NCBI GenBank assembly: GCA_021814165.1
Contig: JAKAIX010000002.1
Location: forward strand, 5,371-69,370
Direction: 5' to 3'
Length of the DNA stretch: 64,000 nucleotides
Source: a bacterium
GTDB taxonomy: Bacteria > Patescibacteriota > Minisyncoccia > UBA6257 > GWB1-50-10
In this document: positions 1 to 64,000 of the stretch, in pieces
Layout of the letters: each line of letters starts with the position of its first letter
How positions within the stretch are numbered: the first letter of the stretch is position 1
Made by a program: the position numbers and the translations under genes
The notes under the pieces: model-generated
What the model was told of the DNA's origin: nothing
What the model saw: only the letters and a program-made list of their open reading frames with translations
Databases searched by the model: none

Positions 1-79
1 CCATACAAGACCGACGATTGAAAAAAGGAAAAGAATCGGGATAAACTTCGCGTACAATTTCCGGAATCGTTCCATTGTT

Positions 80-1117
80 TTACAAAAAAACCGGCTGGTA
101 TAACTCTTTGGCGCGCTCAATAAATTCCACCGCGCGATGGTAGTTCGTTCCCTTTTTCCTTATGAAGTCGAACCCTCGCTGCCGGAGTTCTTCTCTTTCT
201 TTCTTATGACTTACGTAATAAGTAAGGCGTTCGAGCAGGTCTTTTTTGTCTTTCACGAAAATGGCGCATCCGTCGGTCGCCTCGGGCGCCGCGGGATTAT
301 CGGAAAAACACAGCGCTCCATATGCGAGAGATTCAACGACCCGCTCGGTTACCATCCTATTTTCAATGTTGCTCGCATCGCTCAACCCGAGGGAAACCAT
401 GGAATTCTTGTAAACGTCGACCCTGGTTTCTTCCTTCACGTACGGCGGAGTGGGAAATATCTTCGCGCGCGGGTTATTAAGGAAGGGGCCATAATACTCC
501 GGATGGTAGTTCTTGTTTCCTATATAACAAATTTCATATTTCTCGTTAACGCATCCTTCTCCTACCTCGTCAGGATGCACGTTCGCGGAAAGCGGATAGG
601 GAATCGCTTTCCTGTCTTTAAGGTAGAGACGATACCATTCCCACACAGGGGACGTTCGAGGAATTTCCGTGCGGTAATACTCGCCGCTCACGAGATACGG
701 CATGCCGAGCCGTTCCATAACATAGACGAGCGAAGACGCCCACGCGATAACCACGATGTCCTTTTTCTTCGCAAGCTGTTTCAGAACGCGGATTTGAAGC
801 CGCTCGGCGACAATACCAAGCACGCCATCCGCGTATGCCGCGGAATAGAATACGTCGTGTCCCGGAATCCATTTGATCGGGTGCAGAAAACGCGTCACGT
901 CGGCGCGTAACATGCGAATCCCCCAAATCGAGTTATAAAAAAAATTATGGCACGAGATCATTACGAACCCGGGCTCGGTGATTTCCTCCACGTGACGTAC
1001 TAATTTGACATCAAAACCGTGCGGCGCGAATCCTGCCGCGAACTTTTCGACAAAGAACCGGTGGTTATAGGGCGTTGGGAGAAAAAGGTGATCGAGAATA
1101 TAAAAAGTTTTTTTCAC
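80..1117 (-). CDS. glycosyltransferase (GT-B type C-terminal domain)
   Basis: 345-aa ORF; C-terminal ESLAYGALCFSDN-like motif typical of GT1/GT4 C-terminal domains; sits at the edge of the glycan locus. Confidence 0.5.
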   Translation of the reverse strand: MKKTFYILDHLFLPTPYNHRFFVEKFAAGFAPHGFDVKLVRHVEEITEPGFVMISCHNFFYNSIWGIRMLRADVTRFLHPIKWIPGHDVFYSAAYADGVLGIVAERLQIRVLKQLAKKKDIVVIAWASSLVYVMERLGMPYLVSGEYYRTEIPRTSPVWEWYRLYLKDRKAIPYPLSANVHPDEVGEGCVNEKYEICYIGNKNYHPEYYGPFLNNPRAKIFPTPPYVKEETRVDVYKNSMVSLGLSDASNIENRMVTERVVESLAYGALCFSDNPAAPEATDGCAIFVKDKKDLLERLTYYVSHKKEREELRQRGFDFIRKKGTNYHRAVEFIERAKELYQPVFL

Positions 1118-1224
1118 GTACCACGATTATATCCGAGAAACGGGAAACTGCAAGGGGACGAAACCACGGAGCGGACTTCGTTCATTCCTTGATTTCGCGC
1201 TCCCTTGTGATTTATCATTATCAC

Positions 1225-1740
1225 ATGATAGAAGTAACCCGCACCAAACTTGAAGGCGTGCTGCTCGTAAAGCCGTCAATAAACGAGGATTTCAGGGGAA
1301 AATACGTTGAGACATATAACGAAGAGGAATATCGCGCAAAAGGAATAGCCGCGCACTTTGTGCAGGACGACATTTCGGTTTCGTCCCGCGGCGTACTTCG
1401 CGGAATCCACGGCGATAAGACAACATGGAAATTAATATCATGCCTCAGGGGGAGGTTCTATTTTGTGGTGGTAAACTGCGACGAGACATCGCCCCAATTC
1501 CGCGAGTGGGAGTCGTTCGTGCTGACGGAAGAAAATCAGTGGCAGGTGCTCGTGCCCCCGAAATTCGGAAACGCGCACCTCGCATTGAGCGACGAAATTG
1601 TCTTTCATTACAAGCAATCAACGTACTACGATCCGGGGAGCCAGTTCAGCTATCGCTGGGATGATCCGCAATTCGGAATCTGGTGGCCGATCAAGAATCC
1701 CCTCCTTTCTCCCAGAGACGAAGGAAAAAAGCGGGATTAA
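1225..1740 (+). CDS. RmlC-like cupin sugar-nucleotide 3,5-epimerase (dTDP-4-dehydrorhamnose 3,5-epimerase family)
   Basis: Start moved to the internal ATG at 1225 (MIEVTRTKLEGVLLVKP...). Motifs FRGKYVETYN, RGIHGDK and WQVLVPPKFGNAHLAL are diagnostic of the RmlC fold. The ORF-track N-terminal extension is Arg-rich junk. Confidence 0.8.
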   Translation: MIEVTRTKLEGVLLVKPSINEDFRGKYVETYNEEEYRAKGIAAHFVQDDISVSSRGVLRGIHGDKTTWKLISCLRGRFYFVVVNCDETSPQFREWESFVLTEENQWQVLVPPKFGNAHLALSDEIVFHYKQSTYYDPGSQFSYRWDDPQFGIWWPIKNPLLSPRDEGKKRD

Positions 1741-1744
1741 CGGC

Positions 1745-2557
1745 ATGTCCAAAAGGAAAAATCTTGTTCTGGGAGGAAAAGGATTCGTAGGCGCCGAACT
1801 CGTGCGGCTCCTTGAAGAGAAGGGCGAGGAAATAAGAATCATAGACAGAAAACTCGGCGACGACCTGAAACACGCCGAGAAATACGCGGAAATGTTCGAG
1901 TGGGCGGATCGCACATGGTTTATCGCCTGGGAGATAGGAATTTGGAAGCACGCAACCGATCCCGCGTATCAGATAGGCACTTTGGCCGCGAGCATCGATC
2001 TCTGCAAGTCCGTCTTCGGTGCATTGGAAAAAGCGAAGAAACCCTTCCTTTTCGTAAGCACCCAGTTCGCCGGATATCCGAGCGTTCTCGGATCGGTAAA
2101 GAGGGTCGGAGAAGTATGGACAACGCTTCTCGGCGGGCTCACCGCGCGTTTCTGGAACGTATACGGATTCGAGGAGATAGGAGAAAAAAGCCACGTGGTC
2201 CCCGATATGATCTATAATGCCCTTACCAAAAAACGTATCACGCTTCTCACGAACGGCGAAGAGACGCGGCAGTTTCTCTTCGTGAGGGATGCGGCGGAAG
2301 GACTCCTGCACCAATTTGAGACCGGGCAACCGGTTGCGGATATCACGAACGGCGAGTGGGTTTCGATAAAAAGCGTGGCGGACATGATCGCCGCAAAAAC
2401 GGGCACCGTGGTAGAAACCGGAGACGGAACCGGGCACGCTTCTTTTGCGGAACCAAAAAATATCCTCTCCGGATGGAGCCCTCGCTTTACTCTCGACGAG
2501 GGGCTGGCACTCACCATCGATCGCATACGAGAGTCGATGCAACAAAAACAAACATGA
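1745..2557 (+). CDS. short-chain NAD(P)-dependent sugar-nucleotide reductase/epimerase (RmlD-like size)
   Basis: Start moved to the ATG at 1745 (MSKRKNLVLGGKGFVGAELVRLLEEKGEEIRIID), a Rossmann GxxGxxG N-terminus. The 270 aa length is in the range of 4-keto-sugar reductases. Confidence 0.6.
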   Translation: MSKRKNLVLGGKGFVGAELVRLLEEKGEEIRIIDRKLGDDLKHAEKYAEMFEWADRTWFIAWEIGIWKHATDPAYQIGTLAASIDLCKSVFGALEKAKKPFLFVSTQFAGYPSVLGSVKRVGEVWTTLLGGLTARFWNVYGFEEIGEKSHVVPDMIYNALTKKRITLLTNGEETRQFLFVRDAAEGLLHQFETGQPVADITNGEWVSIKSVADMIAAKTGTVVETGDGTGHASFAEPKNILSGWSPRFTLDEGLALTIDRIRESMQQKQT

Positions 2558-3495
2558 CGAAAATACTTGTTACGGGAGGCGCGGGATATATCGGATCCGT
2601 ACTCGTGCCGATGTTGTTAAAAGAGGGGTATGAAGTTACGGTAATCGACAACTTCATGTACTCGCAGACGTCGCTTCTCGACGTTTGCTATCATCCGAAC
2701 CTCCATATCGCAAGAGGAGACGTGCGCGATGAAGAGGCCATGAAACGGCTCATGGAGGATGCGGAATTCATCATACCGCTCGCCTGCATCGTCGGCGCAC
2801 CGGCGTGCGACCGAGATCCGAGAGCGGCGCGGACGATAAATCTCGAGGCGGTGGAATTTATCCTAAAGACGCGCCATGCCTCCCAAAAAATCATTTTCCC
2901 GAACACCAACAGCGGCTATGGCAGATCAAAAGACGGGAGCGTGGCATTCTGCGACGAAACGACGCCTCTTAATCCCCTTTCGCTGTACGGAACACTCAAA
3001 GTCCAGGCAGAACAGGAAATATTGGCCGCGGGAAACGCCGTTACTTTCAGGCTGGCCACCGTATTCGGCATAAGCCCGAGAATGAGGCTGGATCTTCTCG
3101 TGAACGACTTCGTGTACCGGGCAATCACCGACAGGGCAGTCATTCTCTTCGAGCCGCATTTCAAACGGAATTATATCCACGTCCGCGACGTGGCAAACGC
3201 GTTCCTGCACGCGATAAAGAATTTCGAAACAATGAAAAATGAGCCGTACAATATCGGGCTGAGCGACGCGAACTTGAGCAAACGCGAGCTCTGCGAGGAA
3301 ATAAAAAAGCAGCTCCCCGATTTTGTGTTTATCGAATCGGAGATAGGAAAAGACGTGGATCAGCGCAACTATATGGTAAGCAACGAAAAAATAGAACGCA
3401 CCGGATTCAAACCCGCCATTTCAATCCAGGAGGGCATCACGGAACTTATAAAAGGATTCAAGATTATTCGTCGTACGGATTTCAGCAATCTTTAA
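2554..3495 (+). CDS. NAD-dependent epimerase/dehydratase family protein (extended SDR)
   Basis: Start at the ATG at 2554 overlaps the previous stop (ATGA). MTKILVTGGAGYIGSVLVPMLL Rossmann motif, 313 aa, SDR-type sugar-nucleotide modifying enzyme. Confidence 0.75.
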   Translation: MTKILVTGGAGYIGSVLVPMLLKEGYEVTVIDNFMYSQTSLLDVCYHPNLHIARGDVRDEEAMKRLMEDAEFIIPLACIVGAPACDRDPRAARTINLEAVEFILKTRHASQKIIFPNTNSGYGRSKDGSVAFCDETTPLNPLSLYGTLKVQAEQEILAAGNAVTFRLATVFGISPRMRLDLLVNDFVYRAITDRAVILFEPHFKRNYIHVRDVANAFLHAIKNFETMKNEPYNIGLSDANLSKRELCEEIKKQLPDFVFIESEIGKDVDQRNYMVSNEKIERTGFKPAISIQEGITELIKGFKIIRRTDFSNL

Positions 3496-3499
3496 ACTG

Positions 3500-4489
3500 A
3501 TGGTTATTTCACGCACCCCATTCCGCATCTCTTTCTTCGGGGGAGGTACGGATTACCCGGTCTGGTACACGACTCACGGCGGCGCCGTACTTTCGACCTC
3601 GATTAATAAATATTGTTACGTTACCTGCCGGTATTCTCCCCTGATACTCGAAAAAAGATACAAAGTAGCGTGGTCCAAGGTAGAATCCGTAAACGATGTC
3701 GAAGAAATCGAGCACCCTGTCGTAAGGGAAACAATAAAGCTTTTCGAGTTGAAGGAAGGCGTGGAGGTGCACTATATAGCCGATCTTCCCGCGCGAACGG
3801 GAATGGGTTCGAGTTCTTCGTTCACGGTCGGCCTGATCCACGCGCTTCACGCGCTCCTCGGAAAAACCGTATCAAAAAACCAGCTTGCGAAAGAGGCGAT
3901 CCGCGTGGAACGCGAATTACTGAAAGAGAACGTCGGGTCGCAGGACCAGGTTGCCGCCGCTTTCGGAGGACTCAACAAAATCACCTTCAACGCGCGCGAC
4001 GGATTTTCCGTTCACCCTATCGTCTTATCACCGGAGAAACTTGCGACACTGGAGAGCAACTTGCTCCTTCTTTTCACCGGTTTCTCAAGAAATACTTCCG
4101 AGATAAGTCAGGAGCAAATTAAGAACACTCCCTTGCTCGAGAGGGAGCTCACGAGGATGACTTCCATCGTCGATGAGGCTATAGAGATATTGAACGACTC
4201 CACGGAACGGCTCGACGATTTCGGACGCCTTCTCGACGAAGCGTGGCGGCTGAAACGGTCTTTCTCCTCCGTTATTACGCGCCCGGAGATCGATGAAATA
4301 TACGAGGCGGGAAAAAAGGCGGGAGCGCTTGGAGGAAAACTTCTCGGCGCGGGAGGAGGCGGCTTCATGCTTTTTTATGCAAAACCCGAAGTGCATGATG
4401 CAATCCGAAAAGCGCTGAAAAAATTTTTCTTCGTCCCCTTCCAGTTCGAGCATGCGGGAAGCCAAATCATACATTACCACCCCGACTGA
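3500..4489 (+). CDS. GHMP-family sugar kinase, HddA-like (D-glycero-D-manno-heptose 7-phosphate kinase candidate)
   Basis: 329 aa; GHMP motif PARTGMGSSSSFTVGLIHAL; C-terminal GAGGGGFMLFY motif; immediately followed by a sugar-1-P nucleotidyltransferase. Confidence 0.7.
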   Translation: MVISRTPFRISFFGGGTDYPVWYTTHGGAVLSTSINKYCYVTCRYSPLILEKRYKVAWSKVESVNDVEEIEHPVVRETIKLFELKEGVEVHYIADLPARTGMGSSSSFTVGLIHALHALLGKTVSKNQLAKEAIRVERELLKENVGSQDQVAAAFGGLNKITFNARDGFSVHPIVLSPEKLATLESNLLLLFTGFSRNTSEISQEQIKNTPLLERELTRMTSIVDEAIEILNDSTERLDDFGRLLDEAWRLKRSFSSVITRPEIDEIYEAGKKAGALGGKLLGAGGGGFMLFYAKPEVHDAIRKALKKFFFVPFQFEHAGSQIIHYHPD

Positions 4490-4532
4490 ACGTATGAGGC
4501 GCGCATCATCTTCCCGATCGCGTTTTCCCGAA

Positions 4533-5237
4533 ATGGATTTTGTAATCCTCTGCGGAGGGCTTGGAACGCGGCTCCGTACGACACTCCCGAATATGCCGAA
4601 AGCGCTCGCGCCCATTGCGGGGACCCCGTTTCTCGACATTCTCCTCCATCACCTCTTTAAGGCGGGGTTTAAGCGCATTATTCTCGCCGTAGGTCATCTT
4701 CAAAATCCCATCATCTCCCGCTATGGAAACGACTCCCGGATTTTGTTTGCAAAAGAACGCGAGCCGCTCGGTACGGGAGGTGCGGTGCGAAATGCGCGGC
4801 GTTTGATCAAAAGTCCCCATTTTTTCGTGGCAAACGGAGACACGTTCTCCGACGCGGATTACCAAAATTTTTTTACCGTTCACAAAACAAAAGGCGGCAT
4901 CGTCACGATGGGCATTACGCGGGCGGGCAGACGCACCGACGCGGGAAACATACTCACCGATGCGTCGGGACGCATTCTTTCATTTAAAGAGAAACGAGGC
5001 GCACGCTCCCGATCGGGAATCAGTGCGGGGCTTTATTGCATGAGACGGGAGGTTTTTGACGTTATGCCAAAACGAAAACGGTTCTCGCTTGAAGAAGAGG
5101 TTTTTTCCTCGCTCGCGCGGCAGGGGGTTCTCTTCGGCGTACCGATTAAACGCGAAGCAATCGACATCGGCACTCCTGCGCGATACGCACGCGCGAAACG
5201 CATCCTCAAGAAACATCGGCCGTCTTCCTTGCGATGA
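4533..5237 (+). CDS. sugar-1-phosphate nucleotidyltransferase, HddC-like (guanylyltransferase candidate)
   Basis: Start at the ATG at 4533 (MDFVILCGGLGTRLR...), the canonical G-x-G-T-R nucleotidyltransferase N-terminus. 234 aa. Its 3' end overlaps the convergent methyltransferase gene by 32 bp. Confidence 0.65.
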   Translation: MDFVILCGGLGTRLRTTLPNMPKALAPIAGTPFLDILLHHLFKAGFKRIILAVGHLQNPIISRYGNDSRILFAKEREPLGTGGAVRNARRLIKSPHFFVANGDTFSDADYQNFFTVHKTKGGIVTMGITRAGRRTDAGNILTDASGRILSFKEKRGARSRSGISAGLYCMRREVFDVMPKRKRFSLEEEVFSSLARQGVLFGVPIKREAIDIGTPARYARAKRILKKHRPSSLR

Positions 5238-6237
5238 CGGTTATTTGCGCGCCAAGACCGAACATGTTGGCGATGCTGTTGCCGGGGAAGTAATCGCAAA
5301 GCCCGAGCACGCGCTTTATCATCCGAACCGGTTTTTTCCCGAACCACGAACGCGAGACGGGCCATTTCGTGCCGCACATCGTTTCAAAAGAAGAAAAAAG
5401 ATTGCTGAAGAAATCGGTCGAATACGTTTTTTCAAGAGAAAATCCCGCTTCCTTAAAGAGACGCTGGAACGTTGCCTTCCGATAATGAACGTAATGGAGC
5501 GGGATTACGAAGCCGTCCCACCACTTCCCGCACATTATCGAACTGATACCGCCGTACTGGGGCACACCGATTACCAGCACCCCTCCGGGCTTCAAAACGC
5601 GGTTGAGTTCCCTGAGCGCTGCCGCGGGATCGGGGAAATGCTCAAAAACATGGAGAAGATGCACGGCATCGAAAAAACCGTCAGAAAATTCGAGCGTGTC
5701 CACGCTCCCTACGGAAATATTCTTCAGCCCCTGGCTTACCGCCGACGCCACCGCAATCGGACTCGGATCAACGCCGAACGTTTCCCATCCCAAGCCCTTG
5801 AGGTCGGCGAGAAAATTCCCCGCACCACAGCCAAGATCAAGCAGCCGCCCTCCTTTCACGAAACGAGGGTAATGGGCGAACGCGAGACGAAACGGGAAAA
5901 GGGAAAACTGCCACCATCGTTTTTCGCCGTACCCGAAGTATTGCCCCAACGTCCTCCGTTTCAGTAATGCGAGGATGCGCGCGACTACGCCCGCATTGCG
6001 CGCTCCCGCCACCCTGAACGGCCCGTACGACTCGTCAAAGAAAGAAGAGAGGGCTCCGTAGGCAAGCTGGGGATCGGTGAAAACCGTGCCGCACGAGCTG
6101 CACCGCATAACGGCAAAGGCCACGCCGGGATAGACGCGTTGTACCTTTCCTGTTTCTTCCATGCGGGCATGTATAATTGCGTGTCGTTCCGCGTGGCACA
6201 CGGGACATTTTCCTCTGCTTTGGACAATCGTACTCAT
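5206..6237 (-). CDS. class I SAM-dependent methyltransferase with N-terminal Zn-ribbon
   Basis: Start at M23 (MSTIVQSRGKCPVCHAER...CSSCG), 1 nt after the stop of the upstream gene. Motif LLDLGCGAGNF (SAM motif I) and VLKPGGVLVI (post-II). Confidence 0.75.
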   Translation of the reverse strand: MSTIVQSRGKCPVCHAERHAIIHARMEETGKVQRVYPGVAFAVMRCSSCGTVFTDPQLAYGALSSFFDESYGPFRVAGARNAGVVARILALLKRRTLGQYFGYGEKRWWQFSLFPFRLAFAHYPRFVKGGRLLDLGCGAGNFLADLKGLGWETFGVDPSPIAVASAVSQGLKNISVGSVDTLEFSDGFFDAVHLLHVFEHFPDPAAALRELNRVLKPGGVLVIGVPQYGGISSIMCGKWWDGFVIPLHYVHYRKATFQRLFKEAGFSLEKTYSTDFFSNLFSSFETMCGTKWPVSRSWFGKKPVRMIKRVLGLCDYFPGNSIANMFGLGAQITVIARKTADVS

Positions 6238-7358
6238 GAAGAACTTTTTGCTTTTGCGATTTCTCCGAACAGAGCCTCGTACCGCATGGCAATTGTCTCC
6301 CACGTATGATCGCGTTTCCAGAGCTCGAACGCACGGTCCGTAATTTCGCGGCGCTCGTCTTTATGTTCGAGAAAATGTTCCGCGGCACTTGCCATTGCTT
6401 TGGGCGTTTTCACGATCGTGACGCACGTCTCATGGTCCCTCACATTTCCGATATCGGTAGTAATGAAGAGGGTCTTGCTTGCAAACGATTCGTACATCAC
6501 GAGCGGAGCGCATTCGAGTTTCGATCCGAAAAGGAACGCGTCGGATTCCTGATAAGCCGAGACCACGTACGAACGCGGGACGTTTCCGAGAATTCTGATG
6601 CGGCGATTCAAGATGCCCTGTGCGGCACAGAAAGGATAACAACTGTACCATGAATGCCGCGTCGGAAGACCTCCTATAATAACGAGCGTCGCGTCATCGC
6701 GATTTAATCTACGAAACGCTTCGATCACAAATTGATGCCCCTTCGCAAAAAAATGATTCGAAACGTCCAGGAACAGATGTGGCGTTGTAATATTGTAGTG
6801 GCTCTTGAATCCGATGGACGGCGCGAGAAATTCGGCGCCTGCGCCGTTCGGGATGACAGCGGCCTTATCTCCCAATCCATGCTTATCTCCGAACAGTTTA
6901 TCCCGATAGCGGGGGGAGGTATATACAATCCGATCATACTTGCGAAGCGCGTTTACATATGCACTTTCATAATACGAATTGAAACGCGGATCGCCCACCT
7001 TCGAAAGTCCCGGCGTACTTAACACTTTACGCGCATGAATCGAATCAGCGATCTCGAACGCGAGATCGGTCGTCCACGTGTCCGCGGCGAAATTAAGGAT
7101 AACGTCGTAGTTTCCTCCGAGAATGAACCGCCGATACGCCTCCTTTTCGCCGCGTATCCCTTTCACAAGACTTCCTACGACCCGAAAACCGCTGATGCGT
7201 ACTCCGTTTATAAGCGCGGGGCGCCCCTCGCAAAACGAGGTCGCGACCGTTACTTCATGGCCGCGCAGAACGAGCCCCTCGGCAATCTGACGTGCCTGTT
7301 CCGCAATGCCTCCCCCGCCGGGGGCATGGTAGAACTCGACTGTGATGAGTATTTTCAT
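6234..7358 (-). CDS. glycosyltransferase family 4-like
   Basis: Start at MKILITVEFYHAPGGGGIAEQ (GT4 N-terminal glycine-rich motif); about 374 aa; translationally coupled to its neighbours. Confidence 0.75.
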   Translation of the reverse strand: MKILITVEFYHAPGGGGIAEQARQIAEGLVLRGHEVTVATSFCEGRPALINGVRISGFRVVGSLVKGIRGEKEAYRRFILGGNYDVILNFAADTWTTDLAFEIADSIHARKVLSTPGLSKVGDPRFNSYYESAYVNALRKYDRIVYTSPRYRDKLFGDKHGLGDKAAVIPNGAGAEFLAPSIGFKSHYNITTPHLFLDVSNHFFAKGHQFVIEAFRRLNRDDATLVIIGGLPTRHSWYSCYPFCAAQGILNRRIRILGNVPRSYVVSAYQESDAFLFGSKLECAPLVMYESFASKTLFITTDIGNVRDHETCVTIVKTPKAMASAAEHFLEHKDERREITDRAFELWKRDHTWETIAMRYEALFGEIAKAKSSS

Positions 7359-8119
7359 GAAGAAAATACATCCTTCATCCAAACGTCTAGCATCGCTTCC
7401 CCCTCCCGACCGACAAGATATCTCGAAAGAATTTCCCGCACCGCTTTCTTTTCATCGATTTCACCCGGCAACCGTTCGGCGAAGACGGTTATATTCGGTA
7501 ATTTTTTACCTCCGAATTTCCGATATACCGGAAGCGGTATAAACATGCCCGGTATGTTCAGGGCCGGCACCTGGAATCGCTTCGCGAGATCATTCGAGAT
7601 CTTGCGGAAACGCAAATTTCCAAAACCGAGTTTTTTCAAAACAAACTTATACTTCTCCTTATTCCATCCTTCTCCGTGGAACGCCCACGCCGCTTCCTGG
7701 GATCCGAACACGTGGCGTGAAATCTCGTAACGCTCCTTGGTGCCACCGAAAAGATAGTAGAAGATCGAGGTCGCGAAATCGGGAGTTTCCAAATGGAGAA
7801 CCCCGTGCGGTTTCAACCACCTGCGCCATTCGAGAAGCAGACGGAGCGCATCGGCTCTTCTAAAATGCTCGAATACGTGGTGGCCGCGAATTTCCGCGAT
7901 AGAACCGGACGGATAATGGAGCGTGGCGATATCCGCGTAGCGATCGGCTTTCACTTTCATCACGGAATGCTCCGACTGGGGAAAATCGATATTAAGATAC
8001 CCCTCGAGGTACTTGTCGCCGCAACCCAAGTGGAGTTTCAAATCAGTTTCTTTCATAAGATAGTACCCATTGTATCGTAAACGCACCAAGCTGTTCAAGG
8101 AACTCTCGAAACGCGTCAC
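7355..8119 (-). CDS. putative SAM-dependent methyltransferase-like protein
   Basis: LHLGCGDKYLEGYLNID motif I-like; HHVFEHF motif; 4-nt overlaps with both neighbours. Confidence 0.5.
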   Translation of the reverse strand: MTRFESSLNSLVRLRYNGYYLMKETDLKLHLGCGDKYLEGYLNIDFPQSEHSVMKVKADRYADIATLHYPSGSIAEIRGHHVFEHFRRADALRLLLEWRRWLKPHGVLHLETPDFATSIFYYLFGGTKERYEISRHVFGSQEAAWAFHGEGWNKEKYKFVLKKLGFGNLRFRKISNDLAKRFQVPALNIPGMFIPLPVYRKFGGKKLPNITVFAERLPGEIDEKKAVREILSRYLVGREGEAMLDVWMKDVFSS

Positions 8120-9054
8120 ACGGAGTAAAACCTTCTTTTTATAAGCCTTCGGAGCGCCACGTAAAAGGAGAATGGCATGAGCCGGGAAAGCGCGTACACT
8201 ATCTTCAACTTTTTATTCCAAGCAGGAGATTGTCGTGCGAGGCGTCGCGCCCTCTTCGCATCCCCTTCGCGCCACGATTTTAGAAACTCCTCATATGCGA
8301 TCTGCGACTCCAATGTAAGAAGCTCGTTGGTATACTCCTCGGAAAAATGAGGATATAACGAAATAAGCTTCTGCACGAGAAGTTCTTTTTCCTCCGGATA
8401 AAAAAGTCCGTGACTGAAGGTAAAGCTTTTCTCGTGCATCCGATATTTGGTAAGCGGCTCCTCAAGATATGCGGCGCGCCAATCATGGAGGATGCGAAGG
8501 AACAAATCCATCTCTTCGATGAAATGAAAACGATCGTCGAAAACCTCTTGTAATCCCCTGACCGCCTCCTTCCGTATCATGACGGACGAAAGCACGAAGG
8601 GATAATCATTAATGAGATCGCGAAATACAAGCCCCTCCGGCGGTTTCTCTCGATAGGCAAGGTGGTGATCGCCGGAATTATTGAAGAAAACCGTCTGCGT
8701 ATAAACAAGACCGACCTCCGGACTTTTCTCAAAAAGAGCCACCTGCCGTTCGAGTTTCCGGGGAAGCCACAAATCATCATGATCAAGGAACGCAACGTAT
8801 TTTCCGCGCGCCTCCTTGAATGCGTAGTTACGCGCCTGTCCCAATGACGCGGCTTTTTCTCCCCTGAAATATCTTACTTTCTCCCCGTAACTTTTCGCGA
8901 TTTGAGGCGTCTCATCTTCCGAGGCGTCATCCCATGCGACGATCTCCCAGTCGGTGAAGGTTTGCGCAAAAACGCTTCCTATCGTCTCCCGAAGGAAAGG
9001 AGCGGAATTATGACAGTTGATAATAACGCTTACCGCGGGCGTTTTTTGTTCCAT
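8116..9054 (-). CDS. glycosyltransferase family 2
   Basis: VSVIINCHNSAPFLRETIGSV...WDDASED...LDHDD are classic GT2 (DXD) signatures; 312 aa. Confidence 0.8.
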   Translation of the reverse strand: MEQKTPAVSVIINCHNSAPFLRETIGSVFAQTFTDWEIVAWDDASEDETPQIAKSYGEKVRYFRGEKAASLGQARNYAFKEARGKYVAFLDHDDLWLPRKLERQVALFEKSPEVGLVYTQTVFFNNSGDHHLAYREKPPEGLVFRDLINDYPFVLSSVMIRKEAVRGLQEVFDDRFHFIEEMDLFLRILHDWRAAYLEEPLTKYRMHEKSFTFSHGLFYPEEKELLVQKLISLYPHFSEEYTNELLTLESQIAYEEFLKSWREGDAKRARRLARQSPAWNKKLKIVYALSRLMPFSFYVALRRLIKRRFYSV

Positions 9055-10196
9055 TGAAAAAATGTTGTTATGGCGCGGATAACCCTGTCCTGCTCGTCTT
9101 TCGTCACGTCGGGATGGAGCGGGAGCGAGAGAAGTTCGCTATATATTTGTTCCGTCACGGGGAATGCAACGCCCCGTTTCCTGAAATAACTCAGGAGGTG
9201 GCTGGGATAGTAATGGATACCGGTCTCGATGCCCTGCTTTGCCAGATGTTCCCTAAGTGCGTCACGCAACCCGCCTAATACCCGTATCGGATATATGTGC
9301 GGCACCACAGAACGGTAATCCGTCTTAAAAAGAACGATTCCGTTTGCATTTGCGAGAAGCCGATAATACCTCTTGGAAAGCGATTGTCTTTTCTTCTTAA
9401 ACTTTCCGAATTTCTTGAGTTGCGTTCGCCCGATCGCCGCCGAGATATTCGTCATGTGATACCGGTATCCCTGACGTACCACGTCAAACTCCCAGCTTCT
9501 CTCGCCCTTGTATCGTTTCTCCGAGTCGCCCATAACGCCGAGAAGGCGGGCGTCTCTCACATACCGTAGAACGCGCTTATCGGCGGTCACAACCGCCCCT
9601 CCGTCCCCCGAAGTGATGTTTTTAATCGGGTCAAAGCTGAAACATACGATGTCTCCGAACGAACCGACGAGTTTCCCCTTATGAACCGTTCCGAACGCAT
9701 GGGCTGCGTCTTCGATGACGCGCAAACGGTGTTTTCTCGCAAACGTGTAGATCTTCGTTAAATCCCCCGGGTCCCCGGCATAATGCACCGGTATGATCGC
9801 TTTCGTCTTCCTGGTTAATTTTCTTTCAGCGTCTTTTAAATCGATTGTCACGTTTTTCGGATCTATCTCACAGGCGACGGGAACGGCGCCTGCGGCGCGT
9901 ATTGCCTGGAAATCGGAGAGATATGTCAGGGACTGCACCAGAACCTCATCGCCCGGTTTCGTAACCGCCGCTACCGCAAGGTGGAGTGCCGAGGTGCCGG
10001 TATTCACGCATGCCACTTCTCCCTTTGTCCGGAGAAATTTTTTTAGCTCCGATTCAAATGCCTTAACCTCACCCCCCATGCCAAAATATCCCACCTCGAG
10101 CATTACATGACGCACGGCATTCACTTCCTTCATATCTACCACCGATTTCGAAAGCTTGATTGCTTTTTTATTGGTAGTGTTCCGCATCTGCTTCAT
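9030..10196 (-). CDS. DegT/DnrJ/EryC1/StrS-family sugar aminotransferase (PLP-dependent)
   Basis: Motif SFDPIKNITSGDGGAVVT (lysine-containing PLP site) and overall family conservation. Start set to the MKQ codon just after the upstream stop; the longer track start overlaps the upstream gene. Confidence 0.85.
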   Translation of the reverse strand: MKQMRNTTNKKAIKLSKSVVDMKEVNAVRHVMLEVGYFGMGGEVKAFESELKKFLRTKGEVACVNTGTSALHLAVAAVTKPGDEVLVQSLTYLSDFQAIRAAGAVPVACEIDPKNVTIDLKDAERKLTRKTKAIIPVHYAGDPGDLTKIYTFARKHRLRVIEDAAHAFGTVHKGKLVGSFGDIVCFSFDPIKNITSGDGGAVVTADKRVLRYVRDARLLGVMGDSEKRYKGERSWEFDVVRQGYRYHMTNISAAIGRTQLKKFGKFKKKRQSLSKRYYRLLANANGIVLFKTDYRSVVPHIYPIRVLGGLRDALREHLAKQGIETGIHYYPSHLLSYFRKRGVAFPVTEQIYSELLSLPLHPDVTKDEQDRVIRAITTFFQWNKKRPR

Positions 10197-10197
10197 T

Positions 10198-11103
10198 TTA
10201 TTTCTTTTTCGCGACGTAGAACATATAGCGCCCCGCATCGGGAACCGATTCGGCTACGGCAAGCTCCGACTTCATGAGCAACTTGGTTTCTTCTTCATCC
10301 AATCCGGAGGGACGGGCGACCGGCGCAAGCGGATCCCCCTCGATACCGGAACAGTTTCCTATCCCCATCACACCGAGAACATCAAAACCCGTTTCTTCGA
10401 GGAATTGCTTTGTTTCGTCGTTCGATCCCCACACGAAGTGTATGTCGGTATTCCACAATACCCCTTCTTTCTTCTCCAATATAACCGGAACGTCGGACCA
10501 TTTCCCGCAAGCGATGGAGTACAAAAGACTGAAATAACGCGACCTGAAGGAGGCGCACAGGAGTCCTCCCGGCTTTAACACCCTCAGAATTTCCTTCGTT
10601 ACCGATTCCCACCCGGGGAGAAAAAATGCAACCTCGATAAACAACACCGCATCGAAAGAGTTATCCTTGCTCTGTTTTAAAAACGGCACGAGATCGTCTA
10701 CGCGATATTCCGTGGAAGAAAGATTTTTTTCTTCCTTATACGCCTCGGCAACCCGGATCGCTTCGGGAGAAATATCAACACCTACCACCTTCCCGCCGGA
10801 ACGCACATAGTGCTCGGCGATAAGCGACGAGAAACGCCCCTGTCCGCATCCGAGGTCGAGGAACGAGCCGACAGGCGACACGTGATTTTCCCGGAAATAT
10901 TTTTCCATCCAGAACCAATACTGATCTCTGTAATACGCTTCGTCGGCGTCACCGGTCATACTATGACACTCCGCCGATCGGATAACCAACTTCCGGTGCC
11001 GCTCGGCGCGGAACGTGCGCCCCCCGAATCGCTCGTCCCACTTATGAAGGATGTGCAGCGCTTTTTCAAAAGCTCGAATGAAGAGGTGGGTAATTCTATA
11101 CAT
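10198..11103 (-). CDS. class I SAM-dependent methyltransferase
   Basis: FLDLGCGQGRFS (motif I) and VLKPGGLL (post-II); 301 aa. Confidence 0.75.
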   Translation of the reverse strand: MYRITHLFIRAFEKALHILHKWDERFGGRTFRAERHRKLVIRSAECHSMTGDADEAYYRDQYWFWMEKYFRENHVSPVGSFLDLGCGQGRFSSLIAEHYVRSGGKVVGVDISPEAIRVAEAYKEEKNLSSTEYRVDDLVPFLKQSKDNSFDAVLFIEVAFFLPGWESVTKEILRVLKPGGLLCASFRSRYFSLLYSIACGKWSDVPVILEKKEGVLWNTDIHFVWGSNDETKQFLEETGFDVLGVMGIGNCSGIEGDPLAPVARPSGLDEEETKLLMKSELAVAESVPDAGRYMFYVAKKK

Positions 11104-11107
11104 GGAT

Positions 11108-13303
11108 TTAGAGACAAAAACGCATCAGCGCCCGGAAACTCTCATCTCCGTACATCAGATAAGAGTTCGGATCGCGCGAAGGAGGATAATGTTTCGCGTG
11201 TTGCGCGATAACGCCGAGCTGAGGAAGGAGCGTCACAAGCTCGCGAGGAAGTCCCGATATTGCAACGTAATAGTCAGCCCACTCCCTGATTTTTTCCCTC
11301 CATCCGAATCTGTCCGAAAACGCCTCAAGTTCCTCTCCCTCCCCCGTCCTCTTCCATTGTACGAGGAGGGGGGAAAATAGGAAATTGGCGAGATCAAAGA
11401 ACGGGGCGGCCTCCTTTTCAGCGTGTTCAAAATCAAGCATATGCATTACTCCCTTGCGATCAAGAACAAGGTTGCAGAGGTCATAATCCCCGTGCTCGAG
11501 GGAAAGAGGAATTTTGAAGTCCTTACACGATTCGAGAGCGCGGAGAAACGAATCATACGCTTCCTTCGTGTCGTCGTCATTTACCCGCGCAAGTACCTGA
11601 GCCGCCTGTTCTTTAGCGTGCGAGATGAACGCTTTTTTATCCAAAACCCCACCGCTCTCGGTCGAATGATGCAATTCCGCAAGCAATCGAATTCCCTGCC
11701 GTACGAAGGGATCGATCCTTCGAAGCCATCTCCTTGTCGCATAACCGCGCAACGAGCGGGCGATTTTCTCCGCAAATAAAGATCTGATTTTTATCTGTTT
11801 GGGAGAAAATGTCCTCAAGGTTTCCCACAACCGTATTCTCACCGGTTTCCCTTCAAGGTGCTTTATAATCTCGACCGGCGGTTCATGCTTTTCTTCGTGG
11901 ATCCCGAGAACGTCGGGGATGCGCGAAAGGAGCGACTCGCTCTTGATAAGAGACCGCGCATAGCGCACCATCTCCACTTCGTGACGAAGAAAAATTCCCG
12001 AATCGTCCTTTCTTCCGACTTTACAAAATAAGATAGGCGTTCCCTTGCTCGTATCGTACACCGTGAAGTGCGCCGGGTTTCTGTCATTCATTCTCGAGGG
12101 GGTCATCCTTGCCTTATAAGAACATGCGTCTCCCTTTAGGAATCCCGCGTTCCGGAGAAGCGAGATGATGCGCGATGGAGCGGGGTTGCGGGACGATTCC
12201 TTACGGAGAATTATTCCCAAGCTTGGAGAAAAGTATTTTTCGAGACGCCGGGGAAATAACCCCAAAACAAACGCGATTACTCTCCACCTCAAGCTGGTAT
12301 TCGATCCGCGAGATATCGGCGAGAGAACGCGATGGAAAATATCAAAAGGAGTAACACTGTCCATCGTATTGTAATGAGGGAAGACGGAGTACAAGGAAGA
12401 AACCTTGAAGCGTTCCTCCCGCGCGATTTTTTTCAACCCGCGCGGCGAATAAATGAACGTTCGATACGCGATTCCCTTTCTTTTTTTCGTAATCCAATTC
12501 GCAAGAACGCGGGGAAGCAGGGTAACGCAGTGCACGTTTACGTGATCGTCCGGCGTTCCCAAAAAATACTGGATTCCCAAACGGTTCTCAATCGTTATGC
12601 ATATCGCTCCCTCCGGCTTCAATACCCGGTATAATTCGCGGAGTGCCGCACGCTGCATGGATCTCGGATCGGGCTCCTTTCCCCTTTTCTCTTCGAATTT
12701 TCCCTCCCAATGTTTCTCAAGAACAACGTCTTGTATCACCCCAAGCCACTCGAATACGCCGTTTAAAACCACCAGATCGAACATGTTATCGGGAAAAGGG
12801 AGTTTCGCGTTCAAATCCGCGGCAACGGGATGAATATTCGAAAGACCTTCCTGCTCCGATCGGATTTTCAAAAACTCAAGCGTTTCAATCGTCTTATCAA
12901 GCGCATACACCTGCGCGTGGTACTGTGCCGCCGGAACCGCAATTCCTCCCCACATAGCTCCTCCGTCCAGGATTACCGCTTCTTTCCTTGCGGGCCAGAG
13001 AAACTGCATATCCCCTCTTGCAAGAGGAGTAAAATGCGCGCTATATTCGGGAATTATTTTTTTTGCGCTCGCCATCCAGTCGCCGCTCTCCTTTGCTTCC
13101 TTATTCAATCGTCTCATCGTGTCTCTGTTTACGTTGCACCAGTATCCGTCCTCGGGCATGAAATCCGGAATGCCACGTACCACTTTGTATGCCGCACCGC
13201 ATGCATTACAAAAAAGGCGCTCTGCCTCGATTTGCAGAGCCGCACCGCAGTTAGTGCACGAAAATGTCGGCTGTGATACCGAATTACCCTGTTGTGTTTT
13301 CAT
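11108..13303 (-). CDS. three-domain fusion: Trm112-like Zn-ribbon + class I SAM methyltransferase + C-terminal aminoglycoside/choline-kinase-like (APH-fold) kinase domain
   Basis: 731 aa. N-terminus CTNCGA...CNACGAAYKVVRGIPDFM (Trm112-like ribbon). Middle region LKPEGAICITIENRL (MTase motif post-II). C-terminus LSLEHGDYDLCNLVLDRKGVMHMLDFEHA resembles the HGDxxxxN catalytic loop plus the downstream D of APH/ChoK kinases. Confidence 0.6.
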   Translation of the reverse strand: MKTQQGNSVSQPTFSCTNCGAALQIEAERLFCNACGAAYKVVRGIPDFMPEDGYWCNVNRDTMRRLNKEAKESGDWMASAKKIIPEYSAHFTPLARGDMQFLWPARKEAVILDGGAMWGGIAVPAAQYHAQVYALDKTIETLEFLKIRSEQEGLSNIHPVAADLNAKLPFPDNMFDLVVLNGVFEWLGVIQDVVLEKHWEGKFEEKRGKEPDPRSMQRAALRELYRVLKPEGAICITIENRLGIQYFLGTPDDHVNVHCVTLLPRVLANWITKKRKGIAYRTFIYSPRGLKKIAREERFKVSSLYSVFPHYNTMDSVTPFDIFHRVLSPISRGSNTSLRWRVIAFVLGLFPRRLEKYFSPSLGIILRKESSRNPAPSRIISLLRNAGFLKGDACSYKARMTPSRMNDRNPAHFTVYDTSKGTPILFCKVGRKDDSGIFLRHEVEMVRYARSLIKSESLLSRIPDVLGIHEEKHEPPVEIIKHLEGKPVRIRLWETLRTFSPKQIKIRSLFAEKIARSLRGYATRRWLRRIDPFVRQGIRLLAELHHSTESGGVLDKKAFISHAKEQAAQVLARVNDDDTKEAYDSFLRALESCKDFKIPLSLEHGDYDLCNLVLDRKGVMHMLDFEHAEKEAAPFFDLANFLFSPLLVQWKRTGEGEELEAFSDRFGWREKIREWADYYVAISGLPRELVTLLPQLGVIAQHAKHYPPSRDPNSYLMYGDESFRALMRFCL

Positions 13304-13309
13304 AATGTG

Positions 13310-14044
13310 TCACGCGTTTCCGGAATCAAAATTATGGTATTTCTTCGCAACGAAGAGATTTGCCTTGAGAAGCCAGTAGAAGTTCCCGCAATCGAACCAT
13401 TCCCCTTTCAGTTTAAAGTAACTCAATTCGCCTCGCTCGAGATATACGCGATTAACATCCGTAATCTCGTACTCGCCCCGCTTTGAGGGCTTGAGCGTAT
13501 CGATGACATCGAATACATCGGGGTTGTACATATAAATCCCCACCGCGCACCAATTCGATTTCGGCGCAACGGGTTTTTCTTCTATGTCGATTACTTTTCC
13601 GTCTTTCATCTCGACGACGCCGTAATCCCGCGCCTCCGGATGCTCCTTGAGAAAAATGGCTGCCCCCTTCATTTTTTGGAACGCTTGAACCGGCTCTTTT
13701 AAGGAATCTTCGAATACGTTGTCGCCAAGTACCATGATGATTTTTTCTCCCTGGGCGAAATCTTTTGCGAGGCGGAGCGCATCGGCAAGACCGTTCGGAG
13801 CAAGCTGCACCGCATACCGAAGCCGCGCGCCGAGCCCCGATCCGTTATCGAGCAGGCTCGTAAAATGACTCATGTATTCGCCGCTTGTGACGATTAAGAT
13901 GTCGGTAACGCCCGCTTCGACGAGTTTCTCGATTGGAAAATAAATGAGCGGCTTGTTGTATACCGGCAAAAGGTGTTTGTTCGTGACCGCGGTCAAAGGA
14001 TGAAGACGCGATCCCGATCCCCCTGCTAAAATGACTCCTTTCAT
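13310..14044 (-). CDS. rmlA: glucose-1-phosphate thymidylyltransferase-like (short-form RmlA family)
   Basis: MKGVILAGGSGSRLHPLT N-terminus, 244 aa, directly downstream of rmlB. Confidence 0.75.
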   Translation of the reverse strand: MKGVILAGGSGSRLHPLTAVTNKHLLPVYNKPLIYFPIEKLVEAGVTDILIVTSGEYMSHFTSLLDNGSGLGARLRYAVQLAPNGLADALRLAKDFAQGEKIIMVLGDNVFEDSLKEPVQAFQKMKGAAIFLKEHPEARDYGVVEMKDGKVIDIEEKPVAPKSNWCAVGIYMYNPDVFDVIDTLKPSKRGEYEITDVNRVYLERGELSYFKLKGEWFDCGNFYWLLKANLFVAKKYHNFDSGNA

Positions 14045-14056
14045 ATCACTATTTTA

Positions 14057-15112
14057 TTATTTTGACATTGTACGATGACCTTTCCATAAATCAATATGCG
14101 GGTTAAAAACCCCGGTTCTTTTTCTCACCCTGTCGATCCATTCCCTATTATCGAGATACCACCGGATGGTAGCGGAAAACGCCTCGCGAAAATGCGTTGT
14201 AGGCCTCCAACCGAGTTCTTTTTTTATCTTCGACGCATCAATCGCGTATCGCCTGTCGTGCCCCGGGCGGTCTTTCACAAACTCGATCCATGACCGGTCG
14301 CGCTTGAACATGCGAAGGATGAGATCCGCGATTTCAAGGTTGCTCATCTCGTTATCGGCACCGATGTTATATACCTCCCCCGCCTTTCCTCTGAAAAGGC
14401 AGAGCCGCAGCGCTTCGCAATGGTCCAGCACGTAGATCCAGTCCCGCACGTTTTTCCCGTCGCCGTACATCGGGAGTTTCTTTCCTTCAATCATCCGCAA
14501 CACGAAAAAAGGAATGAGTTTTTCCGGGTACTGATACGGCCCGTAATTATTCGAGCAGTGCGTAACGACGACCGGCACTCCGAACGTGTTGTGATACGAC
14601 CGGCAAAGCATGTCACCGCCCGCTTTTGTCGCGGCGTACGGAACGTTCGGCGCAAACGCGGTCGTTTCCTTGAATTCCGATCGGGAACCGAGCGACAAGC
14701 TCCCGTACACTTCGTCCGTCGAAACCTGCACGTACTTTTCCACCCCCGGCATCGACTTTACCGCCTCGAGAATATTAAATACCCCCGCGACATTCGTGCT
14801 AATAAACTCTTTCGCGCCGACATGGATACTTCTGTCGACATGCGTCTCCGCCGCAAAATTAATGACGTGCGTCGGACGAAATTTCTTAAACGTTGCATCA
14901 ACCGCCGTTTTGTCTGCCACGTCGCCGCGAACGAATTGATAGCGGCGGTCGCGCGCGACGTCTTTCAGGTTATCGAGATTCCCCGAGTAGGTCAGTTTGT
15001 CGAAGTTTGCCACGCGACACCCGGGATGTCGCTTCAGAACGTATCGCACGAAATTCGAGCCAATAAAGCCGGCTCCCCCGAACACGAGTATTTTCACCGT
15101 CGATTTCATCGA
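14057..15112 (-). CDS. rmlB: dTDP-glucose 4,6-dehydratase
   Basis: Start at MKSTVKILVFGGAGFIGSNFV; YxxxK and the rest conserved (VSTDEVYG, CSNNYGPYQYPEKLIP, NVRDWIYVLDHC). Confidence 0.9.
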   Translation of the reverse strand, partial: SMKSTVKILVFGGAGFIGSNFVRYVLKRHPGCRVANFDKLTYSGNLDNLKDVARDRRYQFVRGDVADKTAVDATFKKFRPTHVINFAAETHVDRSIHVGAKEFISTNVAGVFNILEAVKSMPGVEKYVQVSTDEVYGSLSLGSRSEFKETTAFAPNVPYAATKAGGDMLCRSYHNTFGVPVVVTHCSNNYGPYQYPEKLIPFFVLRMIEGKKLPMYGDGKNVRDWIYVLDHCEALRLCLFRGKAGEVYNIGADNEMSNLEIADLILRMFKRDRSWIEFVKDRPGHDRRYAIDASKIKKELGWRPTTHFREAFSATIRWYLDNREWIDRVRKRTGVFNPHIDLWKGHRTMSK

Positions 15113-15153
15113 GTTTTTCTTCCTTAAAAGTATACGTCCGAGGGGGAGGAAGG

Positions 15154-17130
15154 TCAAAAAACGCTTTTCTTTTCTACAAAATCGGCAACCGCGGCTGCCG
15201 CACGCTCCGCGGCGTTCCCGTCGAGTGCGGTCCCGTAACGGACGAGAAACTCATTATTCGAACAGTCCGCGGAATATGTCTTCTTCTCAAGCCATTGCAA
15301 CACAGAATTCATAAGAACATCGGGATCGTCGGCGCATACCGCTCGTTTGTAAAGCAGCCGCTTCGCGTCCTCGGAGAGACCGAGATTTTTCGTAAGGCAG
15401 AACACCGGCACCGGGTACGTAACCGCCTGTATCACGGTCGTGCTCGGCATGTCGACGATAATCGCATCCGCGCAGGAAAAAAGATCCATCGTACCGACGC
15501 TCGATCTGATCTCAACTATCCCCTTCGATGCGAACGAATGTACATAGCGGTCAAGTCCCGATACGGCGTATGACCGTGTCGGATGGAGTTTCACTATCTT
15601 CGTTCCCCGCATTTCCGCAAGCCGTCCGATGATCGTTCGCTGCGCGTCATAAATGGAATTGTCGGACCACGGCACCGAATTGAAGGGGTATGCGTGGCTC
15701 AGATAATACATCGTGGTCGCATACACGATGCAAGGGCGTGGCGCATTCGTAACTCCCGCGCGGACGAGGGTTGCGTTCATGTCGACGGCTTCGCGCATTG
15801 CGCCGCTCCGCAACACATCGATACTCGCCGAACCCACGACTTTTAGCTCTTTCTTCAAGCCGAGCCCCTGAAGAGCTCTCCTGCGGTTCTCTTCCGATCC
15901 CTCGGCCCAATCCAGAAAGAGATCGGCTGCAGCCGCGTCATCGAGGGTCAACGACCCGATCGGCTGGTAATTCAGGTCGCCGTGCTGCCAACCGATTACC
16001 GGAATTGAGAGATCCTGTGCGGCTTTCGCGATACTTTTTGCGATGGGCGTCGGCGCGATCGAGAAAAGGAGCGCGCGGATTTTTTTCTTCCGGAAGAATT
16101 TCCGCGTCCTATCGTATGCGTGAAGCGACGCGGGCACGATCATGTGCAAAAAGAAGGAGATTCTCCCCCGGAAAAACGGAAAAAGGCAAAGGTCGCCGTC
16201 ACTCATGCTTTTTCGGAACGACGGAGACGTTTCGAGTTCTTTTAATAACGTTTCAAAGATACCGGCGTAGGAGGAACCGCACGACCATCGTTCCAGAGTT
16301 CCTTCGATCTGCCCCGATACCGAGTATCCTTTCCGGAAGAGCGCCTGGCCGGCAAAATTCCAATCATAGCCGCCCGAGAGGAGAATGACCGGCCTCGAAC
16401 GCAGCTGCTTCCGGAAAAGACGCACGGCGCGGGAAAATGACGTCGATCGGGCGATATTCACGAAATAAAAGAGTTGGGGGGATTTCTGGACTAGTTTTCT
16501 TAGAAACGAAAGGGAATCCGATTTTGACAAACGTCGGGAAGAAACGGTTTCCGAACCGGGATTCGTAATCTTCACCGTTTCGGAAGGCGCGAGGAGCGGG
16601 AGTATTTTCGAAAAAAGATTTTCACGGGGATTCCACAGCGACCCTTCGTCGGCACGACGCGCCTGAACGAGCGCGCCGCATGAATCGGAGAAATAACCCA
16701 CCGCGTCCGGCAGTTCCCGTGCAATGATGTTCCTCGCCTGGAACAAAACGGTCCCCAGCGAGAGAAAATTCGCGGTAAACGCGTTCAATCCGTACCACGC
16801 GAGCCGAAGCCCGCGTTCGCGGATCGGGGGGAGTTTTTCCGAAAGCGAAGAATCTATTTCCCGTACCGCGGCGATACATTGCTTCTCCAATCCTTCGGAA
16901 TACGAGGAAAGCTCATTGGATTCGTAGTACTCTTCGGGAATACGATACGAAAATTTCGCGGCATCGAACACGAATCGCGGTTCGACCGACGTCGGTATCA
17001 CAATGCACTTGTTCGCCGATATCGAGTCGCGCCTTGCGAGGATTTCCTTCGCGTGCGCCTCGGTGTGGGCAAAAAGAAGAAGTTTTCCTTCTCTCGATAA
17101 AAACTCCTGGAGATCGACGTCGTTATTCAT
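15154..17130 (-). CDS. large hypothetical GT-B-like protein with a C-terminal HP motif (candidate CMP-nonulosonate / capsule-type glycosyl- or glycerophospho-transferase)
   Basis: 658 aa. The C-terminal region IVKLHPTRSY..DAIIVDMPSTT resembles the HP motif of TagF, KpsS and sialyltransferase-like GT-B enzymes. Assignment is by motif only. Confidence 0.35.
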   Translation of the reverse strand: MNNDVDLQEFLSREGKLLLFAHTEAHAKEILARRDSISANKCIVIPTSVEPRFVFDAAKFSYRIPEEYYESNELSSYSEGLEKQCIAAVREIDSSLSEKLPPIRERGLRLAWYGLNAFTANFLSLGTVLFQARNIIARELPDAVGYFSDSCGALVQARRADEGSLWNPRENLFSKILPLLAPSETVKITNPGSETVSSRRLSKSDSLSFLRKLVQKSPQLFYFVNIARSTSFSRAVRLFRKQLRSRPVILLSGGYDWNFAGQALFRKGYSVSGQIEGTLERWSCGSSYAGIFETLLKELETSPSFRKSMSDGDLCLFPFFRGRISFFLHMIVPASLHAYDRTRKFFRKKKIRALLFSIAPTPIAKSIAKAAQDLSIPVIGWQHGDLNYQPIGSLTLDDAAAADLFLDWAEGSEENRRRALQGLGLKKELKVVGSASIDVLRSGAMREAVDMNATLVRAGVTNAPRPCIVYATTMYYLSHAYPFNSVPWSDNSIYDAQRTIIGRLAEMRGTKIVKLHPTRSYAVSGLDRYVHSFASKGIVEIRSSVGTMDLFSCADAIIVDMPSTTVIQAVTYPVPVFCLTKNLGLSEDAKRLLYKRAVCADDPDVLMNSVLQWLEKKTYSADCSNNEFLVRYGTALDGNAAERAAAAVADFVEKKSVF

Positions 17131-17154
17131 TGATCGGGAAAATACAACGGGAAT

Positions 17155-17940
17155 CTATTTTTCCGCAACGCCAAGAACCATAAGTTCGACGGCCCATCTG
17201 AAAAATTTGATGCCCGTAAAACGGGAAAACGCGCGGGCGGCTGGAGTGGAGAAGAAAATTCTCAGGAACGCGGCAATGCCTTTTATCGGCGGAAATTTCC
17301 ACGCGACCGGCAGCTGATGAAATTTCTCCGCATGGACGTTCTTGAATCCGTGCATCGCGAAGGTGTCGGCAAGAGACGTTGTGTCGTACGGACGGCAGTG
17401 CGTAGGATCTTCATAAAATACCTTCATCTGGCTCACCCAATCGGGAGTGAGAACCACTACCTTCCCGCCCGGTTTCAGCACGCGATAGGTTTCCTTCATG
17501 AGATGCGCCGCCGAGTAAAAATGTTCAATCACCGATTTGTGATACACCACGTCGAACGTATTGTCTTCAAAGGGAAACCGTTCCGATTCAAGGTTTGTCT
17601 TCTTGAGTTCCACTTGAGACGAGAGCGCTGTGTCGAGTTCCTTATCGATACCGGAACACCGAAACCCGAGATTCTTGAATGCGAGAAGAAAATCGCCTCT
17701 CCCGCACCCAACCTCGAGGAGGGTTCCGTTCTTTTTGAGAGAAAAACGACCGGATAAGTATCCGGCGAGTTTCGCGGGATAGCTCGTTTTCGGAGTTCTT
17801 TCCTCGTTATATACCACCTTCAGATAGTCGGTGCTCATATAAGACCAGAGTAACTTTTTATGGGGAAAATAGGAAGTGGCTGAGGGAAACCATATAAAAA
17901 CTCCCCGCCATAAAACGCGGCGGGGAGATATACGCTTCAT
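17155..17940 (-). CDS. class I SAM-dependent methyltransferase
   Basis: LLEVGCGRGDFL (motif I) and VLKPGGKVVVL. The N-terminal 34 aa look non-native; an alternative start is M35 at 17838. Confidence 0.7.
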   Translation of the reverse strand: MKRISPRRVLWRGVFIWFPSATSYFPHKKLLWSYMSTDYLKVVYNEERTPKTSYPAKLAGYLSGRFSLKKNGTLLEVGCGRGDFLLAFKNLGFRCSGIDKELDTALSSQVELKKTNLESERFPFEDNTFDVVYHKSVIEHFYSAAHLMKETYRVLKPGGKVVVLTPDWVSQMKVFYEDPTHCRPYDTTSLADTFAMHGFKNVHAEKFHQLPVAWKFPPIKGIAAFLRIFFSTPAARAFSRFTGIKFFRWAVELMVLGVAEK

Positions 17941-17946
17941 TAAGAG

Positions 17947-18816
17947 TTACTTTCTCCTGAGTTTCTGTTTTATGGGGATCTCGCTCTCGTAAACCTTCTT
18001 TACTCCGTCTCCAAGGGAAGACTCGAGCGCGCGGATATCGTTCACTATTCTCTCAAATCCCTGTCGCTCGACGGAGGCGGCCTGATCGCTCCCCCACATC
18101 GCCCGATCAAGGGTGATGTGACGTTCAACGAGACACGCGCCGAACGCTACCGATCCGGTCGTCGGAATCAACCCGACTTCGTGGCCCGAATATCCGACAG
18201 GTACCTCGTACCGCGAGCGCAGGAAAGGAATAACCCGGATATTCAGCTCCTCGAGTTTCGAAGGATACGTACTTGTCGCATGAAGTACTATCAAGTCGTC
18301 TTTTCCGAGTACCTCAACCGCATGATCGATTTCTTCAACCGTACTCATGCCCGTCGAGAGAATTACCGGTTTCCCTTTCGATCTGATGTGGCGCAGAAGA
18401 CCGTCATCCGTGAGAGATGCCGAGGCAATTTTATAGCAAGGCACGTTGAATTTCTCCAAAAAATCGACGCTCGCTTCGTCCCACGGAGAAGCAAACCAGA
18501 TGATTCCTTTTTCCTTGCAATAGCGATCTATTTCTTTGTATGCGTCCTCGCCGAACTCCAACCCGCGTTTCAAATCGCCGTTTGTGGGACCAAACGGATT
18601 CTCTCGCGGTTTCGCGAGCTCTTCAGGCGTATAAACGACGTCAACCGTGCGTTTCTGGAACTTCACCGCGTCGCATCCGGTAGCCACCGCGGTATCGATG
18701 AGTTTTTTTGCGATGTCTATATCACCATTGTGATTAATACCGATCTCCGCCACGACGAAAGTCGGGCATCCGTCTCCTACCAGTTTATTGCCGATTTTTA
18801 CCGTTTTTTTATCCAT
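17947..18816 (-). CDS. NeuB-family nonulosonic acid (sialic/pseudaminic/legionaminic/KDN-type) synthase
   Basis: FVVAEIGINHNGDIDIAKKLIDTA..CDAVKFQKR are NeuB TIM-barrel hallmarks; 289 aa without the antifreeze-like C-terminal domain. Confidence 0.85.
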   Translation of the reverse strand: MDKKTVKIGNKLVGDGCPTFVVAEIGINHNGDIDIAKKLIDTAVATGCDAVKFQKRTVDVVYTPEELAKPRENPFGPTNGDLKRGLEFGEDAYKEIDRYCKEKGIIWFASPWDEASVDFLEKFNVPCYKIASASLTDDGLLRHIRSKGKPVILSTGMSTVEEIDHAVEVLGKDDLIVLHATSTYPSKLEELNIRVIPFLRSRYEVPVGYSGHEVGLIPTTGSVAFGACLVERHITLDRAMWGSDQAASVERQGFERIVNDIRALESSLGDGVKKVYESEIPIKQKLRRK

Positions 18817-18871
18817 AGTGTTATATCTTCGGGCGACAATTCATTTATTCACGAAACGATATCGAAGTCAA

Positions 18872-19444
18872 CTATGCGAAAAGTTCTTTCTCTACGAGTT
18901 CGCAGATTATATGCCCCGCGGTGATATGAGCTTCCTGGATCCGCGGCGTATTTGTCGAAGGAATCAAAAGAAGAATATCCGCTTCCCCCTTGAGTTTCCC
19001 TCCGGTCTCTCCCGTAAACGCGATCGTCACCGCACCGAGCGAGCGGGCTTTTTTGATTCCGCGGATCACGTTTTCGGCATTTCCGCTCGTGCTTATGCCG
19101 ATTACGACGTCTTCTTTTGTCACAATCCCTTCCACTTGACGCTCAAAAACCGCACCGTAATCGTAATCGTTTCCTATCGCGGTCAGAATCGAGGTGTTCG
19201 TGGTAAGTGCGAAAGCGGGCAAACTCTTTCGTTCGATTTTGAATCGCCCGGCGAGTTCCGCGGCAATATGCTGGGCATCGGCGGCGCTGCCTCCGTTTCC
19301 GAAAATAACGAGTTTGCCTCCCTTCCGATACGACCCGACGATTGAGCTCGTTATCTCCGCGATGACGGAAACGCAAAGGGATGAGACTTTCCTCATCGTC
19401 TCCTCGTGCTCTTGTAGTCGTTCATTGATGTTTTCTTCTTCCAT
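18872..19444 (-). CDS. SIS-domain sugar-phosphate isomerase, GmhA-like (sedoheptulose-7-P isomerase family)
   Basis: 190 aa; GNGGSAADAQH and ISTSGN are canonical GmhA/SIS motifs. Confidence 0.75.
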   Translation of the reverse strand: MEEENINERLQEHEETMRKVSSLCVSVIAEITSSIVGSYRKGGKLVIFGNGGSAADAQHIAAELAGRFKIERKSLPAFALTTNTSILTAIGNDYDYGAVFERQVEGIVTKEDVVIGISTSGNAENVIRGIKKARSLGAVTIAFTGETGGKLKGEADILLLIPSTNTPRIQEAHITAGHIICELVEKELFA

Positions 19445-19447
19445 ATA

Positions 19448-19930
19448 CTAGCCGAGAATAACGTCCGCGACTTCCCTGAATACTCCTTCTCCTCCTTTTG
19501 TCTTTGTTACATAATCCGCGATTTTCCGAACTGCGGGATGCGCATCTTTTGGCGCAATCGCAAAACCGACCCTCTTCATACATTCGATGTCAGTCACGTC
19601 ATTTCCTACAAAACAACTCTTTTTGAGGTCGACCTTACTTTTCTTCGCCACGCTCAAGAGACATTTTAATTTGTCGTCCACGCCGGTAAAACATTTAATC
19701 TTTAATTTCTTACATCGGATTTTTGCGACAGGGTTTCTTTCTTTTGAAATGACTACGCACGGAATTCCTTTTTTCTTGAGCATTCCGAGCCCCAAACCGT
19801 CCGCGCGGGAGCAAAACACGCTTTCCTTTCCGTTCTGATCAACGAGCACGCGATCGTCCGTCATCACGCCATCGAAGTCGGAGAAGATGAAAGCCACGGA
19901 TTTTATTTTTTTGAATGCGTTCCGGCTCAT
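19448..19930 (-). CDS. HAD-IIIA phosphatase, KdsC family (Kdo-8-P / KDN-9-P phosphatase-like)
   Basis: 160 aa; FIFSDFDGVMTDD (HAD motif I) and KdsC-like length and motifs. Confidence 0.8.
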   Translation of the reverse strand: MSRNAFKKIKSVAFIFSDFDGVMTDDRVLVDQNGKESVFCSRADGLGLGMLKKKGIPCVVISKERNPVAKIRCKKLKIKCFTGVDDKLKCLLSVAKKSKVDLKKSCFVGNDVTDIECMKRVGFAIAPKDAHPAVRKIADYVTKTKGGEGVFREVADVILG

Positions 19931-19950
19931 GCCTGTTCTTTGCTCTTTCT

Positions 19951-20934
19951 TTATTTTACACCAACTGACCTCAGAAAATCCTTTATGCCCTGTTTTCTGT
20001 CACAGAGCCTGATAATGCGCTTCATCCCGGCATATTCGCGAGACAGGGACTCGCCATCGGTCCCTTCGGATGCGGAAAAAATGCCTCCCATATGCGAACC
20101 GGTGATGTTTGTTTGAAACGCACGTGTTGTTCCGAGACCCGCTTTTCGCGCGTAATAAACGAGGGTGCGCGGAGAAAAATAGTAGGTATGCGCGTTCTGA
20201 AGCTGGGCCATTCCGAAATATTCGATGTTCGGCACTTCGATATAAAACATCGCCTTCCCGCCTACACGACTTACAAGCTCGCGGAGCGCTTTTACGGGAT
20301 CGAGAAAATGCTCGAGTACGTGAGAAAGAATCACGAGATCAAAACTGCCGCCCTCCACGTCGGCAATCGAACCCGATTTTATATTCATCCCCATCTTCTG
20401 TCCGAGCGCGACGAGAGAATGACTGAAGTCGAGGCCTTCGATGTTCTTTTTATCCCGGAAGAAAGGGTAGAGATTCCATCCTCCTCCGCATCCGATCTCG
20501 AGTACGTTTTTTACGTTCGGATAGTCGAGATTCTTCTTGATGAACTCAAACCGAGTTTTCGAATCTCCGTTACTCTGGGCAAAAAAATTATCGACATCCG
20601 CACCCGAAAAACCGGCTTCATACAGCTTCCGATAGTAATCCGTTTCGTAGAAATTCTTATAGGCGGCGGAGGTCATGCGCGGCATGCTTTGCACAAGACC
20701 GCACGACTTGCACATCACGGTATCCTGGAGGAGGCCGTAACGATCCACCGAGGCGATAAGAGAGAAATCACTGCCGCCGCAAAGACAATCGACGCTTTCA
20801 AAATCAATCTTTTTTTCCAGCACCAGCTTGTTGAACTCATCACGCAAGGAAACCTGTTCTTCCGACATCGGGCAGAAAGAAACTTTTCCTTCAGAAAAAA
20901 TCTTGTTTTTCGTCAGTTTTTCCAGAACTCCCAT
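19951..20934 (-). CDS. class I SAM-dependent methyltransferase with N-terminal Cys-rich (Zn-ribbon-like) region
   Basis: CLCGG..CKSCG then VLEIGCGGGWNL (motif I) and LILSHVLEHF. Confidence 0.7.
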   Translation of the reverse strand: MGVLEKLTKNKIFSEGKVSFCPMSEEQVSLRDEFNKLVLEKKIDFESVDCLCGGSDFSLIASVDRYGLLQDTVMCKSCGLVQSMPRMTSAAYKNFYETDYYRKLYEAGFSGADVDNFFAQSNGDSKTRFEFIKKNLDYPNVKNVLEIGCGGGWNLYPFFRDKKNIEGLDFSHSLVALGQKMGMNIKSGSIADVEGGSFDLVILSHVLEHFLDPVKALRELVSRVGGKAMFYIEVPNIEYFGMAQLQNAHTYYFSPRTLVYYARKAGLGTTRAFQTNITGSHMGGIFSASEGTDGESLSREYAGMKRIIRLCDRKQGIKDFLRSVGVK

Positions 20935-21036
20935 TTTGTTTTTTTTTATTAAGCGGTATCGTTCATTCTAGCGGATTGGTAAAAATATGAAAACGCGACA
21001 ATGATGGAAACTCAGAAAAAATTTTCTTGTTTGTCC

Positions 21037-21987
21037 TTACACTTTCGGCCAAAGAGCCGGATCTACCTGATAAGAATCGTCTATCGCGAGTTCGCGCAGC
21101 GCACGAAGCGCCGCTTCATCCAGGGGACCCGCTTCCACTGCCTCGGCAATCGATTCCAGATGCTCCGGTTGGTTTGTGCCGACGAGCACGGTCGCGATCG
21201 CATCATTCGATATTGCAAAACGAATCGCGAGCGAAGGAAGGTCAGTCCCCAGTTCGCGGGCGATACGTTCCGCCTCGTCCGCGTTCTCTTTGAGTAACGC
21301 AAGCTCGTCGGGCAATTTCTCCCGAAGAGGAGTGAGCGATCCCTTTAAAAACACGGAACGGTTCACGACGCCGATATTTTTTTCCTTCGCGAGCGGTAAG
21401 ACCCGATGAGTCATGCGTTGGTCAAGTATGCTGTGTGCAACTTGAATTACGTCGAAAAAGCCGCTTTCTACGGCGGCGAGAGCATTATCTTCTCCGCGAA
21501 GCGATATGCCGAAATATTCCACTTTTCTCTCGTTGCGAAATTTCTCGAGAATAGCGAGTATTTCTCCCCTCTCGATATCCTCTCTCGTGCCGCCGTGGAG
21601 ATAGAGGAGCGGCAGCGTTGAGAGGCCGAGCTTTGCCAAACTCTCTTCGATCTCGCTCCTCATACGCGCTTCCATCTCGCCAGGTGACAACTTCTCCCCT
21701 TTTTCCAGAAATTGGGCGCATTTCGTACCGACAAGAACTTTCCTATCGTTGAGGATTCCCGATTTCCCGATACGTTCCTCCGAGAGAGAGTAGGCGTGTG
21801 CGGTATCGAAATACGAAATGCCCATCCCTGCGGCGTATTGTAGGAGATTTCTTGCTTCTTCATCGGAAGGGAGATGCCGTTCTCCGATGCCGTAGGTGAA
21901 GCCGATTTCCGCTGTTCCAAGACCCAAAAGGGAGATGTTTCTTCCCGTATGACCGAGTGTCCGCTCCGGTATTTTGTTTTTACTCAT
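21037..21987 (-). CDS. aldo/keto reductase
   Basis: LGHTGRNISLLGLGT..FDTAHAY are AKR family signatures. Confidence 0.75.
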   Translation of the reverse strand: MSKNKIPERTLGHTGRNISLLGLGTAEIGFTYGIGERHLPSDEEARNLLQYAAGMGISYFDTAHAYSLSEERIGKSGILNDRKVLVGTKCAQFLEKGEKLSPGEMEARMRSEIEESLAKLGLSTLPLLYLHGGTREDIERGEILAILEKFRNERKVEYFGISLRGEDNALAAVESGFFDVIQVAHSILDQRMTHRVLPLAKEKNIGVVNRSVFLKGSLTPLREKLPDELALLKENADEAERIARELGTDLPSLAIRFAISNDAIATVLVGTNQPEHLESIAEAVEAGPLDEAALRALRELAIDDSYQVDPALWPKV

Positions 21988-22828
21988 GGAAATATTTTTT
22001 TATATACCGTTCCGTAAACTCCTTGTGCCTCATCACCGTCTCTCTCTCCTTCCCCTCTTCTCCTCGCGCGGACTGCAGGATAAATCCTCCCGCATATTTT
22101 TTTTCCTTGAGTCCGCGGAAGAGACCGTCGAAATCGGCATCTCCGGCCCCGAGCTCGACCGTAGATCCGCCCCGAATCCTGTCTTTTATATGCACGTTCG
22201 AGACAATATCTCCGTAAGCCATAATTTCATCGTAATTATTATAACCGAGTGACGCGCTGTTCCCTGAATCATAGACCACCTTTACACGCGGGCTCCGGGT
22301 GCGTTTCACGAGAGCAAGGAGTCGTTCCGCCGGCAAATCGGTTTCGAGCGCGAGAGTAATGTCTCTTTGTTCCGCCATTTCCAAACATTCTCCGAGAGAT
22401 TCCACGAATAATAATTCTTCTTCGGGGGTTCGTATGGAAGAGTTGTCGAGAAGAGGAATTTCAACGGTCTTCGCGCCTATCCGGCCAGCAACTTCAATCA
22501 ATCGATTCAATACGGCAACATTGGCGTTTCTCACCGGCTCGCTTACCCGGAAAAACGGACTGCGCATAAAATAGTCCGCGCAGATATGGCGGACCCACAC
22601 CCCGTGATGCTCCTGTAATCTTCTGATTTGTGAAACGCCTTCCGGGCTCCAGAGCGGGTTTCTCTCGTGCTGGTCTTCATCAAAAATGAATTCTATTTCA
22701 TCGAGCCCGAGTTCTTCCGCCGAAGCAAATTCACGCTCCCATTCCTCGAAGGGGAAAAATTGAATGCCGCGTCCCGCGGGGGGCACTAACCTCCCTTGCA
22801 TGATACCGATGGGAAATCTCTTTTCCAT
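21980..22828 (-). CDS. sugar phosphate isomerase/epimerase (xylose-isomerase-like TIM barrel)
   Basis: Start at MEKRFPIGIMQGRL; AP-endonuclease-2 / TIM-barrel-like pattern; 8-nt overlap with the AKR gene. Confidence 0.6.
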   Translation of the reverse strand: MEKRFPIGIMQGRLVPPAGRGIQFFPFEEWEREFASAEELGLDEIEFIFDEDQHERNPLWSPEGVSQIRRLQEHHGVWVRHICADYFMRSPFFRVSEPVRNANVAVLNRLIEVAGRIGAKTVEIPLLDNSSIRTPEEELLFVESLGECLEMAEQRDITLALETDLPAERLLALVKRTRSPRVKVVYDSGNSASLGYNNYDEIMAYGDIVSNVHIKDRIRGGSTVELGAGDADFDGLFRGLKEKKYAGGFILQSARGEEGKERETVMRHKEFTERYIKKYFHE

Positions 22829-22833
22829 GCGAT

Positions 22834-23670
22834 CTACCAACACGTCCTTCCTCCGTCTATCACGAGCGTCGCTCCCGTCATGTATGAAGAGGCGTCAGAG
22901 ACAAGAAACAGGACTGCGGCTTTATACTCGTCCTCTTCAGCCATTCGTCCAAGAGGAATGAGGTTTGAAAGTTTCTGCACGAATATCTCGTCGTGATCGC
23001 GATAAACGCCTCCGGGTGCGATGGCATTCACCCGAACTCCGTGTTTTGCCCAGTAGGTCGCACAATACTTCGTAAGACCGATAATTCCGTGTTTCTCGAC
23101 GGAGTAGGTCACGGGTTTCACCGGCTGCTCGTTCTCGGGTATGTTTTCCCGTGCGTAGATTCGTTGGTCCGGCGCAATGACTCCCAAATCCGAAGCAACA
23201 TTCAGAACAACGCCCTTCCCGGCAGAAGCCATATAACCGCCGAACACCTGGCTTGAGAGGAACGCACCCTTGAGTCCGATACGAAGGGACTCTTCCCATT
23301 CGGTTTCATCGAAATATTCGAAACGAGACGCGACCTTCCCTCCTTCTTGGGAAGACGGGTTCGGATTGCGCGCGGCGGCATTAATGAGAATATCGATGCG
23401 GCCGTATCGCTTTATAATTTCTTCCTTCACACTTTCCAACTCCTTCTTAACGGAGACATCAACTTTTGACCAAAACACTTCCCTTCCGTATGTCTTTTTG
23501 AGCGCTTCGGCAACTTCACATAAACTCTTTTCATTCACGTCGAGAAGTACGGGGATTCCTCCCGCATCGAGCGCCGCTTCAGCAAAACCTCTCCCGAGAA
23601 ATCCTGCGCCGCCGGTAATGACGCATACCCTTCCTTCAATCGAGAATTTTTTAAGCGTGTCCTCTTGCAT
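22834..23670 (-). CDS. SDR-family oxidoreductase
   Basis: VCVITGGAGFLGRGFA (TGxxxGxG) and YSVEKHGIIGLTK (YxxxK). Confidence 0.8.
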   Translation of the reverse strand: MQEDTLKKFSIEGRVCVITGGAGFLGRGFAEAALDAGGIPVLLDVNEKSLCEVAEALKKTYGREVFWSKVDVSVKKELESVKEEIIKRYGRIDILINAAARNPNPSSQEGGKVASRFEYFDETEWEESLRIGLKGAFLSSQVFGGYMASAGKGVVLNVASDLGVIAPDQRIYARENIPENEQPVKPVTYSVEKHGIIGLTKYCATYWAKHGVRVNAIAPGGVYRDHDEIFVQKLSNLIPLGRMAEEDEYKAAVLFLVSDASSYMTGATLVIDGGRTCW

Positions 23671-23748
23671 ACCAAGAGTATATTACAACAAATACCCCGG
23701 TACAACCGGTTTGAAGTCGATCGGAAAAAACAGTATTATAACGACATA

Positions 23749-25020
23749 ATGAGAGTACACACGCCTTATCGGGAAATTCGCGAGGATTTTTCTCTCGAGC
23801 GCAACGAACTCTATCAAAAGATCAGCGAGATGGAACCCAATGCGGTCGCGAATACTATTCCCCTCACGTGGGCGAAGGCAAAAGATTTCTCCGTCTTTGA
23901 CGAGAAAGGAAACAAATGGATTGATCTCACGTCCGGAATTTTTGTGACGAACGCAGGACACGCGAATCCGCTCATAAAAGACGCAATAAAACGCCAAGTG
24001 GATTCAGATCTTATCTTCTCCTACAACTATCCGACCGAGATAAAATATCAGTTCATTTCAAAACTTCTCTCAATTTCTCCGCCGTACTTCGACAAGACGA
24101 TCCTTCTTATGTCCGGGTCCGAGGCAGTTGATGCCGGCTACAAACTCATAAAATTCTGGGGCGCAAAACACGGAAAAAAATATATCGTCGCGTTCGGAGG
24201 GGCATATCACGGGAGAGGATTAAGCAACGATCTTGTCTCCGGAAGCAAGAACAAAGCGGAATGGTCGAGGGTAAAGGACGAAGAAGTTATATTTCTTGAC
24301 TTCCCGTATGAGGAAACCGATTCATTCGATCCCTCAAAACTTCCTCCCGCCGATCAAATTGCCGGGTTCGTCTTTGAGACGTTCCAAGGATGGGGTGCGT
24401 GGTTTTATCCGGATCGTTTCATTAAGGACGCGCATGCGTTTGCAAAAAAGCACGGGGCGCTTGTCATGTTTGACGACATGCAGGGAGGATTTTATCGCCT
24501 GGGACCGTTATACGGCTACATGACGTACGGGGAGGAAATCAAGCCCGATATCCTTTGTCTCGGCAAAGGAATTACCTCCTCGCTTCCCCTCTCGGCGGTC
24601 TTAAGCAGGAAAGAGATTGTGGATTTCGATGAAAAGGCAGACCTTCACGGCACGCAATCGGCGAATCCGGTATGTTGCGCCGCGGCGTTAGCTGATATTG
24701 AATTTTTGAGTGATGAGAAACGCAAAAAGGAACGGGAGAAACCAATGGAACTTTTCGAGCGCGAATCAAAAAAATTGACCGAATTCCCCATCGTCAAAAA
24801 GGTAAACGCGCGCGGCATGATTGCGGGAATAATTTTTGAAAACACGGAACCGGCTACCGAGATTGTGAAACGGTGCATCATGAACGGAGTGCTTCCCGTC
24901 TGCACAAACCGAAATTCGATCAAGCTCGCTCCTCCGCTTACCATACCCGAGGACGCGATTCTTGAGGCCTTCGGTGTGATTCGTGACGCGATTATCGAGG
25001 TACAAAAAACCGCTCGTTAA
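23749..25020 (+). CDS. class III (omega) aminotransferase, PLP-dependent
   Basis: Start moved to MRVHTPYREIR (23749) to avoid overlap with the divergent SDR gene. LMSGSEAVDAGYKL and DDMQGGFYRLG motifs. Confidence 0.8.
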   Translation: MRVHTPYREIREDFSLERNELYQKISEMEPNAVANTIPLTWAKAKDFSVFDEKGNKWIDLTSGIFVTNAGHANPLIKDAIKRQVDSDLIFSYNYPTEIKYQFISKLLSISPPYFDKTILLMSGSEAVDAGYKLIKFWGAKHGKKYIVAFGGAYHGRGLSNDLVSGSKNKAEWSRVKDEEVIFLDFPYEETDSFDPSKLPPADQIAGFVFETFQGWGAWFYPDRFIKDAHAFAKKHGALVMFDDMQGGFYRLGPLYGYMTYGEEIKPDILCLGKGITSSLPLSAVLSRKEIVDFDEKADLHGTQSANPVCCAAALADIEFLSDEKRKKEREKPMELFERESKKLTEFPIVKKVNARGMIAGIIFENTEPATEIVKRCIMNGVLPVCTNRNSIKLAPPLTIPEDAILEAFGVIRDAIIEVQKTAR

Positions 25021-25032
25021 CGGGCGGTTTTT
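25003..25032. terminator. bidirectional rho-independent terminator between convergent genes
   Basis: The sequence aaaaaaccgc-tcgttaacgg-gcggtttttt is a GC stem flanked by A and T runs; it overlaps both stop codons. Confidence 0.5.
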
Positions 25033-25781
25033 TATTGGGAAAAGTTTTTCCGGAGAAACTCGTAGATCTCGAAGTTTCCGCTTTTGAGTTTATGAGCGAT
25101 GAAATCGAGATCCTCAATCTTGTCGAGTTCTCCGGTATCGGGCGATACGAACGCGAGAATCTTGTCGCCGTGCAGACGATCTGTTTTCAAGATAAACTCC
25201 GTTTTCAATATATCGACGTACCCGTCCGGCTGGTACACCGGAGGAAACGATTGACGCGGGAGATTGTAGTATTCGGGCCGCGGATCGTTCGGAAACAACC
25301 CCACAAAGAAACCGTTCTCGATTCCGAAAAGTTTATAAGGCGATTCCCGTATCTCGTGCCCCGATCTTAAAGAGGTGGCTTCCTCATTCTTAATCATCTC
25401 TTCTATCGCCCTGTCGACGAGTTTCGGATCGCGAAGCGGAGTTGTGGGACGAAGATGCACGAGATAATCGGGTGTCTTTCCTTCGCGCTCTTCAAACCAC
25501 TTGAGCGCATGCCGGATAAAATCAATGTCGCCCGAAGCATCGGCCGCGAATTCGGCAGGGCGCAAAAAAGGAACTTCCGCCCCGTACTTTTTTGCCGTTT
25601 CCGCTATCTCCTCGCTGTCGGTGCTCACGACAACTCTGTCGATGTTATGTGAGAGCTTCGCTGCCGCGATCGAGAATGCAATCAAAGGAAATCCTCCGAG
25701 ATCGACGATGTTTTTTTTAGGGATTCCCTTCGATCCCCCCCTCGCCGGAATAACCGCGAAAACCGTTTTGTCGTTCAACAT
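25032..25781 (-). CDS. acylneuraminate (CMP-nonulosonate/CMP-Kdo family) cytidylyltransferase
   Basis: AVIPARGGSKGIPKKN is the canonical cytidylyltransferase N-terminus; 249 aa. Confidence 0.8.
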   Translation of the reverse strand: MLNDKTVFAVIPARGGSKGIPKKNIVDLGGFPLIAFSIAAAKLSHNIDRVVVSTDSEEIAETAKKYGAEVPFLRPAEFAADASGDIDFIRHALKWFEEREGKTPDYLVHLRPTTPLRDPKLVDRAIEEMIKNEEATSLRSGHEIRESPYKLFGIENGFFVGLFPNDPRPEYYNLPRQSFPPVYQPDGYVDILKTEFILKTDRLHGDKILAFVSPDTGELDKIEDLDFIAHKLKSGNFEIYEFLRKNFSQ

Positions 25782-25788
25782 ATTTCTT

Positions 25789-26295
25789 TTACGCGGTTTT
25801 ACGCCGTTTCCGTCCGCTTTTTTCCATTGAAAATCCCGCCTTTCGCAGCGACTCCGTCACATAAGGGTGGAGTCCCGGAGGAATTTTGGTAAACCACCTG
25901 AATGCATCGTGAAAATCTTCGTTCGCGCGCGGAACGGTCCTGCTCGGTACGCTCACCAGATAGACGGTGCCTATCGTATGGGACGGCGGCCCCTGAAAAC
26001 TATTTTTGAACATCGTCTCCGAGCTCCACAGTTCTTTTTCCACTTTTACCCGGGAGAACCCGGTTTCTTCCCTGACCTTTCGTACAACCGCTTTTTCCCG
26101 AGTCTCGCCTTTTACTATTCGTCCCCCCACAAGCCACCATTTTCCCTTGTCCGGCTCGCGGGTACGCTTTCCGAGAAGGAATGCTTTTCTGTTCACGATC
26201 ACCGCGTCGGCGCACGGGACGGGCATTACCGCAAGAATCTTTCTGTAGAGGGACTCGGGAATAAATTCGTTCTTCATATATATTAAAGGCCTCAC
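25789..26295 (-). CDS. NUDIX hydrolase
   Basis: GGRIVKGETREKAVVRKVREETGF is a Nudix box. Confidence 0.75.
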   Translation of the reverse strand: MRPLIYMKNEFIPESLYRKILAVMPVPCADAVIVNRKAFLLGKRTREPDKGKWWLVGGRIVKGETREKAVVRKVREETGFSRVKVEKELWSSETMFKNSFQGPPSHTIGTVYLVSVPSRTVPRANEDFHDAFRWFTKIPPGLHPYVTESLRKAGFSMEKSGRKRRKTA

Positions 26296-27338
26296 GCCGA
26301 AAAACCGAGCTCTTTCAGGATTTCTTTCAAGCGCGCCTGGTATGTGTGTTCGCGAAGCGACCGTTCATAGCCCGCCTTCGCTATCCGATTCCGTTCGTCC
26401 TCGTGTTCCAGATAGTAGTGAATCTTTTCGATGAGGTCGCGCGTATTTTCGTAAAGTACGATTTCTTTGCCCGAGGCGAAGTAATTCTCCATGTCGTCCG
26501 CTCTCCCGGTGATACAAAAGCCGCCGCACCCGGTTATTTCGAACGGCCGGGCTTTGATCTGCGGAATGCGTTTGTAGAAAAACGAGCGAAGGTTACGGAA
26601 AGAGTGAAAAAAATCCGGAACAATCCAATTTCGACGACGACGGAAAAATATCTGAGCGAGCGGTTTCAAGGCGAATGCGGACATCGGCGGATTCAGATTC
26701 AGATTGACCTTACTGCGAGAGATGATCTCCAGCATCTCCTGAAAGCTTGCCCTGCCCTCCGGCCATCCGAGACCCCGCACAAACACCGGAATACCGGCCG
26801 CGCGGAGTTCGCCGATAATCTTCTCGCGATGGGGCGTTTTCATGCCGATGAAGGATACCGCGATATCTTGTTTCGGGACGACAACGGGGCGATACACGCC
26901 CGGATTGAATCCCCATTGAGATCGAATGACATTTGTAATGCCGAATCTCGCGTAACACCCCGGCGCTTTCGACCATGTCGTAATGATTTTCGTAAAATGC
27001 GGCGCGTAAAAACGCGAATAGTTGTCCAACCGCCAGTGGTCATCGGAAAACCACGCGGTACTTACCGTGAGTTTTTTTACTTCATCGAGCGTCTCACGGG
27101 TAAGTTCATCGGTGTACATGAATGCAAAGAACAAGTCCGGTTTTTCACGGCGCACGGTCTCCACAATTTCCTGATTGTATCCCCTCCTTCCGACAGTAAG
27201 CACCCGATCGAACGGAACGAAGGATACCTCGTTCTTCGGATCGGCCTTGAGAAGGAGATAAAAATTGTTATACTCGTTCGTCTTGCCAAGTTCCTTGCGA
27301 TAACGCTCGTTTTCCAAACCGGTAAAAACTATCTTCAT
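26292..27338 (-). CDS. CgeB-like / DUF3880-type glycosyltransferase (GT1-like)
   Basis: Start at MKIVFTG, 3 nt after the stop of the upstream gene. The C-terminal ITGCGGFCITG..EIVLY pattern is typical of the CgeB family. Confidence 0.5.
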   Translation of the reverse strand: MKIVFTGLENERYRKELGKTNEYNNFYLLLKADPKNEVSFVPFDRVLTVGRRGYNQEIVETVRREKPDLFFAFMYTDELTRETLDEVKKLTVSTAWFSDDHWRLDNYSRFYAPHFTKIITTWSKAPGCYARFGITNVIRSQWGFNPGVYRPVVVPKQDIAVSFIGMKTPHREKIIGELRAAGIPVFVRGLGWPEGRASFQEMLEIISRSKVNLNLNPPMSAFALKPLAQIFFRRRRNWIVPDFFHSFRNLRSFFYKRIPQIKARPFEITGCGGFCITGRADDMENYFASGKEIVLYENTRDLIEKIHYYLEHEDERNRIAKAGYERSLREHTYQARLKEILKELGFSA

Positions 27339-28333
27339 TTCGTTTGCTTCGTTCGAAGGCCTTTCACCTGCTGTTCCACCCATCGATACGTTTTCTCCAA
27401 ACCGTATCGAAGCGGTTTAGACGGGGCCCAATTCAAATAGCGCCTCAAAAGCTCGTTGTCCGAATTCCGACCGCGAACTCCGAGCGGGCCTTCTATATGC
27501 CGTACGTGTATCCGTTTTCCGGCAATGTCGGCAACGAGATCGACTAACTGGTTGATGCTCACCATCTCCTCGGAACCGATATTCACCGGCCCGCGGAAAT
27601 TCGGATGTCTCACGAGACGGGAAACGCCTTCAAGGCACTCGTCGATATAGAGGAACGATCTTGTCTGGGTTCCGTCACCCCAAATTTCAATGGTCCCGCC
27701 GTCCTTTGCCTCCGCAACCTTCCGGCATATTGCCGCCGGAGCTTTTTCTCTTCCTCCGGTCCATGATCCTTCGGGACCGAAAATATTATGGAAGCGGGCG
27801 ATCCTCACGTCCAAACCGTAGTTCCGATTGAAAGCAAGATACGCCCGTTCGCTGAAAAGCTTTTCCCAACCATACTCGCTGTCCGGATTTGCGGGATATG
27901 CCGTGTACTCGGCGCAATTCGGGTTCTCCGGATTTTCTTGATTGTGCTTCGGGTAGATGCACGCGGACGAGGAATAAAATATCTTACCGACTTTCCTCTC
28001 GCGGGCGAGGGTTAACAAATTCAGGTTGATGAGGGCGGAATTATGCATGATGTGCGCATCATTATCGCCGGTGAATACATATCCCGCGCCTCCCATGTCG
28101 GCGGCGAGCTGGTACACCTCATCGAACGGGCGATCGAGAATTTCCTCCCACACGCGCGGATTCCGCAAGTCGCCGACCACGAAGTCATCCGCGGCGGTAG
28201 GACCGAATTCCGGATATTTCAGGTCGACTCCGCGAACCCAAAATCCTTCCTGCTTCAACCGCTTCACCAGATGGCTTCCGATAAAGCCCCCGGCGCCGCA
28301 TACCAGAGATGTTTTTTGTTTTTTATTGCTCAT
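27335..28333 (-). CDS. NAD-dependent epimerase/dehydratase (GDP-mannose 3,5-epimerase / UDP-GlcA decarboxylase-like)
   Basis: LVCGAGGFIGSHLVKRL Rossmann; YSSSACIYP and YGWEK (YxxxK). Confidence 0.8.
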   Translation of the reverse strand: MSNKKQKTSLVCGAGGFIGSHLVKRLKQEGFWVRGVDLKYPEFGPTAADDFVVGDLRNPRVWEEILDRPFDEVYQLAADMGGAGYVFTGDNDAHIMHNSALINLNLLTLARERKVGKIFYSSSACIYPKHNQENPENPNCAEYTAYPANPDSEYGWEKLFSERAYLAFNRNYGLDVRIARFHNIFGPEGSWTGGREKAPAAICRKVAEAKDGGTIEIWGDGTQTRSFLYIDECLEGVSRLVRHPNFRGPVNIGSEEMVSINQLVDLVADIAGKRIHVRHIEGPLGVRGRNSDNELLRRYLNWAPSKPLRYGLEKTYRWVEQQVKGLRTKQTK

Positions 28334-28357
28334 TGCCCCACCGTTTGCATCGTTTGT

Positions 28358-28966
28358 TTACGCCGACGATAATGCACTCATTGCTTCTTGCATCTTCTTA
28401 TCACCGGGCCAGATGGAGAGTATTTTTTCCGCTGTTGCGCGCGCATTGTCCTTTTCCCCCGCATTCACATAGAGTTGGAAGAGACCGTAGAGGAACTGGG
28501 GACGATTCGGGCTTAAGACGAGCCCTTTTTGGAACAATGCGAGCGCCATGTCGTAGTCCCGCTTCTCCTTGTAGTTCGCAAAATTCGTCGCGTGGATGCT
28601 TCCGAGTATCACGATTTCCTGCACAAAATTCGAACTCTCGTTCTCTGACTTTGCTACGCGGGAAATCGAATCGGCATATGCGACAAGCGCATCGGCAACT
28701 TGTTGCGGAGGCTTCTGCGCAACGATGCCCCCGATCTGGTTTTCCAGAAACCGTATGTCTTCAGCTTGCCCCACGGGAGAAGCAAAATCAAGCGCTCTGT
28801 TGAATATGTCCATATAACTCGCGACGCTCGTTGCGCTGCTCGATTGACGCATCGCCTGGATAAAGAGCTGGGATTTCCGGAAAGGGAGAATAGCGCCGTA
28901 GATAAACGAGAGGAAAGCGAGGATGATTCCTACGGGAGCTACAATATTTTTTATAATCTTATCCAT
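28358..28966 (-). CDS. membrane-anchored TPR-like protein
   Basis: N-terminal TM helix then TPR-like helical repeats. The first ATG is at 28966; the track ORF start at 28993 is a TTG inside repeat element A. Confidence 0.45.
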   Translation of the reverse strand: MDKIIKNIVAPVGIILAFLSFIYGAILPFRKSQLFIQAMRQSSSATSVASYMDIFNRALDFASPVGQAEDIRFLENQIGGIVAQKPPQQVADALVAYADSISRVAKSENESSNFVQEIVILGSIHATNFANYKEKRDYDMALALFQKGLVLSPNRPQFLYGLFQLYVNAGEKDNARATAEKILSIWPGDKKMQEAMSALSSA

Positions 28967-28969
28967 TGT

Positions 28970-29064
28970 AATTACCAATTTTTCAATTTCCAATGATCAA
29001 TTAATTTTAAAATCGTTCAATTGAATTATTCATTGAAAATTGGAAATTGGTCATTGAAAATTTA
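28970..29064. repeat. intergenic inverted heptad-array element, copy A
   Basis: Left arm ttttcaatttccaatgatcaatt; AT-rich spacer; right arm cattgaaaattggaaattggtcattgaaaat; fills the whole stop-to-start gap. Confidence 0.8.
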
Positions 29065-30420
29065 TATCTCTTTCTTTTGCTTTTGTTCTCTGACTTCGAT
29101 AAACAGATAGGTGGCAAACCCAAGGAACAAAAATACGTTCAGATAGATCGGCAGCACGTCAAAAAGCGCGACTCCCTGCCCCAGATATCCCATGGGAATT
29201 GCGAGGAGGAGCGCAACGAAGAGATAACCATACGGATGAAGATGCGCGACGATGCTCCGCCGATGCTTCACCAGCTGCGAGAAAAACACCACAAAGATTC
29301 CCAGAAAGCTCAGGAGCCCCAAAATGCCCGTCTCCGCGAGATAATCAAAATACACGCTGTGCGCTCTATCAAACCACGTCTCGGAATGCTGGTCCGGAAC
29401 GAAGTGCCGCGTGTCGAGATATTTGTCAAAAACGACGCCGAAGTTTTCCGGCCCCCATCCCAAAAGCGGGCGTTCTTCCCAGCCCTTTATCGCCGACCCC
29501 CACGTCCAAAGACGGGTCTGCGCGGTTTTATCCGAGGTCGATACGTCAAGGAGACGGCTTGAGGATTCGCAGAAAGGGACGAGCGGAATACTCTCGTGAC
29601 GGAACGTGAAAGCGAGCGCCGCGAATACGATGCAGATCCCGGCGAGCGCAACCGAAATTTTCTTCCCTTTCCCTTGGGGAAGCGCAAACGCGAGATAAAG
29701 GAGCGCCGCGATAATACCGAGGCCGAACCCCAAGAGCGCGCCGCGCGTTTGAGAAAGAAGGAAAAATAACAAAAGGACGACAAGAAGCGCGGCGAAGAAC
29801 ACGTTTCTTTTCCCGTTCGATTTTTTTGAAAACCACAGCCACGACGCGTAAAACATCATGAACATAAGGTAGGGCGCAAGGTACGCCGGATTGCCGAACG
29901 ATCCGGCAATCCGGTCGCAAAATCCCGCGGGACCGATGAACGAGTTGATTCCGAGCGACGCGGCAATCCCGTAAAGAATCACCAACCCCGATGCGGCGAG
30001 CGAGAGCGTAAAAACCCATTTCCATTCCGCTCTGCTGCGAAACAGAAGCAACAAGAGCAGGAAGAAAACGTAGAAATGGAGCATCTGAAGCCCCCCGTCA
30101 CCGCGCTCGAAGTTCGACCAGAATGCCGCACCCGAGTCATAGGCGAAAAGCGACGCAAGAAGGAATACCAGCACGAAAGCGGAGACCGCAATAAACAGCG
30201 GGTGGCGGAATATCTGTTTTGCGCGCACCTTGAGCGTCTCCCACTCTCCCTTTGAAAAAATAACTCCCAGAAGGAATGAAATAAGCGCGAGATCGACGAT
30301 ACCGCGGAAGAACACGTACTTCCCCACCACAAAGGGGAAGAGCGTCGAGTTGGTAACGAGCGCAACACAGAATACGGAGATATAGAGAAGAATGCGAGAG
30401 AGTTTGAAGTAGTTAAACAT
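29062..30420 (-). CDS. Wzy_C / O-antigen-ligase-family polytopic membrane protein (PglL-like O-oligosaccharyltransferase candidate)
   Basis: 452 aa, about 10 to 12 TM helices, typical O-antigen ligase domain architecture. Confidence 0.55.
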   Translation of the reverse strand: MFNYFKLSRILLYISVFCVALVTNSTLFPFVVGKYVFFRGIVDLALISFLLGVIFSKGEWETLKVRAKQIFRHPLFIAVSAFVLVFLLASLFAYDSGAAFWSNFERGDGGLQMLHFYVFFLLLLLLFRSRAEWKWVFTLSLAASGLVILYGIAASLGINSFIGPAGFCDRIAGSFGNPAYLAPYLMFMMFYASWLWFSKKSNGKRNVFFAALLVVLLLFFLLSQTRGALLGFGLGIIAALLYLAFALPQGKGKKISVALAGICIVFAALAFTFRHESIPLVPFCESSSRLLDVSTSDKTAQTRLWTWGSAIKGWEERPLLGWGPENFGVVFDKYLDTRHFVPDQHSETWFDRAHSVYFDYLAETGILGLLSFLGIFVVFFSQLVKHRRSIVAHLHPYGYLFVALLLAIPMGYLGQGVALFDVLPIYLNVFLFLGFATYLFIEVREQKQKKEI

Positions 30421-30423
30421 AAC

Positions 30424-30532
30424 AGTGAATTATCAATTTTCAATTTCCAATGATCAATTGATTTTAAAATTATTTAATTGAATCATTTATCGAAAATTGG
30501 AAATTGGCCATTGAAAATTTATACTCCTTTCC
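30424..30532. repeat. intergenic inverted heptad-array element, copy B
   Basis: caattttcaatttccaatgatcaattg ... cgaaaattggaaattggccattgaaaat; between a stop (30541) and a start (30420). Confidence 0.8.
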
Positions 30533-30540
30533 ATTATACC

Positions 30541-33051
30541 CTACTTCACGGGCGTTATCTCTATCTTCGGCGTTCCCAAACCCGAAGAAGACGGAGCGGG
30601 GAGTTTGATTCCAAGTCCGTTGAATACCGGTTCGAGTTGCGACCAGATCGGGACTGTCCTGAAATCGATTTTTGTCGAGAGTCTTTCGAACTCGACCTTC
30701 GCCTCGGGATACTTCCCCCAGAGATAGTACGCAACCGCGATTTTCAAATTGATTTCGTTCTCCTGTAAAACGCTGGGCCTCATCTTCAACGCCCACGCAT
30801 AGTAACGGATTGCCGACTCATAGTCCTGTTTCTCATCCCCCATGATATCCCCGAGAGTCGTCGCTTCCGCTATGGTGCGCGGCTTACGATTGAGTTCCAA
30901 CGCTTTCCCTATTTCCCTGTCTCCCGTCGGAACGTCATGGAGCTGGTACGCAATGATTCCCAGATAGAAGTGTGGGTCTCCCGCCGACGGGTTCAAGTCA
31001 ACGGCAACCTTAAGCGCGTCGTAGGCGCTTTTCAAATCGCCTTCGAGAACCTTGGTCTTTCCGATTATATAGTACACCTGCTGGCGGTTCGGACTCAGCT
31101 CGAGAGCCTTTTTCTCCAACGCCTCCGCGTCTTTCAGGTAGCCCGCATCGAATTCATAAAACGTGTTTTTAAAGTCCGCGAGCGTGGCATAAAAAAGATA
31201 ATTCCGAGGATGATGATCAATCACTTTTTGCAGCTCCCCCTCAACGCGTTTCTGCAGGTTTGCGACATCGGGGTATTCGACCTGGCTCTCATACGCTCCT
31301 TTCACCACGTTTGCGAACGTAAGCCGGATATCGTCACGGTACGGGGTTCCCGCTGCAAGCGCCTCGTTCAGCGCCGAAACCGATTCCGCAGGAAGTTTGT
31401 TGAGATAATAATTGGGGCCCCAGTACTCACGGCCGGCGGCATACACCATGGGCCAGTTGAGAAAGAAAATCGGGATAAGCGAAACGACGAGAGCGGGGTA
31501 GGCGAACGGAACACGGGATGACGACGAACGCTCGCCGCCATGGGGAGGTCCGGCCTCCTCACGATCGGAGGCCGGGCCTCCTAATATTGCGTTCGGCGAT
31601 CCCTTATAGCGAACATCTATATAGGCTAAGACGAGAAAAAACATAAGATAGGTGCCGATCGTATCGAAGATGACGAGGTTTTGGATAAAATACGCGGCGA
31701 GCATGCCGAAGAATATGATTTTCGGGATACTCCCCTCCCTCGATCTTTTCAGTTCGTAGAGAAGAAGAGCCCATATTCCGAGATACGCAAGAAGTCCCAC
31801 TATGCCGCTTGTTATTGCGTACTCGATAAGCACGTTGTGCGGCTTGTCCCAATACGTCTCGCCGAAATTATTGGAAAGCAGTGCCGGATCATAATGTCTC
31901 TGGAATGCGAGGTTGAAATTTTCCCACCCGAATCCGAATACCGGATGTACAGAGAACGATTGCGCAGCGCTTCGCCACGCGATTATTCTGTTTTCAAATT
32001 CGCTCCGCACCGTCGTGAAGCTTTGGATACGATCAAATCCTGGTACCTGCATCCAAAATGAAGCGCTCCGCGTAAAATAAAAGACGCCGCCGAATGCAAT
32101 CACTATTATAAGAATCCAAAGCCAGACATTTTTAAAAATGAGAAAACTCTGCCTCCCGCCGGAAAAACGTGAAGGATCGGCCTCCAAGCGCGAGGAGGCC
32201 GAGCCTCCTGATTTTGCGTTTGTGCGCTGATAGCGGATAGCGAGAAGAAAAATAATAATGAAGAGACCGACTATAAGACCTCCTATATCTCCTCTTGTCT
32301 CGGTTTTAAAAATAGCAAACGCATCAACGAGAGCGATTATGAGGGCAAGCCACGGCATGACGCGGGCGACACCACGGAGGCCCGGCCTCCGCGAGTAGGA
32401 GGCCGGGCCTCCCAATTCCGCGGAACTCCTAGTTTCATACCAAACATATATCCCCAGGAAGACGTGAAAAAGGAGATAACCGGCGAGGAACGTGGGGTTA
32501 CCGAACGAAGATCCCGGGCGCGGATCATCCTGTCGCAGGAAAAATTGTCCGATATCGGGAAGGAAGGTAAGAAGCGCGCCAAGCGCGGAGAACAAACTCG
32601 CCACCAAGCTCGCAAACCAGACATTCTTCCATTTGAGCTCATCTCCGAGGGAAGAGAGAGCGACGAAGAAGAGTGTAAAAATCCAGAGTGCAACAATGCC
32701 GATGGTACGCACCTCTTGCGACCATAAACTCATCATGAGATCCTCCCCAAAAAACGCGGAGATAGTGAGTACGAGCATAAAGACGACAACACCGATAGTG
32801 AGGGGGGTGAAACGAGGACTAAAACGGCGACGGTCAAAGCGAGGAGACTCGGCTTCCTTACTGAGGCCGAGTCTCCTGCCGAGGACGAGCGCGACCCAGA
32901 GGAAGATAATGATTCCCGCGAGCGACTGGAAAATAGCGCTCTTTACGACGATGAAAGGATTCATCGTCCACTTCCAGAAAAAGAGGGGGACAAGTATCAC
33001 CATCGCGTAGAGGCAGCCGCGGATAATCTTCAAAACGGAGTTTTCGGACAT
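30541..33051 (-). CDS. Wzy_C/O-antigen-ligase-like polytopic membrane domain fused to C-terminal TPR repeats
   Basis: 836 aa. The N-terminal ~480 aa are multi-TM; the C-terminal ~300 aa are TPR (ALELSPNRQQVYYIIGKT..., LKMRPSVLQENE...). Carries four in-frame GC-rich palindromic inserts. Confidence 0.6.
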   Translation of the reverse strand: MSENSVLKIIRGCLYAMVILVPLFFWKWTMNPFIVVKSAIFQSLAGIIIFLWVALVLGRRLGLSKEAESPRFDRRRFSPRFTPLTIGVVVFMLVLTISAFFGEDLMMSLWSQEVRTIGIVALWIFTLFFVALSSLGDELKWKNVWFASLVASLFSALGALLTFLPDIGQFFLRQDDPRPGSSFGNPTFLAGYLLFHVFLGIYVWYETRSSAELGGPASYSRRPGLRGVARVMPWLALIIALVDAFAIFKTETRGDIGGLIVGLFIIIFLLAIRYQRTNAKSGGSASSRLEADPSRFSGGRQSFLIFKNVWLWILIIVIAFGGVFYFTRSASFWMQVPGFDRIQSFTTVRSEFENRIIAWRSAAQSFSVHPVFGFGWENFNLAFQRHYDPALLSNNFGETYWDKPHNVLIEYAITSGIVGLLAYLGIWALLLYELKRSREGSIPKIIFFGMLAAYFIQNLVIFDTIGTYLMFFLVLAYIDVRYKGSPNAILGGPASDREEAGPPHGGERSSSSRVPFAYPALVVSLIPIFFLNWPMVYAAGREYWGPNYYLNKLPAESVSALNEALAAGTPYRDDIRLTFANVVKGAYESQVEYPDVANLQKRVEGELQKVIDHHPRNYLFYATLADFKNTFYEFDAGYLKDAEALEKKALELSPNRQQVYYIIGKTKVLEGDLKSAYDALKVAVDLNPSAGDPHFYLGIIAYQLHDVPTGDREIGKALELNRKPRTIAEATTLGDIMGDEKQDYESAIRYYAWALKMRPSVLQENEINLKIAVAYYLWGKYPEAKVEFERLSTKIDFRTVPIWSQLEPVFNGLGIKLPAPSSSGLGTPKIEITPVK
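31544..31581. repeat. in-frame GC-rich palindrome doublet, insert 1
   Basis: ggaggtccggcctcc-N8-ggaggccgggcctcc inside the CDS; encodes GGPASDREEAGPP. Confidence 0.8.
32172..32208. repeat. in-frame GC-rich palindrome doublet, insert 2 (first half degenerate)
   Basis: ggatcggcctcc-N8-ggaggccgagcctcc, followed by a tgattttgcg flank similar to insert 1. Confidence 0.7.
32376..32412. repeat. in-frame GC-rich palindrome doublet, insert 3
   Basis: ggaggcccggcctcc-N7-ggaggccgggcctcc; encodes GGPASYSRRPGLR. Confidence 0.8.
32843..32877. repeat. in-frame palindrome, insert 4 (variant)
   Basis: ggagactcggc-N13-gccgagtctcc. Confidence 0.6.
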
Positions 33052-33120
33052 AGGAGTAGTTTACAACAAAAAATCTTGATTTCAAATTTCAATATTAGGA
33101 GGAGGAGTGTAATAGGAGGA

Positions 33121-33150
33121 CAAAAAAACAACCCGCCGGAAAGGCGGGTT
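33121..33150 (-). terminator. rho-independent terminator of the surface-protein gene
   Basis: cccgcc-ggaaa-ggcggg stem-loop followed on the minus strand by TTGTTTTTTTG. Confidence 0.8.
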
Positions 33151-33174
33151 GTTTCGTACCAACGAATTGCTCCC

Positions 33175-36100
33175 CTAGTTGGTGTAGGTGACGTGTGCGA
33201 GGTTGAGCGGGACGCTGACGTCGCTTGAAAGATTCAAGCCGTTCGCCGTCGAGCCGCTAACTGCGCCATCGCCCCAGTTGACATCCGATGCAGCATTCAT
33301 GGTCACGTCGAGTGACTGACCAAGGTTCGCCGAGACATAGAAGTTCGACGAATCAACCTTGAGCGCGATACCCTTCGTGGAACCCGACGAAATCGGGGTT
33401 CCCGTAAAGGCAAAGCTTACGCTACAAGAGTTGCCGGTCGGGCTGCAGGACTGCGGGTTCGTCGCTCCATCATAAGCCGATCCGGTTGAAGGATCGATAA
33501 GGCTCACGTTGAAGGAACTTGCCGTCGAGAGCGCGCCGCCGACGAATCGGAGTGACAAGGTGTTTACCTTGATTTCCTGACCCGAAGCATCCGCGCTAAG
33601 TTTCACGCACGCGACATAGTCGGTCGTGGTTCTCGAGCGAGCAGTCGTGGAACCGCCAGTGTAGCTGCCGCACGTGCTGTCGGAGCCCAAAGAGGTTCCG
33701 GCAAGCGAGAGCTTGCTTCTCAACGTTGTAAGCGTCGCGAAGGACGGCGTGCCCGTTACCGTCACCGAAGTGTTGGAGGACTTGCCGTACGCAACTACGC
33801 TCGAGGTCGCCGAAATCGCGATCGAGGTGGTCGCATTTTCAATGCTGCCACCGCCGACCACGAAGGGCGCCGCGTTACCGCGGAGTTCCACCGAGAGCGT
33901 TCCGGCCTGCGGCACCAACATAGAGGCGCTGTTGCCGAAGTTGAAGTCAGCTACGAAGGACGGAGCCGCGCTCGTCATCGAGATCGGACCCGCGCCCGCA
34001 ATAGCCGCTCCGCTCGCGTCATAGAGCTGCAGGTTCGTGAATGCAGCGCCAACCGAGGATCCGGTGTTCAAGTTAAACTTGAGCTCCTGGATTCTGATCG
34101 GTTCGATACCCGCCGTGTCAGTCAAGAGGATCTTCGCCAAGCTTACGCCCGTCGAACCCAAGACAACCTGGCGCGAAGCGCCGGAGTTGTTGTTTGAGAT
34201 CGTGAGCGAAGGACCTGTCGATACCGTGATGTTCTGACCGGTCGGAGTACCGCTGCAGGAGACGGACGTATTCGTCGTCTGACCCGTTCCCGTGCAGGAT
34301 ACGAACGAAGTGAGCGTTCCCATGTCGCCGGTGTTCGTGGTCAAGATATCCGCATAGATATCAACAACCGCCGTACCTCCCACGGGGACCGTGAAGGTGC
34401 CCGCGAAAGTATGATTGCCGGACGAGATGGTCGAGATCGCCGAACCGATGACCGTCGAACCAACCATCGCCTTGAGGTTCTGGAAGTTCGAGGACGAAGC
34501 GTTCGTCGAAACCGTGAAGTTCGAGATGTTCACGCCTTCAGCCGAGGATGCGGTAAAGACGTACGAACCGACTTTCGTCGCCGGTGCGCCTTTCGCATAC
34601 GTCTGGCTCGCAAACGCGCCGTTCTTCGTCACCGTAAGAGGTGTCGTCGAAAGCGTGAGTGCGGAACCGGTCGCCGAACCGCTCGAGCTCGTCTGGCTTG
34701 AAGTCAAGCCCTGCAAGTTCGAGGAGTTGCCCGGCAGGCTGGCAGTCACCGTCGTGAAGTCAGCACCCGTCTGAACATCGCCTCTCACGGAAATCGTGCG
34801 AGTCGTGTTTGCGGGGATGACATATACGATCGGCGAGCCGCTCGTACCGAAGTGACACGTTACCGTGCCTCCCGCTACGAAGGAACAACCGCCGCTGTTC
34901 GCCGAACTGGTATTGCCAGTCGTCGAAATCGTGGTGCCGATCTGGTTGCCCTGATCGTCAACCAAGCGGAGGTTTTGCAGGTCGGAATCGAACGCAGTGG
35001 ACGAATTCGTCCAGTTGTGTGTTCCACCCGTCTTCACTAAGTTCACATCCAAGAACTTCACTTTTACGGCCTCACCCGCCGCGTATACGTCAAATTTCGC
35101 GAGGGTTGTTCCCGCACCACCCAAGGCAATATTGCCGGTCGGGGTGTTCGTGTTGACGGAGGTCGTGATCTGTCCCTGGTTGATCGTTACCTGTACGCCG
35201 GAACCGCCGTTTACGGTCACCGAGACAGGAACGTTGTACTGCGTGTCTACCGCGTAGATGTCATACGAGTTCAGAACTTCGAACTGGAAGTTGAAGCTCG
35301 GGGAACCCGTTACGTCCGCGTAGACCTGGATGTTGTTCGATCCGGTCTGAAGTTTTACCGGAGCCGACGAGAAGTCGAAGTATCCCGAGCCGTCCGCAGT
35401 AACAGAAGCCAAGGTGGCTCCCGCCTGCTTTCCGTTCACGAGCATCTTCACGTTCTTCAGGTCGGTCTTCAGCGCGGAACCAACCACCTTGAAGTTGATC
35501 GAGGTGAGGTTTACCGGGCTGTTGCTCACCGTCGCGGTCCACTGCGATACGAGGACACCGTTCGTGCCCGCATACACCGTGGTACCCACGGACGATGACG
35601 CAAGCGTCACGGACGCGATCGAAGGATTCGAGACGCTCGTCACCGTGAAAACGTTGCCGTTCATCGGGAAGGTCGCCGAAGCCGTGACCGCCGCGCCGGT
35701 CGCATCAGTCGCACTTACATCGCTTGCTCCGGTCATTGCAAACGCAATCGTGTTACCGGCGGAGAGATTCACCGCAGGATCGATCGAAAGCGTAAGGTTT
35801 ACGGTCTGACCGGCCGCAATGTTCAAAGCGATTCCGGAGAATTCAATCACGCCGCTGTTCACGGACGTGTATTGATACAATACCTTGCCGTTTTGGACGA
35901 GGTATGCACCGGAGATCGCCGAATCAGCTACTACGCCTGTCTTGTGGAATTTGAGATTCGTGACAGTAACGCCGCTCGCGGTGCCAGCCGTCAAATTGAA
36001 GGCCATTACCGGAACGCGAGCCGCCGCTGAATTGGTGCTCGAAATTAACGCACCCGCCGCAGGATTATTGGAAGCAAGGCTTACCGCCAATCCGGATGCA

Positions 36101-36627
36101 GGAGCGGGAACCGACGGGGTGGAAGGAGTGCCCGGCGTCGACGGAGTCGACGGGGTTCCTACACTCACCGCGTTTACGCTTTCTCTGGTCTTAGGACCAA
36201 AGTACCCGACCGCGGGGGAGATTCCCTTCGCTGCCTGGTATTTTGCGAGAGCCGCCTTGGTCGCGGGGCCGAAGTATTCGGTTTCATTCCCCTTTGATCC
36301 GGCGCCGCTCGTCGCAACGGCGTAGCCGCTGCTATTCAAGAACTGCTGCAACGCCTTCACGTCCGTCCCCTTGCTTCCAAGGGTGAGGTCCTTAGAAAAA
36401 GTGTAAGACGAGCCGGAAGAGCCCGCAGTTCCCAATTGAGCCTGCAAAGCACTGATCTGCGCCAAAAGCTGGGCGATCTGCGCCTGCAGTTCCGCTGTAG
36501 TCGCCGCGGAGGCCGTGATCACTGAACCGGCAAACCATGCAACGGTCGCGACCGAAAGGCCTACTGCAACGACTTTTCGACTTAAATTACTCATTGTGTT
36601 GATAATTTCTGAAGAACACCGATCCAT
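33175..36627 (-). CDS. giant secreted/cell-surface protein: N-terminal signal/TM anchor, coiled-coil (AQLLAQISALQAQL), peptidoglycan-binding (PG_binding_1-like) domain, then about 950 aa of Ser/Thr/Gly/Ala/Val-rich beta-repeat (Ig-like) region
   Basis: 1150 aa. LGSKGTDVKALQQFLNSSGYAVA...GPATKAALAKYQAAKGI matches PG-binding domain signatures. The rest is low-complexity T/S/G-rich, consistent with an S-layer or pilus-like and O-glycosylation substrate. Confidence 0.6.
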   Translation of the reverse strand: MDRCSSEIINTMSNLSRKVVAVGLSVATVAWFAGSVITASAATTAELQAQIAQLLAQISALQAQLGTAGSSGSSYTFSKDLTLGSKGTDVKALQQFLNSSGYAVATSGAGSKGNETEYFGPATKAALAKYQAAKGISPAVGYFGPKTRESVNAVSVGTPSTPSTPGTPSTPSVPAPASGLAVSLASNNPAAGALISSTNSAAARVPVMAFNLTAGTASGVTVTNLKFHKTGVVADSAISGAYLVQNGKVLYQYTSVNSGVIEFSGIALNIAAGQTVNLTLSIDPAVNLSAGNTIAFAMTGASDVSATDATGAAVTASATFPMNGNVFTVTSVSNPSIASVTLASSSVGTTVYAGTNGVLVSQWTATVSNSPVNLTSINFKVVGSALKTDLKNVKMLVNGKQAGATLASVTADGSGYFDFSSAPVKLQTGSNNIQVYADVTGSPSFNFQFEVLNSYDIYAVDTQYNVPVSVTVNGGSGVQVTINQGQITTSVNTNTPTGNIALGGAGTTLAKFDVYAAGEAVKVKFLDVNLVKTGGTHNWTNSSTAFDSDLQNLRLVDDQGNQIGTTISTTGNTSSANSGGCSFVAGGTVTCHFGTSGSPIVYVIPANTTRTISVRGDVQTGADFTTVTASLPGNSSNLQGLTSSQTSSSGSATGSALTLSTTPLTVTKNGAFASQTYAKGAPATKVGSYVFTASSAEGVNISNFTVSTNASSSNFQNLKAMVGSTVIGSAISTISSGNHTFAGTFTVPVGGTAVVDIYADILTTNTGDMGTLTSFVSCTGTGQTTNTSVSCSGTPTGQNITVSTGPSLTISNNNSGASRQVVLGSTGVSLAKILLTDTAGIEPIRIQELKFNLNTGSSVGAAFTNLQLYDASGAAIAGAGPISMTSAAPSFVADFNFGNSASMLVPQAGTLSVELRGNAAPFVVGGGSIENATTSIAISATSSVVAYGKSSNTSVTVTGTPSFATLTTLRSKLSLAGTSLGSDSTCGSYTGGSTTARSRTTTDYVACVKLSADASGQEIKVNTLSLRFVGGALSTASSFNVSLIDPSTGSAYDGATNPQSCSPTGNSCSVSFAFTGTPISSGSTKGIALKVDSSNFYVSANLGQSLDVTMNAASDVNWGDGAVSGSTANGLNLSSDVSVPLNLAHVTYTN

Positions 36628-37136
36628 ACGAAAATAAGCTTGCTCGTCGTTATTTGCCGTATGAATGATTGTTCTTGTATATATTCGATATTTGTTGTTC
36701 GTTCACAGCAAAGTGTTTCTTTGCCGTGCCGTCGACCTTTAAGGGTTTTCAGGAACGCCGTAGTCATTCCCGGCTTGTCGACCCCCGTCTTTGTGAGGAG
36801 AAGGCGGCGGAAGCCAAGGAAGCGGCGTATTAGTATCAAAAAAACAGAAAATCTCGCTTTGGAGCGAGACCTATTATAACCCGAGTACGCAGTATACTCC
36901 TTCGGCCGAGACACCCATCACCGAATCGAGCATATTCGGAAACGGATGACTCAACCAAAGGATTGCGCCTTTCATGGGTTAGTCGGGCCTCACTCCCTTC
37001 TAACTCTTCTTATAGTATACCAAATTACAGGAATTTTCCGAGCGCTGCAAGCGCCTCTTTCTCCACAGCTATTTCAGTACATTATCTATAACGAAAAAGG
37101 GGTGTTTTTTGTTACGAGAAGGCCTGCAGGAAGGTT

Positions 37137-37223
37137 GTATTTCCACACTACATTCCCCTTACTCGGGCGCTCCGGGCCGCTTGGCCAAGTCTTACCCTCG
37201 TTCGGAGAATGTAGTGTGGAAAT
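37137..37223. other. long perfect hairpin (17-bp stem) enclosing a 42-nt core identical to a second copy at 46066-46112 (inverted orientation)
   Basis: Stem atttccacactacattc / gaatgtagtgtggaaat; core actcgggcgctccgggccgcttggccaagtcttaccctcgttcg. Confidence 0.8.
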
Positions 37224-37269
37224 CTAAAAGTGTGCATTCTCTCCAAAAAAACGAGGAGAGAAATAAAAA

Positions 37270-38058
37270 TCAAGGTAAAAGCCACGGAGCGGTGGCGAAA
37301 AGGATACTCGCAAAGACCGCGAAAAAGGTAAGCTCCTTGAGAATAAAAGAGAACGAAAGGGTGCCCTCAAAATGCATAAGAAGGGCGTCCCGAAGGAGGA
37401 TAAGCACCACTGCGAGAAACGCGCCGGCGTTCAGGAACCCGAGGGGGAGAAAGAGCGCGAGTGCCGCTATTTCGGAGGCGAGGAGGCCCAGGGAGACGGC
37501 CGTGAGGCGGAGTGAACGCGAGATCGCGACGCCCAGGAACGAGAACGCTTCCTTTATAAGGAGGGTGGTTACCAAAAACACCGCAAGGAGCCAGAAAAAA
37601 AGCGGGAAAAACGCCTCGCGCCCCAGTGAAGGGGCAAAGTAGAAAAACTCGACGAAGGTAAAGAAAAGAATCACCGAATGGACAAGCCGATACCAAAGCG
37701 GCCGTTCCGCAATCACATAATTCAGGTTGCCGAGCACGAGATACAAAAGCGCGCCGAATCCGAGAAATGCCAGCACCTCCATTATCGTCGCGATGAAGAA
37801 AGAAGGGAGGGAGAACGTGATGGCGTAGAGGCCGAGGAGTGCCGCTATCCCGAGAACCCAAAAGGAGACGCGGATTACCTCGCGGCCGGAGCGCTCGGAA
37901 CGGTATATCCACGCGAGAACCGCGAAATACACGAGGGAGCCGAAAAAGGAAAACCCGAGGAGATAAGCAAATCCGAGCGCTGCCACTGCTCCGAGAGACT
38001 TATACAGTAACCTCCACTTGGTCTCCTTTGGTAAGGATGACAGTAGCTTTTGTACCAT
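37270..38058 (-). CDS. hypothetical polytopic membrane protein
   Basis: 262 aa, about 8 TM helices, no recognisable motifs. The N-terminal 59 nt overlap the clpB 3' end, so the true start may be downstream or non-ATG. Confidence 0.45.
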
Positions 38059-40660
38059 CTCGGAGCGTGCCGCGGACTATTTTGTCCGCGAGTGCGTCGA
38101 CAATCACTTTTTGGATAAGCCGCTTCACGGGGCGGGCGCCGTAATCGGGATCAAAGCCGTGTTCTATAATGTAGCGTTTTACCTCCGGTTTGATCTGGAG
38201 CGTAATCCCCTTCTCGAGAAGGCGGGCTTTTACTTCGCCAAGCTGAATATCCACGATTTTCTCGATGTCTTCGGGAGAAAGCGCATTGAAGATGATTATT
38301 TCGTCCAGACGATTCAAGAATTCCGGCTTGAAGGTTTCGCGGAGCGAATCCATGACCCGTTCCCCGAACTGTTCTTCCTTCTCCCGCAACGCCTCCCCGC
38401 CGCGGCCAACCTTGAAACCCAAGGAGGACATCTCGCGGAAATATTCGCTTCCCACGTTCGAGGTAAGAATGATGACGGCGTTCTTGAAGTTTGCAATCTT
38501 TCCTTTCGAGTCGGTAAGCCGTCCGTTGTCCAATACCTGAAGCAGAATGTTAAATACCTCGGGATGCGCTTTCTCGATTTCATCGAAGAGGATTAAGCTG
38601 TACGGTCGATGGCGGATCATGTCGGTAAGCCGCCCCCCTTCGTCATACCCTACGTAACCGGGCGGCGAGCCGATGAGACGGGACACCGAGTGCCGTTCCA
38701 TATATTCCGACATATCGATTCTGATTAAGGATTTCTCATCATTGAACATGAATTCCGCGAGCGCGCGGGCGAGTTCCGTTTTTCCGACGCCGGTCGGCCC
38801 CAGAAACATAAACGACCCCGCCGGCTTGTCTTCGTCGGCAAGTCCGGCGCGCGAGCGACGGAGCGCGCGGGCGACGGAATCGATCGCCTCTTCCTGTCCC
38901 ACGACGCGACGGCGGAGTTCCTCCTCGATTCTCGCGAGTTTTTTCATCTCGGATTCGAGCATCCGGGAAACGGGTATCCCCGTCCAGCGGGAAACGACGG
39001 CGGCGATGTCTTCTTCATCCACCACTTCTTTTATGAAGAATTCGCGTTTGTGCGTTTTTGTACGCGCACCCGCGCTCGTTTTCACGCGCAGCTGTTTTTC
39101 GAGATCGCCGTACCGCTTTTCGATTTTCGGATACTCCCCGTAACGGATCTCCGCGACCCGATCGAAGTTCCCTTCCCGTTCCGCAATCTCCGCTTCGCGC
39201 TTCAAATCCTCCATCGCCTTCCTGATGGTATGAAGCGAACCCACCCCCGTTTTTTCTCCCTCCCAGAGGGCGGTGAGTCTCGCGTTCTCGGCTTTCAACT
39301 TTTTCAAATCCCTGACCACCTCCTTGAGGCGCGCGGTTTTCTTGGAACTCTGCTCCTTGTGGAGCGCGGACTTTTCTATTTCGAGACGGGTGATTTCCCT
39401 CCTGATTTTCTCGATCCCCTCGGGAACGCTGTCGGATTCGAGACGCCGCGCCGCGGCCGCCTCGTCAATCAAATCCACCGCCTTATCGGGAAGAAATCTG
39501 TCGGTGATATAACGCGCACCCAAATTCACCGCCGCGACGATCGCCTCGTCGGTGATCTTCAAGCCGTGGTGGGTTTCATACTTCTCCTTGAGCCCGCGGA
39601 GAATCGCGATCGAATCGTCGACCGAGGGTTCTTCGACAAGGATCGGCTGGAATCTGCGTTCGAGTGCGGCGTCTTTCTCGATATACTTCTGGTATTCCTT
39701 CAAAGTGGTCGCTCCGATTGCGTGAAGCTCTCCCCGCGCGAGCGCTGGTTTCAAGAGGTTTGACGCATCGATTGCCCCTTCCGCGGCACCCGCACCCACA
39801 ATCATGTGGATCTCATCGATAAAAAGGATGATGCGCCCTTCCGACTCGCGGACTTCCTTCATAAACGCCTTGAATCTGTCTTCAAACTCTCCTCGGAACT
39901 TCGTGCCCGCAATCAAGGACCCCAGATCGAGCATGATAATTTCTTTCCGTTTTAAGGACTCGGGCACGTCGCCGGAGACGATGCGCTGCGCCAATCCCTC
40001 CACAATCGAGGTTTTTCCGACCCCCGGCTCACCAATCAGCACGGGGTTGTTTTTCGTGCGCCGCGAGAGAATTTGCATGAGACGACGGAGCTCGTCCTCG
40101 CGTCCGATCACCGGGTCGAGTTTTCCGCCGCGCGCTTTTTCCGTAATGTTCACCGCGTATTTTTCGAGTACCTGGAATTTCGCTTCCGGCGTTTCGTCCG
40201 TCACCCGCGTCGAACCGCGAAGCCCTGCAAGCGTTCGCATTAATATGTCCTTGCGCGCGCCGAAATGAGAAAGCACGTCCTGCGCCACGGACGGAATATC
40301 GGAGAGTGAGACCAAGAGATGTTCGCACGAGATAAACTCGTCTTTCTGCTTCATCGCAATTTCTCCCGCCTTATCCAGGATGCGCATCAATTCTTGGGAA
40401 AGATAAAGCTGCCCCACCGCGCCTTGGGAAGAAAAAATTTTCGGGAGCTTGTCGAGCGTCGTTTTCACTTCGCGTTCGAGTTCCGCGAGATTCACGTTTG
40501 CGCGAAGAAGAAGCGGCCTTACGAGCGTCTGCTCGTCGTCGAGGAGCGCGGCTAAAAGATGCAGCGCCTTGAGCTCGCCGTGATTGTAGCGCGCAACCGC
40601 CTCCTGCGCTCCCTGGAGCGCTTCCTGCGCCTTGATGGTAAAACGTTGAAAGTTGGGCAT
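38000..40660 (-). CDS. clpB: ATP-dependent chaperone ClpB
   Basis: 886 aa; Clp N-domain, two AAA+ modules ([16 protein letters not shown] Walker A), and a long middle coiled-coil domain characteristic of ClpB. Confidence 0.95.
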
Positions 40661-40663
40661 AGA

Positions 40664-40760
40664 ACGAGAATTTTCAATTTCCGATTATCAATTTTCAGGA
40701 CTTGTTTTGAAAATTGGTTTATTGGAAATTCACTGAAAATTGGAAATTGATAATTGAAAA
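40664..40760. repeat. intergenic inverted heptad-array element, copy C
   Basis: ttttcaatttccgattatcaatttt ... cactgaaaattggaaattgataattgaaaat; abuts the clpB start codon (12 nt upstream). Confidence 0.8.
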
Positions 40761-40848
40761 TCAATTACTCATTACACTACGTTACATTATACGTCATCCT
40801 ACTCTTTTTTTGTAAGATTAGCAAGCAAGCAACCCGAGTGCTAATTTT

Positions 40849-42105
40849 CTACTCCCCCTTCGGCCGGGCTTCAAGCGTAACGGATAGGTCGAGCGTTTTG
40901 TCTCCTCTCTGCACCTTAAGCGTAATCGTGTCGCCAACGTTGTAACGCCCTACGAGATCGATAAGCGAGTGGTCCTGATCCACTCCCACCCCGTTCACCT
41001 CGAGCACGATGTCTTCCGCCTTGAGTCCCGCCTTCGCCGCCGGAGAATCGGGAATAACGGCCGGTCCGTTCCCCGATCCGCGGAGCAATGCGCCATGATC
41101 GGCGGCAAGCTTCTGCGAACTTGCCATATCGGAGGTGATTGCCATATAACGGACGCCCAGATACGGAGTTTTGATATCTCCCGTCGCTTTCACCGATCGT
41201 ATATCGCGTTTCGCCTGATTCACGGGTATCGCGAAACCGATGTTCTGGGCGCCGGAAGCGATCGCGGTATTAATACCGATAACTTCTCCCTGAAGATTCA
41301 GGAGCGGGCCGCCGGAATTTCCCGGATTGATTGCCGCATCGGTTTGAATAACTCCCTGGATTGTTTCGGAACCGATCGTATTCCCGGATGCGGTAATCGT
41401 TCTTTGAAGTCCCGAAATAACGCCCACCGAAACCGTGTTTCGGAATTCTCCCAGCGAATTTCCGATCGCGATTGCGGTCTGCCCGAGTTCCAGCGCATCG
41501 GAATCCCCGAGCTGTACTACGGGCAGATGTTCGGCGTCGATCTTCAAAACCGCGAGATCCTGCACCGGATCGCGGGCGAGTACTTTTGCGGGATATTTCT
41601 TCCCGCTATTCGTGAGCACCGTATAATCGGCGCTTGTGTCGCTCACGACGTGTTTGTTCGTGAGTATGAGCCCGTTCTCCGAGATGATGAACCCCGATCC
41701 GCCCCCGACCTCCTGATATTTCGTACCCTTTTCGCATGGTTGCGAAAATTGAGGTCCTTGTATGAAGAATCCTCTAAACTCCGGGGGAAGGTTTTCAAAG
41801 GGATCATAGGGGCAGTTTTCAATAACCGGCAGGTCCTTACTGATAACAATGGATACGACGGAAGGCGAAGCTTTTTTCACCGCGCTCACTACCGCCCGTT
41901 CGTAATCGACGGTAGGAGCATAGAGCGGCGGCGTGGTAGTTGAGACGCTGGCGGAAGGCTGCACGGTTTCCGTCGAACTTCCCTTGAGAAAGTTCCAGAT
42001 GTCGCCAAGGATGCTCGCGCGCGCGGAGCCCGCCGAGGCGAGCGATCCCGCGACTCCTCCCAAAAAACCGGCAATAAGAACTGCTACGAGAATCTTCTTC
42101 TGCAT
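40849..42105 (-). CDS. HtrA/DegP-family serine protease with PDZ domain
   Basis: TNKHVV (His), GNSGGPLLN (Ser) and a C-terminal PDZ domain; N-terminal TM anchor. Confidence 0.85.
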   Translation of the reverse strand: MQKKILVAVLIAGFLGGVAGSLASAGSARASILGDIWNFLKGSSTETVQPSASVSTTTPPLYAPTVDYERAVVSAVKKASPSVVSIVISKDLPVIENCPYDPFENLPPEFRGFFIQGPQFSQPCEKGTKYQEVGGGSGFIISENGLILTNKHVVSDTSADYTVLTNSGKKYPAKVLARDPVQDLAVLKIDAEHLPVVQLGDSDALELGQTAIAIGNSLGEFRNTVSVGVISGLQRTITASGNTIGSETIQGVIQTDAAINPGNSGGPLLNLQGEVIGINTAIASGAQNIGFAIPVNQAKRDIRSVKATGDIKTPYLGVRYMAITSDMASSQKLAADHGALLRGSGNGPAVIPDSPAAKAGLKAEDIVLEVNGVGVDQDHSLIDLVGRYNVGDTITLKVQRGDKTLDLSVTLEARPKGE

Positions 42106-42208
42106 ACTACGCTGGAATTATGCGAAACACTTGATGATAGCAGGCGCGCGAACGGGCGATAATGAAACCGCCCTTCGCTCACCTTCATGATGTACTACTC
42201 TTTTCTCC

Positions 42209-43003
42209 CTATTTTATTTCGTATCGCAACGTCACAGTCACATTCACTTCCTGGGAACCCGGCTCGATCGCGGGAGCGGGCGCTGCTGCTTCGATTCCTC
42301 CCAAACCGCTCACCGTCGCTTTCATACTCCTCATATTATCGTAGTAGAGCGGACCGTACCCCGACTCATCAACCGAAAGAAGGCGTCCTATCGAAAAGCC
42401 CGCCGCGTCGGCGATCCCTTCCGCTTGCACCTTTGCTTTTTCTATCGCGTCGGCGCGCGCATCATTTTTCGCTTTTTCGGGATCATCGATCGTAAACTGG
42501 AGCTGGGAAACGGTGTTTGCGCCGTTCTTCACTACGCCCGAGAGAATGTCACCGATTTTCGAGAAATCCCGGATCTTCACGTCGACATTCTGGGTTACGG
42601 TATACCCTACGATCTCCGCCGGCGGACAGGGCTGGGCGCTCCCGCTTACATACTGCCCGCAATTGTAATACTGGTAGCGCGGGGTGATGGAATAGCCGCT
42701 CGTCTTCACGTCTTTTGCATTAACGCCGCTTGATTTCACGAAATCGATCGCGTTATTCATCTTCTCCGTGTTGGTCTTCTGAAGCGATCCGACGTCCTTT
42801 CCTCCCTCCGTCGTCACGCTGAAATTAAACTCGGCAACGTCGGGAACCGTGACCACTTTTCCCTGCGCAGTCACCGTGAAACTCCGGAACGACGAGGGCT
42901 CGACCGAAGCCGAGTAGGTATTCACGTAACTTAATGCCGCATAGGCACCGACCAAAAGCGCAATCGTCAGCGCAACGTACATATACGATTTCGATTTATC
43001 CAT
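42209..43003 (-). CDS. SIMPL-domain (DUF541) protein, periplasmic/secreted
   Basis: N-terminal TM/signal; two-lobed SIMPL-like pattern; 264 aa. Confidence 0.6.
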   Translation of the reverse strand: MDKSKSYMYVALTIALLVGAYAALSYVNTYSASVEPSSFRSFTVTAQGKVVTVPDVAEFNFSVTTEGGKDVGSLQKTNTEKMNNAIDFVKSSGVNAKDVKTSGYSITPRYQYYNCGQYVSGSAQPCPPAEIVGYTVTQNVDVKIRDFSKIGDILSGVVKNGANTVSQLQFTIDDPEKAKNDARADAIEKAKVQAEGIADAAGFSIGRLLSVDESGYGPLYYDNMRSMKATVSGLGGIEAAAPAPAIEPGSQEVNVTVTLRYEIK

Positions 43004-43046
43004 ATTTTCTATTCCTATATGTTATTTTTCTTCGACCGAAGAATTA

Positions 43047-43146
43047 TAACATTTCGAATTTTCAATTTCCAATGGTCAATATTCAATCAATTTTTTAATT
43101 TGAGAATTTCAAAATTCACTGAAAATTGGAAATTGATAATCGAAAA
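43047..43146. repeat. intergenic inverted heptad-array element, copy D
   Basis: aattttcaatttccaatggtcaatatt ... cactgaaaattggaaattgataatcgaaaat; ends at the stop of the cysteine desulfurase gene. Confidence 0.8.
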
Positions 43147-44670
43147 TTACTCTCCGAGCAATTTTTTTATTCTCCTCACCGCCTCCCTTATTTCCTGTCT
43201 CGTTGTCGGCACACCGAAGCTAAACCGTATGCTCCCGCGGATGCGTTCCGACGGAAGTCCCAACGCCTCAAGCACGTGGGAGGGAACGAACGAGCGAGCG
43301 CTGCACGCCGAACCCGAGGATGCGGCGATGCCCGCCATGTCCATCTTCACCAAGAGATCTCCGGCAAACTCCGTCGGGAAATAGGCGTTTATGATGTGCG
43401 GTGCCATAATTCCTGATTCCTTATTCCCGATTCTTAATTCATTATCACCGTTCATCGATGCCTGCGGATATATTTTTTTCAACTCTCTCCAGAAGTAGTT
43501 CCTGACCTCCGTCACTTGCTTTGCGTGTTTCGCGCGTCCCTTCTCCGCGAGCATGGCCGCATTCCCGAATCCTACAATCGCGGGAACATTTTCCGTTCCC
43601 GAACGGAACCCAAATTCCTGGCCGCCCCCCGTCACGAATGGAATTAGGAATTTTGAATTATGAATTATGGCTCCGTCACGTTTCACCCCTAATTCCTTAT
43701 TCCTAATTCCTGATTCCTGTCCCTTTATTCCTGATTCTTGATTCTTAACGAAGAGCGCGCCCGCTCCCTTCGGGCCGTAGATCTTCTGGGAGGATAACGT
43801 CATGAGGTCAACGCCGAGCCGTCCCACGTCGCACTTGAAATATTCGAACGCCTGGGCGGCATCCACATGCAGGAGCGGATATGCCTCTCCTGCAAATCCA
43901 AAATCCAAATGACCAATGTAAAATGGACGAATCGTCGGCTGATGTGCTTTTAACATTGTGCTTTCAGCTATTGATTTGGCATTCAGCGTTTGAAATTTGG
44001 CATTTCTAAAATTTCTGATGACTTCAGAAATTTTAGAAATTGGCTGTACGCTCCCTATCTCGTTATTCACGTACATAACGGACACGAGCACTGTCCGTTC
44101 ATCAAGCATCGTTTCGAGTTTTTTCAAATCAACAATTCCCCTCTTATCGACGGGAAGTACCGCAACTTCCACGCCGTCCTTCTCGAGGGCGTACGCGGTA
44201 TCCAGCACCGACTCGTGTTCAATCGCCGAGACGATAACCTTTGGACGAAAGCCACGAGTTATACTTCCCTTCCGTCGCCCCCCTAATTCCTTATTCCCTG
44301 CCTGCCTGCGCAGGCAGGCCTGCGCAGGCAGGTTTATTCCTGACTCCCGTCCTCTTATTCCTGATTCCCATTCCCTGGTTCCGAAAACAACACCGCGGAG
44401 TGCGAGGTTGTTTGCCTCGGTTGCGCCCGAGGTGAATATTACTTCACGAAATTCCGCATGGATCGCTTTCGCGATCGTCTCCCGTGCGGCATCGATCGCC
44501 GCAATCGCCTCCTGTCCGAATGAATGCAATGATCCGGGGTTCCCGAATGTATCCGAGAAGTACGGTTCCATCACGCGCTTTACTTCCCGCAGAACGGGCG
44601 TGGAGGCGGCGTAATCTAAATAAATCTTCAGAGATTGTTTCTTCATTTTTTCGTTACCCTTAGACACCAA
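43147..44670 (-). CDS. cysteine desulfurase (class V aminotransferase, NifS/IscS-like) carrying four in-frame insertions
   Basis: DYAASTP, SGATEANN, SSQKIYGPKG (PLP Lys) and SSGSACS (catalytic Cys loop) are all conserved. At 507 aa it is about 110 aa longer than typical, because of palindromic DNA inserts. Confidence 0.8.
   Translation of the reverse strand: MVSKGNEKMKKQSLKIYLDYAASTPVLREVKRVMEPYFSDTFGNPGSLHSFGQEAIAAIDAARETIAKAIHAEFREVIFTSGATEANNLALRGVVFGTREWESGIRGRESGINLPAQACLRRQAGNKELGGRRKGSITRGFRPKVIVSAIEHESVLDTAYALEKDGVEVAVLPVDKRGIVDLKKLETMLDERTVLVSVMYVNNEIGSVQPISKISEVIRNFRNAKFQTLNAKSIAESTMLKAHQPTIRPFYIGHLDFGFAGEAYPLLHVDAAQAFEYFKCDVGRLGVDLMTLSSQKIYGPKGAGALFVKNQESGIKGQESGIRNKELGVKRDGAIIHNSKFLIPFVTGGGQEFGFRSGTENVPAIVGFGNAAMLAEKGRAKHAKQVTEVRNYFWRELKKIYPQASMNGDNELRIGNKESGIMAPHIINAYFPTEFAGDLLVKMDMAGIAASSGSACSARSFVPSHVLEALGLPSERIRGSIRFSFGVPTTRQEIREAVRRIKKLLGE
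44297..44332. repeat. perfect GC palindrome inside the cysteine desulfurase CDS
   Basis: cctgcctgcctgcgcaggcaggcctgcgcaggcagg; translated in frame as LPAQACLRRQAG. Confidence 0.8.
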
Positions 44671-44679
44671 ACAAAGAAG

Positions 44680-44835
44680 ATGATTGCCCTCTATAAAATC
44701 CTAAACTCAAAATCCTAAATCCTAAACAATTACCAAAAAATAAAAACCCGGATATCCGAAACACGGGTTTTCGAAATTCGAATTTCTGTCATTGAAATTT
44801 GTTTAGAGTTTAGCGCTTAGGGTTTAGGATTTTCC
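44680..44835. terminator. large palindromic intergenic structure: CCTAAA/TTTAGGG-type heptad arms flanking a rho-independent terminator hairpin (44742-44770)
   Basis: aaaacccg-gatatccgaaaca-cgggtttt flanked by aaatcctaaactcaaaatcctaaatcctaaac and gtttagagtttagcgcttagggtttaggatttt. Confidence 0.55.
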
Positions 44836-44844
44836 CATCCCCTT

Positions 44845-45324
44845 TTACTCTTCTTTCTTCGTCTCCTTGTCAATAAATCTGTTAATGCTCGGCAAGCGGG
44901 AGATCCAAAGCGTTACGCTCATGCCGAGCGCGGCAATTACCGCAAACTCCAGGAGCCCTATCCCGCACAACACCCCGATCGCGGCGACGAACCAAATCGT
45001 GGCCGCGGTGGTGAGTCCGCGCACGTGTACCCCCTGTTTCACGATAATCCCGGCTCCCAAGAATCCCACTCCCACGATCACATTCGCGATAACCGCAAAG
45101 AAACCGCTGTTCCTCGCGATGATATCGGTGAGGTGCGTCGGAGAAAACGCGACGAGATACGGGAGGGACATTCCCACGATCGAAAAGATTGCAGCACCCG
45201 CGGCGACCATCATGTCGGTTCGGAGTCCCGCTTCCTTCCCCGCGAACTGCCGCTCGACACCCATAATGAGCCCGAGGAGTGCGGCGAGCGCGAGACGGAT
45301 AAGCATTTGTTCGAGAGTTAACAT
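44845..45324 (-). CDS. MgtC/SapB-family membrane protein
   Basis: Motif GLIMGVERQFAGKEAGLRT is the MgtC signature. The first ATG is at 45324 (MLTLEQ...); the track ORF start at 45351 is a TTG within element E. Confidence 0.7.
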   Translation of the reverse strand: MLTLEQMLIRLALAALLGLIMGVERQFAGKEAGLRTDMMVAAGAAIFSIVGMSLPYLVAFSPTHLTDIIARNSGFFAVIANVIVGVGFLGAGIIVKQGVHVRGLTTAATIWFVAAIGVLCGIGLLEFAVIAALGMSVTLWISRLPSINRFIDKETKKEE

Positions 45325-45334
45325 GATTTCATTA

Positions 45335-45431
45335 TAATGCTCAATTTCCAATGATCAATTTTCAATCAATTTTTTAATTCGAAAATTTTAAAATCGACTG
45401 AAAATCGGAAATTGATAATTGAAAATTCTCG
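45335..45431. repeat. intergenic inverted heptad-array element, copy E
   Basis: ctcaatttccaatgatcaattttcaat ... gactgaaaatcggaaattgataattgaaaat; contains a palindromic ATTATAAT box 9 nt upstream of the mgtC-like ATG. Confidence 0.8.
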
Positions 45432-46007
45432 CTATTTGTATTTCGGGTTTTTCTCTTTCACGCGAAGCACGTAGTTCGCAAAACGGGCAAGCGCGAAGAG
45501 TGCGCTTGAAAGACGGTTCATAAACTGAAGGAATTCCTTCGAGAACGCCGCACGTTTTCCGAACGCGACCGCGGAACGTTCCGCACGACGGGAAATCGCC
45601 CGCGCAATATCGAGCATGGCGGAAAGCTCGCTTCCTCCCGGCAGCACAAAATTGCGGAGCGTGGGGAGTATGGCGTCGATTTTTTGTATCGCGTGCTCGA
45701 GCCGCGCCGTCTTCGCTTCCGTGATGCGCGGAATAGCTTTCATCGAGTAAGAAAACCCGACTGCGGCGGCTTCCGCCTGCGCGATAAAAAGATCTTCCTG
45801 CAGATGTTCGAGCGACTCGAATATCAGCGATCCCGCTTTTTTCTTCGAGAGCGTTTTCTTCGCCTCAACCGCACAAAGCCCGATCCATGAATTCAATTCA
45901 TCCAGATTTCCGAGAAGCTCAAAAAGCGCATCGTCCTTCCCGATACGTTTGTTGCCGAAGGCGCTTTGTCCTTTGTCCCCATGCCCTGTGAAAAATCGCG
46001 TTTTCAT
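45432..46007 (-). CDS. PduO-type ATP:cob(I)alamin adenosyltransferase (Cob_adeno_trans family)
   Basis: TGHGDKGQSAFG..RI.K N-terminus and LDELNSWIG motifs; 191 aa. Confidence 0.75.
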   Translation of the reverse strand: MKTRFFTGHGDKGQSAFGNKRIGKDDALFELLGNLDELNSWIGLCAVEAKKTLSKKKAGSLIFESLEHLQEDLFIAQAEAAAVGFSYSMKAIPRITEAKTARLEHAIQKIDAILPTLRNFVLPGGSELSAMLDIARAISRRAERSAVAFGKRAAFSKEFLQFMNRLSSALFALARFANYVLRVKEKNPKYK

Positions 46008-46047
46008 GATCCTTTTAATTATAACATTCCGCCCTCACTATAACTCT

Positions 46048-46130
46048 CTCTGTGCCGCACCTTCCCGAACGAGGGTAAGACTTGGCCAAGCGGCCCGGAG
46101 CGCCCGAGTGAAGGAAGGTGCGGCACAGAG
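46048..46130. other. long perfect hairpin (18-bp stem) enclosing the same 42-nt core as 37137-37223, in opposite orientation
   Basis: Stem ctctgtgccgcaccttcc / ggaaggtgcggcacagag; the core is the reverse complement of the copy-1 core, identical over 42 nt. Confidence 0.8.
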
Positions 46131-46171
46131 ACCTACCATCTCCCACTCCTTTCTGTTATTTTGAAAGAGAC

Positions 46172-46852
46172 ATGGATAAGAACGGCAAGTTCTTCGTGAT
46201 CGAGGGACCCGACGGAAGCGGAAAGACGGAGCAATTCAAGCTCCTCGCCGCGCGGCTTCCGCGCGAGGGATACCCCGTCGTAACGTTCGATTTTCCCCGA
46301 TACGATCGGGAATCCTCTTTCTTCGTGCGCGAATATCTGAACGGGGTATACGGCGGATGGCGGGACGTGGGACCGCGAAAGGCGTCGATCTTCTATGCGC
46401 TGGACCGGTTCGATGCGGCGCCGGAAATACGCGAAGCAAAGGCGCGCGGGGCTATAGTGCTCTCGAACAGATATGTCGCTTCGAATCTCGGTCATCAGGG
46501 AGCGAAACTCCCGACCTCGGAACAAAAAGATTTTTTTGAATGGGATTACCGCTTCGAGTTTTCCGAGCTCGGCATTCCCCATCCCGATCTGAATATCATT
46601 CTTCACGTGCCCGCGGAAGTCTCGTTCAAACTCATCGAGAAAAAAGGAAGGCGCGAGTATCTAAAGGGTGCGCGAAAAGACGTTCACGAAGAGGATATCG
46701 AACATTTGAAGGCCGCCGAAGAGGCATATCTCTTCATGGCAAAACTCTGGCCCGAGGAATACACGGTGATCGAGTGCGCGGAGAACGGGAAGCTCTTTTC
46801 CATCCAGGATATCCACGAACTGATCTGGGAAGCGGTGCGCAAAAAGTTCTGA
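46172..46852 (+). CDS. tmk: thymidylate kinase
   Basis: Start at MDKNGKFFVIEGPDGSGKT (P-loop); DRY-like motif; 226 aa. Confidence 0.9.
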   Translation: MDKNGKFFVIEGPDGSGKTEQFKLLAARLPREGYPVVTFDFPRYDRESSFFVREYLNGVYGGWRDVGPRKASIFYALDRFDAAPEIREAKARGAIVLSNRYVASNLGHQGAKLPTSEQKDFFEWDYRFEFSELGIPHPDLNIILHVPAEVSFKLIEKKGRREYLKGARKDVHEEDIEHLKAAEEAYLFMAKLWPEEYTVIECAENGKLFSIQDIHELIWEAVRKKF

Positions 46853-46868
46853 GGGAGCGTCGGCTTCG

Positions 46869-47870
46869 TCAGTGGATTATACGATCCGCTCTATCCAAAA
46901 GACCTTCGGGTACCGTGATGCCTGCCTTCTGCGCTGCGCGGTAATTCACTTCCAGGAGACTTTCCGCAGACACGACGGGAATGGTGCCTGCGGGAATTCC
47001 CCGCAAGATCTTATCCGCCAGAGCGGCCGCCTGTTTGCCTACGTAATTGGTATTGATGGAGATGCCAAACACCGATTCATAACCGCCGACTGCCATAAGA
47101 GTTCCCCCGATGGGGATGTTTCGCTCGCTCGCGAATTCGCCCATCACTTCGAATGAATCCGGAGTCACCGCAAGCGGCTCGGAAATGAGCAATATCGCGT
47201 CCGGACTCTCTTTTTTTGACTGTACAAGCGACTGGAATTCGGTTCGAAGTTCCGCGGCGCTGGAAGCGGGGATATCGGTAAGTGCGACGCCCGCGGCGGC
47301 GATTGCGGGCCGCAATGCCTTGAGCTGGCTTTCCATAATCGAATAACCCCTCTGATACGGTATCCATATGCGTTTCATTTTCGGAACCAATTCATGCATA
47401 ACCTCGAAACGCCTGAGCGACAGATCGGGTCCCGGATACCGCACGCCCGTGATATTGCCGCCTGGTTCCGTAACGCTTTGTACGAGATTTACTCCCTCGA
47501 TATTCGCGTTCCCGAACACGACGGGGATTCCCGTTCCCTCGGTAACCTTTTTTGCGAGGATGGATGCTTCGGTAGGAAACACGAAAATAAGATCAACCTT
47601 GTCGGCGACGAACTTATAAAGAATGCGGCTGTAAGCGGTTTCGTCGAAATTGGTTTTCCATTCGTCGTACCGGACGTTTTTCCCCTCCGCATACCCGAGT
47701 TCCCGCATTCCCTCCTTGAATCCTTCCGCGGTGTCGGAAAAAAAATCGAGACCCGAAAGAATCCCGATACGGTAAACTTTCTCCGTCTCTTGGGAGGTAG
47801 CAAGAAAGTAAATGCCGGCGGCCACCAGAAGTACCGTTATTATCGCTCCAACCGCGAGCTTTCTACTCAT
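46869..47870 (-). CDS. ABC-transporter substrate-binding protein (COG2984 / ABC_sub_bind family)
   Basis: N-terminal TM/signal; YRIGILSGLDFF..; no cognate permease or ATPase adjacent. Confidence 0.65.
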   Translation of the reverse strand: MSRKLAVGAIITVLLVAAGIYFLATSQETEKVYRIGILSGLDFFSDTAEGFKEGMRELGYAEGKNVRYDEWKTNFDETAYSRILYKFVADKVDLIFVFPTEASILAKKVTEGTGIPVVFGNANIEGVNLVQSVTEPGGNITGVRYPGPDLSLRRFEVMHELVPKMKRIWIPYQRGYSIMESQLKALRPAIAAAGVALTDIPASSAAELRTEFQSLVQSKKESPDAILLISEPLAVTPDSFEVMGEFASERNIPIGGTLMAVGGYESVFGISINTNYVGKQAAALADKILRGIPAGTIPVVSAESLLEVNYRAAQKAGITVPEGLLDRADRIIH

Positions 47871-48000
47871 ATAACTTCATTATAACAGACACCTTTATGA
47901 GAGAGTTAAAATACCAAGACACACGCAAAAAAGGGATGCCCCGCTTTCGGGCGGGACACTGAATTTTGCAGTCGCTCGCGCGCTCGCGAGCGAAATTCGT

Positions 48001-48073
48001 GGGTGCCTAACGGGAATTGAACCCGTATACTCCGCTCCACAGGCGGATGCTCTACCATTGAGCTATAGGCACC
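48001..48073 (-). tRNA. tRNA-His (anticodon GTG)
   Basis: Cloverleaf folded by hand. Acceptor GGTGCCT/AGGCACC with an extra 5' G(-1) opposite C73; anticodon loop CTGTGGA; T-loop TTCAATT. CCA is not encoded. Ends are approximate to about 2 nt. Confidence 0.8.
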
Positions 48074-48143
48074 ATACGTCCTCCGGAAATCCTACCTCAT
48101 CCGCCGATTATTTGAAAGTAAAGCGGATATTTGGGAAGATAAA

Positions 48144-48875
48144 ATGGCTATGAATCGCTACATCACCACATTAAAGGGCGCGAGCGTCGTCGCTCGGGAC
48201 ACCATGGCGTTCGTGCTCAAACGTCCCGAGGGGTTCTTATTTATACCGGGACAGCATATCGATGTCGAACTTATCAATCCCGAAAAAACCGACGCCGAGG
48301 GGGCGATACGCACATTCTCGATTGCGAGCGCGGCGATAGAACCGGATCTCATGGTCGCGACTCGCATGCGCGATACGGCGTTCAAAAACGTCATCAGGAC
48401 TCTCCCGCCCGGCGCCGAGATTATGATCGACGGACCATACGGAGACATGATTCTTCAATCAAATACCGAACGCCCCGCGGTATTTCTTGCGGGCGGCATC
48501 GGCATCGCGCCGTTCCGGAGCATCGCGGTCGAAGCGGCGCGGAAAAAACTGCCTCATACTATTTTCCTTTTTTATTCGAACCGCGCGCCGGAGGATGCGC
48601 CGTTTCTCAATGAGATGCGGGAGCTCGAGAGAGAAAATCCGCGGTATCGCATCATCTGCACCATGACCGGATCGAACAATGGAAAAACTTCATGGCAAGG
48701 AGAAACGGGTTATATTACGAAGGAAATGATTCTAAGATATTGTTCGGATATCCCTTCTCCCGTCTATTATCTTGCGGGACCGCCGGAAATGGTAAGCGCA
48801 ATGCACACCATGCTCCTTTACACGATGGGCGTAAGCGAGGATGATATCCGTATAGAGGAGTTTTCCGGCTATTAA
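48144..48875 (+). CDS. ferredoxin-NADP reductase-type FAD/NAD(P)-binding oxidoreductase
   Basis: RTFSIAS (RxYS FAD motif) and GGIGIAPF (NAD(P) motif); 243 aa. Confidence 0.7.
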   Translation: MAMNRYITTLKGASVVARDTMAFVLKRPEGFLFIPGQHIDVELINPEKTDAEGAIRTFSIASAAIEPDLMVATRMRDTAFKNVIRTLPPGAEIMIDGPYGDMILQSNTERPAVFLAGGIGIAPFRSIAVEAARKKLPHTIFLFYSNRAPEDAPFLNEMRELERENPRYRIICTMTGSNNGKTSWQGETGYITKEMILRYCSDIPSPVYYLAGPPEMVSAMHTMLLYTMGVSEDDIRIEEFSGY

Positions 48876-48879
48876 CACT

Positions 48880-49542
48880 ATGAGTGGCGTTTTAGATTCG
48901 TTAGGACAACTTGTGGTCCAATATCCCGCGTGGAGCCATTGGATTATCGCCGCGGGAATGTTGCTTCAAGGCGAAGTCACCATTTTCGTTTCGATGTACC
49001 TTATCAGCAACCATTCCTTGAGATGGATTGATTTCATCATACCGGCGCTCGGCTCCATCTTTGCGGCGGACTATTTCCTTTTCTTCCTCGGGAGGGTACT
49101 GCGCACCACCAGATTCGGATGGAAATTTTACCGGAGGATAAAACCGAAGAAACGAACCCAGTTCTACCTCTACTACATCCGCGAAAACCTGAATAAACTC
49201 ATTCTCCTCTCCAAATTCCTCCTCGGAGCGAATATTATCCTCATTCTCGCGATAGGGTGGGCTCGCACGAAATTCACTCGTTTCATGCGGTCTCATTTTT
49301 TGAGCGTCACGCTGTGGTTCACCGCGATGATTCTCGTCGCATATTCCCTCTCGTCGGGACTCTATTATCTGAGATCGACAAAAACCTTCAAGCAGGTTGA
49401 GATCATACTGGCCATCCTCGTGCTTTTCGTGTTCTTCGGTGAATATCTCCTGAAGAAAATACTCGGAAAACGCATCGGTTTTGACGAAACGTCAAAACAA
49501 CTGAATGAGTTTTCTTCGGAAGAAGAGGAAAAGAAATCGTGA
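48880..49542 (+). CDS. hypothetical membrane protein (DedA/SNARE-associated-like, tentative)
   Basis: 220 aa, about 5 TM helices; acidic C-terminal tail EEEEKKS; family assignment is weak. Confidence 0.35.
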   Translation: MSGVLDSLGQLVVQYPAWSHWIIAAGMLLQGEVTIFVSMYLISNHSLRWIDFIIPALGSIFAADYFLFFLGRVLRTTRFGWKFYRRIKPKKRTQFYLYYIRENLNKLILLSKFLLGANIILILAIGWARTKFTRFMRSHFLSVTLWFTAMILVAYSLSSGLYYLRSTKTFKQVEIILAILVLFVFFGEYLLKKILGKRIGFDETSKQLNEFSSEEEEKKS

Positions 49543-49670
49543 TTATCCGGCGCTAAAGCCGATCGATTTTCGCGGCGAGAACCCCGCACTAAAACAAACG
49601 CTGCACTTTGCGGCTACCGCCGAAGTGAACGAGTAGCGTTTGTTTAGTGATGGGGCAGGTAAAATCGTTT

Positions 49671-49994
49671 CTAAAGCTTGTCGATCTTGGCGGCTAATAT
49701 AAAGTCGTTTTCCGATAATCCTCCGAGCGCGTGTGTCGAGAGTTCGAGCTTCACGCGATTGTAAAATATGTGGATGTCGGGATGATGTCCTTCCTCTTCC
49801 GCGAGAGCGGCAACCTTATTGATAAAGATCATCGCCTGTTTGAAGTCGTCGAACGAGAACTCCCGCGATATCGCGGTATAGTCGGCGCTCGGTTTCCACG
49901 CCGGAACCTGGGGAAGATATTCCTCGGCCCCCTCCTTCCCAAGCGGCGGAATCCCCCCTTCGCACGCAACGCACTTTTTTTGAGTAAGGTCCAT
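49671..49994 (-). CDS. pterin-4a-carbinolamine dehydratase (PCD/DCoH)
   Basis: EEGHHPDI and the overall 107-aa PCD pattern. Confidence 0.85.
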   Translation of the reverse strand: MDLTQKKCVACEGGIPPLGKEGAEEYLPQVPAWKPSADYTAISREFSFDDFKQAMIFINKVAALAEEEGHHPDIHIFYNRVKLELSTHALGGLSENDFILAAKIDKL

Positions 49995-50082
49995 ATTCTA
50001 TATGATAACGGAAATAATCATTATGTGAATGGGCTTTGGACAAGGAAAAAAGAATGAAATATAATCCAAGAAGTTCGAAAGA

Positions 50083-50155
50083 GCCGTGGTAGCTCAGTGG
50101 CAGAGCAGTCGCCTGAAGAGCGACGTGTCGGGTGTTCGATTCACCCCCGCGGCAC
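50083..50155 (+). tRNA. tRNA-Phe (anticodon GAA)
   Basis: Acceptor GCCGTGG/CCGCGGC; D-arm GCTC-AGTGGCA-GAGC; anticodon arm GTCGC-CTGAAGA-GCGAC; T-arm GGGTG-TTCGATT-CACCC. Confidence 0.85.
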
Positions 50156-50175
50156 AATAGAATTATTCTCTCACT

Positions 50176-50880
50176 ATGGAAAATACAAATCTTCTCGAGG
50201 TAAAAGACCTCTCCGTCGCGCTCGACGACAAAACCATCTTCGAGAATGTGTCTTTTTCGCTCAAGCCGGAAGAAGTGCTTGCCGTGATCGGGCCGAATGG
50301 AGCGGGTAAATCCGTACTCTTAAAAACGCTCCTCGGTTTTTATCAACCGAAGCGCGGCACGATTACCTGGTCATCCGACGCAAGCTACGGATACCTCCCT
50401 CAGCGTTTTCATGTGGATCATTATCTCCCGATGACGGTTGAAGAGTTCCTAAGGTTGAAACCGAATCCGAAGTACTCACTCCGGGAAGTGCTCCGACTGG
50501 TGGAAATTGACGAACACTGGCTCGGGAGAAACCTCGCAACATTCTCAAGCGGACAACTTCAGAAAATTCTTCTCGCGTGGTCCATCATCGACCAACCGAA
50601 GGTGCTGCTCTTCGACGAACCGACCGAAAATGTGGATGTCGTTGCTCAAGAATCGATCTATGACCTCCTCCATCATCTCCAGGACACACTGAAGATCTCG
50701 ATTGTCATTGTTTCACACGATCTTAACGTTATTTATCGCTACGCAAATCAGGTGCTGTGTTTGAATCACGCGATGACATGCTACGGCGTGCCGAAGGAAA
50801 TTCTCACGAACGAAACGCTCTCTCAGCTTTACGGCGACCACACGTATTTTCATCACCATCACATCGGCGAAGAGCATTAA
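50176..50880 (+). CDS. ABC transporter ATP-binding protein, ZnuC-like (metal uptake)
   Basis: GPNGAGKS Walker A, LSGGQLQ signature, C-terminal His-rich tail HTYFHHHHIGEEH. Confidence 0.8.
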   Translation: MENTNLLEVKDLSVALDDKTIFENVSFSLKPEEVLAVIGPNGAGKSVLLKTLLGFYQPKRGTITWSSDASYGYLPQRFHVDHYLPMTVEEFLRLKPNPKYSLREVLRLVEIDEHWLGRNLATFSSGQLQKILLAWSIIDQPKVLLFDEPTENVDVVAQESIYDLLHHLQDTLKISIVIVSHDLNVIYRYANQVLCLNHAMTCYGVPKEILTNETLSQLYGDHTYFHHHHIGEEH

Positions 50881-50891
50881 TATAGCAACGT

Positions 50892-51656
50892 ATGTCCGAC
50901 ATTTTTATTTACACACTTCTCTCGGGAATCTTCGTTGCCGCCGCCTCGGGGCTCATCGGGTCGTTTCTGGTTCTCCGCCGAATGACGCTCATGAGCGACG
51001 CGTTGTCCCACGTTGCGCTTCCCGGAATCGCTCTTGGCGTGGTGCTCCATTTCGAACCGATTCTGGGCGGCGTTTTGGCGCTCTTTCTGGGAATTATTAT
51101 CATCTGGCTTATTGAGACGAAAACAAAACTCGCGACCGAGTCCGTGACCGGCGTGCTTTTTGTGACGGCCCTTGCAATAGGATCGCTCCTTATTCCCGAA
51201 GCGGATCTTCTTGAGGCGTTTTTCGGAAGCGTGCAGCGCATCACGCTCCCCGAGATTATTATCCAAACCATAATTGCGATCGCGGTTGTAGCCGTCGTCT
51301 TTACATTCAAAAAACGCATCACGCTTTTCTCGATTGCGCCCGATTTGAGCGTATCGCTCAAATCCTCACCGGCGGTCACGCAATTATTACTCCTCGCGCT
51401 TATCGCGCTCACCATCGCGATAGGCATCAGTTTCGTGGGCGTACTTTTAATAAGCGCGCTTTCCATTATCCCCGCCGCGGCCGCGCGCAATCTCGCGAAA
51501 AGTTTCAACGGATTTGTGGCGGCGAGCATCGCGATCGCAATCGTTTCTCTCCTGGGAGGACTCCTCGTCGGGAATATGTATTCCCTGAATCCCGGCATTA
51601 TGACGGTCTTGATAAGCGCCGCCTGTTTCGCACTGAGCTTATTCAAGAGGAGATAA
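50892..51656 (+). CDS. ABC-3 family metal transporter permease, ZnuB-like
   Basis: 254 aa, about 8 TM helices, immediately downstream of the ZnuC-like gene; no SBP gene in the operon. Confidence 0.8.
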   Translation: MSDIFIYTLLSGIFVAAASGLIGSFLVLRRMTLMSDALSHVALPGIALGVVLHFEPILGGVLALFLGIIIIWLIETKTKLATESVTGVLFVTALAIGSLLIPEADLLEAFFGSVQRITLPEIIIQTIIAIAVVAVVFTFKKRITLFSIAPDLSVSLKSSPAVTQLLLLALIALTIAIGISFVGVLLISALSIIPAAAARNLAKSFNGFVAASIAIAIVSLLGGLLVGNMYSLNPGIMTVLISAACFALSLFKRR

Positions 51657-51719
51657 GAAAGGAAGATGAAAGCAGTGGAGAAAATAAAAGCAAAGTAGTG
51701 GGGAAAATAAAATCGACAA

Positions 51720-51755
51720 GCCTCAAAATGCGCGCATATGCGCGCATTTTGAGGC
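51720..51755. terminator. perfect 18-bp-arm palindrome between convergent znuB-like and gdh genes (bidirectional terminator candidate)
   Basis: gcctcaaaatgcgcgcat|atgcgcgcattttgaggc. Confidence 0.6.
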
Positions 51756-51788
51756 CGCGAGATCTTTGCCCGATGAATCCCCTACTGG

Positions 51789-53021
51789 TTATGAATTATT
51801 CTTCAGCGCCTCGACTACTTTCGAAACGCCGACAGCGTACGCGGCCATTCTGAAACTCACGGAATTTTCCTTTTTATAGGAATAGATCGCATCGAACGCG
51901 GAATCTATCTTTTTTTTGAGTTCGGAGAACGTCTTCTCTTTCGTCCATTGTTCTCTATGCATGTTTTGATACCACTCGAAATACGAAACGGTAACGCCAC
52001 CGGAGTTTGCAAGCACATCCGGGATCACCACAACTCCCTCCCTCTCAAGTACGGCATCCGCTTCGTCCGTTACGGGGCCGTTCGCCATTTCGAGTATATA
52101 CTTCGCCCTGATAGTTTCCGCATTCTCCGACGTAATTACGTTCTCGGTTGCCGCGGGAATAAGTACGTCGACGGGAAGCGCAAGAAGCTCATTGTTTGAA
52201 ATCACCGTTGCGCCCGGCATTCCCTCAAACGATCCGTGCGACTTCTTGAACTCCACTGCGGTATCAATATCGATTCCTTGATCATTTTTGATTGCGTGTC
52301 TCGAATCGGCGATCGCGATCACGCGGTAGCCGGCGTCATGCGCGTAGCGCGCGATATAATATCCCACATTCCCTATCCCCTGCACCGCAACCTTCGTCTG
52401 TTTCGGATCGAGGCGTTCCCGCTCCGCGAGGTTCTGAAGCACGTAAAATCCGCCGAGGCCCGTCGCTTCCGTTCTTCCTTCTATTCCCCCTTTTTCGATC
52501 GGCTTCGCGGTAATCATCGCGGGAGTGTATTCTCCGACAATCTTCGCATACTCGTCCGCCATCCATCCCATCATCTCCGGAGTTGTATACATATCCGGCG
52601 CCGGAACGTCCTTGTCGGGCCCCACGATTGCGTGAATCGCGCGGATATAGGCGCGGGAAATTCCTTCGAGTTCCGCGGAAGAACACTGCTTCGTATCGAC
52701 AATTACGCCTCCTTTTCCTCCGCCGAACGGAATGTCCGCGATCGAACATTTCCACGTCATCCACATCGAGAGCGCGCGAATCTCCGACTGATTCACGAAC
52801 GGACTGAAACGAATACCTCCCTTATAGGGGCCCCGCGCATTCGAGTGCTGTGCACGATATCCGGTAAACATCCGCACCGCGCCGTTATCCATCGTGACGG
52901 GAAAATGTACCTCGAGAAATTTGTCATGCACCGAAAGCCGCTCGACGACATCGGCGGGGAGTTTCAGGATTTCCGCAATCTTCTTCAATTGTGCGACGCT
53001 CGTTACGTACGGATCATTCAT
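51789..53021 (-). CDS. gdhA: Glu/Leu/Phe/Val-family (glutamate) dehydrogenase
   Basis: IPFGGGKGGV catalytic Lys motif and GIGNVG NAD motif; 410 aa. Confidence 0.9.
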   Translation of the reverse strand: MNDPYVTSVAQLKKIAEILKLPADVVERLSVHDKFLEVHFPVTMDNGAVRMFTGYRAQHSNARGPYKGGIRFSPFVNQSEIRALSMWMTWKCSIADIPFGGGKGGVIVDTKQCSSAELEGISRAYIRAIHAIVGPDKDVPAPDMYTTPEMMGWMADEYAKIVGEYTPAMITAKPIEKGGIEGRTEATGLGGFYVLQNLAERERLDPKQTKVAVQGIGNVGYYIARYAHDAGYRVIAIADSRHAIKNDQGIDIDTAVEFKKSHGSFEGMPGATVISNNELLALPVDVLIPAATENVITSENAETIRAKYILEMANGPVTDEADAVLEREGVVVIPDVLANSGGVTVSYFEWYQNMHREQWTKEKTFSELKKKIDSAFDAIYSYKKENSVSFRMAAYAVGVSKVVEALKNNS

Positions 53022-53066
53022 GGTGTTATATCTTTACTACAAACAAACAACGGATAAATTTCATTG

Positions 53067-53140
53067 CGCCCCCGCCAGGACTTGAACCCAGAACCCTCTC
53101 CTTAGAACGGAGCTGCTCTATCCAGTTGAGCTACGGGGGC
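53067..53140 (-). tRNA. tRNA-Arg (anticodon TCT), tentative isotype
   Basis: Acceptor GCCCCCG/CGGGGGC; D-arm GCTC-AACTGGATA-GAGC; anticodon loop GTTCTAA with one mismatch at the top of the stem; T-arm CTGGG-TTCAAGT-CCTGG. Confidence 0.65.
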
Positions 53141-53146
53141 TCACCT

Positions 53147-53803
53147 CTAATTTATACTTATTTTTTCAAGGAATCCAGCTTTCCACCCATGCATTCTTCT
53201 AAATAAGCTTTTATCAAAAACACAAATAATGCACGTGCCGTTGTAGAGAATGTTTTTTCTCTGCCCCAATGAAGTTGGTTTTACGAATGTTTTTTGGAAT
53301 TGGTTCAAAGGAACGCCTGTTATTTTTGACCAGTACTCTTCAGCGTTTTTCCTTGAGAGAAGTTCGTGAATGTGGAGCGCGATTCGGAACTTTTCCTCGG
53401 GAACATCACAAATATCTCTAAACCATCTCATCATCAACTTTATCATCAGAGGGTCGGAGTTGCTGAACTTTATGGTTTCATTACTTTTCGCTCCTTCGGC
53501 CCAATATAACATCAACCCGGGTAAAAATATTTCGTTCTTAGAAAGACTCGGTAATTCTTTCCTCGCATTACTCATAATCTCTTCAGTCCTTTCTATTCTT
53601 TTTCTCTGTTGTGCTTTCGCTCCTGCATATCTCGAGATTTCCCTTCCCTGAAGTAGTTTCTCCTTCTGTCGTGACGTTAATTCTATATCCCGTAGCCAGC
53701 CACTTATTGTAGACTTTGAAACACCCACTTCGTTCAATATCTGGCGATAAGTACAACCGCGCTTACGCATTCGTATTGCTTTTATTTTCTCTTCAAATTT
53801 CAT
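53147..53803 (-). CDS. HTH-domain protein of unknown function in a low-GC tRNA-flanked islet
   Basis: The N-terminus RKRGCTYRQILNEVGVSKSTISGWLR is a clear HTH of the transposase/resolvase type. The remaining ~170 aa are uncharacterised. Local GC is about 38% against about 54% in the flanks. Confidence 0.5.
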   Translation of the reverse strand: MKFEEKIKAIRMRKRGCTYRQILNEVGVSKSTISGWLRDIELTSRQKEKLLQGREISRYAGAKAQQRKRIERTEEIMSNARKELPSLSKNEIFLPGLMLYWAEGAKSNETIKFSNSDPLMIKLMMRWFRDICDVPEEKFRIALHIHELLSRKNAEEYWSKITGVPLNQFQKTFVKPTSLGQRKNILYNGTCIICVFDKSLFRRMHGWKAGFLEKISIN

Positions 53804-53948
53804 ACATTTCTTATTTTAATTATAGCACAGCAGAAATATAGAAACATAGTCATGGTTCGTTTTAATAATTGCAAACGTCCCATAAGGTCGAGTAGAATCA
53901 ATATAAGAAATAGGATGAGCACATTTTCCACCACTAGTAACGGAGAGT

Positions 53949-54019
53949 AGTGTAATGGTAGCACGAGTCCTTTGGGAGGATTTAGTTCGGGTTCGAATCC
54001 CGGCTCTCCGACAAAACCT
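53949..54019 (+). tRNA. tRNA-Pro (anticodon TGG)
   Basis: Acceptor CGGAGAG/CTCTCCG; D-arm GTGT-AATGGTA-GCAC; anticodon arm AGTCC-TTTGGGA-GGATT with G37; T-loop TTCGAAT. Confidence 0.8.
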
Positions 54020-54031
54020 TAATTTCAATTC

Positions 54032-54298
54032 ATGGAGGAATTATTCAAATGGCTGACGGCGATAATGGGCGTTCTAATGTCCTTAGGTTATTACCCGCAG
54101 GCTTATAAAATTTTCAAAAACAAGTCTTCAAAAAACATCTCGATCTTCACCTACCTCGTCTTCGGGGTGGGAACGATCGTTTGGCTCATTTATGGAATCT
54201 ACACGCGCGATCTGGTAGTCGCGATGGGATTCGTCTTCGGCGTCATCGGCTCGTGGTCGGTGATTTTCCTGTCGTTGAAATACAAGAACGGATCGTAA
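54032..54298 (+). CDS. SemiSWEET / PQ-loop family small sugar transporter
   Basis: 88 aa, three TM helices, PQ motif GYYPQAYKIF in TM1. Confidence 0.7.
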   Translation: MEELFKWLTAIMGVLMSLGYYPQAYKIFKNKSSKNISIFTYLVFGVGTIVWLIYGIYTRDLVVAMGFVFGVIGSWSVIFLSLKYKNGS

Positions 54299-54299
54299 T

Positions 54300-55853
54300 C
54301 TACTCCTCCCCTAAAAGTTGCGGCGTCAGACTCTCCCCCGTCATCTCTTTCGGTTTTTTGATTCCCATAAGTTCAAGAAGCGTCGGCGCCACATCCGAGA
54401 GCATCCCGACTATAGGAAGCGTCATAAGAGTGTCCTTCGGCGTCTTCCTTCTGAACTGTTTTCCTACGAGATAGATCGGCACGGGGCTTGCATCATGCCT
54501 CGTTTCCGGTTCTCCCGTTTTCAGGTCTAAGAGCACCTCCGCGTTGCCGTGATCGGAAGTAATTACCATCACGTCATCCTGATCGAGTACCGTTTTCGTT
54601 AATCTCCCGATTTGTTCATCGAGAATTTTCACCGCGCGGAGCGTCGCTTCATAATTCCCCGTGTGCGCTACCATGTCCGCGTTTGCGTAATTCACGAGAA
54701 TAAAGTCGTACGTGCGCTCGTTCAGGGCCGTGAGCACGCGATCGGTAATCGGCCCGGCCATCATCTCGGGGTGTTCGTCGTGGCGCACAACGCGCTGCGA
54801 AGGAATGAGTATCCTGAATTCGTTCTTATAAGGTTCTTCTCTCAAGCCGTTGAAAAAGTAGGTCACATGCGCGTACTTCTCCGTTTCCGCGATGCGAAGC
54901 TGTGTTTTGCCGTCTTCCGAAAGCACCTTTCCAAGGGGATATTCCACAGTTTCTTCCGGAAATGCGACTTTCGTTTCAAACTCCGGTTCGTATTCCGTCA
55001 TCGTCACGGTATAGAGGTTATTGAAACGCACCGTGGGAAATTGGGAAAAGTTCGGATCAAGAAACGCGCCGGCAAGCTGCCGCATCCTGTCTTCTCTGAA
55101 ATTGAAAAAGACGATCGCGTCGTTGTCTTTGACGGGATGCGAAGCGCCGATGACCGACGGCGCGATGTATTCGTCATTCAGTTTTTTCTCATACGTCTCG
55201 CGAGCCGCTTTCTCAAGCGCGGTTCCTTCCCCGGTCGCGCGCGTAAGAACCGCGTACACCTCTTCCGTTCTGTCCCAATGCTTGTCCCGATCCATCGCGT
55301 AATATCTCCCGCTCACGCTTGCGAGAAACGGCATCATATCCGTCTTTGTTTTTTCAGAGAGTCTTTCCATGAGCCGCCCCACGGACTCCGGGGCGCTATC
55401 TCGTCCGTCGGAGATAAGCTGAAGGAAAAATGGAATACTTTTCTCGCGCGCCATCTTCACCAGCGCGGCAAGGTGATCAAGGGACGCGTGGACGTTTCCT
55501 TCGGAAAGAAGTCCCACAAAATGCACGGCACTTTTGTTCGCCTCGGCATGCGCGAAGGCGCCGAGAAGCGCGGGGTTCTTAAAAAAGCTGCCATCCTCGA
55601 TCGCGAGCGAAACGCGGGGGAAATGTTGATACAGCACCTTTCCCGCCCCCATCGTGAGGTGTCCCACCTCGCTGTTCCCCTCCTCTTCCCACGGAAGCCC
55701 CACTGCAATTCCGGATGCCTGAAGCGCGCCGGAAGGAAAGTTACTTTGAATAGCCCGCATGGCTTGCGGTTCGGCACGGTAAATCGGGTTCGACTCGTCG
55801 AGCGCCCCGATTCCCCAACCGTCCAGTACTACGAGCAGGAAAGTCCGTTTCAT
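54300..55853 (-). CDS. gpmI: 2,3-bisphosphoglycerate-independent phosphoglycerate mutase
   Basis: Start at MKRTFLLVVLDGWGIG (canonical iPGM N-terminus); SDHGN motif; 517 aa. The track's 46-aa N-terminal extension is rejected. Confidence 0.9.
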   Translation of the reverse strand: MKRTFLLVVLDGWGIGALDESNPIYRAEPQAMRAIQSNFPSGALQASGIAVGLPWEEEGNSEVGHLTMGAGKVLYQHFPRVSLAIEDGSFFKNPALLGAFAHAEANKSAVHFVGLLSEGNVHASLDHLAALVKMAREKSIPFFLQLISDGRDSAPESVGRLMERLSEKTKTDMMPFLASVSGRYYAMDRDKHWDRTEEVYAVLTRATGEGTALEKAARETYEKKLNDEYIAPSVIGASHPVKDNDAIVFFNFREDRMRQLAGAFLDPNFSQFPTVRFNNLYTVTMTEYEPEFETKVAFPEETVEYPLGKVLSEDGKTQLRIAETEKYAHVTYFFNGLREEPYKNEFRILIPSQRVVRHDEHPEMMAGPITDRVLTALNERTYDFILVNYANADMVAHTGNYEATLRAVKILDEQIGRLTKTVLDQDDVMVITSDHGNAEVLLDLKTGEPETRHDASPVPIYLVGKQFRRKTPKDTLMTLPIVGMLSDVAPTLLELMGIKKPKEMTGESLTPQLLGEE

Positions 55854-55996
55854 ATATATCTCCATGATACCAGAGGCAATCCGCTTATAAAACGAGGGGG
55901 AATGGGGTTTGCAAAACTTTCTCCCGCTTCCTATACTTATTCCATAAGAGCCGAAAACGTCGATGAAACAAAACAATTTTAGTATTTTCAATTTAT

Positions 55997-57520
55997 ATGA
56001 ATATAACCCCCGTGGAGGCGGGCATAGTTGCGATCGCGGGTATCGCTATCGGGTATGCCGTCCGTCTCAATATCGCGAAGAAATCAAAGAACTCGATCGA
56101 GCGGAAAGCGGAAGAGGAGCTTGAAACCGCGAAAGCAAAGGCGAAAGAGATAGAACTCGAGGCGAAGAACCGCGCGGCGGCGGTTGTAGCCGAGGCGCAA
56201 AAAGACGAACGCGAACGGAAGCAGGAAATCCGGCGCCTTGAAGAACGTCTCACGAAGAAGGAGGACACGCTCGAAGAGCGGGCGCGTGAGTTCGATACCC
56301 AGCTCATGAGCATCTCCACAAAGGAGACGAAGCTCAAGGAGGCGGAAGAGGAAGTAAAGGTACTTCACGAAAAGGCGGTTACCGAACTCGAACGGGTCGC
56401 GGGACTTTCGCGCGAAGAAGCGAAACGGGCGATATTCGAAGAGCTTGAAACTTCATACCGCAAGGATCTTACGAATGACATCGCGCGACTTGAACGCGAG
56501 CGGAAAGACGCAATCGAGGCGAAAGGAATGGAAATCCTGGAGACAGCGATCCAGCGCTACGCGCGGAACTCGATTGCCGACATCACGACGAGCGTCGTAA
56601 ATCTCCCCGACGAAGAACTCAAGGCAAAAATCATCGGACGCGAAGGAAGAAACATACGCGCCTTCGAGCGGCTTACGGGCGTCGAGGTAATCGTCGATGA
56701 AACGCCGGAAAGCGTAGTGCTTTCTTCGTTCGACCCGATGCGACGCGAACTCGCGAAGATGGCTCTGGAAAAACTTCTGAAGGACGGAAGAATTCAGCCC
56801 GCGAAGATCGAGGAGAAGGTGGAGGAAGCCCGACGGGAACTTGAAACCAGAATCCAGAAAATCGGGGAAGACGCGGCGTACGAAGTAGGTATTCTCGATC
56901 TCCCGAAAGAACTCATTTATCTTCTGGGACGACTGAATTTCCGCACAAGCTACGGACAAAACGTCTTACAGCACTCGATCGAGATGGCGCACATTTCCGC
57001 AATGATCGCCGCGGAACTCGGCGTCAACACCGAAGTCGCGAAAAAAGGGGCGTTGCTCCACGACATCGGGAAAGCCGTCGATCACGAAGTTGAAGGAACG
57101 CATGTCGAAATCGGAAGAAAGCTTCTCAAGAAATACGGGATCGCCGACGAGATCGTCCAGGCGATGGAATCGCATCACGACGAGTATCCGTTCGCTTCGT
57201 CCGAATCCTATATTGTCGCCGCCGCGGACGCGATTTCCGCCGCACGACCCGGCGCGCGTCGCGATACGCTCGAAAAGTACATCAAGCGGCTTGAGGATAT
57301 TGAGAGAACGGTAAACGGCTTCGAGGGAGTGAAACAATCGTATGCGGTCTCCGCGGGAAGAGAGGTACGGGTATTCGTACTTCCCGAGAAAGTGGACGAC
57401 TTCGGCGCCCTTGAACTTGCGAAGCAGATAGCGCAAAAAATTCAAACAAACGTGCAATACCCCGGAGAAATCAAAGTAACGGTGATACGCGAGGTGAAGG
57501 CGGTGGAGTATGCCCGGTAG
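55997..57520 (+). CDS. rny: ribonuclease Y
   Basis: N-terminal TM helix, long charged coiled-coil, KH domain (IIGREGRNIRAFERLTGV), HD domain (LLHDIGKA). Confidence 0.9.
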   Translation: MNITPVEAGIVAIAGIAIGYAVRLNIAKKSKNSIERKAEEELETAKAKAKEIELEAKNRAAAVVAEAQKDERERKQEIRRLEERLTKKEDTLEERAREFDTQLMSISTKETKLKEAEEEVKVLHEKAVTELERVAGLSREEAKRAIFEELETSYRKDLTNDIARLERERKDAIEAKGMEILETAIQRYARNSIADITTSVVNLPDEELKAKIIGREGRNIRAFERLTGVEVIVDETPESVVLSSFDPMRRELAKMALEKLLKDGRIQPAKIEEKVEEARRELETRIQKIGEDAAYEVGILDLPKELIYLLGRLNFRTSYGQNVLQHSIEMAHISAMIAAELGVNTEVAKKGALLHDIGKAVDHEVEGTHVEIGRKLLKKYGIADEIVQAMESHHDEYPFASSESYIVAAADAISAARPGARRDTLEKYIKRLEDIERTVNGFEGVKQSYAVSAGREVRVFVLPEKVDDFGALELAKQIAQKIQTNVQYPGEIKVTVIREVKAVEYAR

Positions 57521-57561
57521 GGAGGTTGTTTATAAGGAAGGTAGGAAAATAAAGGGGAATT

Positions 57562-57570
57562 TGGTATAAT
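57562..57570 (+). promoter_or_regulatory. extended -10 element (TGgTATAAT) upstream of hup
   Basis: tggtataat lies 50 nt upstream of the hup ATG. Confidence 0.35.
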
Positions 57571-57620
57571 ACCCACGTCAGAAAAAAGGTCGGTAACGAA
57601 CTATTTAAACGGACGAATTT

Positions 57621-57896
57621 ATGAAAAAAGACGGATTGGTAGAGGCGGTGATGAAAGCGGCAGGCACCGAAACGAAAAAGCAGGCGGTACAGGCAGTCGA
57701 GGCGGTATTCGACACCATCGTGAAAACGATGTCGCGCGGCGAGGAGGTTGCAATCACCGGATTCGGAACTTTCAGGGTTGCAAAACGTGCTGCACGCATG
57801 GGTGTTAACCCGAAAACCGGAGAAAAGATTCAGATCAAGGCCTCGACGAAACCGAAATTCCGCGCCGGAAAACTTCTGAAGGAGGCGGTATTATAA
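57621..57896 (+). CDS. hup: DNA-binding protein HU
   Basis: 91 aa; GFGTF..R..R.GRNP..G beta-arm signature. Confidence 0.9.
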   Translation: MKKDGLVEAVMKAAGTETKKQAVQAVEAVFDTIVKTMSRGEEVAITGFGTFRVAKRAARMGVNPKTGEKIQIKASTKPKFRAGKLLKEAVL

Positions 57897-57916
57897 CGGA
57901 TTCTTTTGAGCTCAAT

Positions 57917-57946
57917 CAAAAAACTCCCTTGGAAGGGAGTTTTTTG
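57917..57946. terminator. bidirectional rho-independent terminator
   Basis: aaaaaactccctt-ggaa-gggagtttttt between convergent hup and the secreted-protein gene. Confidence 0.85.
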
Positions 57947-57957
57947 ATTGACACTTA

Positions 57958-58818
57958 CTATCGTATCAGCAGCTTCCTCACCAAACCGCTGACATCAATA
58001 AAGCTTTGATAAGCGCCCTTCACCGCGTCAAGGGACGAGCGCACCAAATCCTTTACTGATGTCAAAGGAATGGACGATGAAGTTTCCGTGCCGTCGTTCG
58101 AGGAGGTGGCGGTCGAGGTGGCGGTCGAGGTGGCTACCTCTTCGGTGCTCGTTGCGATATAACGCGAGACAAAAAGATCCGCCGCGGCATTGTTCAACTT
58201 TGAAGCGGAGTCGATGAGCGATCTTGCCTTCGAAAGATACTTTGAAACGTCTTTGTTGCCGGAGCTGATTCCGAGCGACTTGAGATTTTCGTTTATTTTC
58301 TCCAGCCGCTTCTCTGCGGTTTGCACCGCCTTCGCTTCCTGTTTGACGAGAATAAAGTCCTGAACCTGAGTCACTAAAGGGAGATACTCCGACTCGCGCC
58401 ATCCTTTAAAACTCTTCGCGATGCCGGCTATGTCACCCGCCGTAACCGACGTCGGCCCGTTCAAAAGTTCACGCTCCGAATCATAATACGCAAGCGCGCG
58501 AGCAAGCTCATCGAGCGTAGTTTGCTTCCACTCCTCAAATCGATCGTCTTTTTCCGTCGTAAGCAGTTTAAATTCGATGTCTTTCGTTTCTGCAGCGGAA
58601 AGATCAAGAACCTGTTTGAATGTCTCTATCTTGAGCGAAAGATCATTCGAGGTATTATCATCTTTCGCGGTTACGAGATCGTCCAGGTATGCCTTGGTGT
58701 TTTCCAACACCTTTTGGACCGCGGGGGTGCTTTCCGCCGCCGCCGCGCCGGGATGCATCACGACGAGAAACGCTGCGGCAAATGCGACAATAAATCCCCT
58801 TTTCATTATGCTTCTCAT
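57958..58818 (-). CDS. secreted hypothetical protein, last gene of the ECF-sigma operon
   Basis: Signal peptide MKRGFIVAFAAAFLVVMHPGAAAA; helical; C-terminal TSTATSTATS low-complexity. Confidence 0.4.
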   Translation of the reverse strand: MRSIMKRGFIVAFAAAFLVVMHPGAAAAESTPAVQKVLENTKAYLDDLVTAKDDNTSNDLSLKIETFKQVLDLSAAETKDIEFKLLTTEKDDRFEEWKQTTLDELARALAYYDSERELLNGPTSVTAGDIAGIAKSFKGWRESEYLPLVTQVQDFILVKQEAKAVQTAEKRLEKINENLKSLGISSGNKDVSKYLSKARSLIDSASKLNNAAADLFVSRYIATSTEEVATSTATSTATSSNDGTETSSSIPLTSVKDLVRSSLDAVKGAYQSFIDVSGLVRKLLIR

Positions 58819-58822
58819 GGTA

Positions 58823-59281
58823 TTAAAAGATGACTTTATTTAAAAGCGTGTCTATTTGAGAATTATTCGTATCATTGACGGGGACGTTAAAGCGATCTTC
58901 TTCCGAGCGAAGAAGCTCCTGGTTCAGATGGCGCATGCTGTTACTCGAGATCTCCGAGAGTGCGGAGGCGATCGTCTGATCCACCGTCTGGTGATACGTG
59001 ATGGCCTGAAGTTCCACATTGATGGTGAGGTCATTAAACTCCTGGCTTAGCGCTTCGGGATTTCCAACCGCCGAGAGCGCGGGGCTGGGACGAGTAAGCG
59101 AGGTGGCGGTAACAATCGATACGACAAGCATCGCGAATGCCGTTGCCCACAAAGGAAGAATCCCCCACGCTCGATTCCGGTTCCTTGGAAGGGCCAATAT
59201 GCCGCGACGAGTCGCCGCGACAAAATGTTCGTCGGGTTCGATTGTGCTAAGCGTTTTGAGTTGTTTCGCGAGATTGTTCAT
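58823..59281 (-). CDS. putative anti-sigma factor (single-pass membrane protein)
   Basis: 152 aa; cytoplasmic N-terminus, one TM (ILPLWATAFAMLVVSIV), extracytoplasmic C-terminus; overlaps the sigma gene by 35 nt. Confidence 0.45.
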   Translation of the reverse strand: MNNLAKQLKTLSTIEPDEHFVAATRRGILALPRNRNRAWGILPLWATAFAMLVVSIVTATSLTRPSPALSAVGNPEALSQEFNDLTINVELQAITYHQTVDQTIASALSEISSNSMRHLNQELLRSEEDRFNVPVNDTNNSQIDTLLNKVIF

Positions 59282-59819
59282 TTGTTTCTTCGAGATATTT
59301 CTTTAATTGTTTGAGCGCCCGATGTTGAATAACCCGTATCGCTCCCTCGCTTTTCTCGAGTGCCGCCGCAATTTCTTTATTCGGGCGGTCTTCCACAAAT
59401 TTCATGATAAGCACGTCCTGATACGCCGGCTCGAGAAGGGAGAGATATTTCTTTATTCGTTCCACCTCAAGTGCCGTGTCAAGCGTGCGTTCTTCCGTCG
59501 TTTCCGAAACAAGCAAGTATTCGGGTGCTTCATGGAGCGCGACGCTCGGTCTTGAAGTGCGGTAGTAATCAATGATCGCATTTCTTGCAATCCGATAAAG
59601 CCAGCTTGAAAAAGGAAATCCCTGAAATTCGTAGCGTCCGATATTCTTCCACGCGCTTAGGAACACCTCATGCGTAATATCCTCGGCATCCCCCTTTTTC
59701 CCACCTACTTTTAAAAAGACGAAGCGATAGATGGCGGATATATGGCTGTCATAAAGCGCTCCAAAGGCCTCTTCTTTGCCTTCTTTCGCTTTTTGTATTA
59801 ATTGTCGTTCGTCTTCCAT
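59247..59819 (-). CDS. ECF-family RNA polymerase sigma factor (sigma-70 regions 2 and 4)
   Basis: FGALYDSHISAIYRFVF.. (region 2) and the C-terminal HTH EIAAALEKSEGAIRVIQHRALKQL (region 4). Confidence 0.85.
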   Translation of the reverse strand: MEDERQLIQKAKEGKEEAFGALYDSHISAIYRFVFLKVGGKKGDAEDITHEVFLSAWKNIGRYEFQGFPFSSWLYRIARNAIIDYYRTSRPSVALHEAPEYLLVSETTEERTLDTALEVERIKKYLSLLEPAYQDVLIMKFVEDRPNKEIAAALEKSEGAIRVIQHRALKQLKKYLEETNEQSRETTQNA

Positions 59820-59960
59820 AGGTAGAACGATGTTCCCGGCCTTTTGTTTCTGGGGCAGAAAAACGCTTTGTAACGGAGTGTAACGTTACATAAGAAGCTT
59901 ACCAGACAGCCAACCGGGAGGCAAAACCCGACTTAGAACCGTACTAGTCCCGACGGGCGG

Positions 59961-60257
59961 TCAAAAAGAGGAACGGATGACAAAAAATAAACAGAGATAT
60001 ACCAGAACCATGAGAAGGTTAAACCATATGCAATCCTTACTCAGCGTCCGACTCGCCTGCTTCTTGATGCGAACAACATAGATGGCCTGGAAGAAAGCGA
60101 CAAGATGGATAGAGGCGGGCAGCAAAACAATAAAGAGGGATCCCGGATAAAAATAATAAGCCAACGTGAGTAACAACAACCACGCGCTCATAAGAAACCA
60201 GATTGCGTGGTTGAGATTCCGAAATAATTTTTTACGAACGGCCCACTCGAAAATCAT
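59961..60257 (-). CDS. hypothetical small membrane protein
   Basis: 98 aa, three predicted TM helices, AT-rich codon usage. Confidence 0.3.
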   Translation of the reverse strand: MIFEWAVRKKLFRNLNHAIWFLMSAWLLLLTLAYYFYPGSLFIVLLPASIHLVAFFQAIYVVRIKKQASRTLSKDCIWFNLLMVLVYLCLFFVIRSSF

Positions 60258-60282
60258 GAAATTACGGTGCGGGATGGGAGAA

Positions 60283-60528
60283 TTATTCTACTAACCTCTT
60301 CCTTCGAAAAGCTATACCAGAAGATGTCTTTAAATACTTTTCAAAGCTTACCGCCTTATTCTTGCTCAAAAAACCGCAAACCCAGATTATCTTCCAGGGC
60401 ATGAATTTTGAGGTGTGTTTGTTAGCGCCATTGTTATGAGAAATGATTCTTTTCTTTAGATCCGAAGTCGAACCTACATAGATTTCTCTTGGAGAACTGG
60501 TGCTTCGAAGAATGTAGACATAATACAT
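60283..60528 (-). CDS. GIY-YIG nuclease-family small protein (UPF0213/YhbQ-like)
   Basis: YYVYILRS..REIYVGSTSDLKKRIISHN is the GIY-YIG motif; 81 aa. Confidence 0.8.
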   Translation of the reverse strand: MYYVYILRSTSSPREIYVGSTSDLKKRIISHNNGANKHTSKFMPWKIIWVCGFLSKNKAVSFEKYLKTSSGIAFRRKRLVE

Positions 60529-60660
60529 AGTAGGTGCGGTCCTTCTTCGCCAAGGCTACGAAGGACACTTCTTCTTTTTTCCTTCTTGTTTTGTTTTTAG
60601 AGTTACCGAATGAAAGGTGAGGTGGCCTGCACTTCGAAGCTCCGGAGGAGCGAAGAAGTG

Positions 60661-60731
60661 TGCGGGATGGGAGAGTCGAACTCCCGACTTCAGTTTGGAA
60701 AACTGACATTTTACCGCTAAACTAATCCCGC
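60661..60731 (-). tRNA. tRNA-Gly (anticodon TCC)
   Basis: Acceptor GCGGGAT/ATCCCGC; D-arm TAGTTTAGCGGTAAAA; anticodon arm TCAGT-TTTCCAA-ACTGA; T-loop TTCGACT. Confidence 0.75.
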
Positions 60732-60897
60732 GAATAAATCCCGTTTCAGCATCTATCATTGCATAAAACGGAAATTCCGCGCAAGAAGGGTGTTTCTTAA
60801 CGAAAGCACGACAATTGGAAAATCCATATATTGGCTTCTTCCGCAAAGAGAATAGCCGAAAAAGAAGTCGTGTGCTACAGTATAGGAAAAGACAGGT

Positions 60898-61491
60898 ATG
60901 GGGTCTTTTTCCAAGAAAACGATTTTTAGCGCCGTTGTCCTTCTCGCGATTGCAGGAGGCATTATTTATTATTCGGGAAAGGGGTTGCAAAATGTGCCCC
61001 CCTCCTTCATGGAGGCGCGAAAAGCGGCCGCTACGGTGAGTCAGGATATCGTAACGCTGACTTCAAAGACTAACGCGACGATCCAGACCATCAACGCGAC
61101 GGAAAAAACCGGGTCCGCGGATCGGATACTCGGACTCATCGACGAAGCGCGCGCGACAAACGCCCAGGCATACCAGAAGGCCTTCGAACTTTCAAAAGAT
61201 CTTCAACAGATGACGGAAGCGTTAAGCCAGGTTGGGCCCCGCGAAAGCCAACGGCTCGCATACGAGGCGATTGCGATCGAGCTTTCCCTCACGAGTGAAT
61301 TCATTACTTACACGGGCGCACTGGGCGACTTTCTAAGCGCTCTCGCAAAAACGACAACCACCGGCGTCTACGGAAATCGTCAGACGATTGCCCAGGAGCT
61401 TGCTACCGTAAACGCAAAAGCGGCGATTATCAACAATCTGAACCGCGAGTTTAACGAGAAGATGACGGCATTCGACGCATCACTACAATGA
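60898..61491 (+). CDS. hypothetical membrane-anchored/secreted protein
   Basis: N-terminal TM/signal (IFSAVVLLAIAGGIIYY); helical, Ala/Thr-rich. Confidence 0.4.
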   Translation: MGSFSKKTIFSAVVLLAIAGGIIYYSGKGLQNVPPSFMEARKAAATVSQDIVTLTSKTNATIQTINATEKTGSADRILGLIDEARATNAQAYQKAFELSKDLQQMTEALSQVGPRESQRLAYEAIAIELSLTSEFITYTGALGDFLSALAKTTTTGVYGNRQTIAQELATVNAKAAIINNLNREFNEKMTAFDASLQ

Positions 61492-61850
61492 AATTCATAG
61501 GAAGGATTATATTCCACATAATTTCGAACGCCTTCGCGCTTTTTATCGCGGCTCAGGTGGTCAACGGATTTCTTTTCCAGGGAGATCTCCTGGCGCTCTT
61601 CATCGCCGCTCTTATTCTTACCGTTATTAATGCGCTCTTGAAGCCGATCCTGAAGCTTATCCTAGGACCGCTCATCCTTCTCACGTTCGGGATTATTACC
61701 ATAGTTATCAACGCGTTTTCTCTTTACGTTCTTGACATGTTGAGCCCCGCGATTACAATTCAAGGGTATATTCCCCTCCTTCTTGCGACGCTTATTATAG
61801 GAGCGGTGAACATCATATTCGGCTTCTCGGCAAAAGCGACACACGAATAA
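61488..61850 (+). CDS. small polytopic membrane protein (phage-holin-4/DUF360-like)
   Basis: 120 aa, four TM helices, GxxxG-rich; 4-nt overlap with the upstream gene. Confidence 0.45.
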   Translation: MKFIGRIIFHIISNAFALFIAAQVVNGFLFQGDLLALFIAALILTVINALLKPILKLILGPLILLTFGIITIVINAFSLYVLDMLSPAITIQGYIPLLLATLIIGAVNIIFGFSAKATHE

Positions 61851-61855
61851 TCTTT

Positions 61856-62065
61856 ATGCTTCTTATCGGACAAATCGTAGTTTCCATCATTCTTATTGCG
61901 CTCATCCTCGTTCAAGAACGTTCCAGCGGCCTCTCGGGCGTATTCGGCGGCCAAGGCGCAACCCCTTACCAAACGCGGCGAGGTCTCGAAAAAGCGATCT
62001 ACTGGGGCACTATCGTTGCCGCCGCGATCTTCGCGCTGCTCGCCATTCTGAATCTCGTTCTATAG
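61856..62065 (+). CDS. secG: preprotein translocase subunit SecG
   Basis: 69 aa, two TM helices, LVQERSSGLSGVFGG matches the SecG signature (LLQ..G.GL...FGG). Confidence 0.7.
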   Translation: MLLIGQIVVSIILIALILVQERSSGLSGVFGGQGATPYQTRRGLEKAIYWGTIVAAAIFALLAILNLVL

Positions 62066-62116
62066 ACCCTCTTATCCTTTCCCGCGAAAGGCGCATCCCC
62101 TCTTTAAGAACGGAGC

Positions 62117-63733
62117 ATGGCTATCTTGAAGCAAATATTCGCGCATTTTTCTTCGAAGGAACAAAAGTGGTTCGTTGCTTCCGCAATTGTATTTTTCCTC
62201 GCACTCATCGCGCATACCACCCTCGCGATACACGACCACAGCGTATTCGTTCCCGTTGAGGGGGGAAGTTATCACGAGGGGTTCGTGGGGCAGCCGATCG
62301 CGCTGAACCCCATACTATCGAATAATCCGATTGATCAGGAAATAAGTTCATTGCTCTTCACGCGGCTCGAAAATCTTATGAGCGGCTATGAAGTAAGCGA
62401 TGACGGCAGGGAATATACCCTGAAACTGAAAGAGAACCTGCGTTGGAGCGATAATGAGCCTCTCACCTCCGACGATGTACTATTCACCATAAAAACCATA
62501 CAGAATCCCGATGCGTATTCCCCTCTCGCAAAAAGCTGGCAGGGAATCGCCGTTGAACGGGTAAGCCAGCTCCAGGTGAAGCTGACGCTTCTTTCCCCGT
62601 ATGTGTTTTTTGCCGACAACATCGCGCATCTTCCCGTTGTCCCGAAACATATTTATGGAACAATTCCCGTTCAGAACTTCCGCCTCTCGGGCTATAATCT
62701 CGAACCGGTGGGAAGCGGCCCGTACCGATTCGAAAAATTCACGAAACGGAAGGATGGGTTTATCACTCAATATCAATTCGTGGCGAACGACAACTTCGTC
62801 GGGACAAGACCTTATATCCGCGATTTCTACTTCGATTTCTTTCAGAACACGGACGACCTCAAGCGTGCGCTTGCGAAACGCGACATCAACGCATTCGGTA
62901 CCGCGGCGCCGCTTTCCGCGGATACGTTGGATATGAAAGGCCTCGTCGTCCAGAAAATTCCCATGCCGAACTACTATGCGATTTTCTTCAATCAAAACAG
63001 CAACCCGCTTCTCCGTGACGATTCGATACGTGAAGCGCTTGTTGCCGCAATAGACCAGAACGCGATTACAAAGGATGTGCTGCAAGGGAATGCCATTCCG
63101 GTATTCGGCCCGCATCTCGTATTTGAACGCGACAGCATCACGAGCGGCGATGCCACATTCGATCCCGACCGCGCACGCGAACTGATAAGCGCTTTTAAAA
63201 CAAAAAACAAGAACGAACGGATTGAGATCGCGCTTTCCGTTCCCGACGCGTCCTTTCTCAAGGATGTCGCCGAATATGTGAAAACCGCGTGGATGAATGC
63301 CGGCATCGACGAGGTAACTATCCGCGTATTCAACCCGAGCGACCCGACCGATGCCACGATAAAATCGCGGGATTACGAGATGATACTTTTCGGGAATGTG
63401 CTCGAGAATCCGGAAGATCTGTTTCCTTTCTGGCACTCTTCCCAGCGCGCGTACCCCGGATTCAATCTTGCGCTGTATTCCAATCAGAAGGTGGACACCG
63501 CGATAGAAGCTGCTCGTCAATCGGGTGTCGCGTCGCGCAGGAGCGCGCAGGTCACCCAAGAAACCTCGCTTATCATGGCGGATGCGCCGGCGTTATTCCT
63601 TTTCTCTCTTCCCTACACGTATGTGCATACGCCGTCACTCAAAGGATTTTCCCCGAAGACGCTGGGAACCCCTGCGGATCGTTTCAATATGGTGGACGGC
63701 TGGTATGTCGCCGAGGTGCGGATAGTACAATAA
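62117..63733 (+). CDS. ABC transporter substrate-binding protein, family 5 (peptide/nickel type)
   Basis: N-terminal TM anchor; SBP_bac_5-like length (538 aa) and motifs (RWSDNEPLTSDDVLFT). Confidence 0.75.
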   Translation: MAILKQIFAHFSSKEQKWFVASAIVFFLALIAHTTLAIHDHSVFVPVEGGSYHEGFVGQPIALNPILSNNPIDQEISSLLFTRLENLMSGYEVSDDGREYTLKLKENLRWSDNEPLTSDDVLFTIKTIQNPDAYSPLAKSWQGIAVERVSQLQVKLTLLSPYVFFADNIAHLPVVPKHIYGTIPVQNFRLSGYNLEPVGSGPYRFEKFTKRKDGFITQYQFVANDNFVGTRPYIRDFYFDFFQNTDDLKRALAKRDINAFGTAAPLSADTLDMKGLVVQKIPMPNYYAIFFNQNSNPLLRDDSIREALVAAIDQNAITKDVLQGNAIPVFGPHLVFERDSITSGDATFDPDRARELISAFKTKNKNERIEIALSVPDASFLKDVAEYVKTAWMNAGIDEVTIRVFNPSDPTDATIKSRDYEMILFGNVLENPEDLFPFWHSSQRAYPGFNLALYSNQKVDTAIEAARQSGVASRRSAQVTQETSLIMADAPALFLFSLPYTYVHTPSLKGFSPKTLGTPADRFNMVDGWYVAEVRIVQ

Positions 63734-63737
63734 TCAC

Positions 63738-64000
63738 ATGGATTCTTATGAAAAAGACATTCTCGGGTTTCGGGACCAGCTCGATGGGAAGGGGCTCTTG
63801 CCATGGGAGCTCCAAAAACTCGGCTCGTTTTCTCCCGACGGGATAGTAATTCTCGGAATGGGAGGTTCTGGCATGTCGGGAATATGTTTCAAGGCAACGG
63901 CATCCTCACTCGGGATAAAAGTGCCGGTTGTAGTCGTAGAAAACGCCGCGCTCCCTTTTCTTTTCTTCAAGCGCCCGTTCTTTATTTCGGTATCATTTTC
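63738..64000 (+). CDS. partial CDS (5' end), SIS-domain sugar isomerase-like (bifunctional PGI/PMI family candidate)
   Basis: Open frame from the ATG at 63738 to the window end with no stop. GMGGSGMSG resembles the N-terminal SIS motif of archaeal-type PGI/PMI. The ORF track does not list it because it is truncated. Confidence 0.35.
   Translation, partial: MDSYEKDILGFRDQLDGKGLLPWELQKLGSFSPDGIVILGMGGSGMSGICFKATASSLGIKVPVVVVENAALPFLFFKRPFFISVSF

Follow-up and report, generated by a model that had tools for sequence, protein, structure and literature searches.

In the slg loci, which serve S-layer glycosylation in Firmicutes and have been characterized, a Wzy_C-type O-oligosaccharyltransferase (O-OTase) either carries a fused TPR domain (WsfB) or is encoded next to a small TPR protein (WsaB with WsaA). 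The loci also contain rml and methyltransferase genes and the gene of a Bac_transf-type initiator, and a monocistronic S-layer gene lies nearby (PMC2943079). The named examples are Geobacillus stearothermophilus NRS 2004/3a (WsaB and WsaA, WsaP, WsaE, rmlABCD, sgsE) and Paenibacillus alvei CCM 2051T (WsfB, WsfP, spaA), and a dichotomy between split (WsaB plus WsaA) and fused TPR (WsfB and PglL) has been described (PMC2943079). O-OTases and WaaL-type ligases are not separable by sequence or fold (PMC9829042); in such enzymes, Arg residues bind Und-PP and a His serves catalysis (PMC12800693; PMC9829042).

CPR bacteria, or Patescibacteria, account for a large fraction of bacterial diversity and live in attachment to host cells. 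They are described as monoderm, and CPR cells imaged by cryo-EM lack an outer membrane but display an S-layer (PMC11665869; 10.1101/2020.05.14.094862; 10.1101/2022.04.20.488981). Our literature search found no paper naming the proteins or glycans of the CPR S-layer surface, and nothing relevant that pairs an O-antigen ligase with Parcubacteria, Patescibacteria, or CPR.

Here, we analyze positions 1-36627 of a window of 64,000 nucleotides, a region best explained as most of a cell-surface glycan locus, ~45 kb in all, from a monoderm Parcubacterium (Paceibacteria/Minisyncoccia); homologs of the locus proteins carry the names Minisyncoccia, Parcubacteria, or Liptonbacteria. Our leading reading, to which we assign a probability of roughly 0.4, is a Wzx/Wzy pathway whose Wzy_C and TPR enzymes pass the glycan en bloc to an acceptor that is probably a protein and possibly the adjacent surface protein.

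Sugar pathways and the left edge of the cluster

Of the 29 ORFs at positions 80-28333, 23 lie on the minus strand and 6 on the plus strand. Matches to sugar-pathway Pfam families in 27 of the 29 confirm the sugar gene block recognized in a previous sequence-only reading; glycosyltransferases account for only 4 of the 29. The families comprise RmlA/B/C, DegT, GmhA-like SIS, GHMP kinase, and NTP-transferases as well as NeuB, CMP-transferase, KdsC-like HAD, several SDR epimerases, and 6-7 methyltransferases.

1-75, minus strand: opening 25 codons of a 454-aa protein, the third with Wzy_C, the rest of which lies beyond the left edge (whole ORF at 11043-12407 of the sequence spanning that edge)
80-1117, minus strand: glycosyltransferase of 345 aa (Glyco_trans_1_2, E=6e-11)
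1075-5237, plus strand: five-gene block of RmlC-like 3,5-epimerase, two SDR epimerase/reductases, HddA-like GHMP kinase, and HddC-like nucleotidyltransferase
5206-13303, minus strand: methyltransferase, GT4, weak methyltransferase-like ORF, GT2, DegT/PseC-like aminotransferase, methyltransferase, and 731-aa methyltransferase
13310-15157, minus strand: RmlA (glucose-1-P thymidylyltransferase, E=2e-59) and RmlB (4,6-dehydratase, E=1e-79)
15154-17130, minus strand: protein of 658 aa, unmatched by any family or solved structure
17155-20934, minus strand: methyltransferase, NeuB-type ulosonic acid synthase, GmhA-like isomerase, KdsC/KDN-9-P-type phosphatase, and methyltransferase
within 21037-25020, minus strand: aldo-keto reductase, xylose-isomerase-like TIM barrel, and SDR, all sugar-modifying enzymes
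23665-25020, plus strand: class III aminotransferase, a sugar-modifying enzyme
25032-28333, minus strand: PseF/NeuA-like cytidylyltransferase, NUDIX hydrolase, Glyco_trans_1_2 glycosyltransferase, and SDR epimerase

The plus-strand block at 1075-5237 suggests a deoxyhexose and a GDP-heptose-type branch, and its sugars are named tentatively because the scores lie under the NCBIfam equivalog cut-offs. The 731-aa methyltransferase additionally contains an APH-like kinase domain. The 658-aa ORF found no match in Pfam, NCBIfam, or PDB, and homologs occur in 0 of 55 related loci.

The cluster runs on to the left of base 1 in the source contig DAIBYO010000002.1 (GCA_027423885.1). Besides the third Wzy_C gene, this flank carries genes for a GT2, a HAD protein, an epimerase, and an NTP-transferase. 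At 5.6-8.6 kb past the window edge, it encodes a Bac_transf phosphoglycosyltransferase (211 bits) and a flippase of the Wzx type (117 bits to Polysacc_synt). The sequence-only reading had noted the lack of Wzx, among other genes, and taken it to point away from O-antigen synthesis. The observation holds inside the window and is an edge artefact as regards the biology; as an argument against a polysaccharide pathway it is wrong, since the initiating transferase, Wzx, and the third Wzy_C, which resembles a polymerase, are encoded just off the window.

The same reading had seen no lipid A/LPS or Wzz genes in the window, which our domain scans bear out. Lipid A/LPS genes are absent from the window and its ~20 kb of flanks (~85 kb), and a Wzz/PCP chain-length regulator from the window and ~10 kb on each side. 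Nor does the cluster encode a Wzm/Wzt-type ABC transporter; it has the Wzx-type flippase instead. A lipid A-core acceptor is unlikely because the phylum is monoderm, and we reject as unlikely the classical O-antigen/WaaL reading on this literature and on the lack of LPS genes in the ~85 kb.

The third Wzy_C protein (Wzy_C, 51.7 bits in Pfam) shares 22% identity with the 452-aa Wzy_C protein described below and keeps the motifs NSRGA and RAHN. Among 5.8e9 proteins, it has no homolog except itself. As this is what a polymerase would be expected to show, the protein is a candidate repeat-unit polymerase (Wzy). Between serotypes of a single species, polymerase identity can be as low as 16% (PMC10920833). 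Two parts of a Wzx/Wzy pathway, the phosphoglycosyltransferase and the flippase, are present, and Wzy would be the putative role of this third protein.

A conserved Wzy_C protein and its TPR partner

28358-28966, minus strand: 202-aa protein, a TPR domain (TPR_19, E=5e-7) behind a single N-terminal TM helix
29062-30420, minus strand: 452-aa Wzy_C protein, WaaL-like in its GT-C_B fold and a candidate for terminal glycan transfer (as ligase or O-OTase)
30541-33051, minus strand: 836-aa paralog, in which a Wzy_C core is joined by an extra TM helix and, at the C-terminus, by a TPR domain

Pfam places both proteins that had been called Wzy_C above the gathering cut-off of 31.7 bits, the 452-aa protein at 71.2 bits (E=1.1e-19) and the 836-aa paralog at 50.5 bits (E=2.6e-13). 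The proposed kinship to PglL fared less well: a Pfam scan at E<=0.01 gave just Wzy_C and TPR families in the Wzy_C proteins, and the PglL-specific domains PglL_A and Wzy_C_2 were not among them. The catalytic Arg and His residues are kept. R226, R303, and H354 of the 452-aa protein are invariant in 21 sequences and align, in 7TPG and 9RMK, with the motifs RG, R..W, and AHN; the 836-aa paralog retains the aligned Arg and His (ENRIIAW, KPHN), and its motif TETRGD corresponds to SQTRGA.

In profile searches, the 452-aa protein matches WaaL (PDB 7TPG, E=5e-10) and a solved 610-aa "Oligosaccharyltransferase" (9RMK, E=2e-6). Its AlphaFold model (pLDDT 84.7, pTM 0.88), the one from which the GT-C_B fold is assigned in this locus, finds 7tpg_B (WaaL) as the top Foldseek hit (E=2.4e-7, TM 0.57-0.62), followed by FtsW. 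Models for the IctB bicarbonate transporter (49 bits against a cut-off of 366) and for an exosortase-associated ligase were rejected, with scores far under their cut-offs.

The family is widespread, with >1300 homologs of the 452-aa protein and occurrence in at least 576 GTDB species genomes. In 75 of 76 related Paceibacteria loci, the gene directly downstream of Wzy_C encodes a TM-plus-TPR homolog. The sequence-only reading had passed over this gene (28358-28966), to which the 452-aa Wzy_C is linked more tightly than to any other partner. By its predicted domains, the 836-aa paralog is a fused version of the 452-aa and TPR pair. The TPR link hence occurs in two forms, as a split partner and within the fused paralog. 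The latter is present in 10/66 related loci, where its gene invariably separates the surface-protein gene from the 452-aa gene, and the fused Wzy_C-TPR family comprises 595 clusters at 50% identity (E<=1e-30).

Across 80 species, the 452-aa protein has a median identity of 46% (range 41-68%), while the glycan genes of the window are seldom found downstream in relatives (GT363 in 7/55 loci, NeuB in 2/55). Sugar-nucleotide genes follow the Wzy_C and TPR pair in most related loci with changing content: in 37 of 72 loci, an SDR gene starts 1.9-2.5 kb from the Wzy_C gene start, directly beyond the TPR gene, with epimerases, NUDIX, and GTs farther on. Because the 452-aa protein is conserved across species while the downstream glycan genes vary, it fits a ligase and not a polymerase.

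This pattern also bears on the idea that all three Wzy_C proteins are polymerases for two or three surface or exopolysaccharides, with the TPR proteins as export or chain-length scaffolds and no ligation at all. Wzy_C does occur in many polymerases, a weak match to TIGR04370 (repeat-unit polymerase) was obtained, TPR scaffolds are known in polysaccharide export (weak PgaA and PrsT matches), and the missing Wzz would agree with it. However, the conservation of the 452-aa protein beside variable glycan genes, the single Wzx and single initiating transferase of the locus, and the orphan third Wzy_C, which already takes the polymerase role, make this quite improbable. Even less probable is a housekeeping envelope function for Wzy_C and TPR, such as an IctB-like transporter or another lipid-linked process, with coincidental adjacencies. 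The pair behaves as a near-universal core gene and the weak IctB match points the same way, but sugar-nucleotide genes adjoin it in most loci, including the SDR gene in half of them, and the Und-PP-binding Arg and the catalytic His are invariant.

The surface protein and the choice of acceptor

33155-33125, minus strand: intrinsic terminator with a U-run and a 13-bp stem of which 7 pairs are G-C, placed after the surface-protein gene and ahead of the Wzy_C genes
33175-36594, minus strand: 1139-aa secreted surface protein with signal peptide, coiled coil, PG_binding_1, linker, and beta-sandwich domains

The gene next to the Wzy_C genes had been described as encoding a secreted, Ser/Thr-rich protein of 1150 aa with a PG-binding domain and beta-repeats, ending in a strong terminator. 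PG_binding_1 (E=3e-9), the Ser/Thr richness (Ser plus Thr 27%), the all-beta character, and the terminator stand. The length and start do not, as gene callers place the start at 36594 (the ORF was first given as 33175-36627), and neither do sequence repeats: self-BLAST found none, and the repeats are structural only. The protein has a signal-peptide-like N-terminus, a mass of 110.6 kDa, a pI of 5.8, and a disordered Thr/Pro/Ser linker, and AlphaFold models ~7 Ig-like beta-sandwich domains. A fold search gave generic tandem Ig-like arrays only and no S-layer-specific match. At least 690 full-length homologs of 1100-1170 aa share 45-50% identity. The linker as a universal sequon was rejected: orthologous linkers are low in complexity but variable, and some lack Ser/Thr (e.g., QQPV repeats).

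With its strong terminator, the gene is predicted to be monocistronic. Secretion, wall binding, monocistronic layout, size, and pI are compatible with a glycosylated S-layer protein, and the product is a candidate S-layer protein or adhesin and a candidate glycan acceptor. In 23 of 66 related loci, all from one clade, a surface-protein homolog is encoded 2-7 kb upstream of Wzy_C; in the other major clade, the ortholog sits elsewhere in the genome and adjoins no Wzy_C gene. Moreover, the adjacency travels with housekeeping synteny (ClpB, HtrA, SIMPL) and could therefore be inherited gene order. Consequently, we downgraded synteny as strong proof of a functional link between the surface protein and Wzy_C.

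The clade-specific adjacency would also suit a non-protein acceptor. Here, the same Wzx/Wzy pathway would deliver a polymer that Wzy_C and TPR ligate to peptidoglycan or a membrane glycolipid, yielding a wall-linked secondary polymer, a capsule, or a lipoglycan to which the surface protein is unrelated. WaaL, the best structural and sequence match, uses a lipid acceptor, and GT121 O-ligases of Gram-positives have been hypothesized to join capsule to peptidoglycan (PMC10920833). Further, no LCP-family ligase is encoded in the ~85 kb, which leaves that role vacant, yet an LCP enzyme may exist outside this stretch. Against a peptidoglycan acceptor, we know of no Wzy_C enzyme that joins glycan to peptidoglycan. 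In addition, a TPR domain, split or fused and presumably extracytoplasmic here, is what the present enzymes share with the protein O-OTases WsfB, WsaB/WsaA, and PglL (PMC2943079). On balance, we regard a non-protein acceptor as somewhat unlikely and transfer to protein as the leading reading.

Several observations count against transfer to protein: the closest solved relative of the 452-aa enzyme is WaaL, a lipid-acceptor ligase, rather than the solved O-OTase; PglL_A and Wzy_C_2 were not found; the surface-protein adjacency is found in one of two major clades only; some orthologous linkers lack Ser/Thr; the fold matches of the surface protein are generic; and for GT121-type ligases of Gram-positives a role in joining capsule to peptidoglycan has been proposed (PMC10920833). 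The en bloc glycosylation put forward in the sequence-only reading is partly supported, by the monoderm host and the slg-like layout and no longer by its Wzx argument. The broader version, in which Wzy_C and TPR would form a general, near-universal protein O-glycosylation machine of Paceibacteria that decorates the conserved 1100-1170-aa Ig-array protein, then the S-layer protein of these bacteria, and perhaps pilins with strain-variable, heavily methylated glycans, seems somewhat unlikely.

Two candidates emerge for the CPR surface: a conserved Wzy_C and TPR pair, found in at least 576 species-level genomes and flanking a hypervariable glycan cluster, and a conserved family of ~1140-aa wall-binding proteins of Ig-like domains. 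If the transferase is an O-OTase, S-layer-type protein O-glycosylation would extend from Firmicutes to CPR and would offer new glycoengineering enzymes, possibly of relaxed glycan specificity. If the broader version were true, CPR would have its first identified S-layer protein and its first protein glycosylation system, and a variable glycan coat would govern how the cells attach to hosts and evade phages. If the glycan instead goes to peptidoglycan or lipid, GT121-like ligases of monoderms would gain their first assigned function. The advance is incremental and opens no new category, since the mechanism falls within a known enzyme class on either acceptor.

Proposed pathway and comparison with known systems

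From the observed gene content, domains, folds, catalytic residues, conservation, and synteny, we infer the enzymatic steps, the division of labor between polymerase and ligase, the TPR topology, and the acceptor and S-layer identities as follows. The off-window Bac_transf phosphoglycosyltransferase would prime undecaprenyl phosphate. Cytoplasmic glycosyltransferases and the many methyltransferases would then assemble a repeat unit of unusual sugars, presumably dTDP-6-deoxy/amino sugars, a GDP-heptose-type sugar, and CMP-ulosonic acid. The off-window Wzx would flip this unit over the membrane, and the orphan in-cluster Wzy_C (start at base 75) would polymerize it. Finally, the 452-aa Wzy_C with its membrane-anchored TPR partner would move the Und-PP-glycan en bloc to an extracytoplasmic acceptor, a transfer that the fused 836-aa paralog may likewise perform. 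The acceptor class is most likely protein Ser/Thr, in which case the Wzy_C enzymes would be O-OTases, and the prime candidate is the adjacent 1139-aa peptidoglycan-anchored Ig-array protein.

Among known enzymes, WaaL (CAZy GT121; 7TPG/7TPJ) is the best sequence and fold match of the 452-aa protein and shares its Arg/Arg/His active-site motifs. As with WaaL, the enzyme is more conserved than the glycan genes it would serve. In contrast to WaaL systems, a TPR partner or fusion is present here, and LPS genes are missing from the ~85 kb.

PglL, PglS, TfpO, and TfpM of Neisseria and Acinetobacter resemble the Wzy_C enzymes in the Wzy_C domain, the GT-C_B fold, and the conserved catalytic His and Arg (PMC9829042, PMC12800693; 9RMK). 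En bloc transfer from Und-PP-glycans of a Wzx-dependent route, as proposed here, would be a further likeness. However, the 452-aa protein matches 9RMK weakly (E=2e-6) and lacks PglL_A and Wzy_C_2, the host is monoderm, and a separate TM-anchored TPR partner has not been described for PglL-type enzymes. In a further parallel, two O-OTase genes are also carried by some Acinetobacter strains.

The slg loci are closest in layout. Both are found in monoderm hosts and combine a Wzy_C transferase that has a fused C-terminal or an adjacent TPR domain, both forms occurring here, with a Bac_transf-type initiator, rml genes, glycosyltransferases, and O-methyltransferases in one locus. As in Geobacillus, a large secreted surface-protein gene with a predicted transcript of its own lies near the cluster. 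The likeness to WsaB and WsfB (GenBank AF328862, HM011508) drawn here is one of layout and domains. The present locus differs in having three Wzy_C paralogs, among them a polymerase-like one, and a Wzx flippase where slg loci have a Wzm/Wzt ABC transporter. Its sugar set is richer in methyltransferases and adds an ulosonic-acid branch, and its surface protein is anchored to the wall via PG_binding_1, whereas Firmicute S-layer proteins typically carry SLH-type anchors.

The glycan cluster and its extension to the left

The interval 80-28333 is densely packed with sugar genes (29 ORFs, 23 of them on the minus strand), and its Pfam and NCBIfam matches bear out the sugar-gene block up to 28333 proposed by a sequence-only reading of this DNA. 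Genes left of window base 1 were read from the 340-kb contig DAIBYO010000002.1 (MAG GCA_027423885.1), which matches the window exactly and extends in this direction, and re-scanned.

Sugar-pathway genes inside and beyond the window, with basis of assignment
80-28333: RmlA, RmlB, and an RmlC-like epimerase (Pfam/NCBIfam)
80-28333: DegT/PseC-like aminotransferase (Pfam/NCBIfam)
80-28333: GmhA-like isomerase (194 bits, below the cut-off of 209)
80-28333: HddA-like kinase and HddC-like nucleotidyltransferase (weak matches, both)
80-28333: NeuB-type synthase, KdsC/KDN-9-P-type phosphatase, and PseF/NeuA-like cytidylyltransferase (Pfam/NCBIfam)
80-28333: several SDR enzymes, an aldo-keto reductase, and a class III aminotransferase (Pfam/NCBIfam)
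80-28333: six or seven methyltransferases (Pfam/NCBIfam)
75-1 (first 25 codons), remainder off-window: third Wzy_C protein, 454 aa, at 11043-12407 of the left flank L003 (domain scan)
Off-window, left of base 1: GT2, HAD phosphatase, NTP-transferase, and epimerase
Off-window, left of base 1: Wzx-type flippase (Polysacc_synt, 117 bits)
Off-window, left of base 1: Bac_transf phosphoglycosyltransferase (211 bits)

The Wzx-type flippase, the Bac_transf enzyme, and the third Wzy_C protein are all found to the left, and the locus therefore constitutes a complete Wzx/Wzy-type pathway of ~45 kb. The earlier remark that no Wzx gene is visible is consequently an artefact of the window edge, at which an otherwise largely correct observation was truncated. 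Only four glycosyltransferases were detected by the scans within 80-28333. For a cytoplasmic-looking 658-aa protein in the middle of the cluster (15154-17130, minus strand), sequence searches of Pfam, NCBIfam, and PDB gave no match, and none of 55 related loci encodes a homolog; this protein might represent a novel glycosyltransferase or an enzyme that modifies the glycan. Besides a zinc-ribbon-like N-terminus (CTNCG...CNACG), a 731-aa multidomain protein (11108-13303, minus strand) contains domains of a class I methyltransferase and, weakly, of an APH-like kinase, which suggests that methylation and phosphorylation of the glycan are combined.

The Wzy_C enzymes and their TPR partner

The cluster is followed by three genes:
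28358-28966, minus strand: 202-aa protein with one TM helix and TPR repeats, overlooked in the sequence-only reading
29062-30420, minus strand: 452-aa Wzy_C protein
30541-33051, minus strand: 836-aa Wzy_C paralog

Both proposed Wzy_C assignments held in the Pfam scan, in which PglL-specific domains are absent from the Wzy_C proteins of the window. Primary sequence is unable to tell the O-OTase types apart (PMC12800693; PMC9829042). The 452-aa protein has more than 1300 database homologs, at least 576 GTDB species genomes encode relatives, and only two solved proteins match its profile, the O-antigen ligase WaaL (7TPG, E=5e-10) and a 610-aa "Oligosaccharyltransferase" (9RMK, E=2e-6). Its AlphaFold model (pLDDT 84.7, pTM 0.88) is closest in fold to WaaL, followed by FtsW. 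Invariant in 21 sequences are R226 (SQTRGA), R303 (QTRLWTW), and H354 (DRAHS), and these motifs align with counterparts in both solved proteins. The literature attributes binding of the Und-PP pyrophosphate to the arginines and catalysis to the histidine (PMC12800693; PMC9829042).

The 836-aa paralog shares the aligned Arg and His residues, with a TETRGD motif matching SQTRGA, and continues with one extra TM helix and ~300 aa of TPR; it corresponds to the split 452-aa and TPR pair in fused form. The Wzy_C core of WaaL has its end on the cytoplasmic side, and if this holds here, the extra helix would place the TPR domain of the paralog outside the cell. Full-length matches place the paralog in a large family of 740-800-aa proteins (595 clusters at E<=1e-30). 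In the 10 of 66 loci that have it, its gene invariably separates the surface-protein gene from that of the 452-aa protein. The third Wzy_C protein shares 22% identity with the 452-aa protein, and a word-prefiltered search of 5.8 billion sequences returned no protein but itself at E<=0.001.

Across 80 related loci (denominators of 76, 72, 66, or 55, depending on the feature), 75 of 76 have a TM-plus-TPR homolog directly 3' of the 452-aa gene. In 37 of 72 loci, an SDR epimerase comes next, its start 1.9-2.5 kb from that of the Wzy_C gene and only a short way beyond the TPR gene. Beyond this epimerase, the sugar genes differ from genome to genome, as seen in one locus of different content; homologs of the GT363 of the window are present in 7 and NeuB in 2 of 55 loci. 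Identity of the 452-aa enzyme over the 80 loci ranges from 41 to 68% (median 46%), compared with ~70% for ClpB and ~31% for the TPR partner. Repeat-unit polymerases are notoriously variable, with identities as low as 16% between serotypes (PMC10920833). Given this variability, the orphan third Wzy_C, and the conserved 452-aa enzyme, we infer that the tasks are divided: The orphan would serve as the glycan-specific polymerase, and the conserved Wzy_C-TPR pair, probably the terminal transferase and not a polymerase, would recognize a conserved acceptor.

The surface protein and its synteny with the enzyme

Upstream of the Wzy_C genes, the following features were found:
33175-36594, minus strand: 1139-aa PG_binding_1 surface protein
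36845-37015, minus strand: 171-nt hairpin stretch
37270-38058, minus strand: 262-aa polytopic membrane protein, overlapping the clpB 3' end by 59 nt

The surface protein comprises a signal-peptide-like N-terminus, a coiled coil, PG_binding_1, and a TPSTPSTPGTPSTPSVP linker; its Ser+Thr content is 27%, and its ORF ends 20 nt ahead of a canonical terminator (13-bp stem, U-run). Gene callers place the start at 36594, which shortens the 1150 aa of the sequence-only reading to 1139 aa. At least 690 full-length homologs (45-50% identity, lengths tight at 1100-1170 aa), annotated solely as "peptidoglycan-binding protein", retain the order of signal peptide, coiled coil, PG_binding_1, low-complexity linker, and beta domains. 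In the AlphaFold model (pLDDT 79), linker residues 145-161 are disordered and about seven beta-sandwich domains are formed. Foldseek matched them to tandem Ig-like arrays (for example PrgB, integrin legs, cadherins, antigen I/II) and to no S-layer-specific fold. Ortholog linkers are mostly Thr/Ser/Pro/Gly repeats, with a few of QQPV type devoid of Ser and Thr.

The intergenic region upstream of this gene (36595-37269) is unusually long at 675 nt. Its 171-nt stretch adopts an extended rod-like hairpin fold (-77.1 kcal/mol, z=-8.15 versus shuffles), with a terminator-like stem and U-run at its end (36872-36849) and a promoter-like TTGGTATACTATAAG ahead. The stretch matches no Rfam family, is ~74% conserved in the closest relative only, and might represent either a small RNA or an element of the 5' leader. 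The 262-aa membrane protein has no Pfam or NCBIfam match. Where detected in related loci, its homolog (26-55% identity) lies between ClpB and the surface-protein gene, and a similar unannotated 237-aa protein holds this position in a genome with its Wzy_C genes elsewhere; the membrane protein appears tied to the surface protein.

In 23 of 66 loci, a surface-protein homolog precedes the Wzy_C gene at a distance of 2-7 kb. A neighbour-joining tree of the enzyme places all 23 within one of two major clades (34 leaves: 23 adjacent, 7 with a different upstream context, 4 without an upstream call). Adjacency occurs at none of the 36 leaves of the other clade, where the upstream gene, if read, is typically RNase Y. 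In one genome of this second type, the surface-protein ortholog adjoins ClpB and a small membrane protein; HU and a sigma factor come next, and the vicinity lacks any Wzy_C gene. In the sister clade, compared through locus L087, an RNase J/SBP_bac_5/SecG/holin-like/iPGM/RNase Y block directly precedes the Wzy_C-TPR pair, and the same RNase J-RNase Y genes lie 24-35 kb away from the pair in the window (54300-57520, 62117-63733). The two arrangements are therefore one junction swap apart, [RNase Y / Wzy_C] and [surface protein / HU] versus [surface protein / Wzy_C] and [RNase Y / HU]. Moreover, adjacency travels together with housekeeping synteny (ClpB, HtrA, SIMPL). Being confined to one clade, it can be explained by a single rearrangement kept in a deep clade, and as evidence of a functional link between enzyme and surface protein it is suggestive, not strong.

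The interpretation as a protein O-glycosylation system is plausible, supported by the TPR logic and the ligase-like conservation, with the surface protein as a candidate acceptor. We tentatively favour transfer to protein, the neighbouring surface protein heading the candidates (probability about 0.4). That this surface protein specifically is the acceptor is somewhat less likely, and an acceptor in the wall or a lipid is about as probable as that.

Two genes farther right were also noted. A NifS/IscS-like class V aminotransferase (43147-44670, minus strand; longest ORF 507 aa, gene caller 499 aa) is ~115 aa longer than a 384-aa ortholog in another locus, its best Pfam stretch covering residues 266-495 only. 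In the right flank (off-window, L005 16110-19682), precomputed Pfam matches place a His_Phos_1 (phosphoglycerate-mutase-like) domain, inserted or fused, in a 1190-aa isoleucyl-tRNA-synthetase-like gene.

Host envelope and likeness to slg loci

Homologs of the window proteins carry the names Minisyncoccia, Parcubacteria, Liptonbacteria, Wolfebacteria, or Patescibacteria. The literature treats the host phylum as monoderm (PMC11665869); CPR cells viewed by cryo-TEM have an S-layer and lack an outer membrane (10.1101/2020.05.14.094862), and an "apparent S-layer" was reported on one cultured Parcubacterium (10.1101/2022.04.20.488981). The mature surface protein (110.6 kDa, pI 5.8) falls inside the 40-170 kDa quoted for S-layer proteins (PMC2943079).

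Among described systems, the slg loci of Gram-positive bacteria come closest in organization (PMC2943079). There, the predicted S-layer O-OTases WsaB and WsfB contain Wzy_C; WsfB, like PglL, has a C-terminal TPR, which WsaB lacks, but the adjacent wsaA encodes a 168-aa TPR protein. The slg clusters further hold rml genes, glycosyltransferases, a capping O-methyltransferase, and the initiating enzyme WsaP, and in Geobacillus the monocistronic S-layer gene lies close to the cluster (PMC2943079). All of these slg features recur in the present locus, which resembles its Gram-positive counterparts in organization. The mechanism class is already known, and what is new here would be a member in an unstudied phylum.

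Follow-up and report, generated by a model that had tools for sequence, protein, structure and literature searches.

Among described systems, those closest to the locus analysed here are the modified-heptose pathway of C. jejuni, represented by Cj1427 and Cj1430, and the GDP-6-deoxy-heptose pathways of C. jejuni 81-176 (DdahA/B/C), Y. pseudotuberculosis (DmhA/DmhB) and B. pseudomallei (WcbK/WcbJ with WcbL/WcbM/WcbN/GmhA). A four-step heptose route described in 2001 from a bacterium without LPS and the RmlABCD synthesis of dTDP-L-rhamnose also bear comparison. Cj1427 is the C. jejuni GDP-heptose C4-dehydrogenase, and its reaction has been described (PMC10680097). In the window, the whole stretch of 64,000 nucleotides of DNA from an uncultured Patescibacteria (CPR) bacterium that was analysed, a five-gene operon at 1225-5237 probably supplies the committed steps of a modified-heptose pathway of the Campylobacter type, a useful annotation that would represent a variant of a known pathway and not a new kind of system. 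The locus matches the C. jejuni modified-heptose pathway in its logic and in the kinds of enzyme it encodes, with a relative of Cj1427, a kinase and a nucleotidyltransferase resembling HddA and HddC, and no dehydratase, so that the 6-hydroxyl would be retained. It differs in that the window kinase belongs to a sister clade (about 30-35% identity), that the GmhA and GmhB genes lie outside the operon, and that the host is a CPR bacterium, whereas C. jejuni is Gram-negative with a capsule. Relatives of its ClpB place the source organism in CPR, and an LPS-core demand for heptose is therefore not expected.

In the proposed pathway, GmhA would convert sedoheptulose-7-P to D-glycero-D-manno-heptose-7-P, an HddA-like kinase would phosphorylate C1, a GmhB-type phosphatase encoded upstream of the window would take off the 7-phosphate, and the nucleotidyltransferase (NT) would form an NDP-heptose, with GDP assumed by analogy. 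The short-chain dehydrogenase SDR2 would oxidise C4 without dehydration in the manner of Cj1427, a cupin would epimerise the 4-keto intermediate at C3 and/or C5, and SDR1 would reduce C4, giving an NDP-D-glycero-heptose of altered configuration with its 6-hydroxyl retained, which neighbouring glycosyltransferases, a flippase and Wzy-type proteins may build into a surface glycan. Such a 6-hydroxy heptose is the likely product because SDR2 is Cj1427-like, the cupin is of the heptose type, and the kinase and NT are HddA/HddC-like. What the analysis shows is family membership, motifs, trees and conserved neighbourhoods of genes; each substrate, the nucleotide, the product's stereochemistry, what SDR1 does and the use of GmhA and GmhB genes at a distance are inferred. 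The start from sedoheptulose-7-P and the end in a surface glycan are shared with the 2001 route; here, in contrast, the NDP-heptose would be remodelled further by an oxidase, an epimerase and a reductase, and the genes are spread over about 22 kb. The GDP-6-deoxy-heptose pathways share the front end (GmhA, GHMP heptokinase, phosphatase and guanylyltransferase), and solved structures of WcbL and of the Y. pseudotuberculosis HddC rank among the best matches of the window proteins.

All open reading frames named in the first-pass annotation were recovered to within a few bases, and the five genes of the operon are real and tightly packed on the plus strand. A single transcription unit is plausible, since the intergenic gaps are 4, -4, 4 and 43 nt; the ATG of SDR2 overlaps the stop codon of SDR1 (ATGA). 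A minus-strand cluster starting at 5206 is convergent with the operon. The NT start at 4533 fits the family N-terminus (MDFVILCGGLGTRL); gene callers chose an upstream ATG at 4452. Within the window, no second copies of the operon, GmhA, HAD or RmlA/RmlB genes were found, nor was a GmhB-type gene.

SDR2 (2554-3495, plus strand) matched PDB entries 6VO6 and 6VO8, whose titles name Cj1427, over its full length (E = 1e-111; 56% identity over 311 residues). For a nucleotide-heptose pathway this match, which was not available to the first-pass annotation, is a stronger argument than the cupin, kinase and NT assignments. Both proteins carry the motif PNTNSGYG, and Y145 and K149 of SDR2 are likewise common to both. 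At this site, RmlB- and Gmd-type 4,6-dehydratases have ST(D/S)E (STDEVYG or STSEVYG), with N-S in SDR2 and Cj1427 taking the place of the D/E-E acid/base pair of the dehydratases. On the basis of its sequence, SDR2 is predicted to be an NDP-heptose C4-dehydrogenase that keeps the 6-hydroxyl. The first-pass annotation had entertained a 6-deoxy-heptose product. Such a pathway, known from C. jejuni 81-176, Y. pseudotuberculosis and B. pseudomallei, combines a 4,6-dehydratase with an epimerase and a reductase, and both the resemblance of the cupin epimerase and SDRs to DdahABC/MlghBC and weak Pfam matches of SDR2 to the GDP_Man_Dehyd family point that way. This option is highly improbable, and 6-deoxy-heptose is not supported as the product given the PNTNSGYG motif of SDR2 and an operon that has no Gmd-type 4,6-dehydratase. 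A bona fide RmlB for dTDP-glucose (455 bits; cut-off 365) is the window's sole 4,6-dehydratase; it is paired with RmlA and with a DegT aminotransferase having the catalytic Lys, and where a Gmd-like dehydratase is present in related CPR loci it is an extra gene.

The cupin (1225-1740, plus strand), predicted to be an NDP-4-keto-heptose C3/C5 or mono-epimerase of the MlghB/DdahB/Cj1430 type, matched PF00908 at 165 bits and the RmlC equivalog at 139.7 bits, under the cut-off of 155.75. Among solved structures, it is closest to C. jejuni MlghB, DdahB and Cj1430 (7AN4, 7ANG and 7M14; E = 3e-35), with an archaeal RmlC barely behind. In a neighbour-joining tree, it groups with the C. jejuni heptose epimerases apart from RmlC with a bootstrap of 100/100, which bears out the first-pass preference for a nucleotide-heptose pathway over dTDP-rhamnose. 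LRGIHGD and G-N-x-H are common to the cupin and the C. jejuni heptose epimerases, whereas RmlCs adjoining rmlAB have AHGF at the N-x-H site. The catalytic residues of Cj1430/MlghB/DdahB are also shared (the cupin retains H62, K69, N116, Y129 and D165), and H118 is the counterpart of DdahB His123, which has been proposed to bind the C7 hydroxyl (PMC7949155). The guanine contacts of MlghB/DdahB, N22/T33/K54, are replaced by S18/E29/D49, which has an RmlC-like look, and because the cupin is without these residues the nucleotide may not be GDP. The N-terminal nucleotide-binding stretch and the QDDxSxS motif look RmlC-like as well, features that would fit synthesis of dTDP-L-rhamnose or a 6-deoxyhexose relative, in which the cupin, as an RmlC, would take the product of RmlB as its substrate and either SDR1 or SDR2 would be the RmlD-type reductase. 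In the RmlABCD pathway, too, an NDP-4-keto sugar is the substrate of a cupin epimerase of this superfamily, and an SDR acts next. The window has rmlA and rmlB but neither rmlC nor rmlD, and loci of Tagaea and the Azospirillum group have a Cj1427-like gene immediately ahead of rmlC-rmlA-rmlB. Even so, this is the least probable of the readings considered, and rhamnose was rejected as the product: the cupin lies outside the RmlC clade, the RmlD profile reached at best 41 bits against the operon SDRs (cut-off 224), and no rml genes accompany the conserved cupin-SDR2-kinase-NT block. The separate rmlA-rmlB pair described at first pass is indeed present in the convergent cluster (RmlA, 13310-14044; RmlB, 14057-15109 or 15157), but the adjacent DegT aminotransferase and methyltransferases already account for it.

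For the GHMP kinase (3500-4489, plus strand), the top NCBIfam profile was HddA at 139.5 bits, compared to 85 for fucokinase and mevalonate kinase, and the best solved relatives were three HddA/WcbL structures (3K85, WcbL 4USK and C. jejuni 4N3O; E = 1e-41 to 1e-35). The kinase retains the catalytic Arg (R9) and Asp (GSQDQ), and its clade, which has no characterised member, is the sister group of the characterised HddAs as a whole. The NT (4533-5237, plus strand), HddC/ManC-like, has counterparts following the kinase in many related loci. It scored 139 bits against mannose-1-P guanylyltransferase and 121.6 bits against HddC, both under cut-off; its best solved relative is the Y. pseudotuberculosis HddC (6JQ8/5XHW; E = 1e-27), in line with the HddC-like label of the first-pass annotation. 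By analogy its nucleotide would be GTP. The pathway may be served by this NT or by another, since a second NT adjoins the GmhB-type gene and a homologue of GDP-mannose 3,5-epimerase, a user of GDP-mannose, is also encoded in the window. Curated equivalog cut-offs were reached by none of the proteins matched to HddA (139.5 bits of 600), HddC (121.6 of 300), GmhA (194 of 209) or GmhB (140 of 178).

SDR1 (1745-2557, plus strand) is the operon's one odd enzyme. Previously taken as RmlD-like, it proved to be a 270-aa atypical extended SDR with only weak Epimerase matches in Pfam and with Leu115 in place of the catalytic Tyr (L115-G-S-V-K119); it does not resemble GDP-fucose synthase and shows no relationship to the GFS-like enzymes that serve as reductases in C. 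jejuni. AlphaFold predicts an extended-SDR fold for it (pLDDT 91), and comparison with solved structures returned no close relative (18-22% identity). Homologues form about 100 clusters, mostly in CPR, with LG(V/S)(T/V)K in the CPR subclade and YGVTK in distant members. SDR1 is presumed to be the C4-ketoreductase. Alternatively, SDR2 could oxidise C4 with bound NAD+ and re-reduce the epimerised keto-sugar with the retained NADH, a redox-neutral scheme of two enzymes in which SDR1, having no Tyr, would be no reductase and would have another catalytic role or none. The Leu throughout the CPR subclade, the tight binding by Cj1427 of its own NADH (PMC10680097), and a contiguous cupin-SDR2-kinase-NT block without SDR1 at locus L006 are consistent with this scheme, but other SDRs lie near the L006 block, and SDR1 is clearly conserved, retaining the Rossmann motif, Ser/Thr and Lys. 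Moreover, all five other CPR loci examined encode an SDR1 homologue at a distance of 1-4 kb from a Cj1427-like SDR, and three of them (L085, L168 and L170) have no nearby cupin, as would suit an oxidase/reductase pair. The two-enzyme scheme and the non-reductase role of SDR1 are, jointly, distinctly unlikely.

GmhA (18872-19444, minus strand), a SIS protein and predicted sedoheptulose-7-P isomerase, is by its sequence genuine and is the sole copy near the operon, matching TIGR00441 at 194 bits (cut-off 209) and the B. pseudomallei GmhA at E = 3.5e-51, with all catalytic Zn ligands (H/E/Q/H) and D61 conserved. Its earlier placement in the heptose route may hold, without being exclusive to the operon, because the gene is embedded in a conserved NeuB/KdsC module. 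It groups with NeuB-associated GmhAs and is probably shared with, or mainly serves, that NeuB-like/KdsC-like module. The HAD protein at 19448-19930 in the convergent cluster, formerly proposed as the pathway phosphatase, was rejected as a GmhB-type heptose-bisphosphate phosphatase, as it belongs to the KdsC/YrbI family (TIGR01670, 114 bits, over the cut-off of 107) and the pairing of its gene with the neighbouring NeuB-like gene is conserved: of 45 related loci, 34 show it together with a NeuB-like synthase. A GmhB-type HAD gene (140 bits to GmhB; cut-off 178) is located upstream, ~2.1-2.65 kb before position 1 of the window, and the operon may draw on these distant GmhA and GmhB genes.

Across other genomes, tblastn found an HddA-like kinase nearby in 61 of the 80 loci with a Cj1427-like gene, and the kinase formed the most frequent neighbour family once genes had been called and clustered (45/61 loci). 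GmhA was within 10 kb in only 19 of the 80, which would agree with a non-heptose sugar, the kinase and NT activating, for instance, a free hexose such as mannose by a salvage-type route without a phosphatase, and SDR2, the cupin and SDR1 remodelling an NDP-hexose. The uncharacterised kinase clade, the operon's lack of a phosphatase gene, the slightly higher NT score for mannose-1-P guanylyltransferase than for HddC, and the acceptance of GDP-mannose-derived substrates by DdahB and MlghB (PMC7949155) all lean the same way. Loci L005, L013, L016 and L073 each have two such kinases, one of which adjoins GmhA, and therefore leave room for a different substrate of the window-type kinase. We nevertheless consider a non-heptose sugar unlikely: window-type kinases (51-60% identity) are the sole kinase in operons with GmhA and GmhB at L007, L009, L065, L076/77, L079 and L168, the cupin has the proposed ligand of the heptose C7 hydroxyl, a His, GDP-heptose is the substrate of SDR2's closest characterised relative (PMC10680097), and the GmhA and GmhB-type genes beside the cluster have no other obvious use in a CPR genome. 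As to the modified-heptose pathway, kinase, GmhA, GmhB, NT and SDR2 genes form single operons at L065, L076/77, L079 and L168. The first three have the complete set as NT-GmhB-kinase-SDR2-GmhA or similar, with kinases 51-53% identical to that of the window, and the order in L168, a CPR locus, is GmhA-SDR2-x-SDR1-GT2-kinase-GmhB-NT. The window GmhA is 63% identical to the GmhA of L169, which is itself directly upstream of a heptose-type cupin.

The operon on the plus strand encodes a 171-aa cupin (1225-1740), two SDR proteins of 270 aa (SDR1, 1745-2557) and 313 aa (SDR2, 2554-3495), the ATG of the second overlapping the stop codon of the first as ATGA, a 329-aa GHMP kinase (3500-4489), and a 234-aa nucleotidyltransferase (4533-5237), for which the gene callers used an upstream ATG at 4452. 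A promoter search, in which the number of sites was not above that in shuffled sequence, placed a sigma-70-like site at 1189-1218, directly before the cupin start. SDR2 is the most diagnostic gene of the operon. Its product aligned over the full length, with 56% identity and an E value of 1e-111, to PDB 6VO6 and 6VO8, which are Cj1427, the C. jejuni heptose C4-dehydrogenase, according to the entry titles in the fold search. SDR2 and Cj1427 have in common PNTNSGYG as well as Y145 and K149 of the extended-SDR YxxxK motif. At the PNTNSGYG site, the RmlB of the window reads STDEVYG and a Gmd-like enzyme STSEVYG, while SDR2 has N-S, indicating that the acid/base pair for 4,6-dehydration is missing, which argues for a 6-hydroxy heptose and against a 6-deoxy product. 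A search of the operon for a Gmd-like 4,6-dehydratase found none, the sole dehydratase in the window being the RmlB equivalog. The GDP-6-deoxy-heptose pathway, in contrast, has a Gmd-like dehydratase with a T/S-D/E-E motif, so the 6-deoxy-heptose option of the first-pass annotation lacks its dehydratase and is not supported. In C. jejuni, the action of Cj1427, which carries tightly bound NADH recycled by alpha-ketoglutarate in a ping-pong mechanism, is followed by epimerization at C3/C5 by Cj1430 and reduction at C4 by Cj1428 (PMC10680097). The pathway logic is already known from that organism; here, an NDP-heptose would be oxidized at C4 by SDR2, epimerized by the cupin, and reduced at C4 by SDR1, keeping the 6-hydroxyl.

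By bit score, the cupin was barely closer to the heptose epimerases of C. jejuni (124.9 bits) than to an RmlC from an archaeon (119.4 bits), and its score against the RmlC equivalog model was 139.7 against a cut-off of 155.75. It was therefore placed by an alignment of cupins lying beside Cj1427-like genes, cupins lying beside rmlA/rmlB, MlghB, an HS-type epimerase, and the M. thermautotrophicus RmlC. One clade, with a bootstrap of 100/100, held the C. jejuni enzymes together with the window cupin and its relatives from CPR bacteria (57-66% identity). Its members share LRG(I/L)HGD and G/A-N-x-H; the corresponding RmlC motifs are LRGLHxQ and A-H-G-F. This placement, together with the lack of an RmlD-like protein (the best RmlD score was 41 bits against a cut-off of 224), excludes dTDP-rhamnose synthesis, a pathway whose RmlC and RmlD equivalogs are both absent here, and upholds the earlier proposal of a nucleotide-heptose rather than a plain dTDP-rhamnose operon; the same RmlD score speaks against the label "RmlD-like" given to an SDR of the operon. 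The rmlAB pair is accounted for by the adjacent DegT aminotransferase, in which the Lys is present, and methyltransferases. The MlghB/DdahB residues His67, Lys74, Asn121, Tyr134, Asp173, and His123 are all kept, as H62, K69, N116, Y129, D165, and H118, while the equivalent of Tyr132 is Phe127. His123 of DdahB, the His of the N-x-H motif, was proposed to hydrogen bond to the heptose C7 hydroxyl (PMC7949155). The guanine contacts N22, T33, and K54 are not kept, being S18, E29, and D49 in the cupin, and its QDDxSxS stretch is RmlC-like, so the specificity of MlghB/DdahB would not be simply transferable and the nucleotide carrier may not be GDP.

SDR1 gave only weak, split Epimerase-family matches in Pfam, and its AlphaFold model (pLDDT 91) has a generic extended-SDR fold with no solved relative above ~22% identity. 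It scored 38.5 bits against the GFS model, with a cut-off of 500, and is without the Ser-Tyr-Lys triad, having Leu115 for Tyr; a Tyr-less SDR reductase is unusual. The homologues, which formed ~100 clusters and were mostly from CPR bacteria, have a canonical YG(V/S)TK in their distant members, while the CPR subclade has Leu at the Tyr position (L115-G-S-V-K119 in the window) and keeps the Gly-rich motif, S105, and K119. A Cj1427-like SDR (65-71% identity) lay 1-4 kb away in all five of the other CPR loci fetched for SDR1 homologues, with the kinase present in four of them; one had the order GmhA-SDR2-x-SDR1-GT2-kinase-GmhB-NT (L168) and another SDR1-cupin-SDR2 (L087). This constant pairing, which includes cupin-free loci, leads us to infer that SDR1 is the C4-reductase. 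An alternative is a redox-neutral scheme in which SDR2 itself re-reduces the epimerized keto-sugar with its retained NADH; it appears improbable, since in three of the five CPR loci a cupin was not seen close by, as would be expected if the two SDRs work as an oxidase and a reductase. With SDR1 as the presumed reductase, the operon differs from the C. jejuni system, where the C4-reductase is a GDP-fucose-synthase homologue with Ser-Tyr-Lys, and the Tyr-less family is a candidate for a new class of NDP-ketosugar reductase. As a candidate for a GFS-like reductase, the SDR at 27335-28333, the sole GFS-superfamily member in the window, was considered and rejected as a GDP-mannose 3,5-epimerase homologue (E 3e-91); the SDR upstream of the window is GalE-like. 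The Tyr-less subclade was strictly tied to Cj1427-like dehydrogenases (L085, L087, L168-L170), and family members with Tyr (e.g., Aurantibacillus, L086) were found in unrelated glycan contexts.

The kinase had HddA as its best NCBIfam model, as the first-pass annotation had predicted, and HddA-type structures as its best solved relatives (3K85, WcbL, and C. jejuni 4N3O; E 1e-41 to 1e-35). The HddA score of 139.5 bits was above the 85 bits for fucokinase and mevalonate kinase but far below the cut-off of 600. The WcbL paper gives R13 and D163 as catalytic, the 7-phosphate residues not being given there, and both the Arg and the Asp are kept in the window kinase. In a tree rooted on fucokinase, the characterized HddAs formed one clade and all kinases beside Cj1427-like genes, including that of the window, formed its sister clade. 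For the nucleotidyltransferase, the best solved relative was Y. pseudotuberculosis HddC (E 1e-27), and of two sub-cut-off NCBIfam scores, that for ManC-type mannose-1-P guanylyltransferase (139 of 440) was slightly higher than that for HddC (121.6 of 300). The sole serious rival to the heptose reading is that these two enzymes act on a non-heptose substrate, which we regard as unlikely; for the kinase, the gene context supports a predicted heptose-7-phosphate kinase function.

That context was drawn from a genome scan with SDR2, limited to one genome per species, in which at least 384 stretches contained a Cj1427 relative. In the best 80 of these (57-72% identity), tblastn of the fetched flanks found an HddA-like kinase in 61, a GmhA-like gene in 19, and a GmhB-like gene in 12. 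Gene calling with ATG-first starts and clustering in 61 loci gave as neighbor families the kinase (45), a DegT/ColD-like PLP enzyme (43), a nucleotidyltransferase (29), another SDR (26), and a cupin (21), followed by rarer TPP-dependent E1/transketolase-like, B12-radical-SAM, and GmhA (14) families. Compact, full sets of pathway genes occurred as NT-GmhA-kinase-SDR2 (L065), GmhB-GmhA-kinase-SDR2 (L076/L077), and NT-GmhB-kinase-SDR2-GmhA (L079), all with window-type kinases of 51-53% identity, and a Parcubacteria locus (L006) has a contiguous cupin-SDR2-kinase-NT as in the window, without SDR1. From the wide spread of Cj1427 homologues, usually with this kinase clade, it would seem that many rare sugars branch off from 4-keto-heptose intermediates as a common hub. 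The genes (L005-L084) were found in Patescibacteria, Omnitrophota, Elusimicrobiota, Azospirillum, Magnetospirillum, Tagaea, Rokubacteria, and others. Frequent companions were ColD-like PLP enzymes with His for the catalytic Lys (e.g., L044), split transketolase or E1-like TPP enzymes, and B12-radical-SAM proteins, a possible sign of heptoses that are 3-deoxy, branched, or C-methylated. MAGs of Tagaea, Rhodospirillales, and Azospirillum (L036, L041, L049, L061-L063, L066, L081) have an RmlC-type cupin, rmlA, and rmlB directly after the Cj1427-like gene, and the HddA-like kinase lies upstream in divergent orientation. Each of four loci (L005, L013, L016, L073) has a pair of HddA-like kinases: one branches at the base of the clade and adjoins GmhA, and the other is window-type and adjoins a nucleotidyltransferase or TPP enzymes. 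For this reason sub-functionalization of the kinase may have occurred; L013 and L016 also have two Cj1427-like paralogues.

Entry into the pathway had been attributed to a GmhA-like SIS protein (18872-19444) and a HAD phosphatase (19448-19930) on the minus strand. The SIS protein is a genuine GmhA, matching the B. pseudomallei enzyme at E 3.5e-51 with the four Zn ligands (His/Glu/Gln/His) and D61 kept (equivalents of D61, H64, E68, Q175, and H183 are present), at a score 15 bits below the TIGR00441 cut-off. The HAD protein is of the KdsC/YrbI type. A GmhB-type (histidinol-phosphatase-type HAD-IIIA) phosphatase was sought in the window and none was found; one lies 2.1-2.65 kb before the window start, adjoining a second nucleotidyltransferase, and scored 140 bits against the GmhB model (cut-off 178). 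The GmhA and the KdsC-type phosphatase lie together at 17947-19930 (-) with a NeuB-like synthase (17947-18816) that is short, at 289 aa, and lacks a SAF domain. Nearby genes, including 21037-25781, encode a PtmA-like SDR, a xylose-isomerase-like TIM barrel, an aldo-keto reductase, a class-III aminotransferase, and a PseF/NeuA-like cytidylyltransferase (25032-25781). When metagenomes were scanned with the short NeuB-like protein, at least 570 relatives (66-76% identity) were obtained, and neighbors were counted in the 45 loci that reached 6 kb or more: a KdsC-like HAD in 34, a PtmA-like SDR in 21, a GmhA-like gene, frequently the immediate neighbor, in 20, a TIM barrel in 16, and a cytidylyltransferase in 13, with an HddA-like kinase sought and found in none. 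In the GmhA tree, copies from NeuB and heptose loci were intermixed, with the window copy among the NeuB-associated ones, and in one locus (L169) a GmhA 63% identical to that of the window lies directly upstream of a heptose-type cupin. These results assign the HAD to the NeuB module rather than to the heptose pathway and indicate that the GmhA, while genuine, is probably shared by the two.

The NeuB module, which is widely conserved, might make an ulosonic acid from a phosphorylated substrate, beginning with heptose-7-phosphate. In the fullest form of this reading, condensation of heptose-7-phosphate (C7) with PEP would give a 3-deoxy-ulosonic acid phosphate of ten carbons, followed by dephosphorylation and CMP activation, and the GmhA would not be, or not only be, the entry to NDP-heptose; one GmhA product would then feed two pathways in the cluster. 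We consider this reading unlikely. Alternatively, the GmhA may stand in as a mannose-6-phosphate-forming isomerase for Kdn-9-P. A literature search found no description of a natural C10 ulosonic acid class and nothing usable on Kdn-9-P clusters. The GmhA-like gene and the PtmA-like SDR were also considered as the PtmF/PtmA pair of the legionaminic acid pathway, and this was rejected because PtmF is a 326-aa oxidoreductase and not a SIS protein.

The host is evidently a CPR bacterium, as the closest relatives of its ClpB (38000-40660; 74-78% identity) are proteins named Minisyncoccia, Jorgensenbacteria, Paceibacterota, and Patescibacteria; the window lies on contig DAIBYO010000002.1 of assembly GCA_027423885.1. 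The CPR host, the kinase clade, and the presumed use of a Tyr-less SDR family in place of the GFS-type reductase are what is new relative to C. jejuni. To our knowledge, Campylobacter capsules are the only setting in which Cj1427-type chemistry has been elucidated, and the literature searched contained no report of such remodeling outside that genus. The one mention of heptose biosynthesis in a survey of freshwater CPR genomes is an "ADP-heptose" module in Paceibacteria (PMC9166423). NCBI-derived records often give the HddA-like sister clade as plain "kinase" and JGI records as "heptose-7-phosphate kinase"; the SDR1 family is labeled only generically.

Since CPR bacteria live as uncultured episymbionts and have very small genomes, the tens of kilobases spent on elaborate surface glycans would be relevant to host attachment. 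The operon converges on a long minus-strand glycan cluster that encodes methyltransferases, GT1 and GT2 glycosyltransferases, a DegT aminotransferase, a cytidylyltransferase, RmlA, RmlB, the short NeuB-like synthase, SIS, HAD, aldo-keto reductase, TIM-barrel, and SDR proteins, a NUDIX protein, a GDP-mannose 3,5-epimerase homologue, and two Wzy_C proteins. The glycan island extends past the window edge, since the GmhB-type HAD and the second, MurU/ManC-like nucleotidyltransferase (source contig 3071-4371, 2.1-3.4 kb upstream of window position 1) and, beyond them, a GalE-like epimerase and a Wzx-type flippase all lie outside. The region between the rmlAB/DegT genes and the NeuB module also encodes a 731-aa protein (11108-13303, -) with an N-terminal methyltransferase and a weak APH-type kinase-like region and a 658-aa protein (15154-17130, -) with no Pfam match. 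The homologue of plant GDP-mannose 3,5-epimerase (27335-28333, -; E 3e-91 to 2C59) adjoins a glycosyltransferase and the NUDIX protein and suggests that GDP-L-galactose or GDP-L-gulose may also be made in the cluster; it would need a source of GDP-mannose, which complicates the assignment of the two nucleotidyltransferases. The two Wzy_C proteins, which resemble O-antigen ligases/polymerases and have 452 and 836 aa, are consecutive at 29062-33051 (-) and 33175-36627 (-), and are followed by a 1150-aa protein whose sole recognizable domain is peptidoglycan-binding.

Follow-up and report, generated by a model that had tools for sequence, protein, structure and literature searches.

A zinc-ribbon, methyltransferase and kinase fusion protein as a candidate bifunctional tailoring enzyme of a Patescibacteria surface glycan pathway

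A single 731-aa open reading frame in the DNA studied here (the window, a stretch of 64,000 nucleotides from contig JAKAIX010000002.1) combines a zinc ribbon, a class I methyltransferase and an APH-fold kinase, as evidenced through ORF calling, Pfam, homologues and AlphaFold. The gene lies in a cluster of cell-surface glycan genes of about 33 kb in an ultra-small CPR genome. Judging from sequence conservation and the predicted structure, the protein probably contains an active kinase and an active methyltransferase that cooperate in the glycan pathway. The explanation as a whole, that it is an active bifunctional tailoring enzyme of a Patescibacteria (CPR) surface glycan pathway, has about an even chance of being correct. 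The particular ribbon-methyltransferase-APH family to which it belongs appears to be uncharacterized.

The reading frame occupies 11108..13303 on the minus strand, with an ATG at 13303 and a TAA at 11108-11110, and is separated by 6 nt from the RmlA-like gene ahead of it and by 4 nt from the next methyltransferase gene. Promoter, terminator and Rfam scans returned nothing relevant. Residues 14-47 (13163..13264, minus strand, as are the other domains and motifs below) form a Trm112-like Cys4 zinc ribbon according to profile matches, conservation and predicted strands, and its cysteines are retained in most of 79 homologues (C16 in 77, C19 in 71, and C32 and C35 in all 79). The family profile matches the Trm112-like/UPF0434 structures 2kpi (E 5e-5), 6zxw_H and 2hf1 over the ribbon, NCBIfam Trm112_arch matches it with E 6.6e-4, and PF03966 is precomputed in several homologues. 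In the AlphaFold (AF2) model the ribbon is made of four short beta-strands, and it has the CxxC...CxxC Cys4 arrangement of Trm112 and UPF0434 proteins (PF03966). A conserved helical segment, seen in the alignment and the AF2 model (residues 48-105, with Y54, W55, N57, W76, R96 and D98; 12989..13162), leads from the ribbon to the methyltransferase core.

Pfam, alignment and Foldseek identify residues 106-370 (12194..12988) as a class I SAM methyltransferase with an extended C-terminal part; Methyltransf_11 matches with E 1.9e-13, above its gathering score, and class I methyltransferases rank first in Foldseek. Motif I reads LDGGAMWGG (residues 112-120), D113 and D136 are invariant in the alignment, and all or nearly all of the 79 homologues share the SAM-binding residues, with further conservation at D176, E185, W186, E239, N240, H254, R265, Y280, R281 and Y311. 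The Rossmann-like fold, motif I and beta-2 acidic residue of class I SAM-dependent methyltransferases (PF08241/PF13649) are all present. Trm112-type ribbons are also paired with class I methyltransferases in Trm112-methyltransferase complexes (e.g., H. volcanii Trm112-Hvo_0019, 6F5Z), but the ribbon of the 731-aa protein is fused in cis at the N-terminus, and it occurs in a glycan-synthesis setting, not one of translation-factor or tRNA/rRNA methylation.

The rest of the chain, residues 378-731 (11111..12172), is a kinase domain with the APH/choline-kinase fold, based on Pfam, profile, AF2 and Foldseek evidence. The Pfam APH model (PF01636) matches with E 2.2e-4 and 21.5 bits, against a gathering cut-off of 23.2, and is precomputed in roughly a third of the listed homologues. 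The kinase-like fold that the initial annotation had expected is confirmed by the structure prediction, in which the C-terminal domain alone has a pLDDT of 95.4 and its best kinase match in Foldseek is APH(3')-Ia (E 8e-8), with other matches to maltokinase, ethanolamine kinase, homoserine kinase and macrolide phosphotransferases (MPH). The family profile also matches the ACAD11 kinase domain (E 3e-4), and amicoumacin kinase 6sui is among its weak matches (E 1.1). The catalytic residues comprise the invariant ATP-binding lysine K428 in an FCK motif (12020..12022), the catalytic loop HGDYDLCN (residues 604-611, 11471..11494; Brenner motif HxDxxxxN) and the metal-binding DFE, equivalent to DFG (residues 624-626, 11426..11434, within DFEH 624-627), all located by alignment. 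Across the 79 homologues K428, D606, N611, D624 and E626 are invariant, and E442 (the partner of K428), H604, G605 and F625 are at least 90% conserved. The bilobal fold, Lys-Glu pair, HxDxxxxN loop and DxE metal site are those of the aminoglycoside/choline/maltose kinases (PF01636; APH(3')-Ia 4FEW, maltokinase 4U94/5JY7), whereas identity to that superfamily is only about 14%, and the fusion to a methyltransferase and a long inserted helix (509-547) set the domain apart.

That one 731-aa frame carries a Trm112-like Cys4 ribbon, a class I methyltransferase and an HGDxxxxN-type kinase, as first described from the sequence, is borne out by Pfam, profiles, conservation, AlphaFold and Foldseek. The suspicion that two genes had been joined in assembly around 12300-12500 is negated: this region encodes residues 268-334, inside the methyltransferase fold, and includes the invariant R281 and Y311. 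Fifteen contigs from independent assemblies encode the identical protein, some 97 homologues (690-750 aa) are collinear with it over about 98% of the length, and the full-length model (pLDDT 93.3, pTM 0.92) is confident across the supposed junction, which together rule out a mis-assembled join. The pTM of 0.92 for the whole chain implies that, in the model, the methyltransferase and kinase domains are held in a fixed mutual arrangement. The Pfam APH score just under the gathering cut-off and the existence of two-gene versions elsewhere might be taken to favor either such a join or a C-terminal domain that is a pseudokinase scaffold, but with the kinase residues invariant, in addition to the contigs, homologues and model, this explanation is extremely improbable and effectively already refuted.

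A search for the same fusion in related genomes, suggested in the initial annotation, recovered these full-length homologues from CPR, Proteobacteria, Planctomycetes, Chloroflexi and Methanosarcinales, and 24 genomic loci carrying the fusion across bacterial phyla and Methanosarcinales. The family has 1070 representatives at E<=1e-30, or about a thousand 50%-identity clusters from bacteria and archaea. Three standalone ribbon-methyltransferases (P0162, P0140 and P0171) were examined as split forms. Two of them are followed by a gene, overlapping or adjacent, that scores against the N-lobe of the kinase in the fusion profile (E 1.7e-12 and 8.8e-10); the ORF downstream of the third, cut at 109 aa, has no profile score but shares an N-terminal motif with those two downstream genes. 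Because split ribbon-methyltransferase genes directly precede kinase genes, functional coupling of the two activities is supported. R96 is conserved in both fused and split forms, and the conserved methyltransferase residues are identical between them; no basic residues conserved only in kinase-fused methyltransferases (compare WbdD R203/H132/H133) were found, in a comparison where the standalone methyltransferases also have kinase-type genes adjoining. The earlier suggestion that phosphorylation and methylation are coupled in a sugar pathway thus holds, with catalytic residues kept in both domains, the fusion conserved and split pairs in existence.

In all related loci examined, the fusion gene is situated within a glycan cluster. 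Downstream of it in the window are genes for a 301-aa class I methyltransferase (immediately adjacent, 10198..11103), a DegT-family sugar aminotransferase (9030..10238) and a GT2 glycosyltransferase of the soluble, SpsA/chondroitin-synthase-like type (8116..9054), and immediately upstream are those for an RmlA-like glucose-1-P thymidylyltransferase (13310-14044) and a dTDP-glucose 4,6-dehydratase (14057-15157), together 13310..15157, followed by a 658-aa LIC12162-family-related protein (15154..17130; PF27859 in homologues), a recurrent upstream neighbor, all on the minus strand. The GT2 and DegT genes are downstream partners in 20 and 19 of 25 loci, respectively, and the 301-aa methyltransferase in 11, with a B12-radical-SAM enzyme in its place in about 10. 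The recurrent order is the fusion, the 301-aa methyltransferase or B12-radical-SAM enzyme, DegT and GT2, with LIC12162-family and NeuB/CMP-synthetase genes upstream. An ArnC/GtrB-type polyprenyl-phosphate transferase, as in an Arn-like pathway, was ruled out for the GT2, given its soluble type. The four or five further methyltransferases noticed initially, several with ribbons, correspond to four clear ones (5206-6303, 10198-11103, 17155-17940 and 19951-20934) and one faint one (7355-8119), with Cys4 ribbons in two. No ORF scanned across the window matched ABC2_membrane, ABC_tran or Wzt_C. Wzm/Wzt-type ABC transporter genes are present in only two of the 25 related loci (L006 and L031), and Wzx or Wzy_C genes occur in the majority of related loci. 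In L006 the fusion directly follows Wzm and Wzt, the latter with a Wzt_C module, which is the arrangement of wbdD in the E. coli HS O9 locus.

The initial annotation did not recognize this architecture as a characterized enzyme. This stands for the family, in which no characterized member is apparent and homology to WbdD is lacking, but not for the architecture, since two enzymes in which a methyltransferase precedes a kinase, WbdD from E. coli O9a (PMC3482155) and ORF6-N from K. pneumoniae O7 (PMC11231755), have been characterized and attach methyl phosphate at the terminus of a glycan. WbdD (E. coli O9a / K. pneumoniae O3; PDB 4AZS, 4AZW, 4UW0) likewise joins, in one chain, a class I SAM methyltransferase at the N-terminus to a protein-kinase-like kinase behind it. 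Its gene lies inside a glycan cluster, and it phosphorylates one sugar, the non-reducing terminal one in WbdD-type terminators, and then methylates that phosphate. The 731-aa protein has the same order of domains, both with intact catalytic residues. Membership of the WbdD family is, however, ruled out by sequence, kinase subtype, the missing coiled coil and transporter context. Comparison with WbdD of E. coli HS gave an hhalign probability of 3.5% and a BLASTP E of 1.5, and neither the PDB profile matches at E<=10 nor the Foldseek top 50 include a WbdD chain. The kinase of WbdD is similar to eukaryotic Src/ROCK-type kinases and that of the 731-aa protein is APH-type. WbdD continues C-terminally into a coiled-coil ruler of 250 residues and a membrane/WbdA-binding end, whereas the 731-aa protein stops with its kinase domain. 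Its AF2 model is compact and ends at the kinase C-lobe (residue 731), with no coiled-coil ruler or membrane anchor, and the sole long helix (509-547) lies within the kinase domain. The family also differs in its N-terminal ribbon, in its larger methyltransferase domain (about 265 versus 210 residues) and in having no ABC transporter in the window, WbdD-type terminators working with a Wzm/Wzt exporter whose CBM reads the terminal cap.

ORF6-N phosphorylates and then methylates terminal rhamnose in vitro, and the kinase of O7 ORF6 is APH/AmiN-like, its nearest structure being amicoumacin kinase AmiN (PMC11231755). Its methyltransferase and APH-like kinase match the 731-aa protein in architecture and fold class, and ORF6 is physically linked to GT2 modules, a GT2 gene being the most constant neighbor of the fusion. 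ORF6 is, however, about 1400 aa long, with a CBM, a coiled coil, two GT2 modules and an ABC-transporter pathway, whereas the 731-aa protein is compact and three-domain, with a zinc ribbon and, in its AF2 model, no CBM, coiled coil or GT domain.

In the bifunctional-enzyme explanation, the C-terminal APH-fold kinase would carry out ATP-dependent phosphorylation of a sugar hydroxyl, and the SAM-dependent methyltransferase next to it, rigidly positioned against the kinase and presumably stabilized in cis by the Trm112-like ribbon, would then methylate the same substrate. The methyl group would most likely be placed on the new phosphate to give a methyl-phosphate (phosphomethyl) decoration, as with WbdD and ORF6-N, although a neighboring hydroxyl or amine could be the target instead. 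We infer this reaction order and methyl placement, as well as the substrate, which would likely be a sugar of the lipid-linked intermediate at the cytoplasmic face, either the one that the co-conserved GT2 transfers or a nonulosonic acid. Action on an assembled or lipid-linked glycan, rather than on a soluble precursor, is proposed with moderate confidence, and methyl phosphate as the product more tentatively, by analogy, because both characterized methyltransferase-kinase glycan enzymes make methyl phosphate. Counting against this reading are the lack of a coiled-coil ruler, membrane anchor and, in the window, Wzm/Wzt, the lack of sequence homology to WbdD, and the Wzx or Wzy_C genes of most related loci, a setting in which no chain terminators would be expected. 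The conserved E185/E239-N240/H254 cluster is also compatible with a hydroxyl or amine methyltransferase, and the tight RmlA/RmlB/DegT linkage also fits action on a soluble precursor.

Such a precursor-level enzyme would phosphorylate a free sugar (at the anomeric position, like NahK, AmgK and maltokinase) or a nucleotide-sugar intermediate supplying the neighboring nucleotidyltransferase/dehydratase/aminotransferase module, and O-, N- or C-methylate the same soluble intermediate before transfer by the GT2. The fusion gene does lie directly between RmlA/RmlB and methyltransferase/DegT in the window, genes for an NTP-transferase, a 4,6-dehydratase, a cupin and DegT are found repeatedly on the downstream side in related loci, and the closest kinase folds include APH-family sugar kinases such as maltokinase (TMq 0.53). 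The nucleotidyltransferases, however, are RmlA- or RfbF-type and use glucose-1-phosphate from central metabolism, and therefore an anomeric kinase is not needed. Four loci (L014, L019, L027 and L029) retain the fusion, methyltransferase and GT2 without nearby nucleotide-sugar genes, and distant family members adjoin Wzx and glycosyltransferases without an intervening DegT or dehydratase, which makes this explanation unlikely. In six related loci, an NTP-transferase and a CDP-alcohol phosphotransferase are encoded directly upstream of the fusion, three with phosphonate genes, which may instead suggest a head-group pathway: the kinase would phosphorylate a small amino alcohol (for example ethanolamine), and the fused and 301-aa methyltransferases would N-methylate it to a phosphocholine-like group for nucleotide activation and transfer to the glycan. 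N-methylation of this kind is carried out by the plant and nematode phosphoethanolamine methyltransferases. Choline_kinase (PF01633) matches are precomputed in some homologues, ethanolamine kinase 2qg7 is at Foldseek rank 20 for the kinase domain, and PMT-2 structures are among the Foldseek matches of the methyltransferase domain, as are PMT-2 and phosphoethanolamine N-methyltransferase chains among the sequence matches of the 301-aa methyltransferase. These similarities are nevertheless no better than those to other APH or class I methyltransferase members, genes for a CDP-alcohol phosphotransferase, LicD or PEP mutase are missing from the cluster in the window, the nucleotidyltransferase next to the fusion is plainly of RmlA type (236 bits to TIGR01207), and the universal partners GT2 and DegT are left unexplained, and we regard a head-group pathway as improbable.

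To our knowledge, methyl-phosphate capping of glycans is known only from a small number of O antigens of enterobacteria, in which chain length and export are under its control. Here the same pairing of activities is built from different domain lineages, in a family spread over bacteria and archaea, including ultra-small CPR genomes. The database label of the family proteins is only 'class I SAM-dependent methyltransferase', as is that of WbdD in RefSeq, and the kinase consequently goes unannotated. Should its chemistry match that of the O-antigen enzymes, phospho-methyl decoration would be much commoner than has been assumed and would not depend on ABC-transporter termination; with a different chemistry, the family would represent a new sugar-tailoring activity, and in both cases ATP and SAM assays have a defined target in it. 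It is possible, if somewhat doubtful, that the ribbon-methyltransferase-APH proteins are a third, independently assembled class of methyl-phosphate-installing enzyme, without a ruler and mostly in Wzx/Wzy-type or protein-glycosylation pathways, in which the modification would be a decoration and not a terminator. Were this the case, methyl-phosphate or paired phospho/methyl decorations would be common, and overlooked, on the surface glycans of CPR bacteria, many other phyla and methanogenic archaea.

The 731-aa fusion, encoded at 11108–13303 on the reverse strand, reads exactly as described in the initial annotation, and its three domains, a Trm112-like Cys4 ribbon, a class I SAM methyltransferase (MTase) and an APH-fold kinase, are all borne out by profiles, conservation and models. 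The Pfam match to Methyltransf_11 (residues 112–193, E 1.9e-13) is well over threshold; the match to APH (residues 533–667) scored 21.5 bits against a curated cut-off of 23.2, and the zinc ribbon gave only faint Pfam matches and a weak NCBIfam match to Trm112 (residues 28–52). The gene sits in a tight same-strand array, with the end of an RmlA-like gene 6 nt ahead of its ATG and 4 nt between its stop and the start of the next methyltransferase. The earlier suspicion that two genes had been joined during assembly, around 12300–12500, can be dismissed. Searching 5.8 billion proteins yielded the identical sequence and ~97 collinear homologues of ~690–750 aa, with 30–50% identity across ~98% of the length, and the identical protein was found on 15 contigs of independent assemblies (the longest 775 kb), which excludes a local mis-join. 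The suspected junction corresponds to residues 268–334, within the MTase fold, and includes the invariant R281 and Y311.

The catalytic centres of both domains have been preserved under strong selection. Across an alignment of 79 homologues, the ribbon cysteines C16, C19, C32 and C35 are kept in 77, 71, 79 and 79 sequences, respectively, and the SAM-binding residues D113, G119/G120 and D136 of the MTase are conserved. In the kinase, K428 (FCK), HGD 604–606, N611 and DFE 624–626 are invariant or nearly so, with E442 conserved in at least 90% of the sequences. An artefact or a pseudokinase is effectively excluded.

AlphaFold2 modelling of the fusion with its homologue alignment was very confident (pLDDT 93.3, pTM 0.92), indicating that ribbon, MTase and kinase are packed in a defined and, as modelled, rigid arrangement. 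Approximate boundaries in the model are residues 14–47 for the ribbon, 48–105 for a conserved helical segment, 106–370 for the MTase and 378–731 for the kinase, and neither a C-terminal coiled coil nor a membrane segment is present over the full length modelled. Compared with the PDB using Foldseek, the full model matched mostly class I methyltransferases (YcgJ, RlmA(I), PKMT1/2, RebM and a Trm112-MTase complex), with APH(3')-Ia at rank 32. Modelled separately, residues 375–731 (pLDDT 95.4) matched APH(3')-Ia with an E value of 8e-8, as well as mycobacterial maltokinase (TMq up to 0.55), Plasmodium ethanolamine kinase, homoserine kinase and macrolide phosphotransferases. Profile searches of PDB sequences matched the N-terminus to Trm112-like/UPF0434 ribbons (2kpi, E 5e-5) and the C-terminus to the APH-like kinase domain of ACAD11 (E 3e-4). 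The separate model and these matches identify the C-terminal region as an APH-type kinase rather than another fold, in agreement with the protein-kinase-like fold first proposed.

When 1.84 billion cluster representatives were searched by profile, 1070 proteins scored at E ≤ 1e-30. Among the best 150 of these were many fusions of 640–730 aa, together with ~37 proteins of 345–395 aa that comprise ribbon and MTase only, with the C-terminus precisely at the edge of the MTase. Contigs were inspected for three of these short forms. For two, the next gene begins no more than a few nt away from the stop, and its product matches the fusion profile over the kinase N-lobe (profile positions 386–497, E 1.7e-12 and 8.8e-10); for the third, the downstream ORF, truncated to 109 aa by the contig end, had no profile score but has an N-terminal motif in common with these two. 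Fused or split, the MTase and kinase thus occur as a pair, and this pairing, kept through fusion and fission, is classic evidence for joint function. One set of conserved MTase residues (R96, D113, R148, N156, D176, E185, W186, Q217, E239, N240, H254, R265, Y280, R281 and Y311) is identical across 105 close fusions, 70 distant fusions and the 37 split forms. A distant relative from Verrucomicrobiia, P0099 (locus L034:3372-6236), is 954 aa long, with a second methyltransferase domain behind the kinase, and its gene is flanked by a Wzx flippase gene and acyltransferase/GT4/GT2/Wzy genes.

A comparative scan using one genome per species found 24 related loci, all in MAGs, from CPR bacteria (Colwell- and Staskawiczbacteria), Gamma-, Alpha- and Deltaproteobacteria, Planctomycetes, Dehalococcoidia, Omnitrophota, Lentisphaerae/Victivallales and Elusimicrobia, and from the archaea Methanolobus and Methanosarcinaceae. 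When ORFs from 25 loci were clustered, a conserved module emerged, on the same strand throughout, of which the fusion is the first gene. The slot directly behind it holds a ~300-aa class I MTase in 11 loci (the window included) and a B12-binding radical SAM enzyme in ~10, and the two methylating enzymes appear to be interchangeable as partners of the fusion; where the window-type 301-aa MTase (10198–11103) is missing, the radical SAM enzyme is ~490 aa long (L008, L015, L017, L021–L023, L025 and L031). A DegT aminotransferase comes next in 19 of the 25 loci, followed optionally by a CDP-glucose-type nucleotidyltransferase, a 4,6-dehydratase and a cupin. The fusion gene is always found in such a glycan-assembly module with a GT2, counted in 20/25 loci as the module end; this GT2 is of a soluble, SpsA/chondroitin-synthase-like type and not ArnC/GtrB-like.

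Upstream of the fusion, LIC12162-family proteins are encoded in ~13/25 loci, Wzx flippases in at least six, and Wzm with a Wzt bearing the Wzt_C module in two (L006 and L031). NeuB and CMP-synthetase genes occur in ~18/25 loci, where flanks are long enough. The archaeal loci L021 and L022 (Methanosarcinaceae and Methanolobus) share with the bacterial-type L008 the order CMP-synthetase, DegT, LIC12162, Wzx, fusion, radical SAM enzyme, dehydratase, cupin, NTP-transferase, DegT, GT2, which indicates that the whole module has been transferred between domains. In the window, a 658-aa ORF (15154–17130, reverse strand) without a Pfam, NCBIfam or PDB sequence match is 25–37% identical to the PF27859 "LIC12162" proteins repeatedly encoded immediately ahead of the fusion in other loci; given this kinship and the NeuB/CMP-synthetase genes, it is a candidate nonulosonic-acid transferase.

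The contig is placed in assembly GCA_027423885.1. The ClpB encoded at 38000–40660 (reverse strand) shares 74–78% identity with its counterparts in Minisyncoccia, Ca. Jorgensenbacteria and Paceibacterota, which makes the host a member of the CPR/Patescibacteria, probably with a genome below 1 Mb. For such a genome, the ~33-kb glycan cluster that contains the fusion (about 80–33051) is a large outlay. The cluster encodes RmlA/RmlB-type enzymes, a DegT aminotransferase and GT2, GT4 and GT1-like glycosyltransferases. The further methyltransferases reported initially are also present, four clear and one faint. The two with an N-terminal Cys4 ribbon (5206–6303, 365 aa, and 19951–20934, 327 aa, both reverse strand) are only distant kin of the fusion MTase (best BLASTP E 2e-6). 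Genes for NeuB, a KdsC-like phosphatase and a CMP-transferase form a set assigned to a nonulosonic or related acid, with a NUDIX gene alongside, and adjoin a GDP-heptose-type set comprising epimerase/dehydratases, a GHMP kinase (3500–4489) and a nucleotidyltransferase (4452–5237) at 1598–5237 on the forward strand, and a GmhA-like SIS isomerase (18872–19444, reverse strand). A heptose, along with a nonulosonic or related acid, is probably part of the glycan. Next to two Wzy_C proteins (O-antigen ligase/polymerase or PglL-like; 29062–30420, 452 aa, and 30541–33051, 836 aa) comes a 1150-aa protein that carries a peptidoglycan-binding domain (33175–36627, all reverse strand), and together these may represent the step that transfers the glycan and the target that receives it in an organism without LPS. 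No Wzm/Wzt transporter or Wzx flippase was found among the ORFs scanned across the window.

The architecture was initially thought to be uncharacterised, which is incorrect, as MTase-kinase proteins are known from glycan clusters. WbdD of E. coli O9a (MTase 1–210, kinase 211–459, coiled coil 460–708) halts polymerisation by first phosphorylating the terminal mannose and then methylating this phosphate (PMC3482155). In ORF6 from K. pneumoniae O7, the N-terminal portion is a second MTase-kinase, structurally different from WbdD and with a kinase nearest to the APH-family amicoumacin kinase; in vitro, a rhamnoside was phosphorylated, then methyl-phosphorylated (PMC11231755). Membership of the WbdD family is ruled out for the fusion. 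Against WbdD of E. coli HS (NC_009800.1, L036:27967-30093), hhalign gave the family profile a probability of 3.5%, aligning the SAM motif I region alone, and BLASTP gave E 1.5, confined to the HxDxxxxN...DF catalytic loop; WbdD chains were absent from the PDB profile matches and the Foldseek top 50. Relative to WbdD, the fusion family has an APH-type kinase and a zinc ribbon, lacks the coiled-coil ruler and usually resides in clusters without an ABC transporter. The kinase of ORF6 is also APH-like, a likeness judged from its published description. The fusion is best read as an MTase-kinase glycan-tailoring enzyme built from other domain lineages than the known ones and, by analogy, its family is predicted to carry out both WbdD activities in the WbdD order.

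The kinase would phosphorylate a sugar hydroxyl and the MTase would methylate the same substrate, with a methyl phosphate as the most economical product by analogy with both characterised enzymes. Invariant Arg, Tyr and His residues form a cluster in the MTase that could accommodate an anionic substrate; the E185/E239-N240/H254 set would suit a hydroxyl or an amine methyltransferase equally. The initial interpretation, coupled phosphorylation and methylation in a sugar pathway, finds partial support: for domains, coupling and glycan context, but not for novelty of architecture. Since the window has neither a ruler nor a CBM-bearing exporter, decoration is a more likely role there than chain-length termination.

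The position of the fusion between RmlA/RmlB and DegT could point instead to action on a free sugar or dTDP/CDP-sugar, but transferases of the RmlA/RfbF type work without a dedicated kinase, and at some loci just the fusion, an MTase and the GT2 are retained, making precursor-level action unlikely. A phospho-alcohol head-group pathway of the ethanolamine-kinase/PEAMT type is suggested by an NTP-transferase and CDP-alcohol phosphotransferase pair directly upstream of the fusion in six loci (L004, L015, L017, L018, L023 and L025). Three of these (L004, L015 and L025) also carry phosphonopyruvate decarboxylase, a phosphonate gene, and L004 and L015 encode a PEP mutase fused to a cytidylyltransferase. 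The window, however, has no such pair, and this pathway is quite improbable.

Tailoring of the glycan by the MTase-kinase remains the preferred reading. The family is widespread and uncharacterised, its proteins labelled only "methyltransferase". In RefSeq, even the experimentally characterised WbdD (L036:27967-30093) bears no label beyond "class I SAM-dependent methyltransferase". Annotation systematically overlooks the kinase halves of bifunctional MTase-kinase enzymes, and the fusion is a clear, testable candidate for a widespread phospho/methyl decoration of glycans, CPR bacteria and methanogens included.
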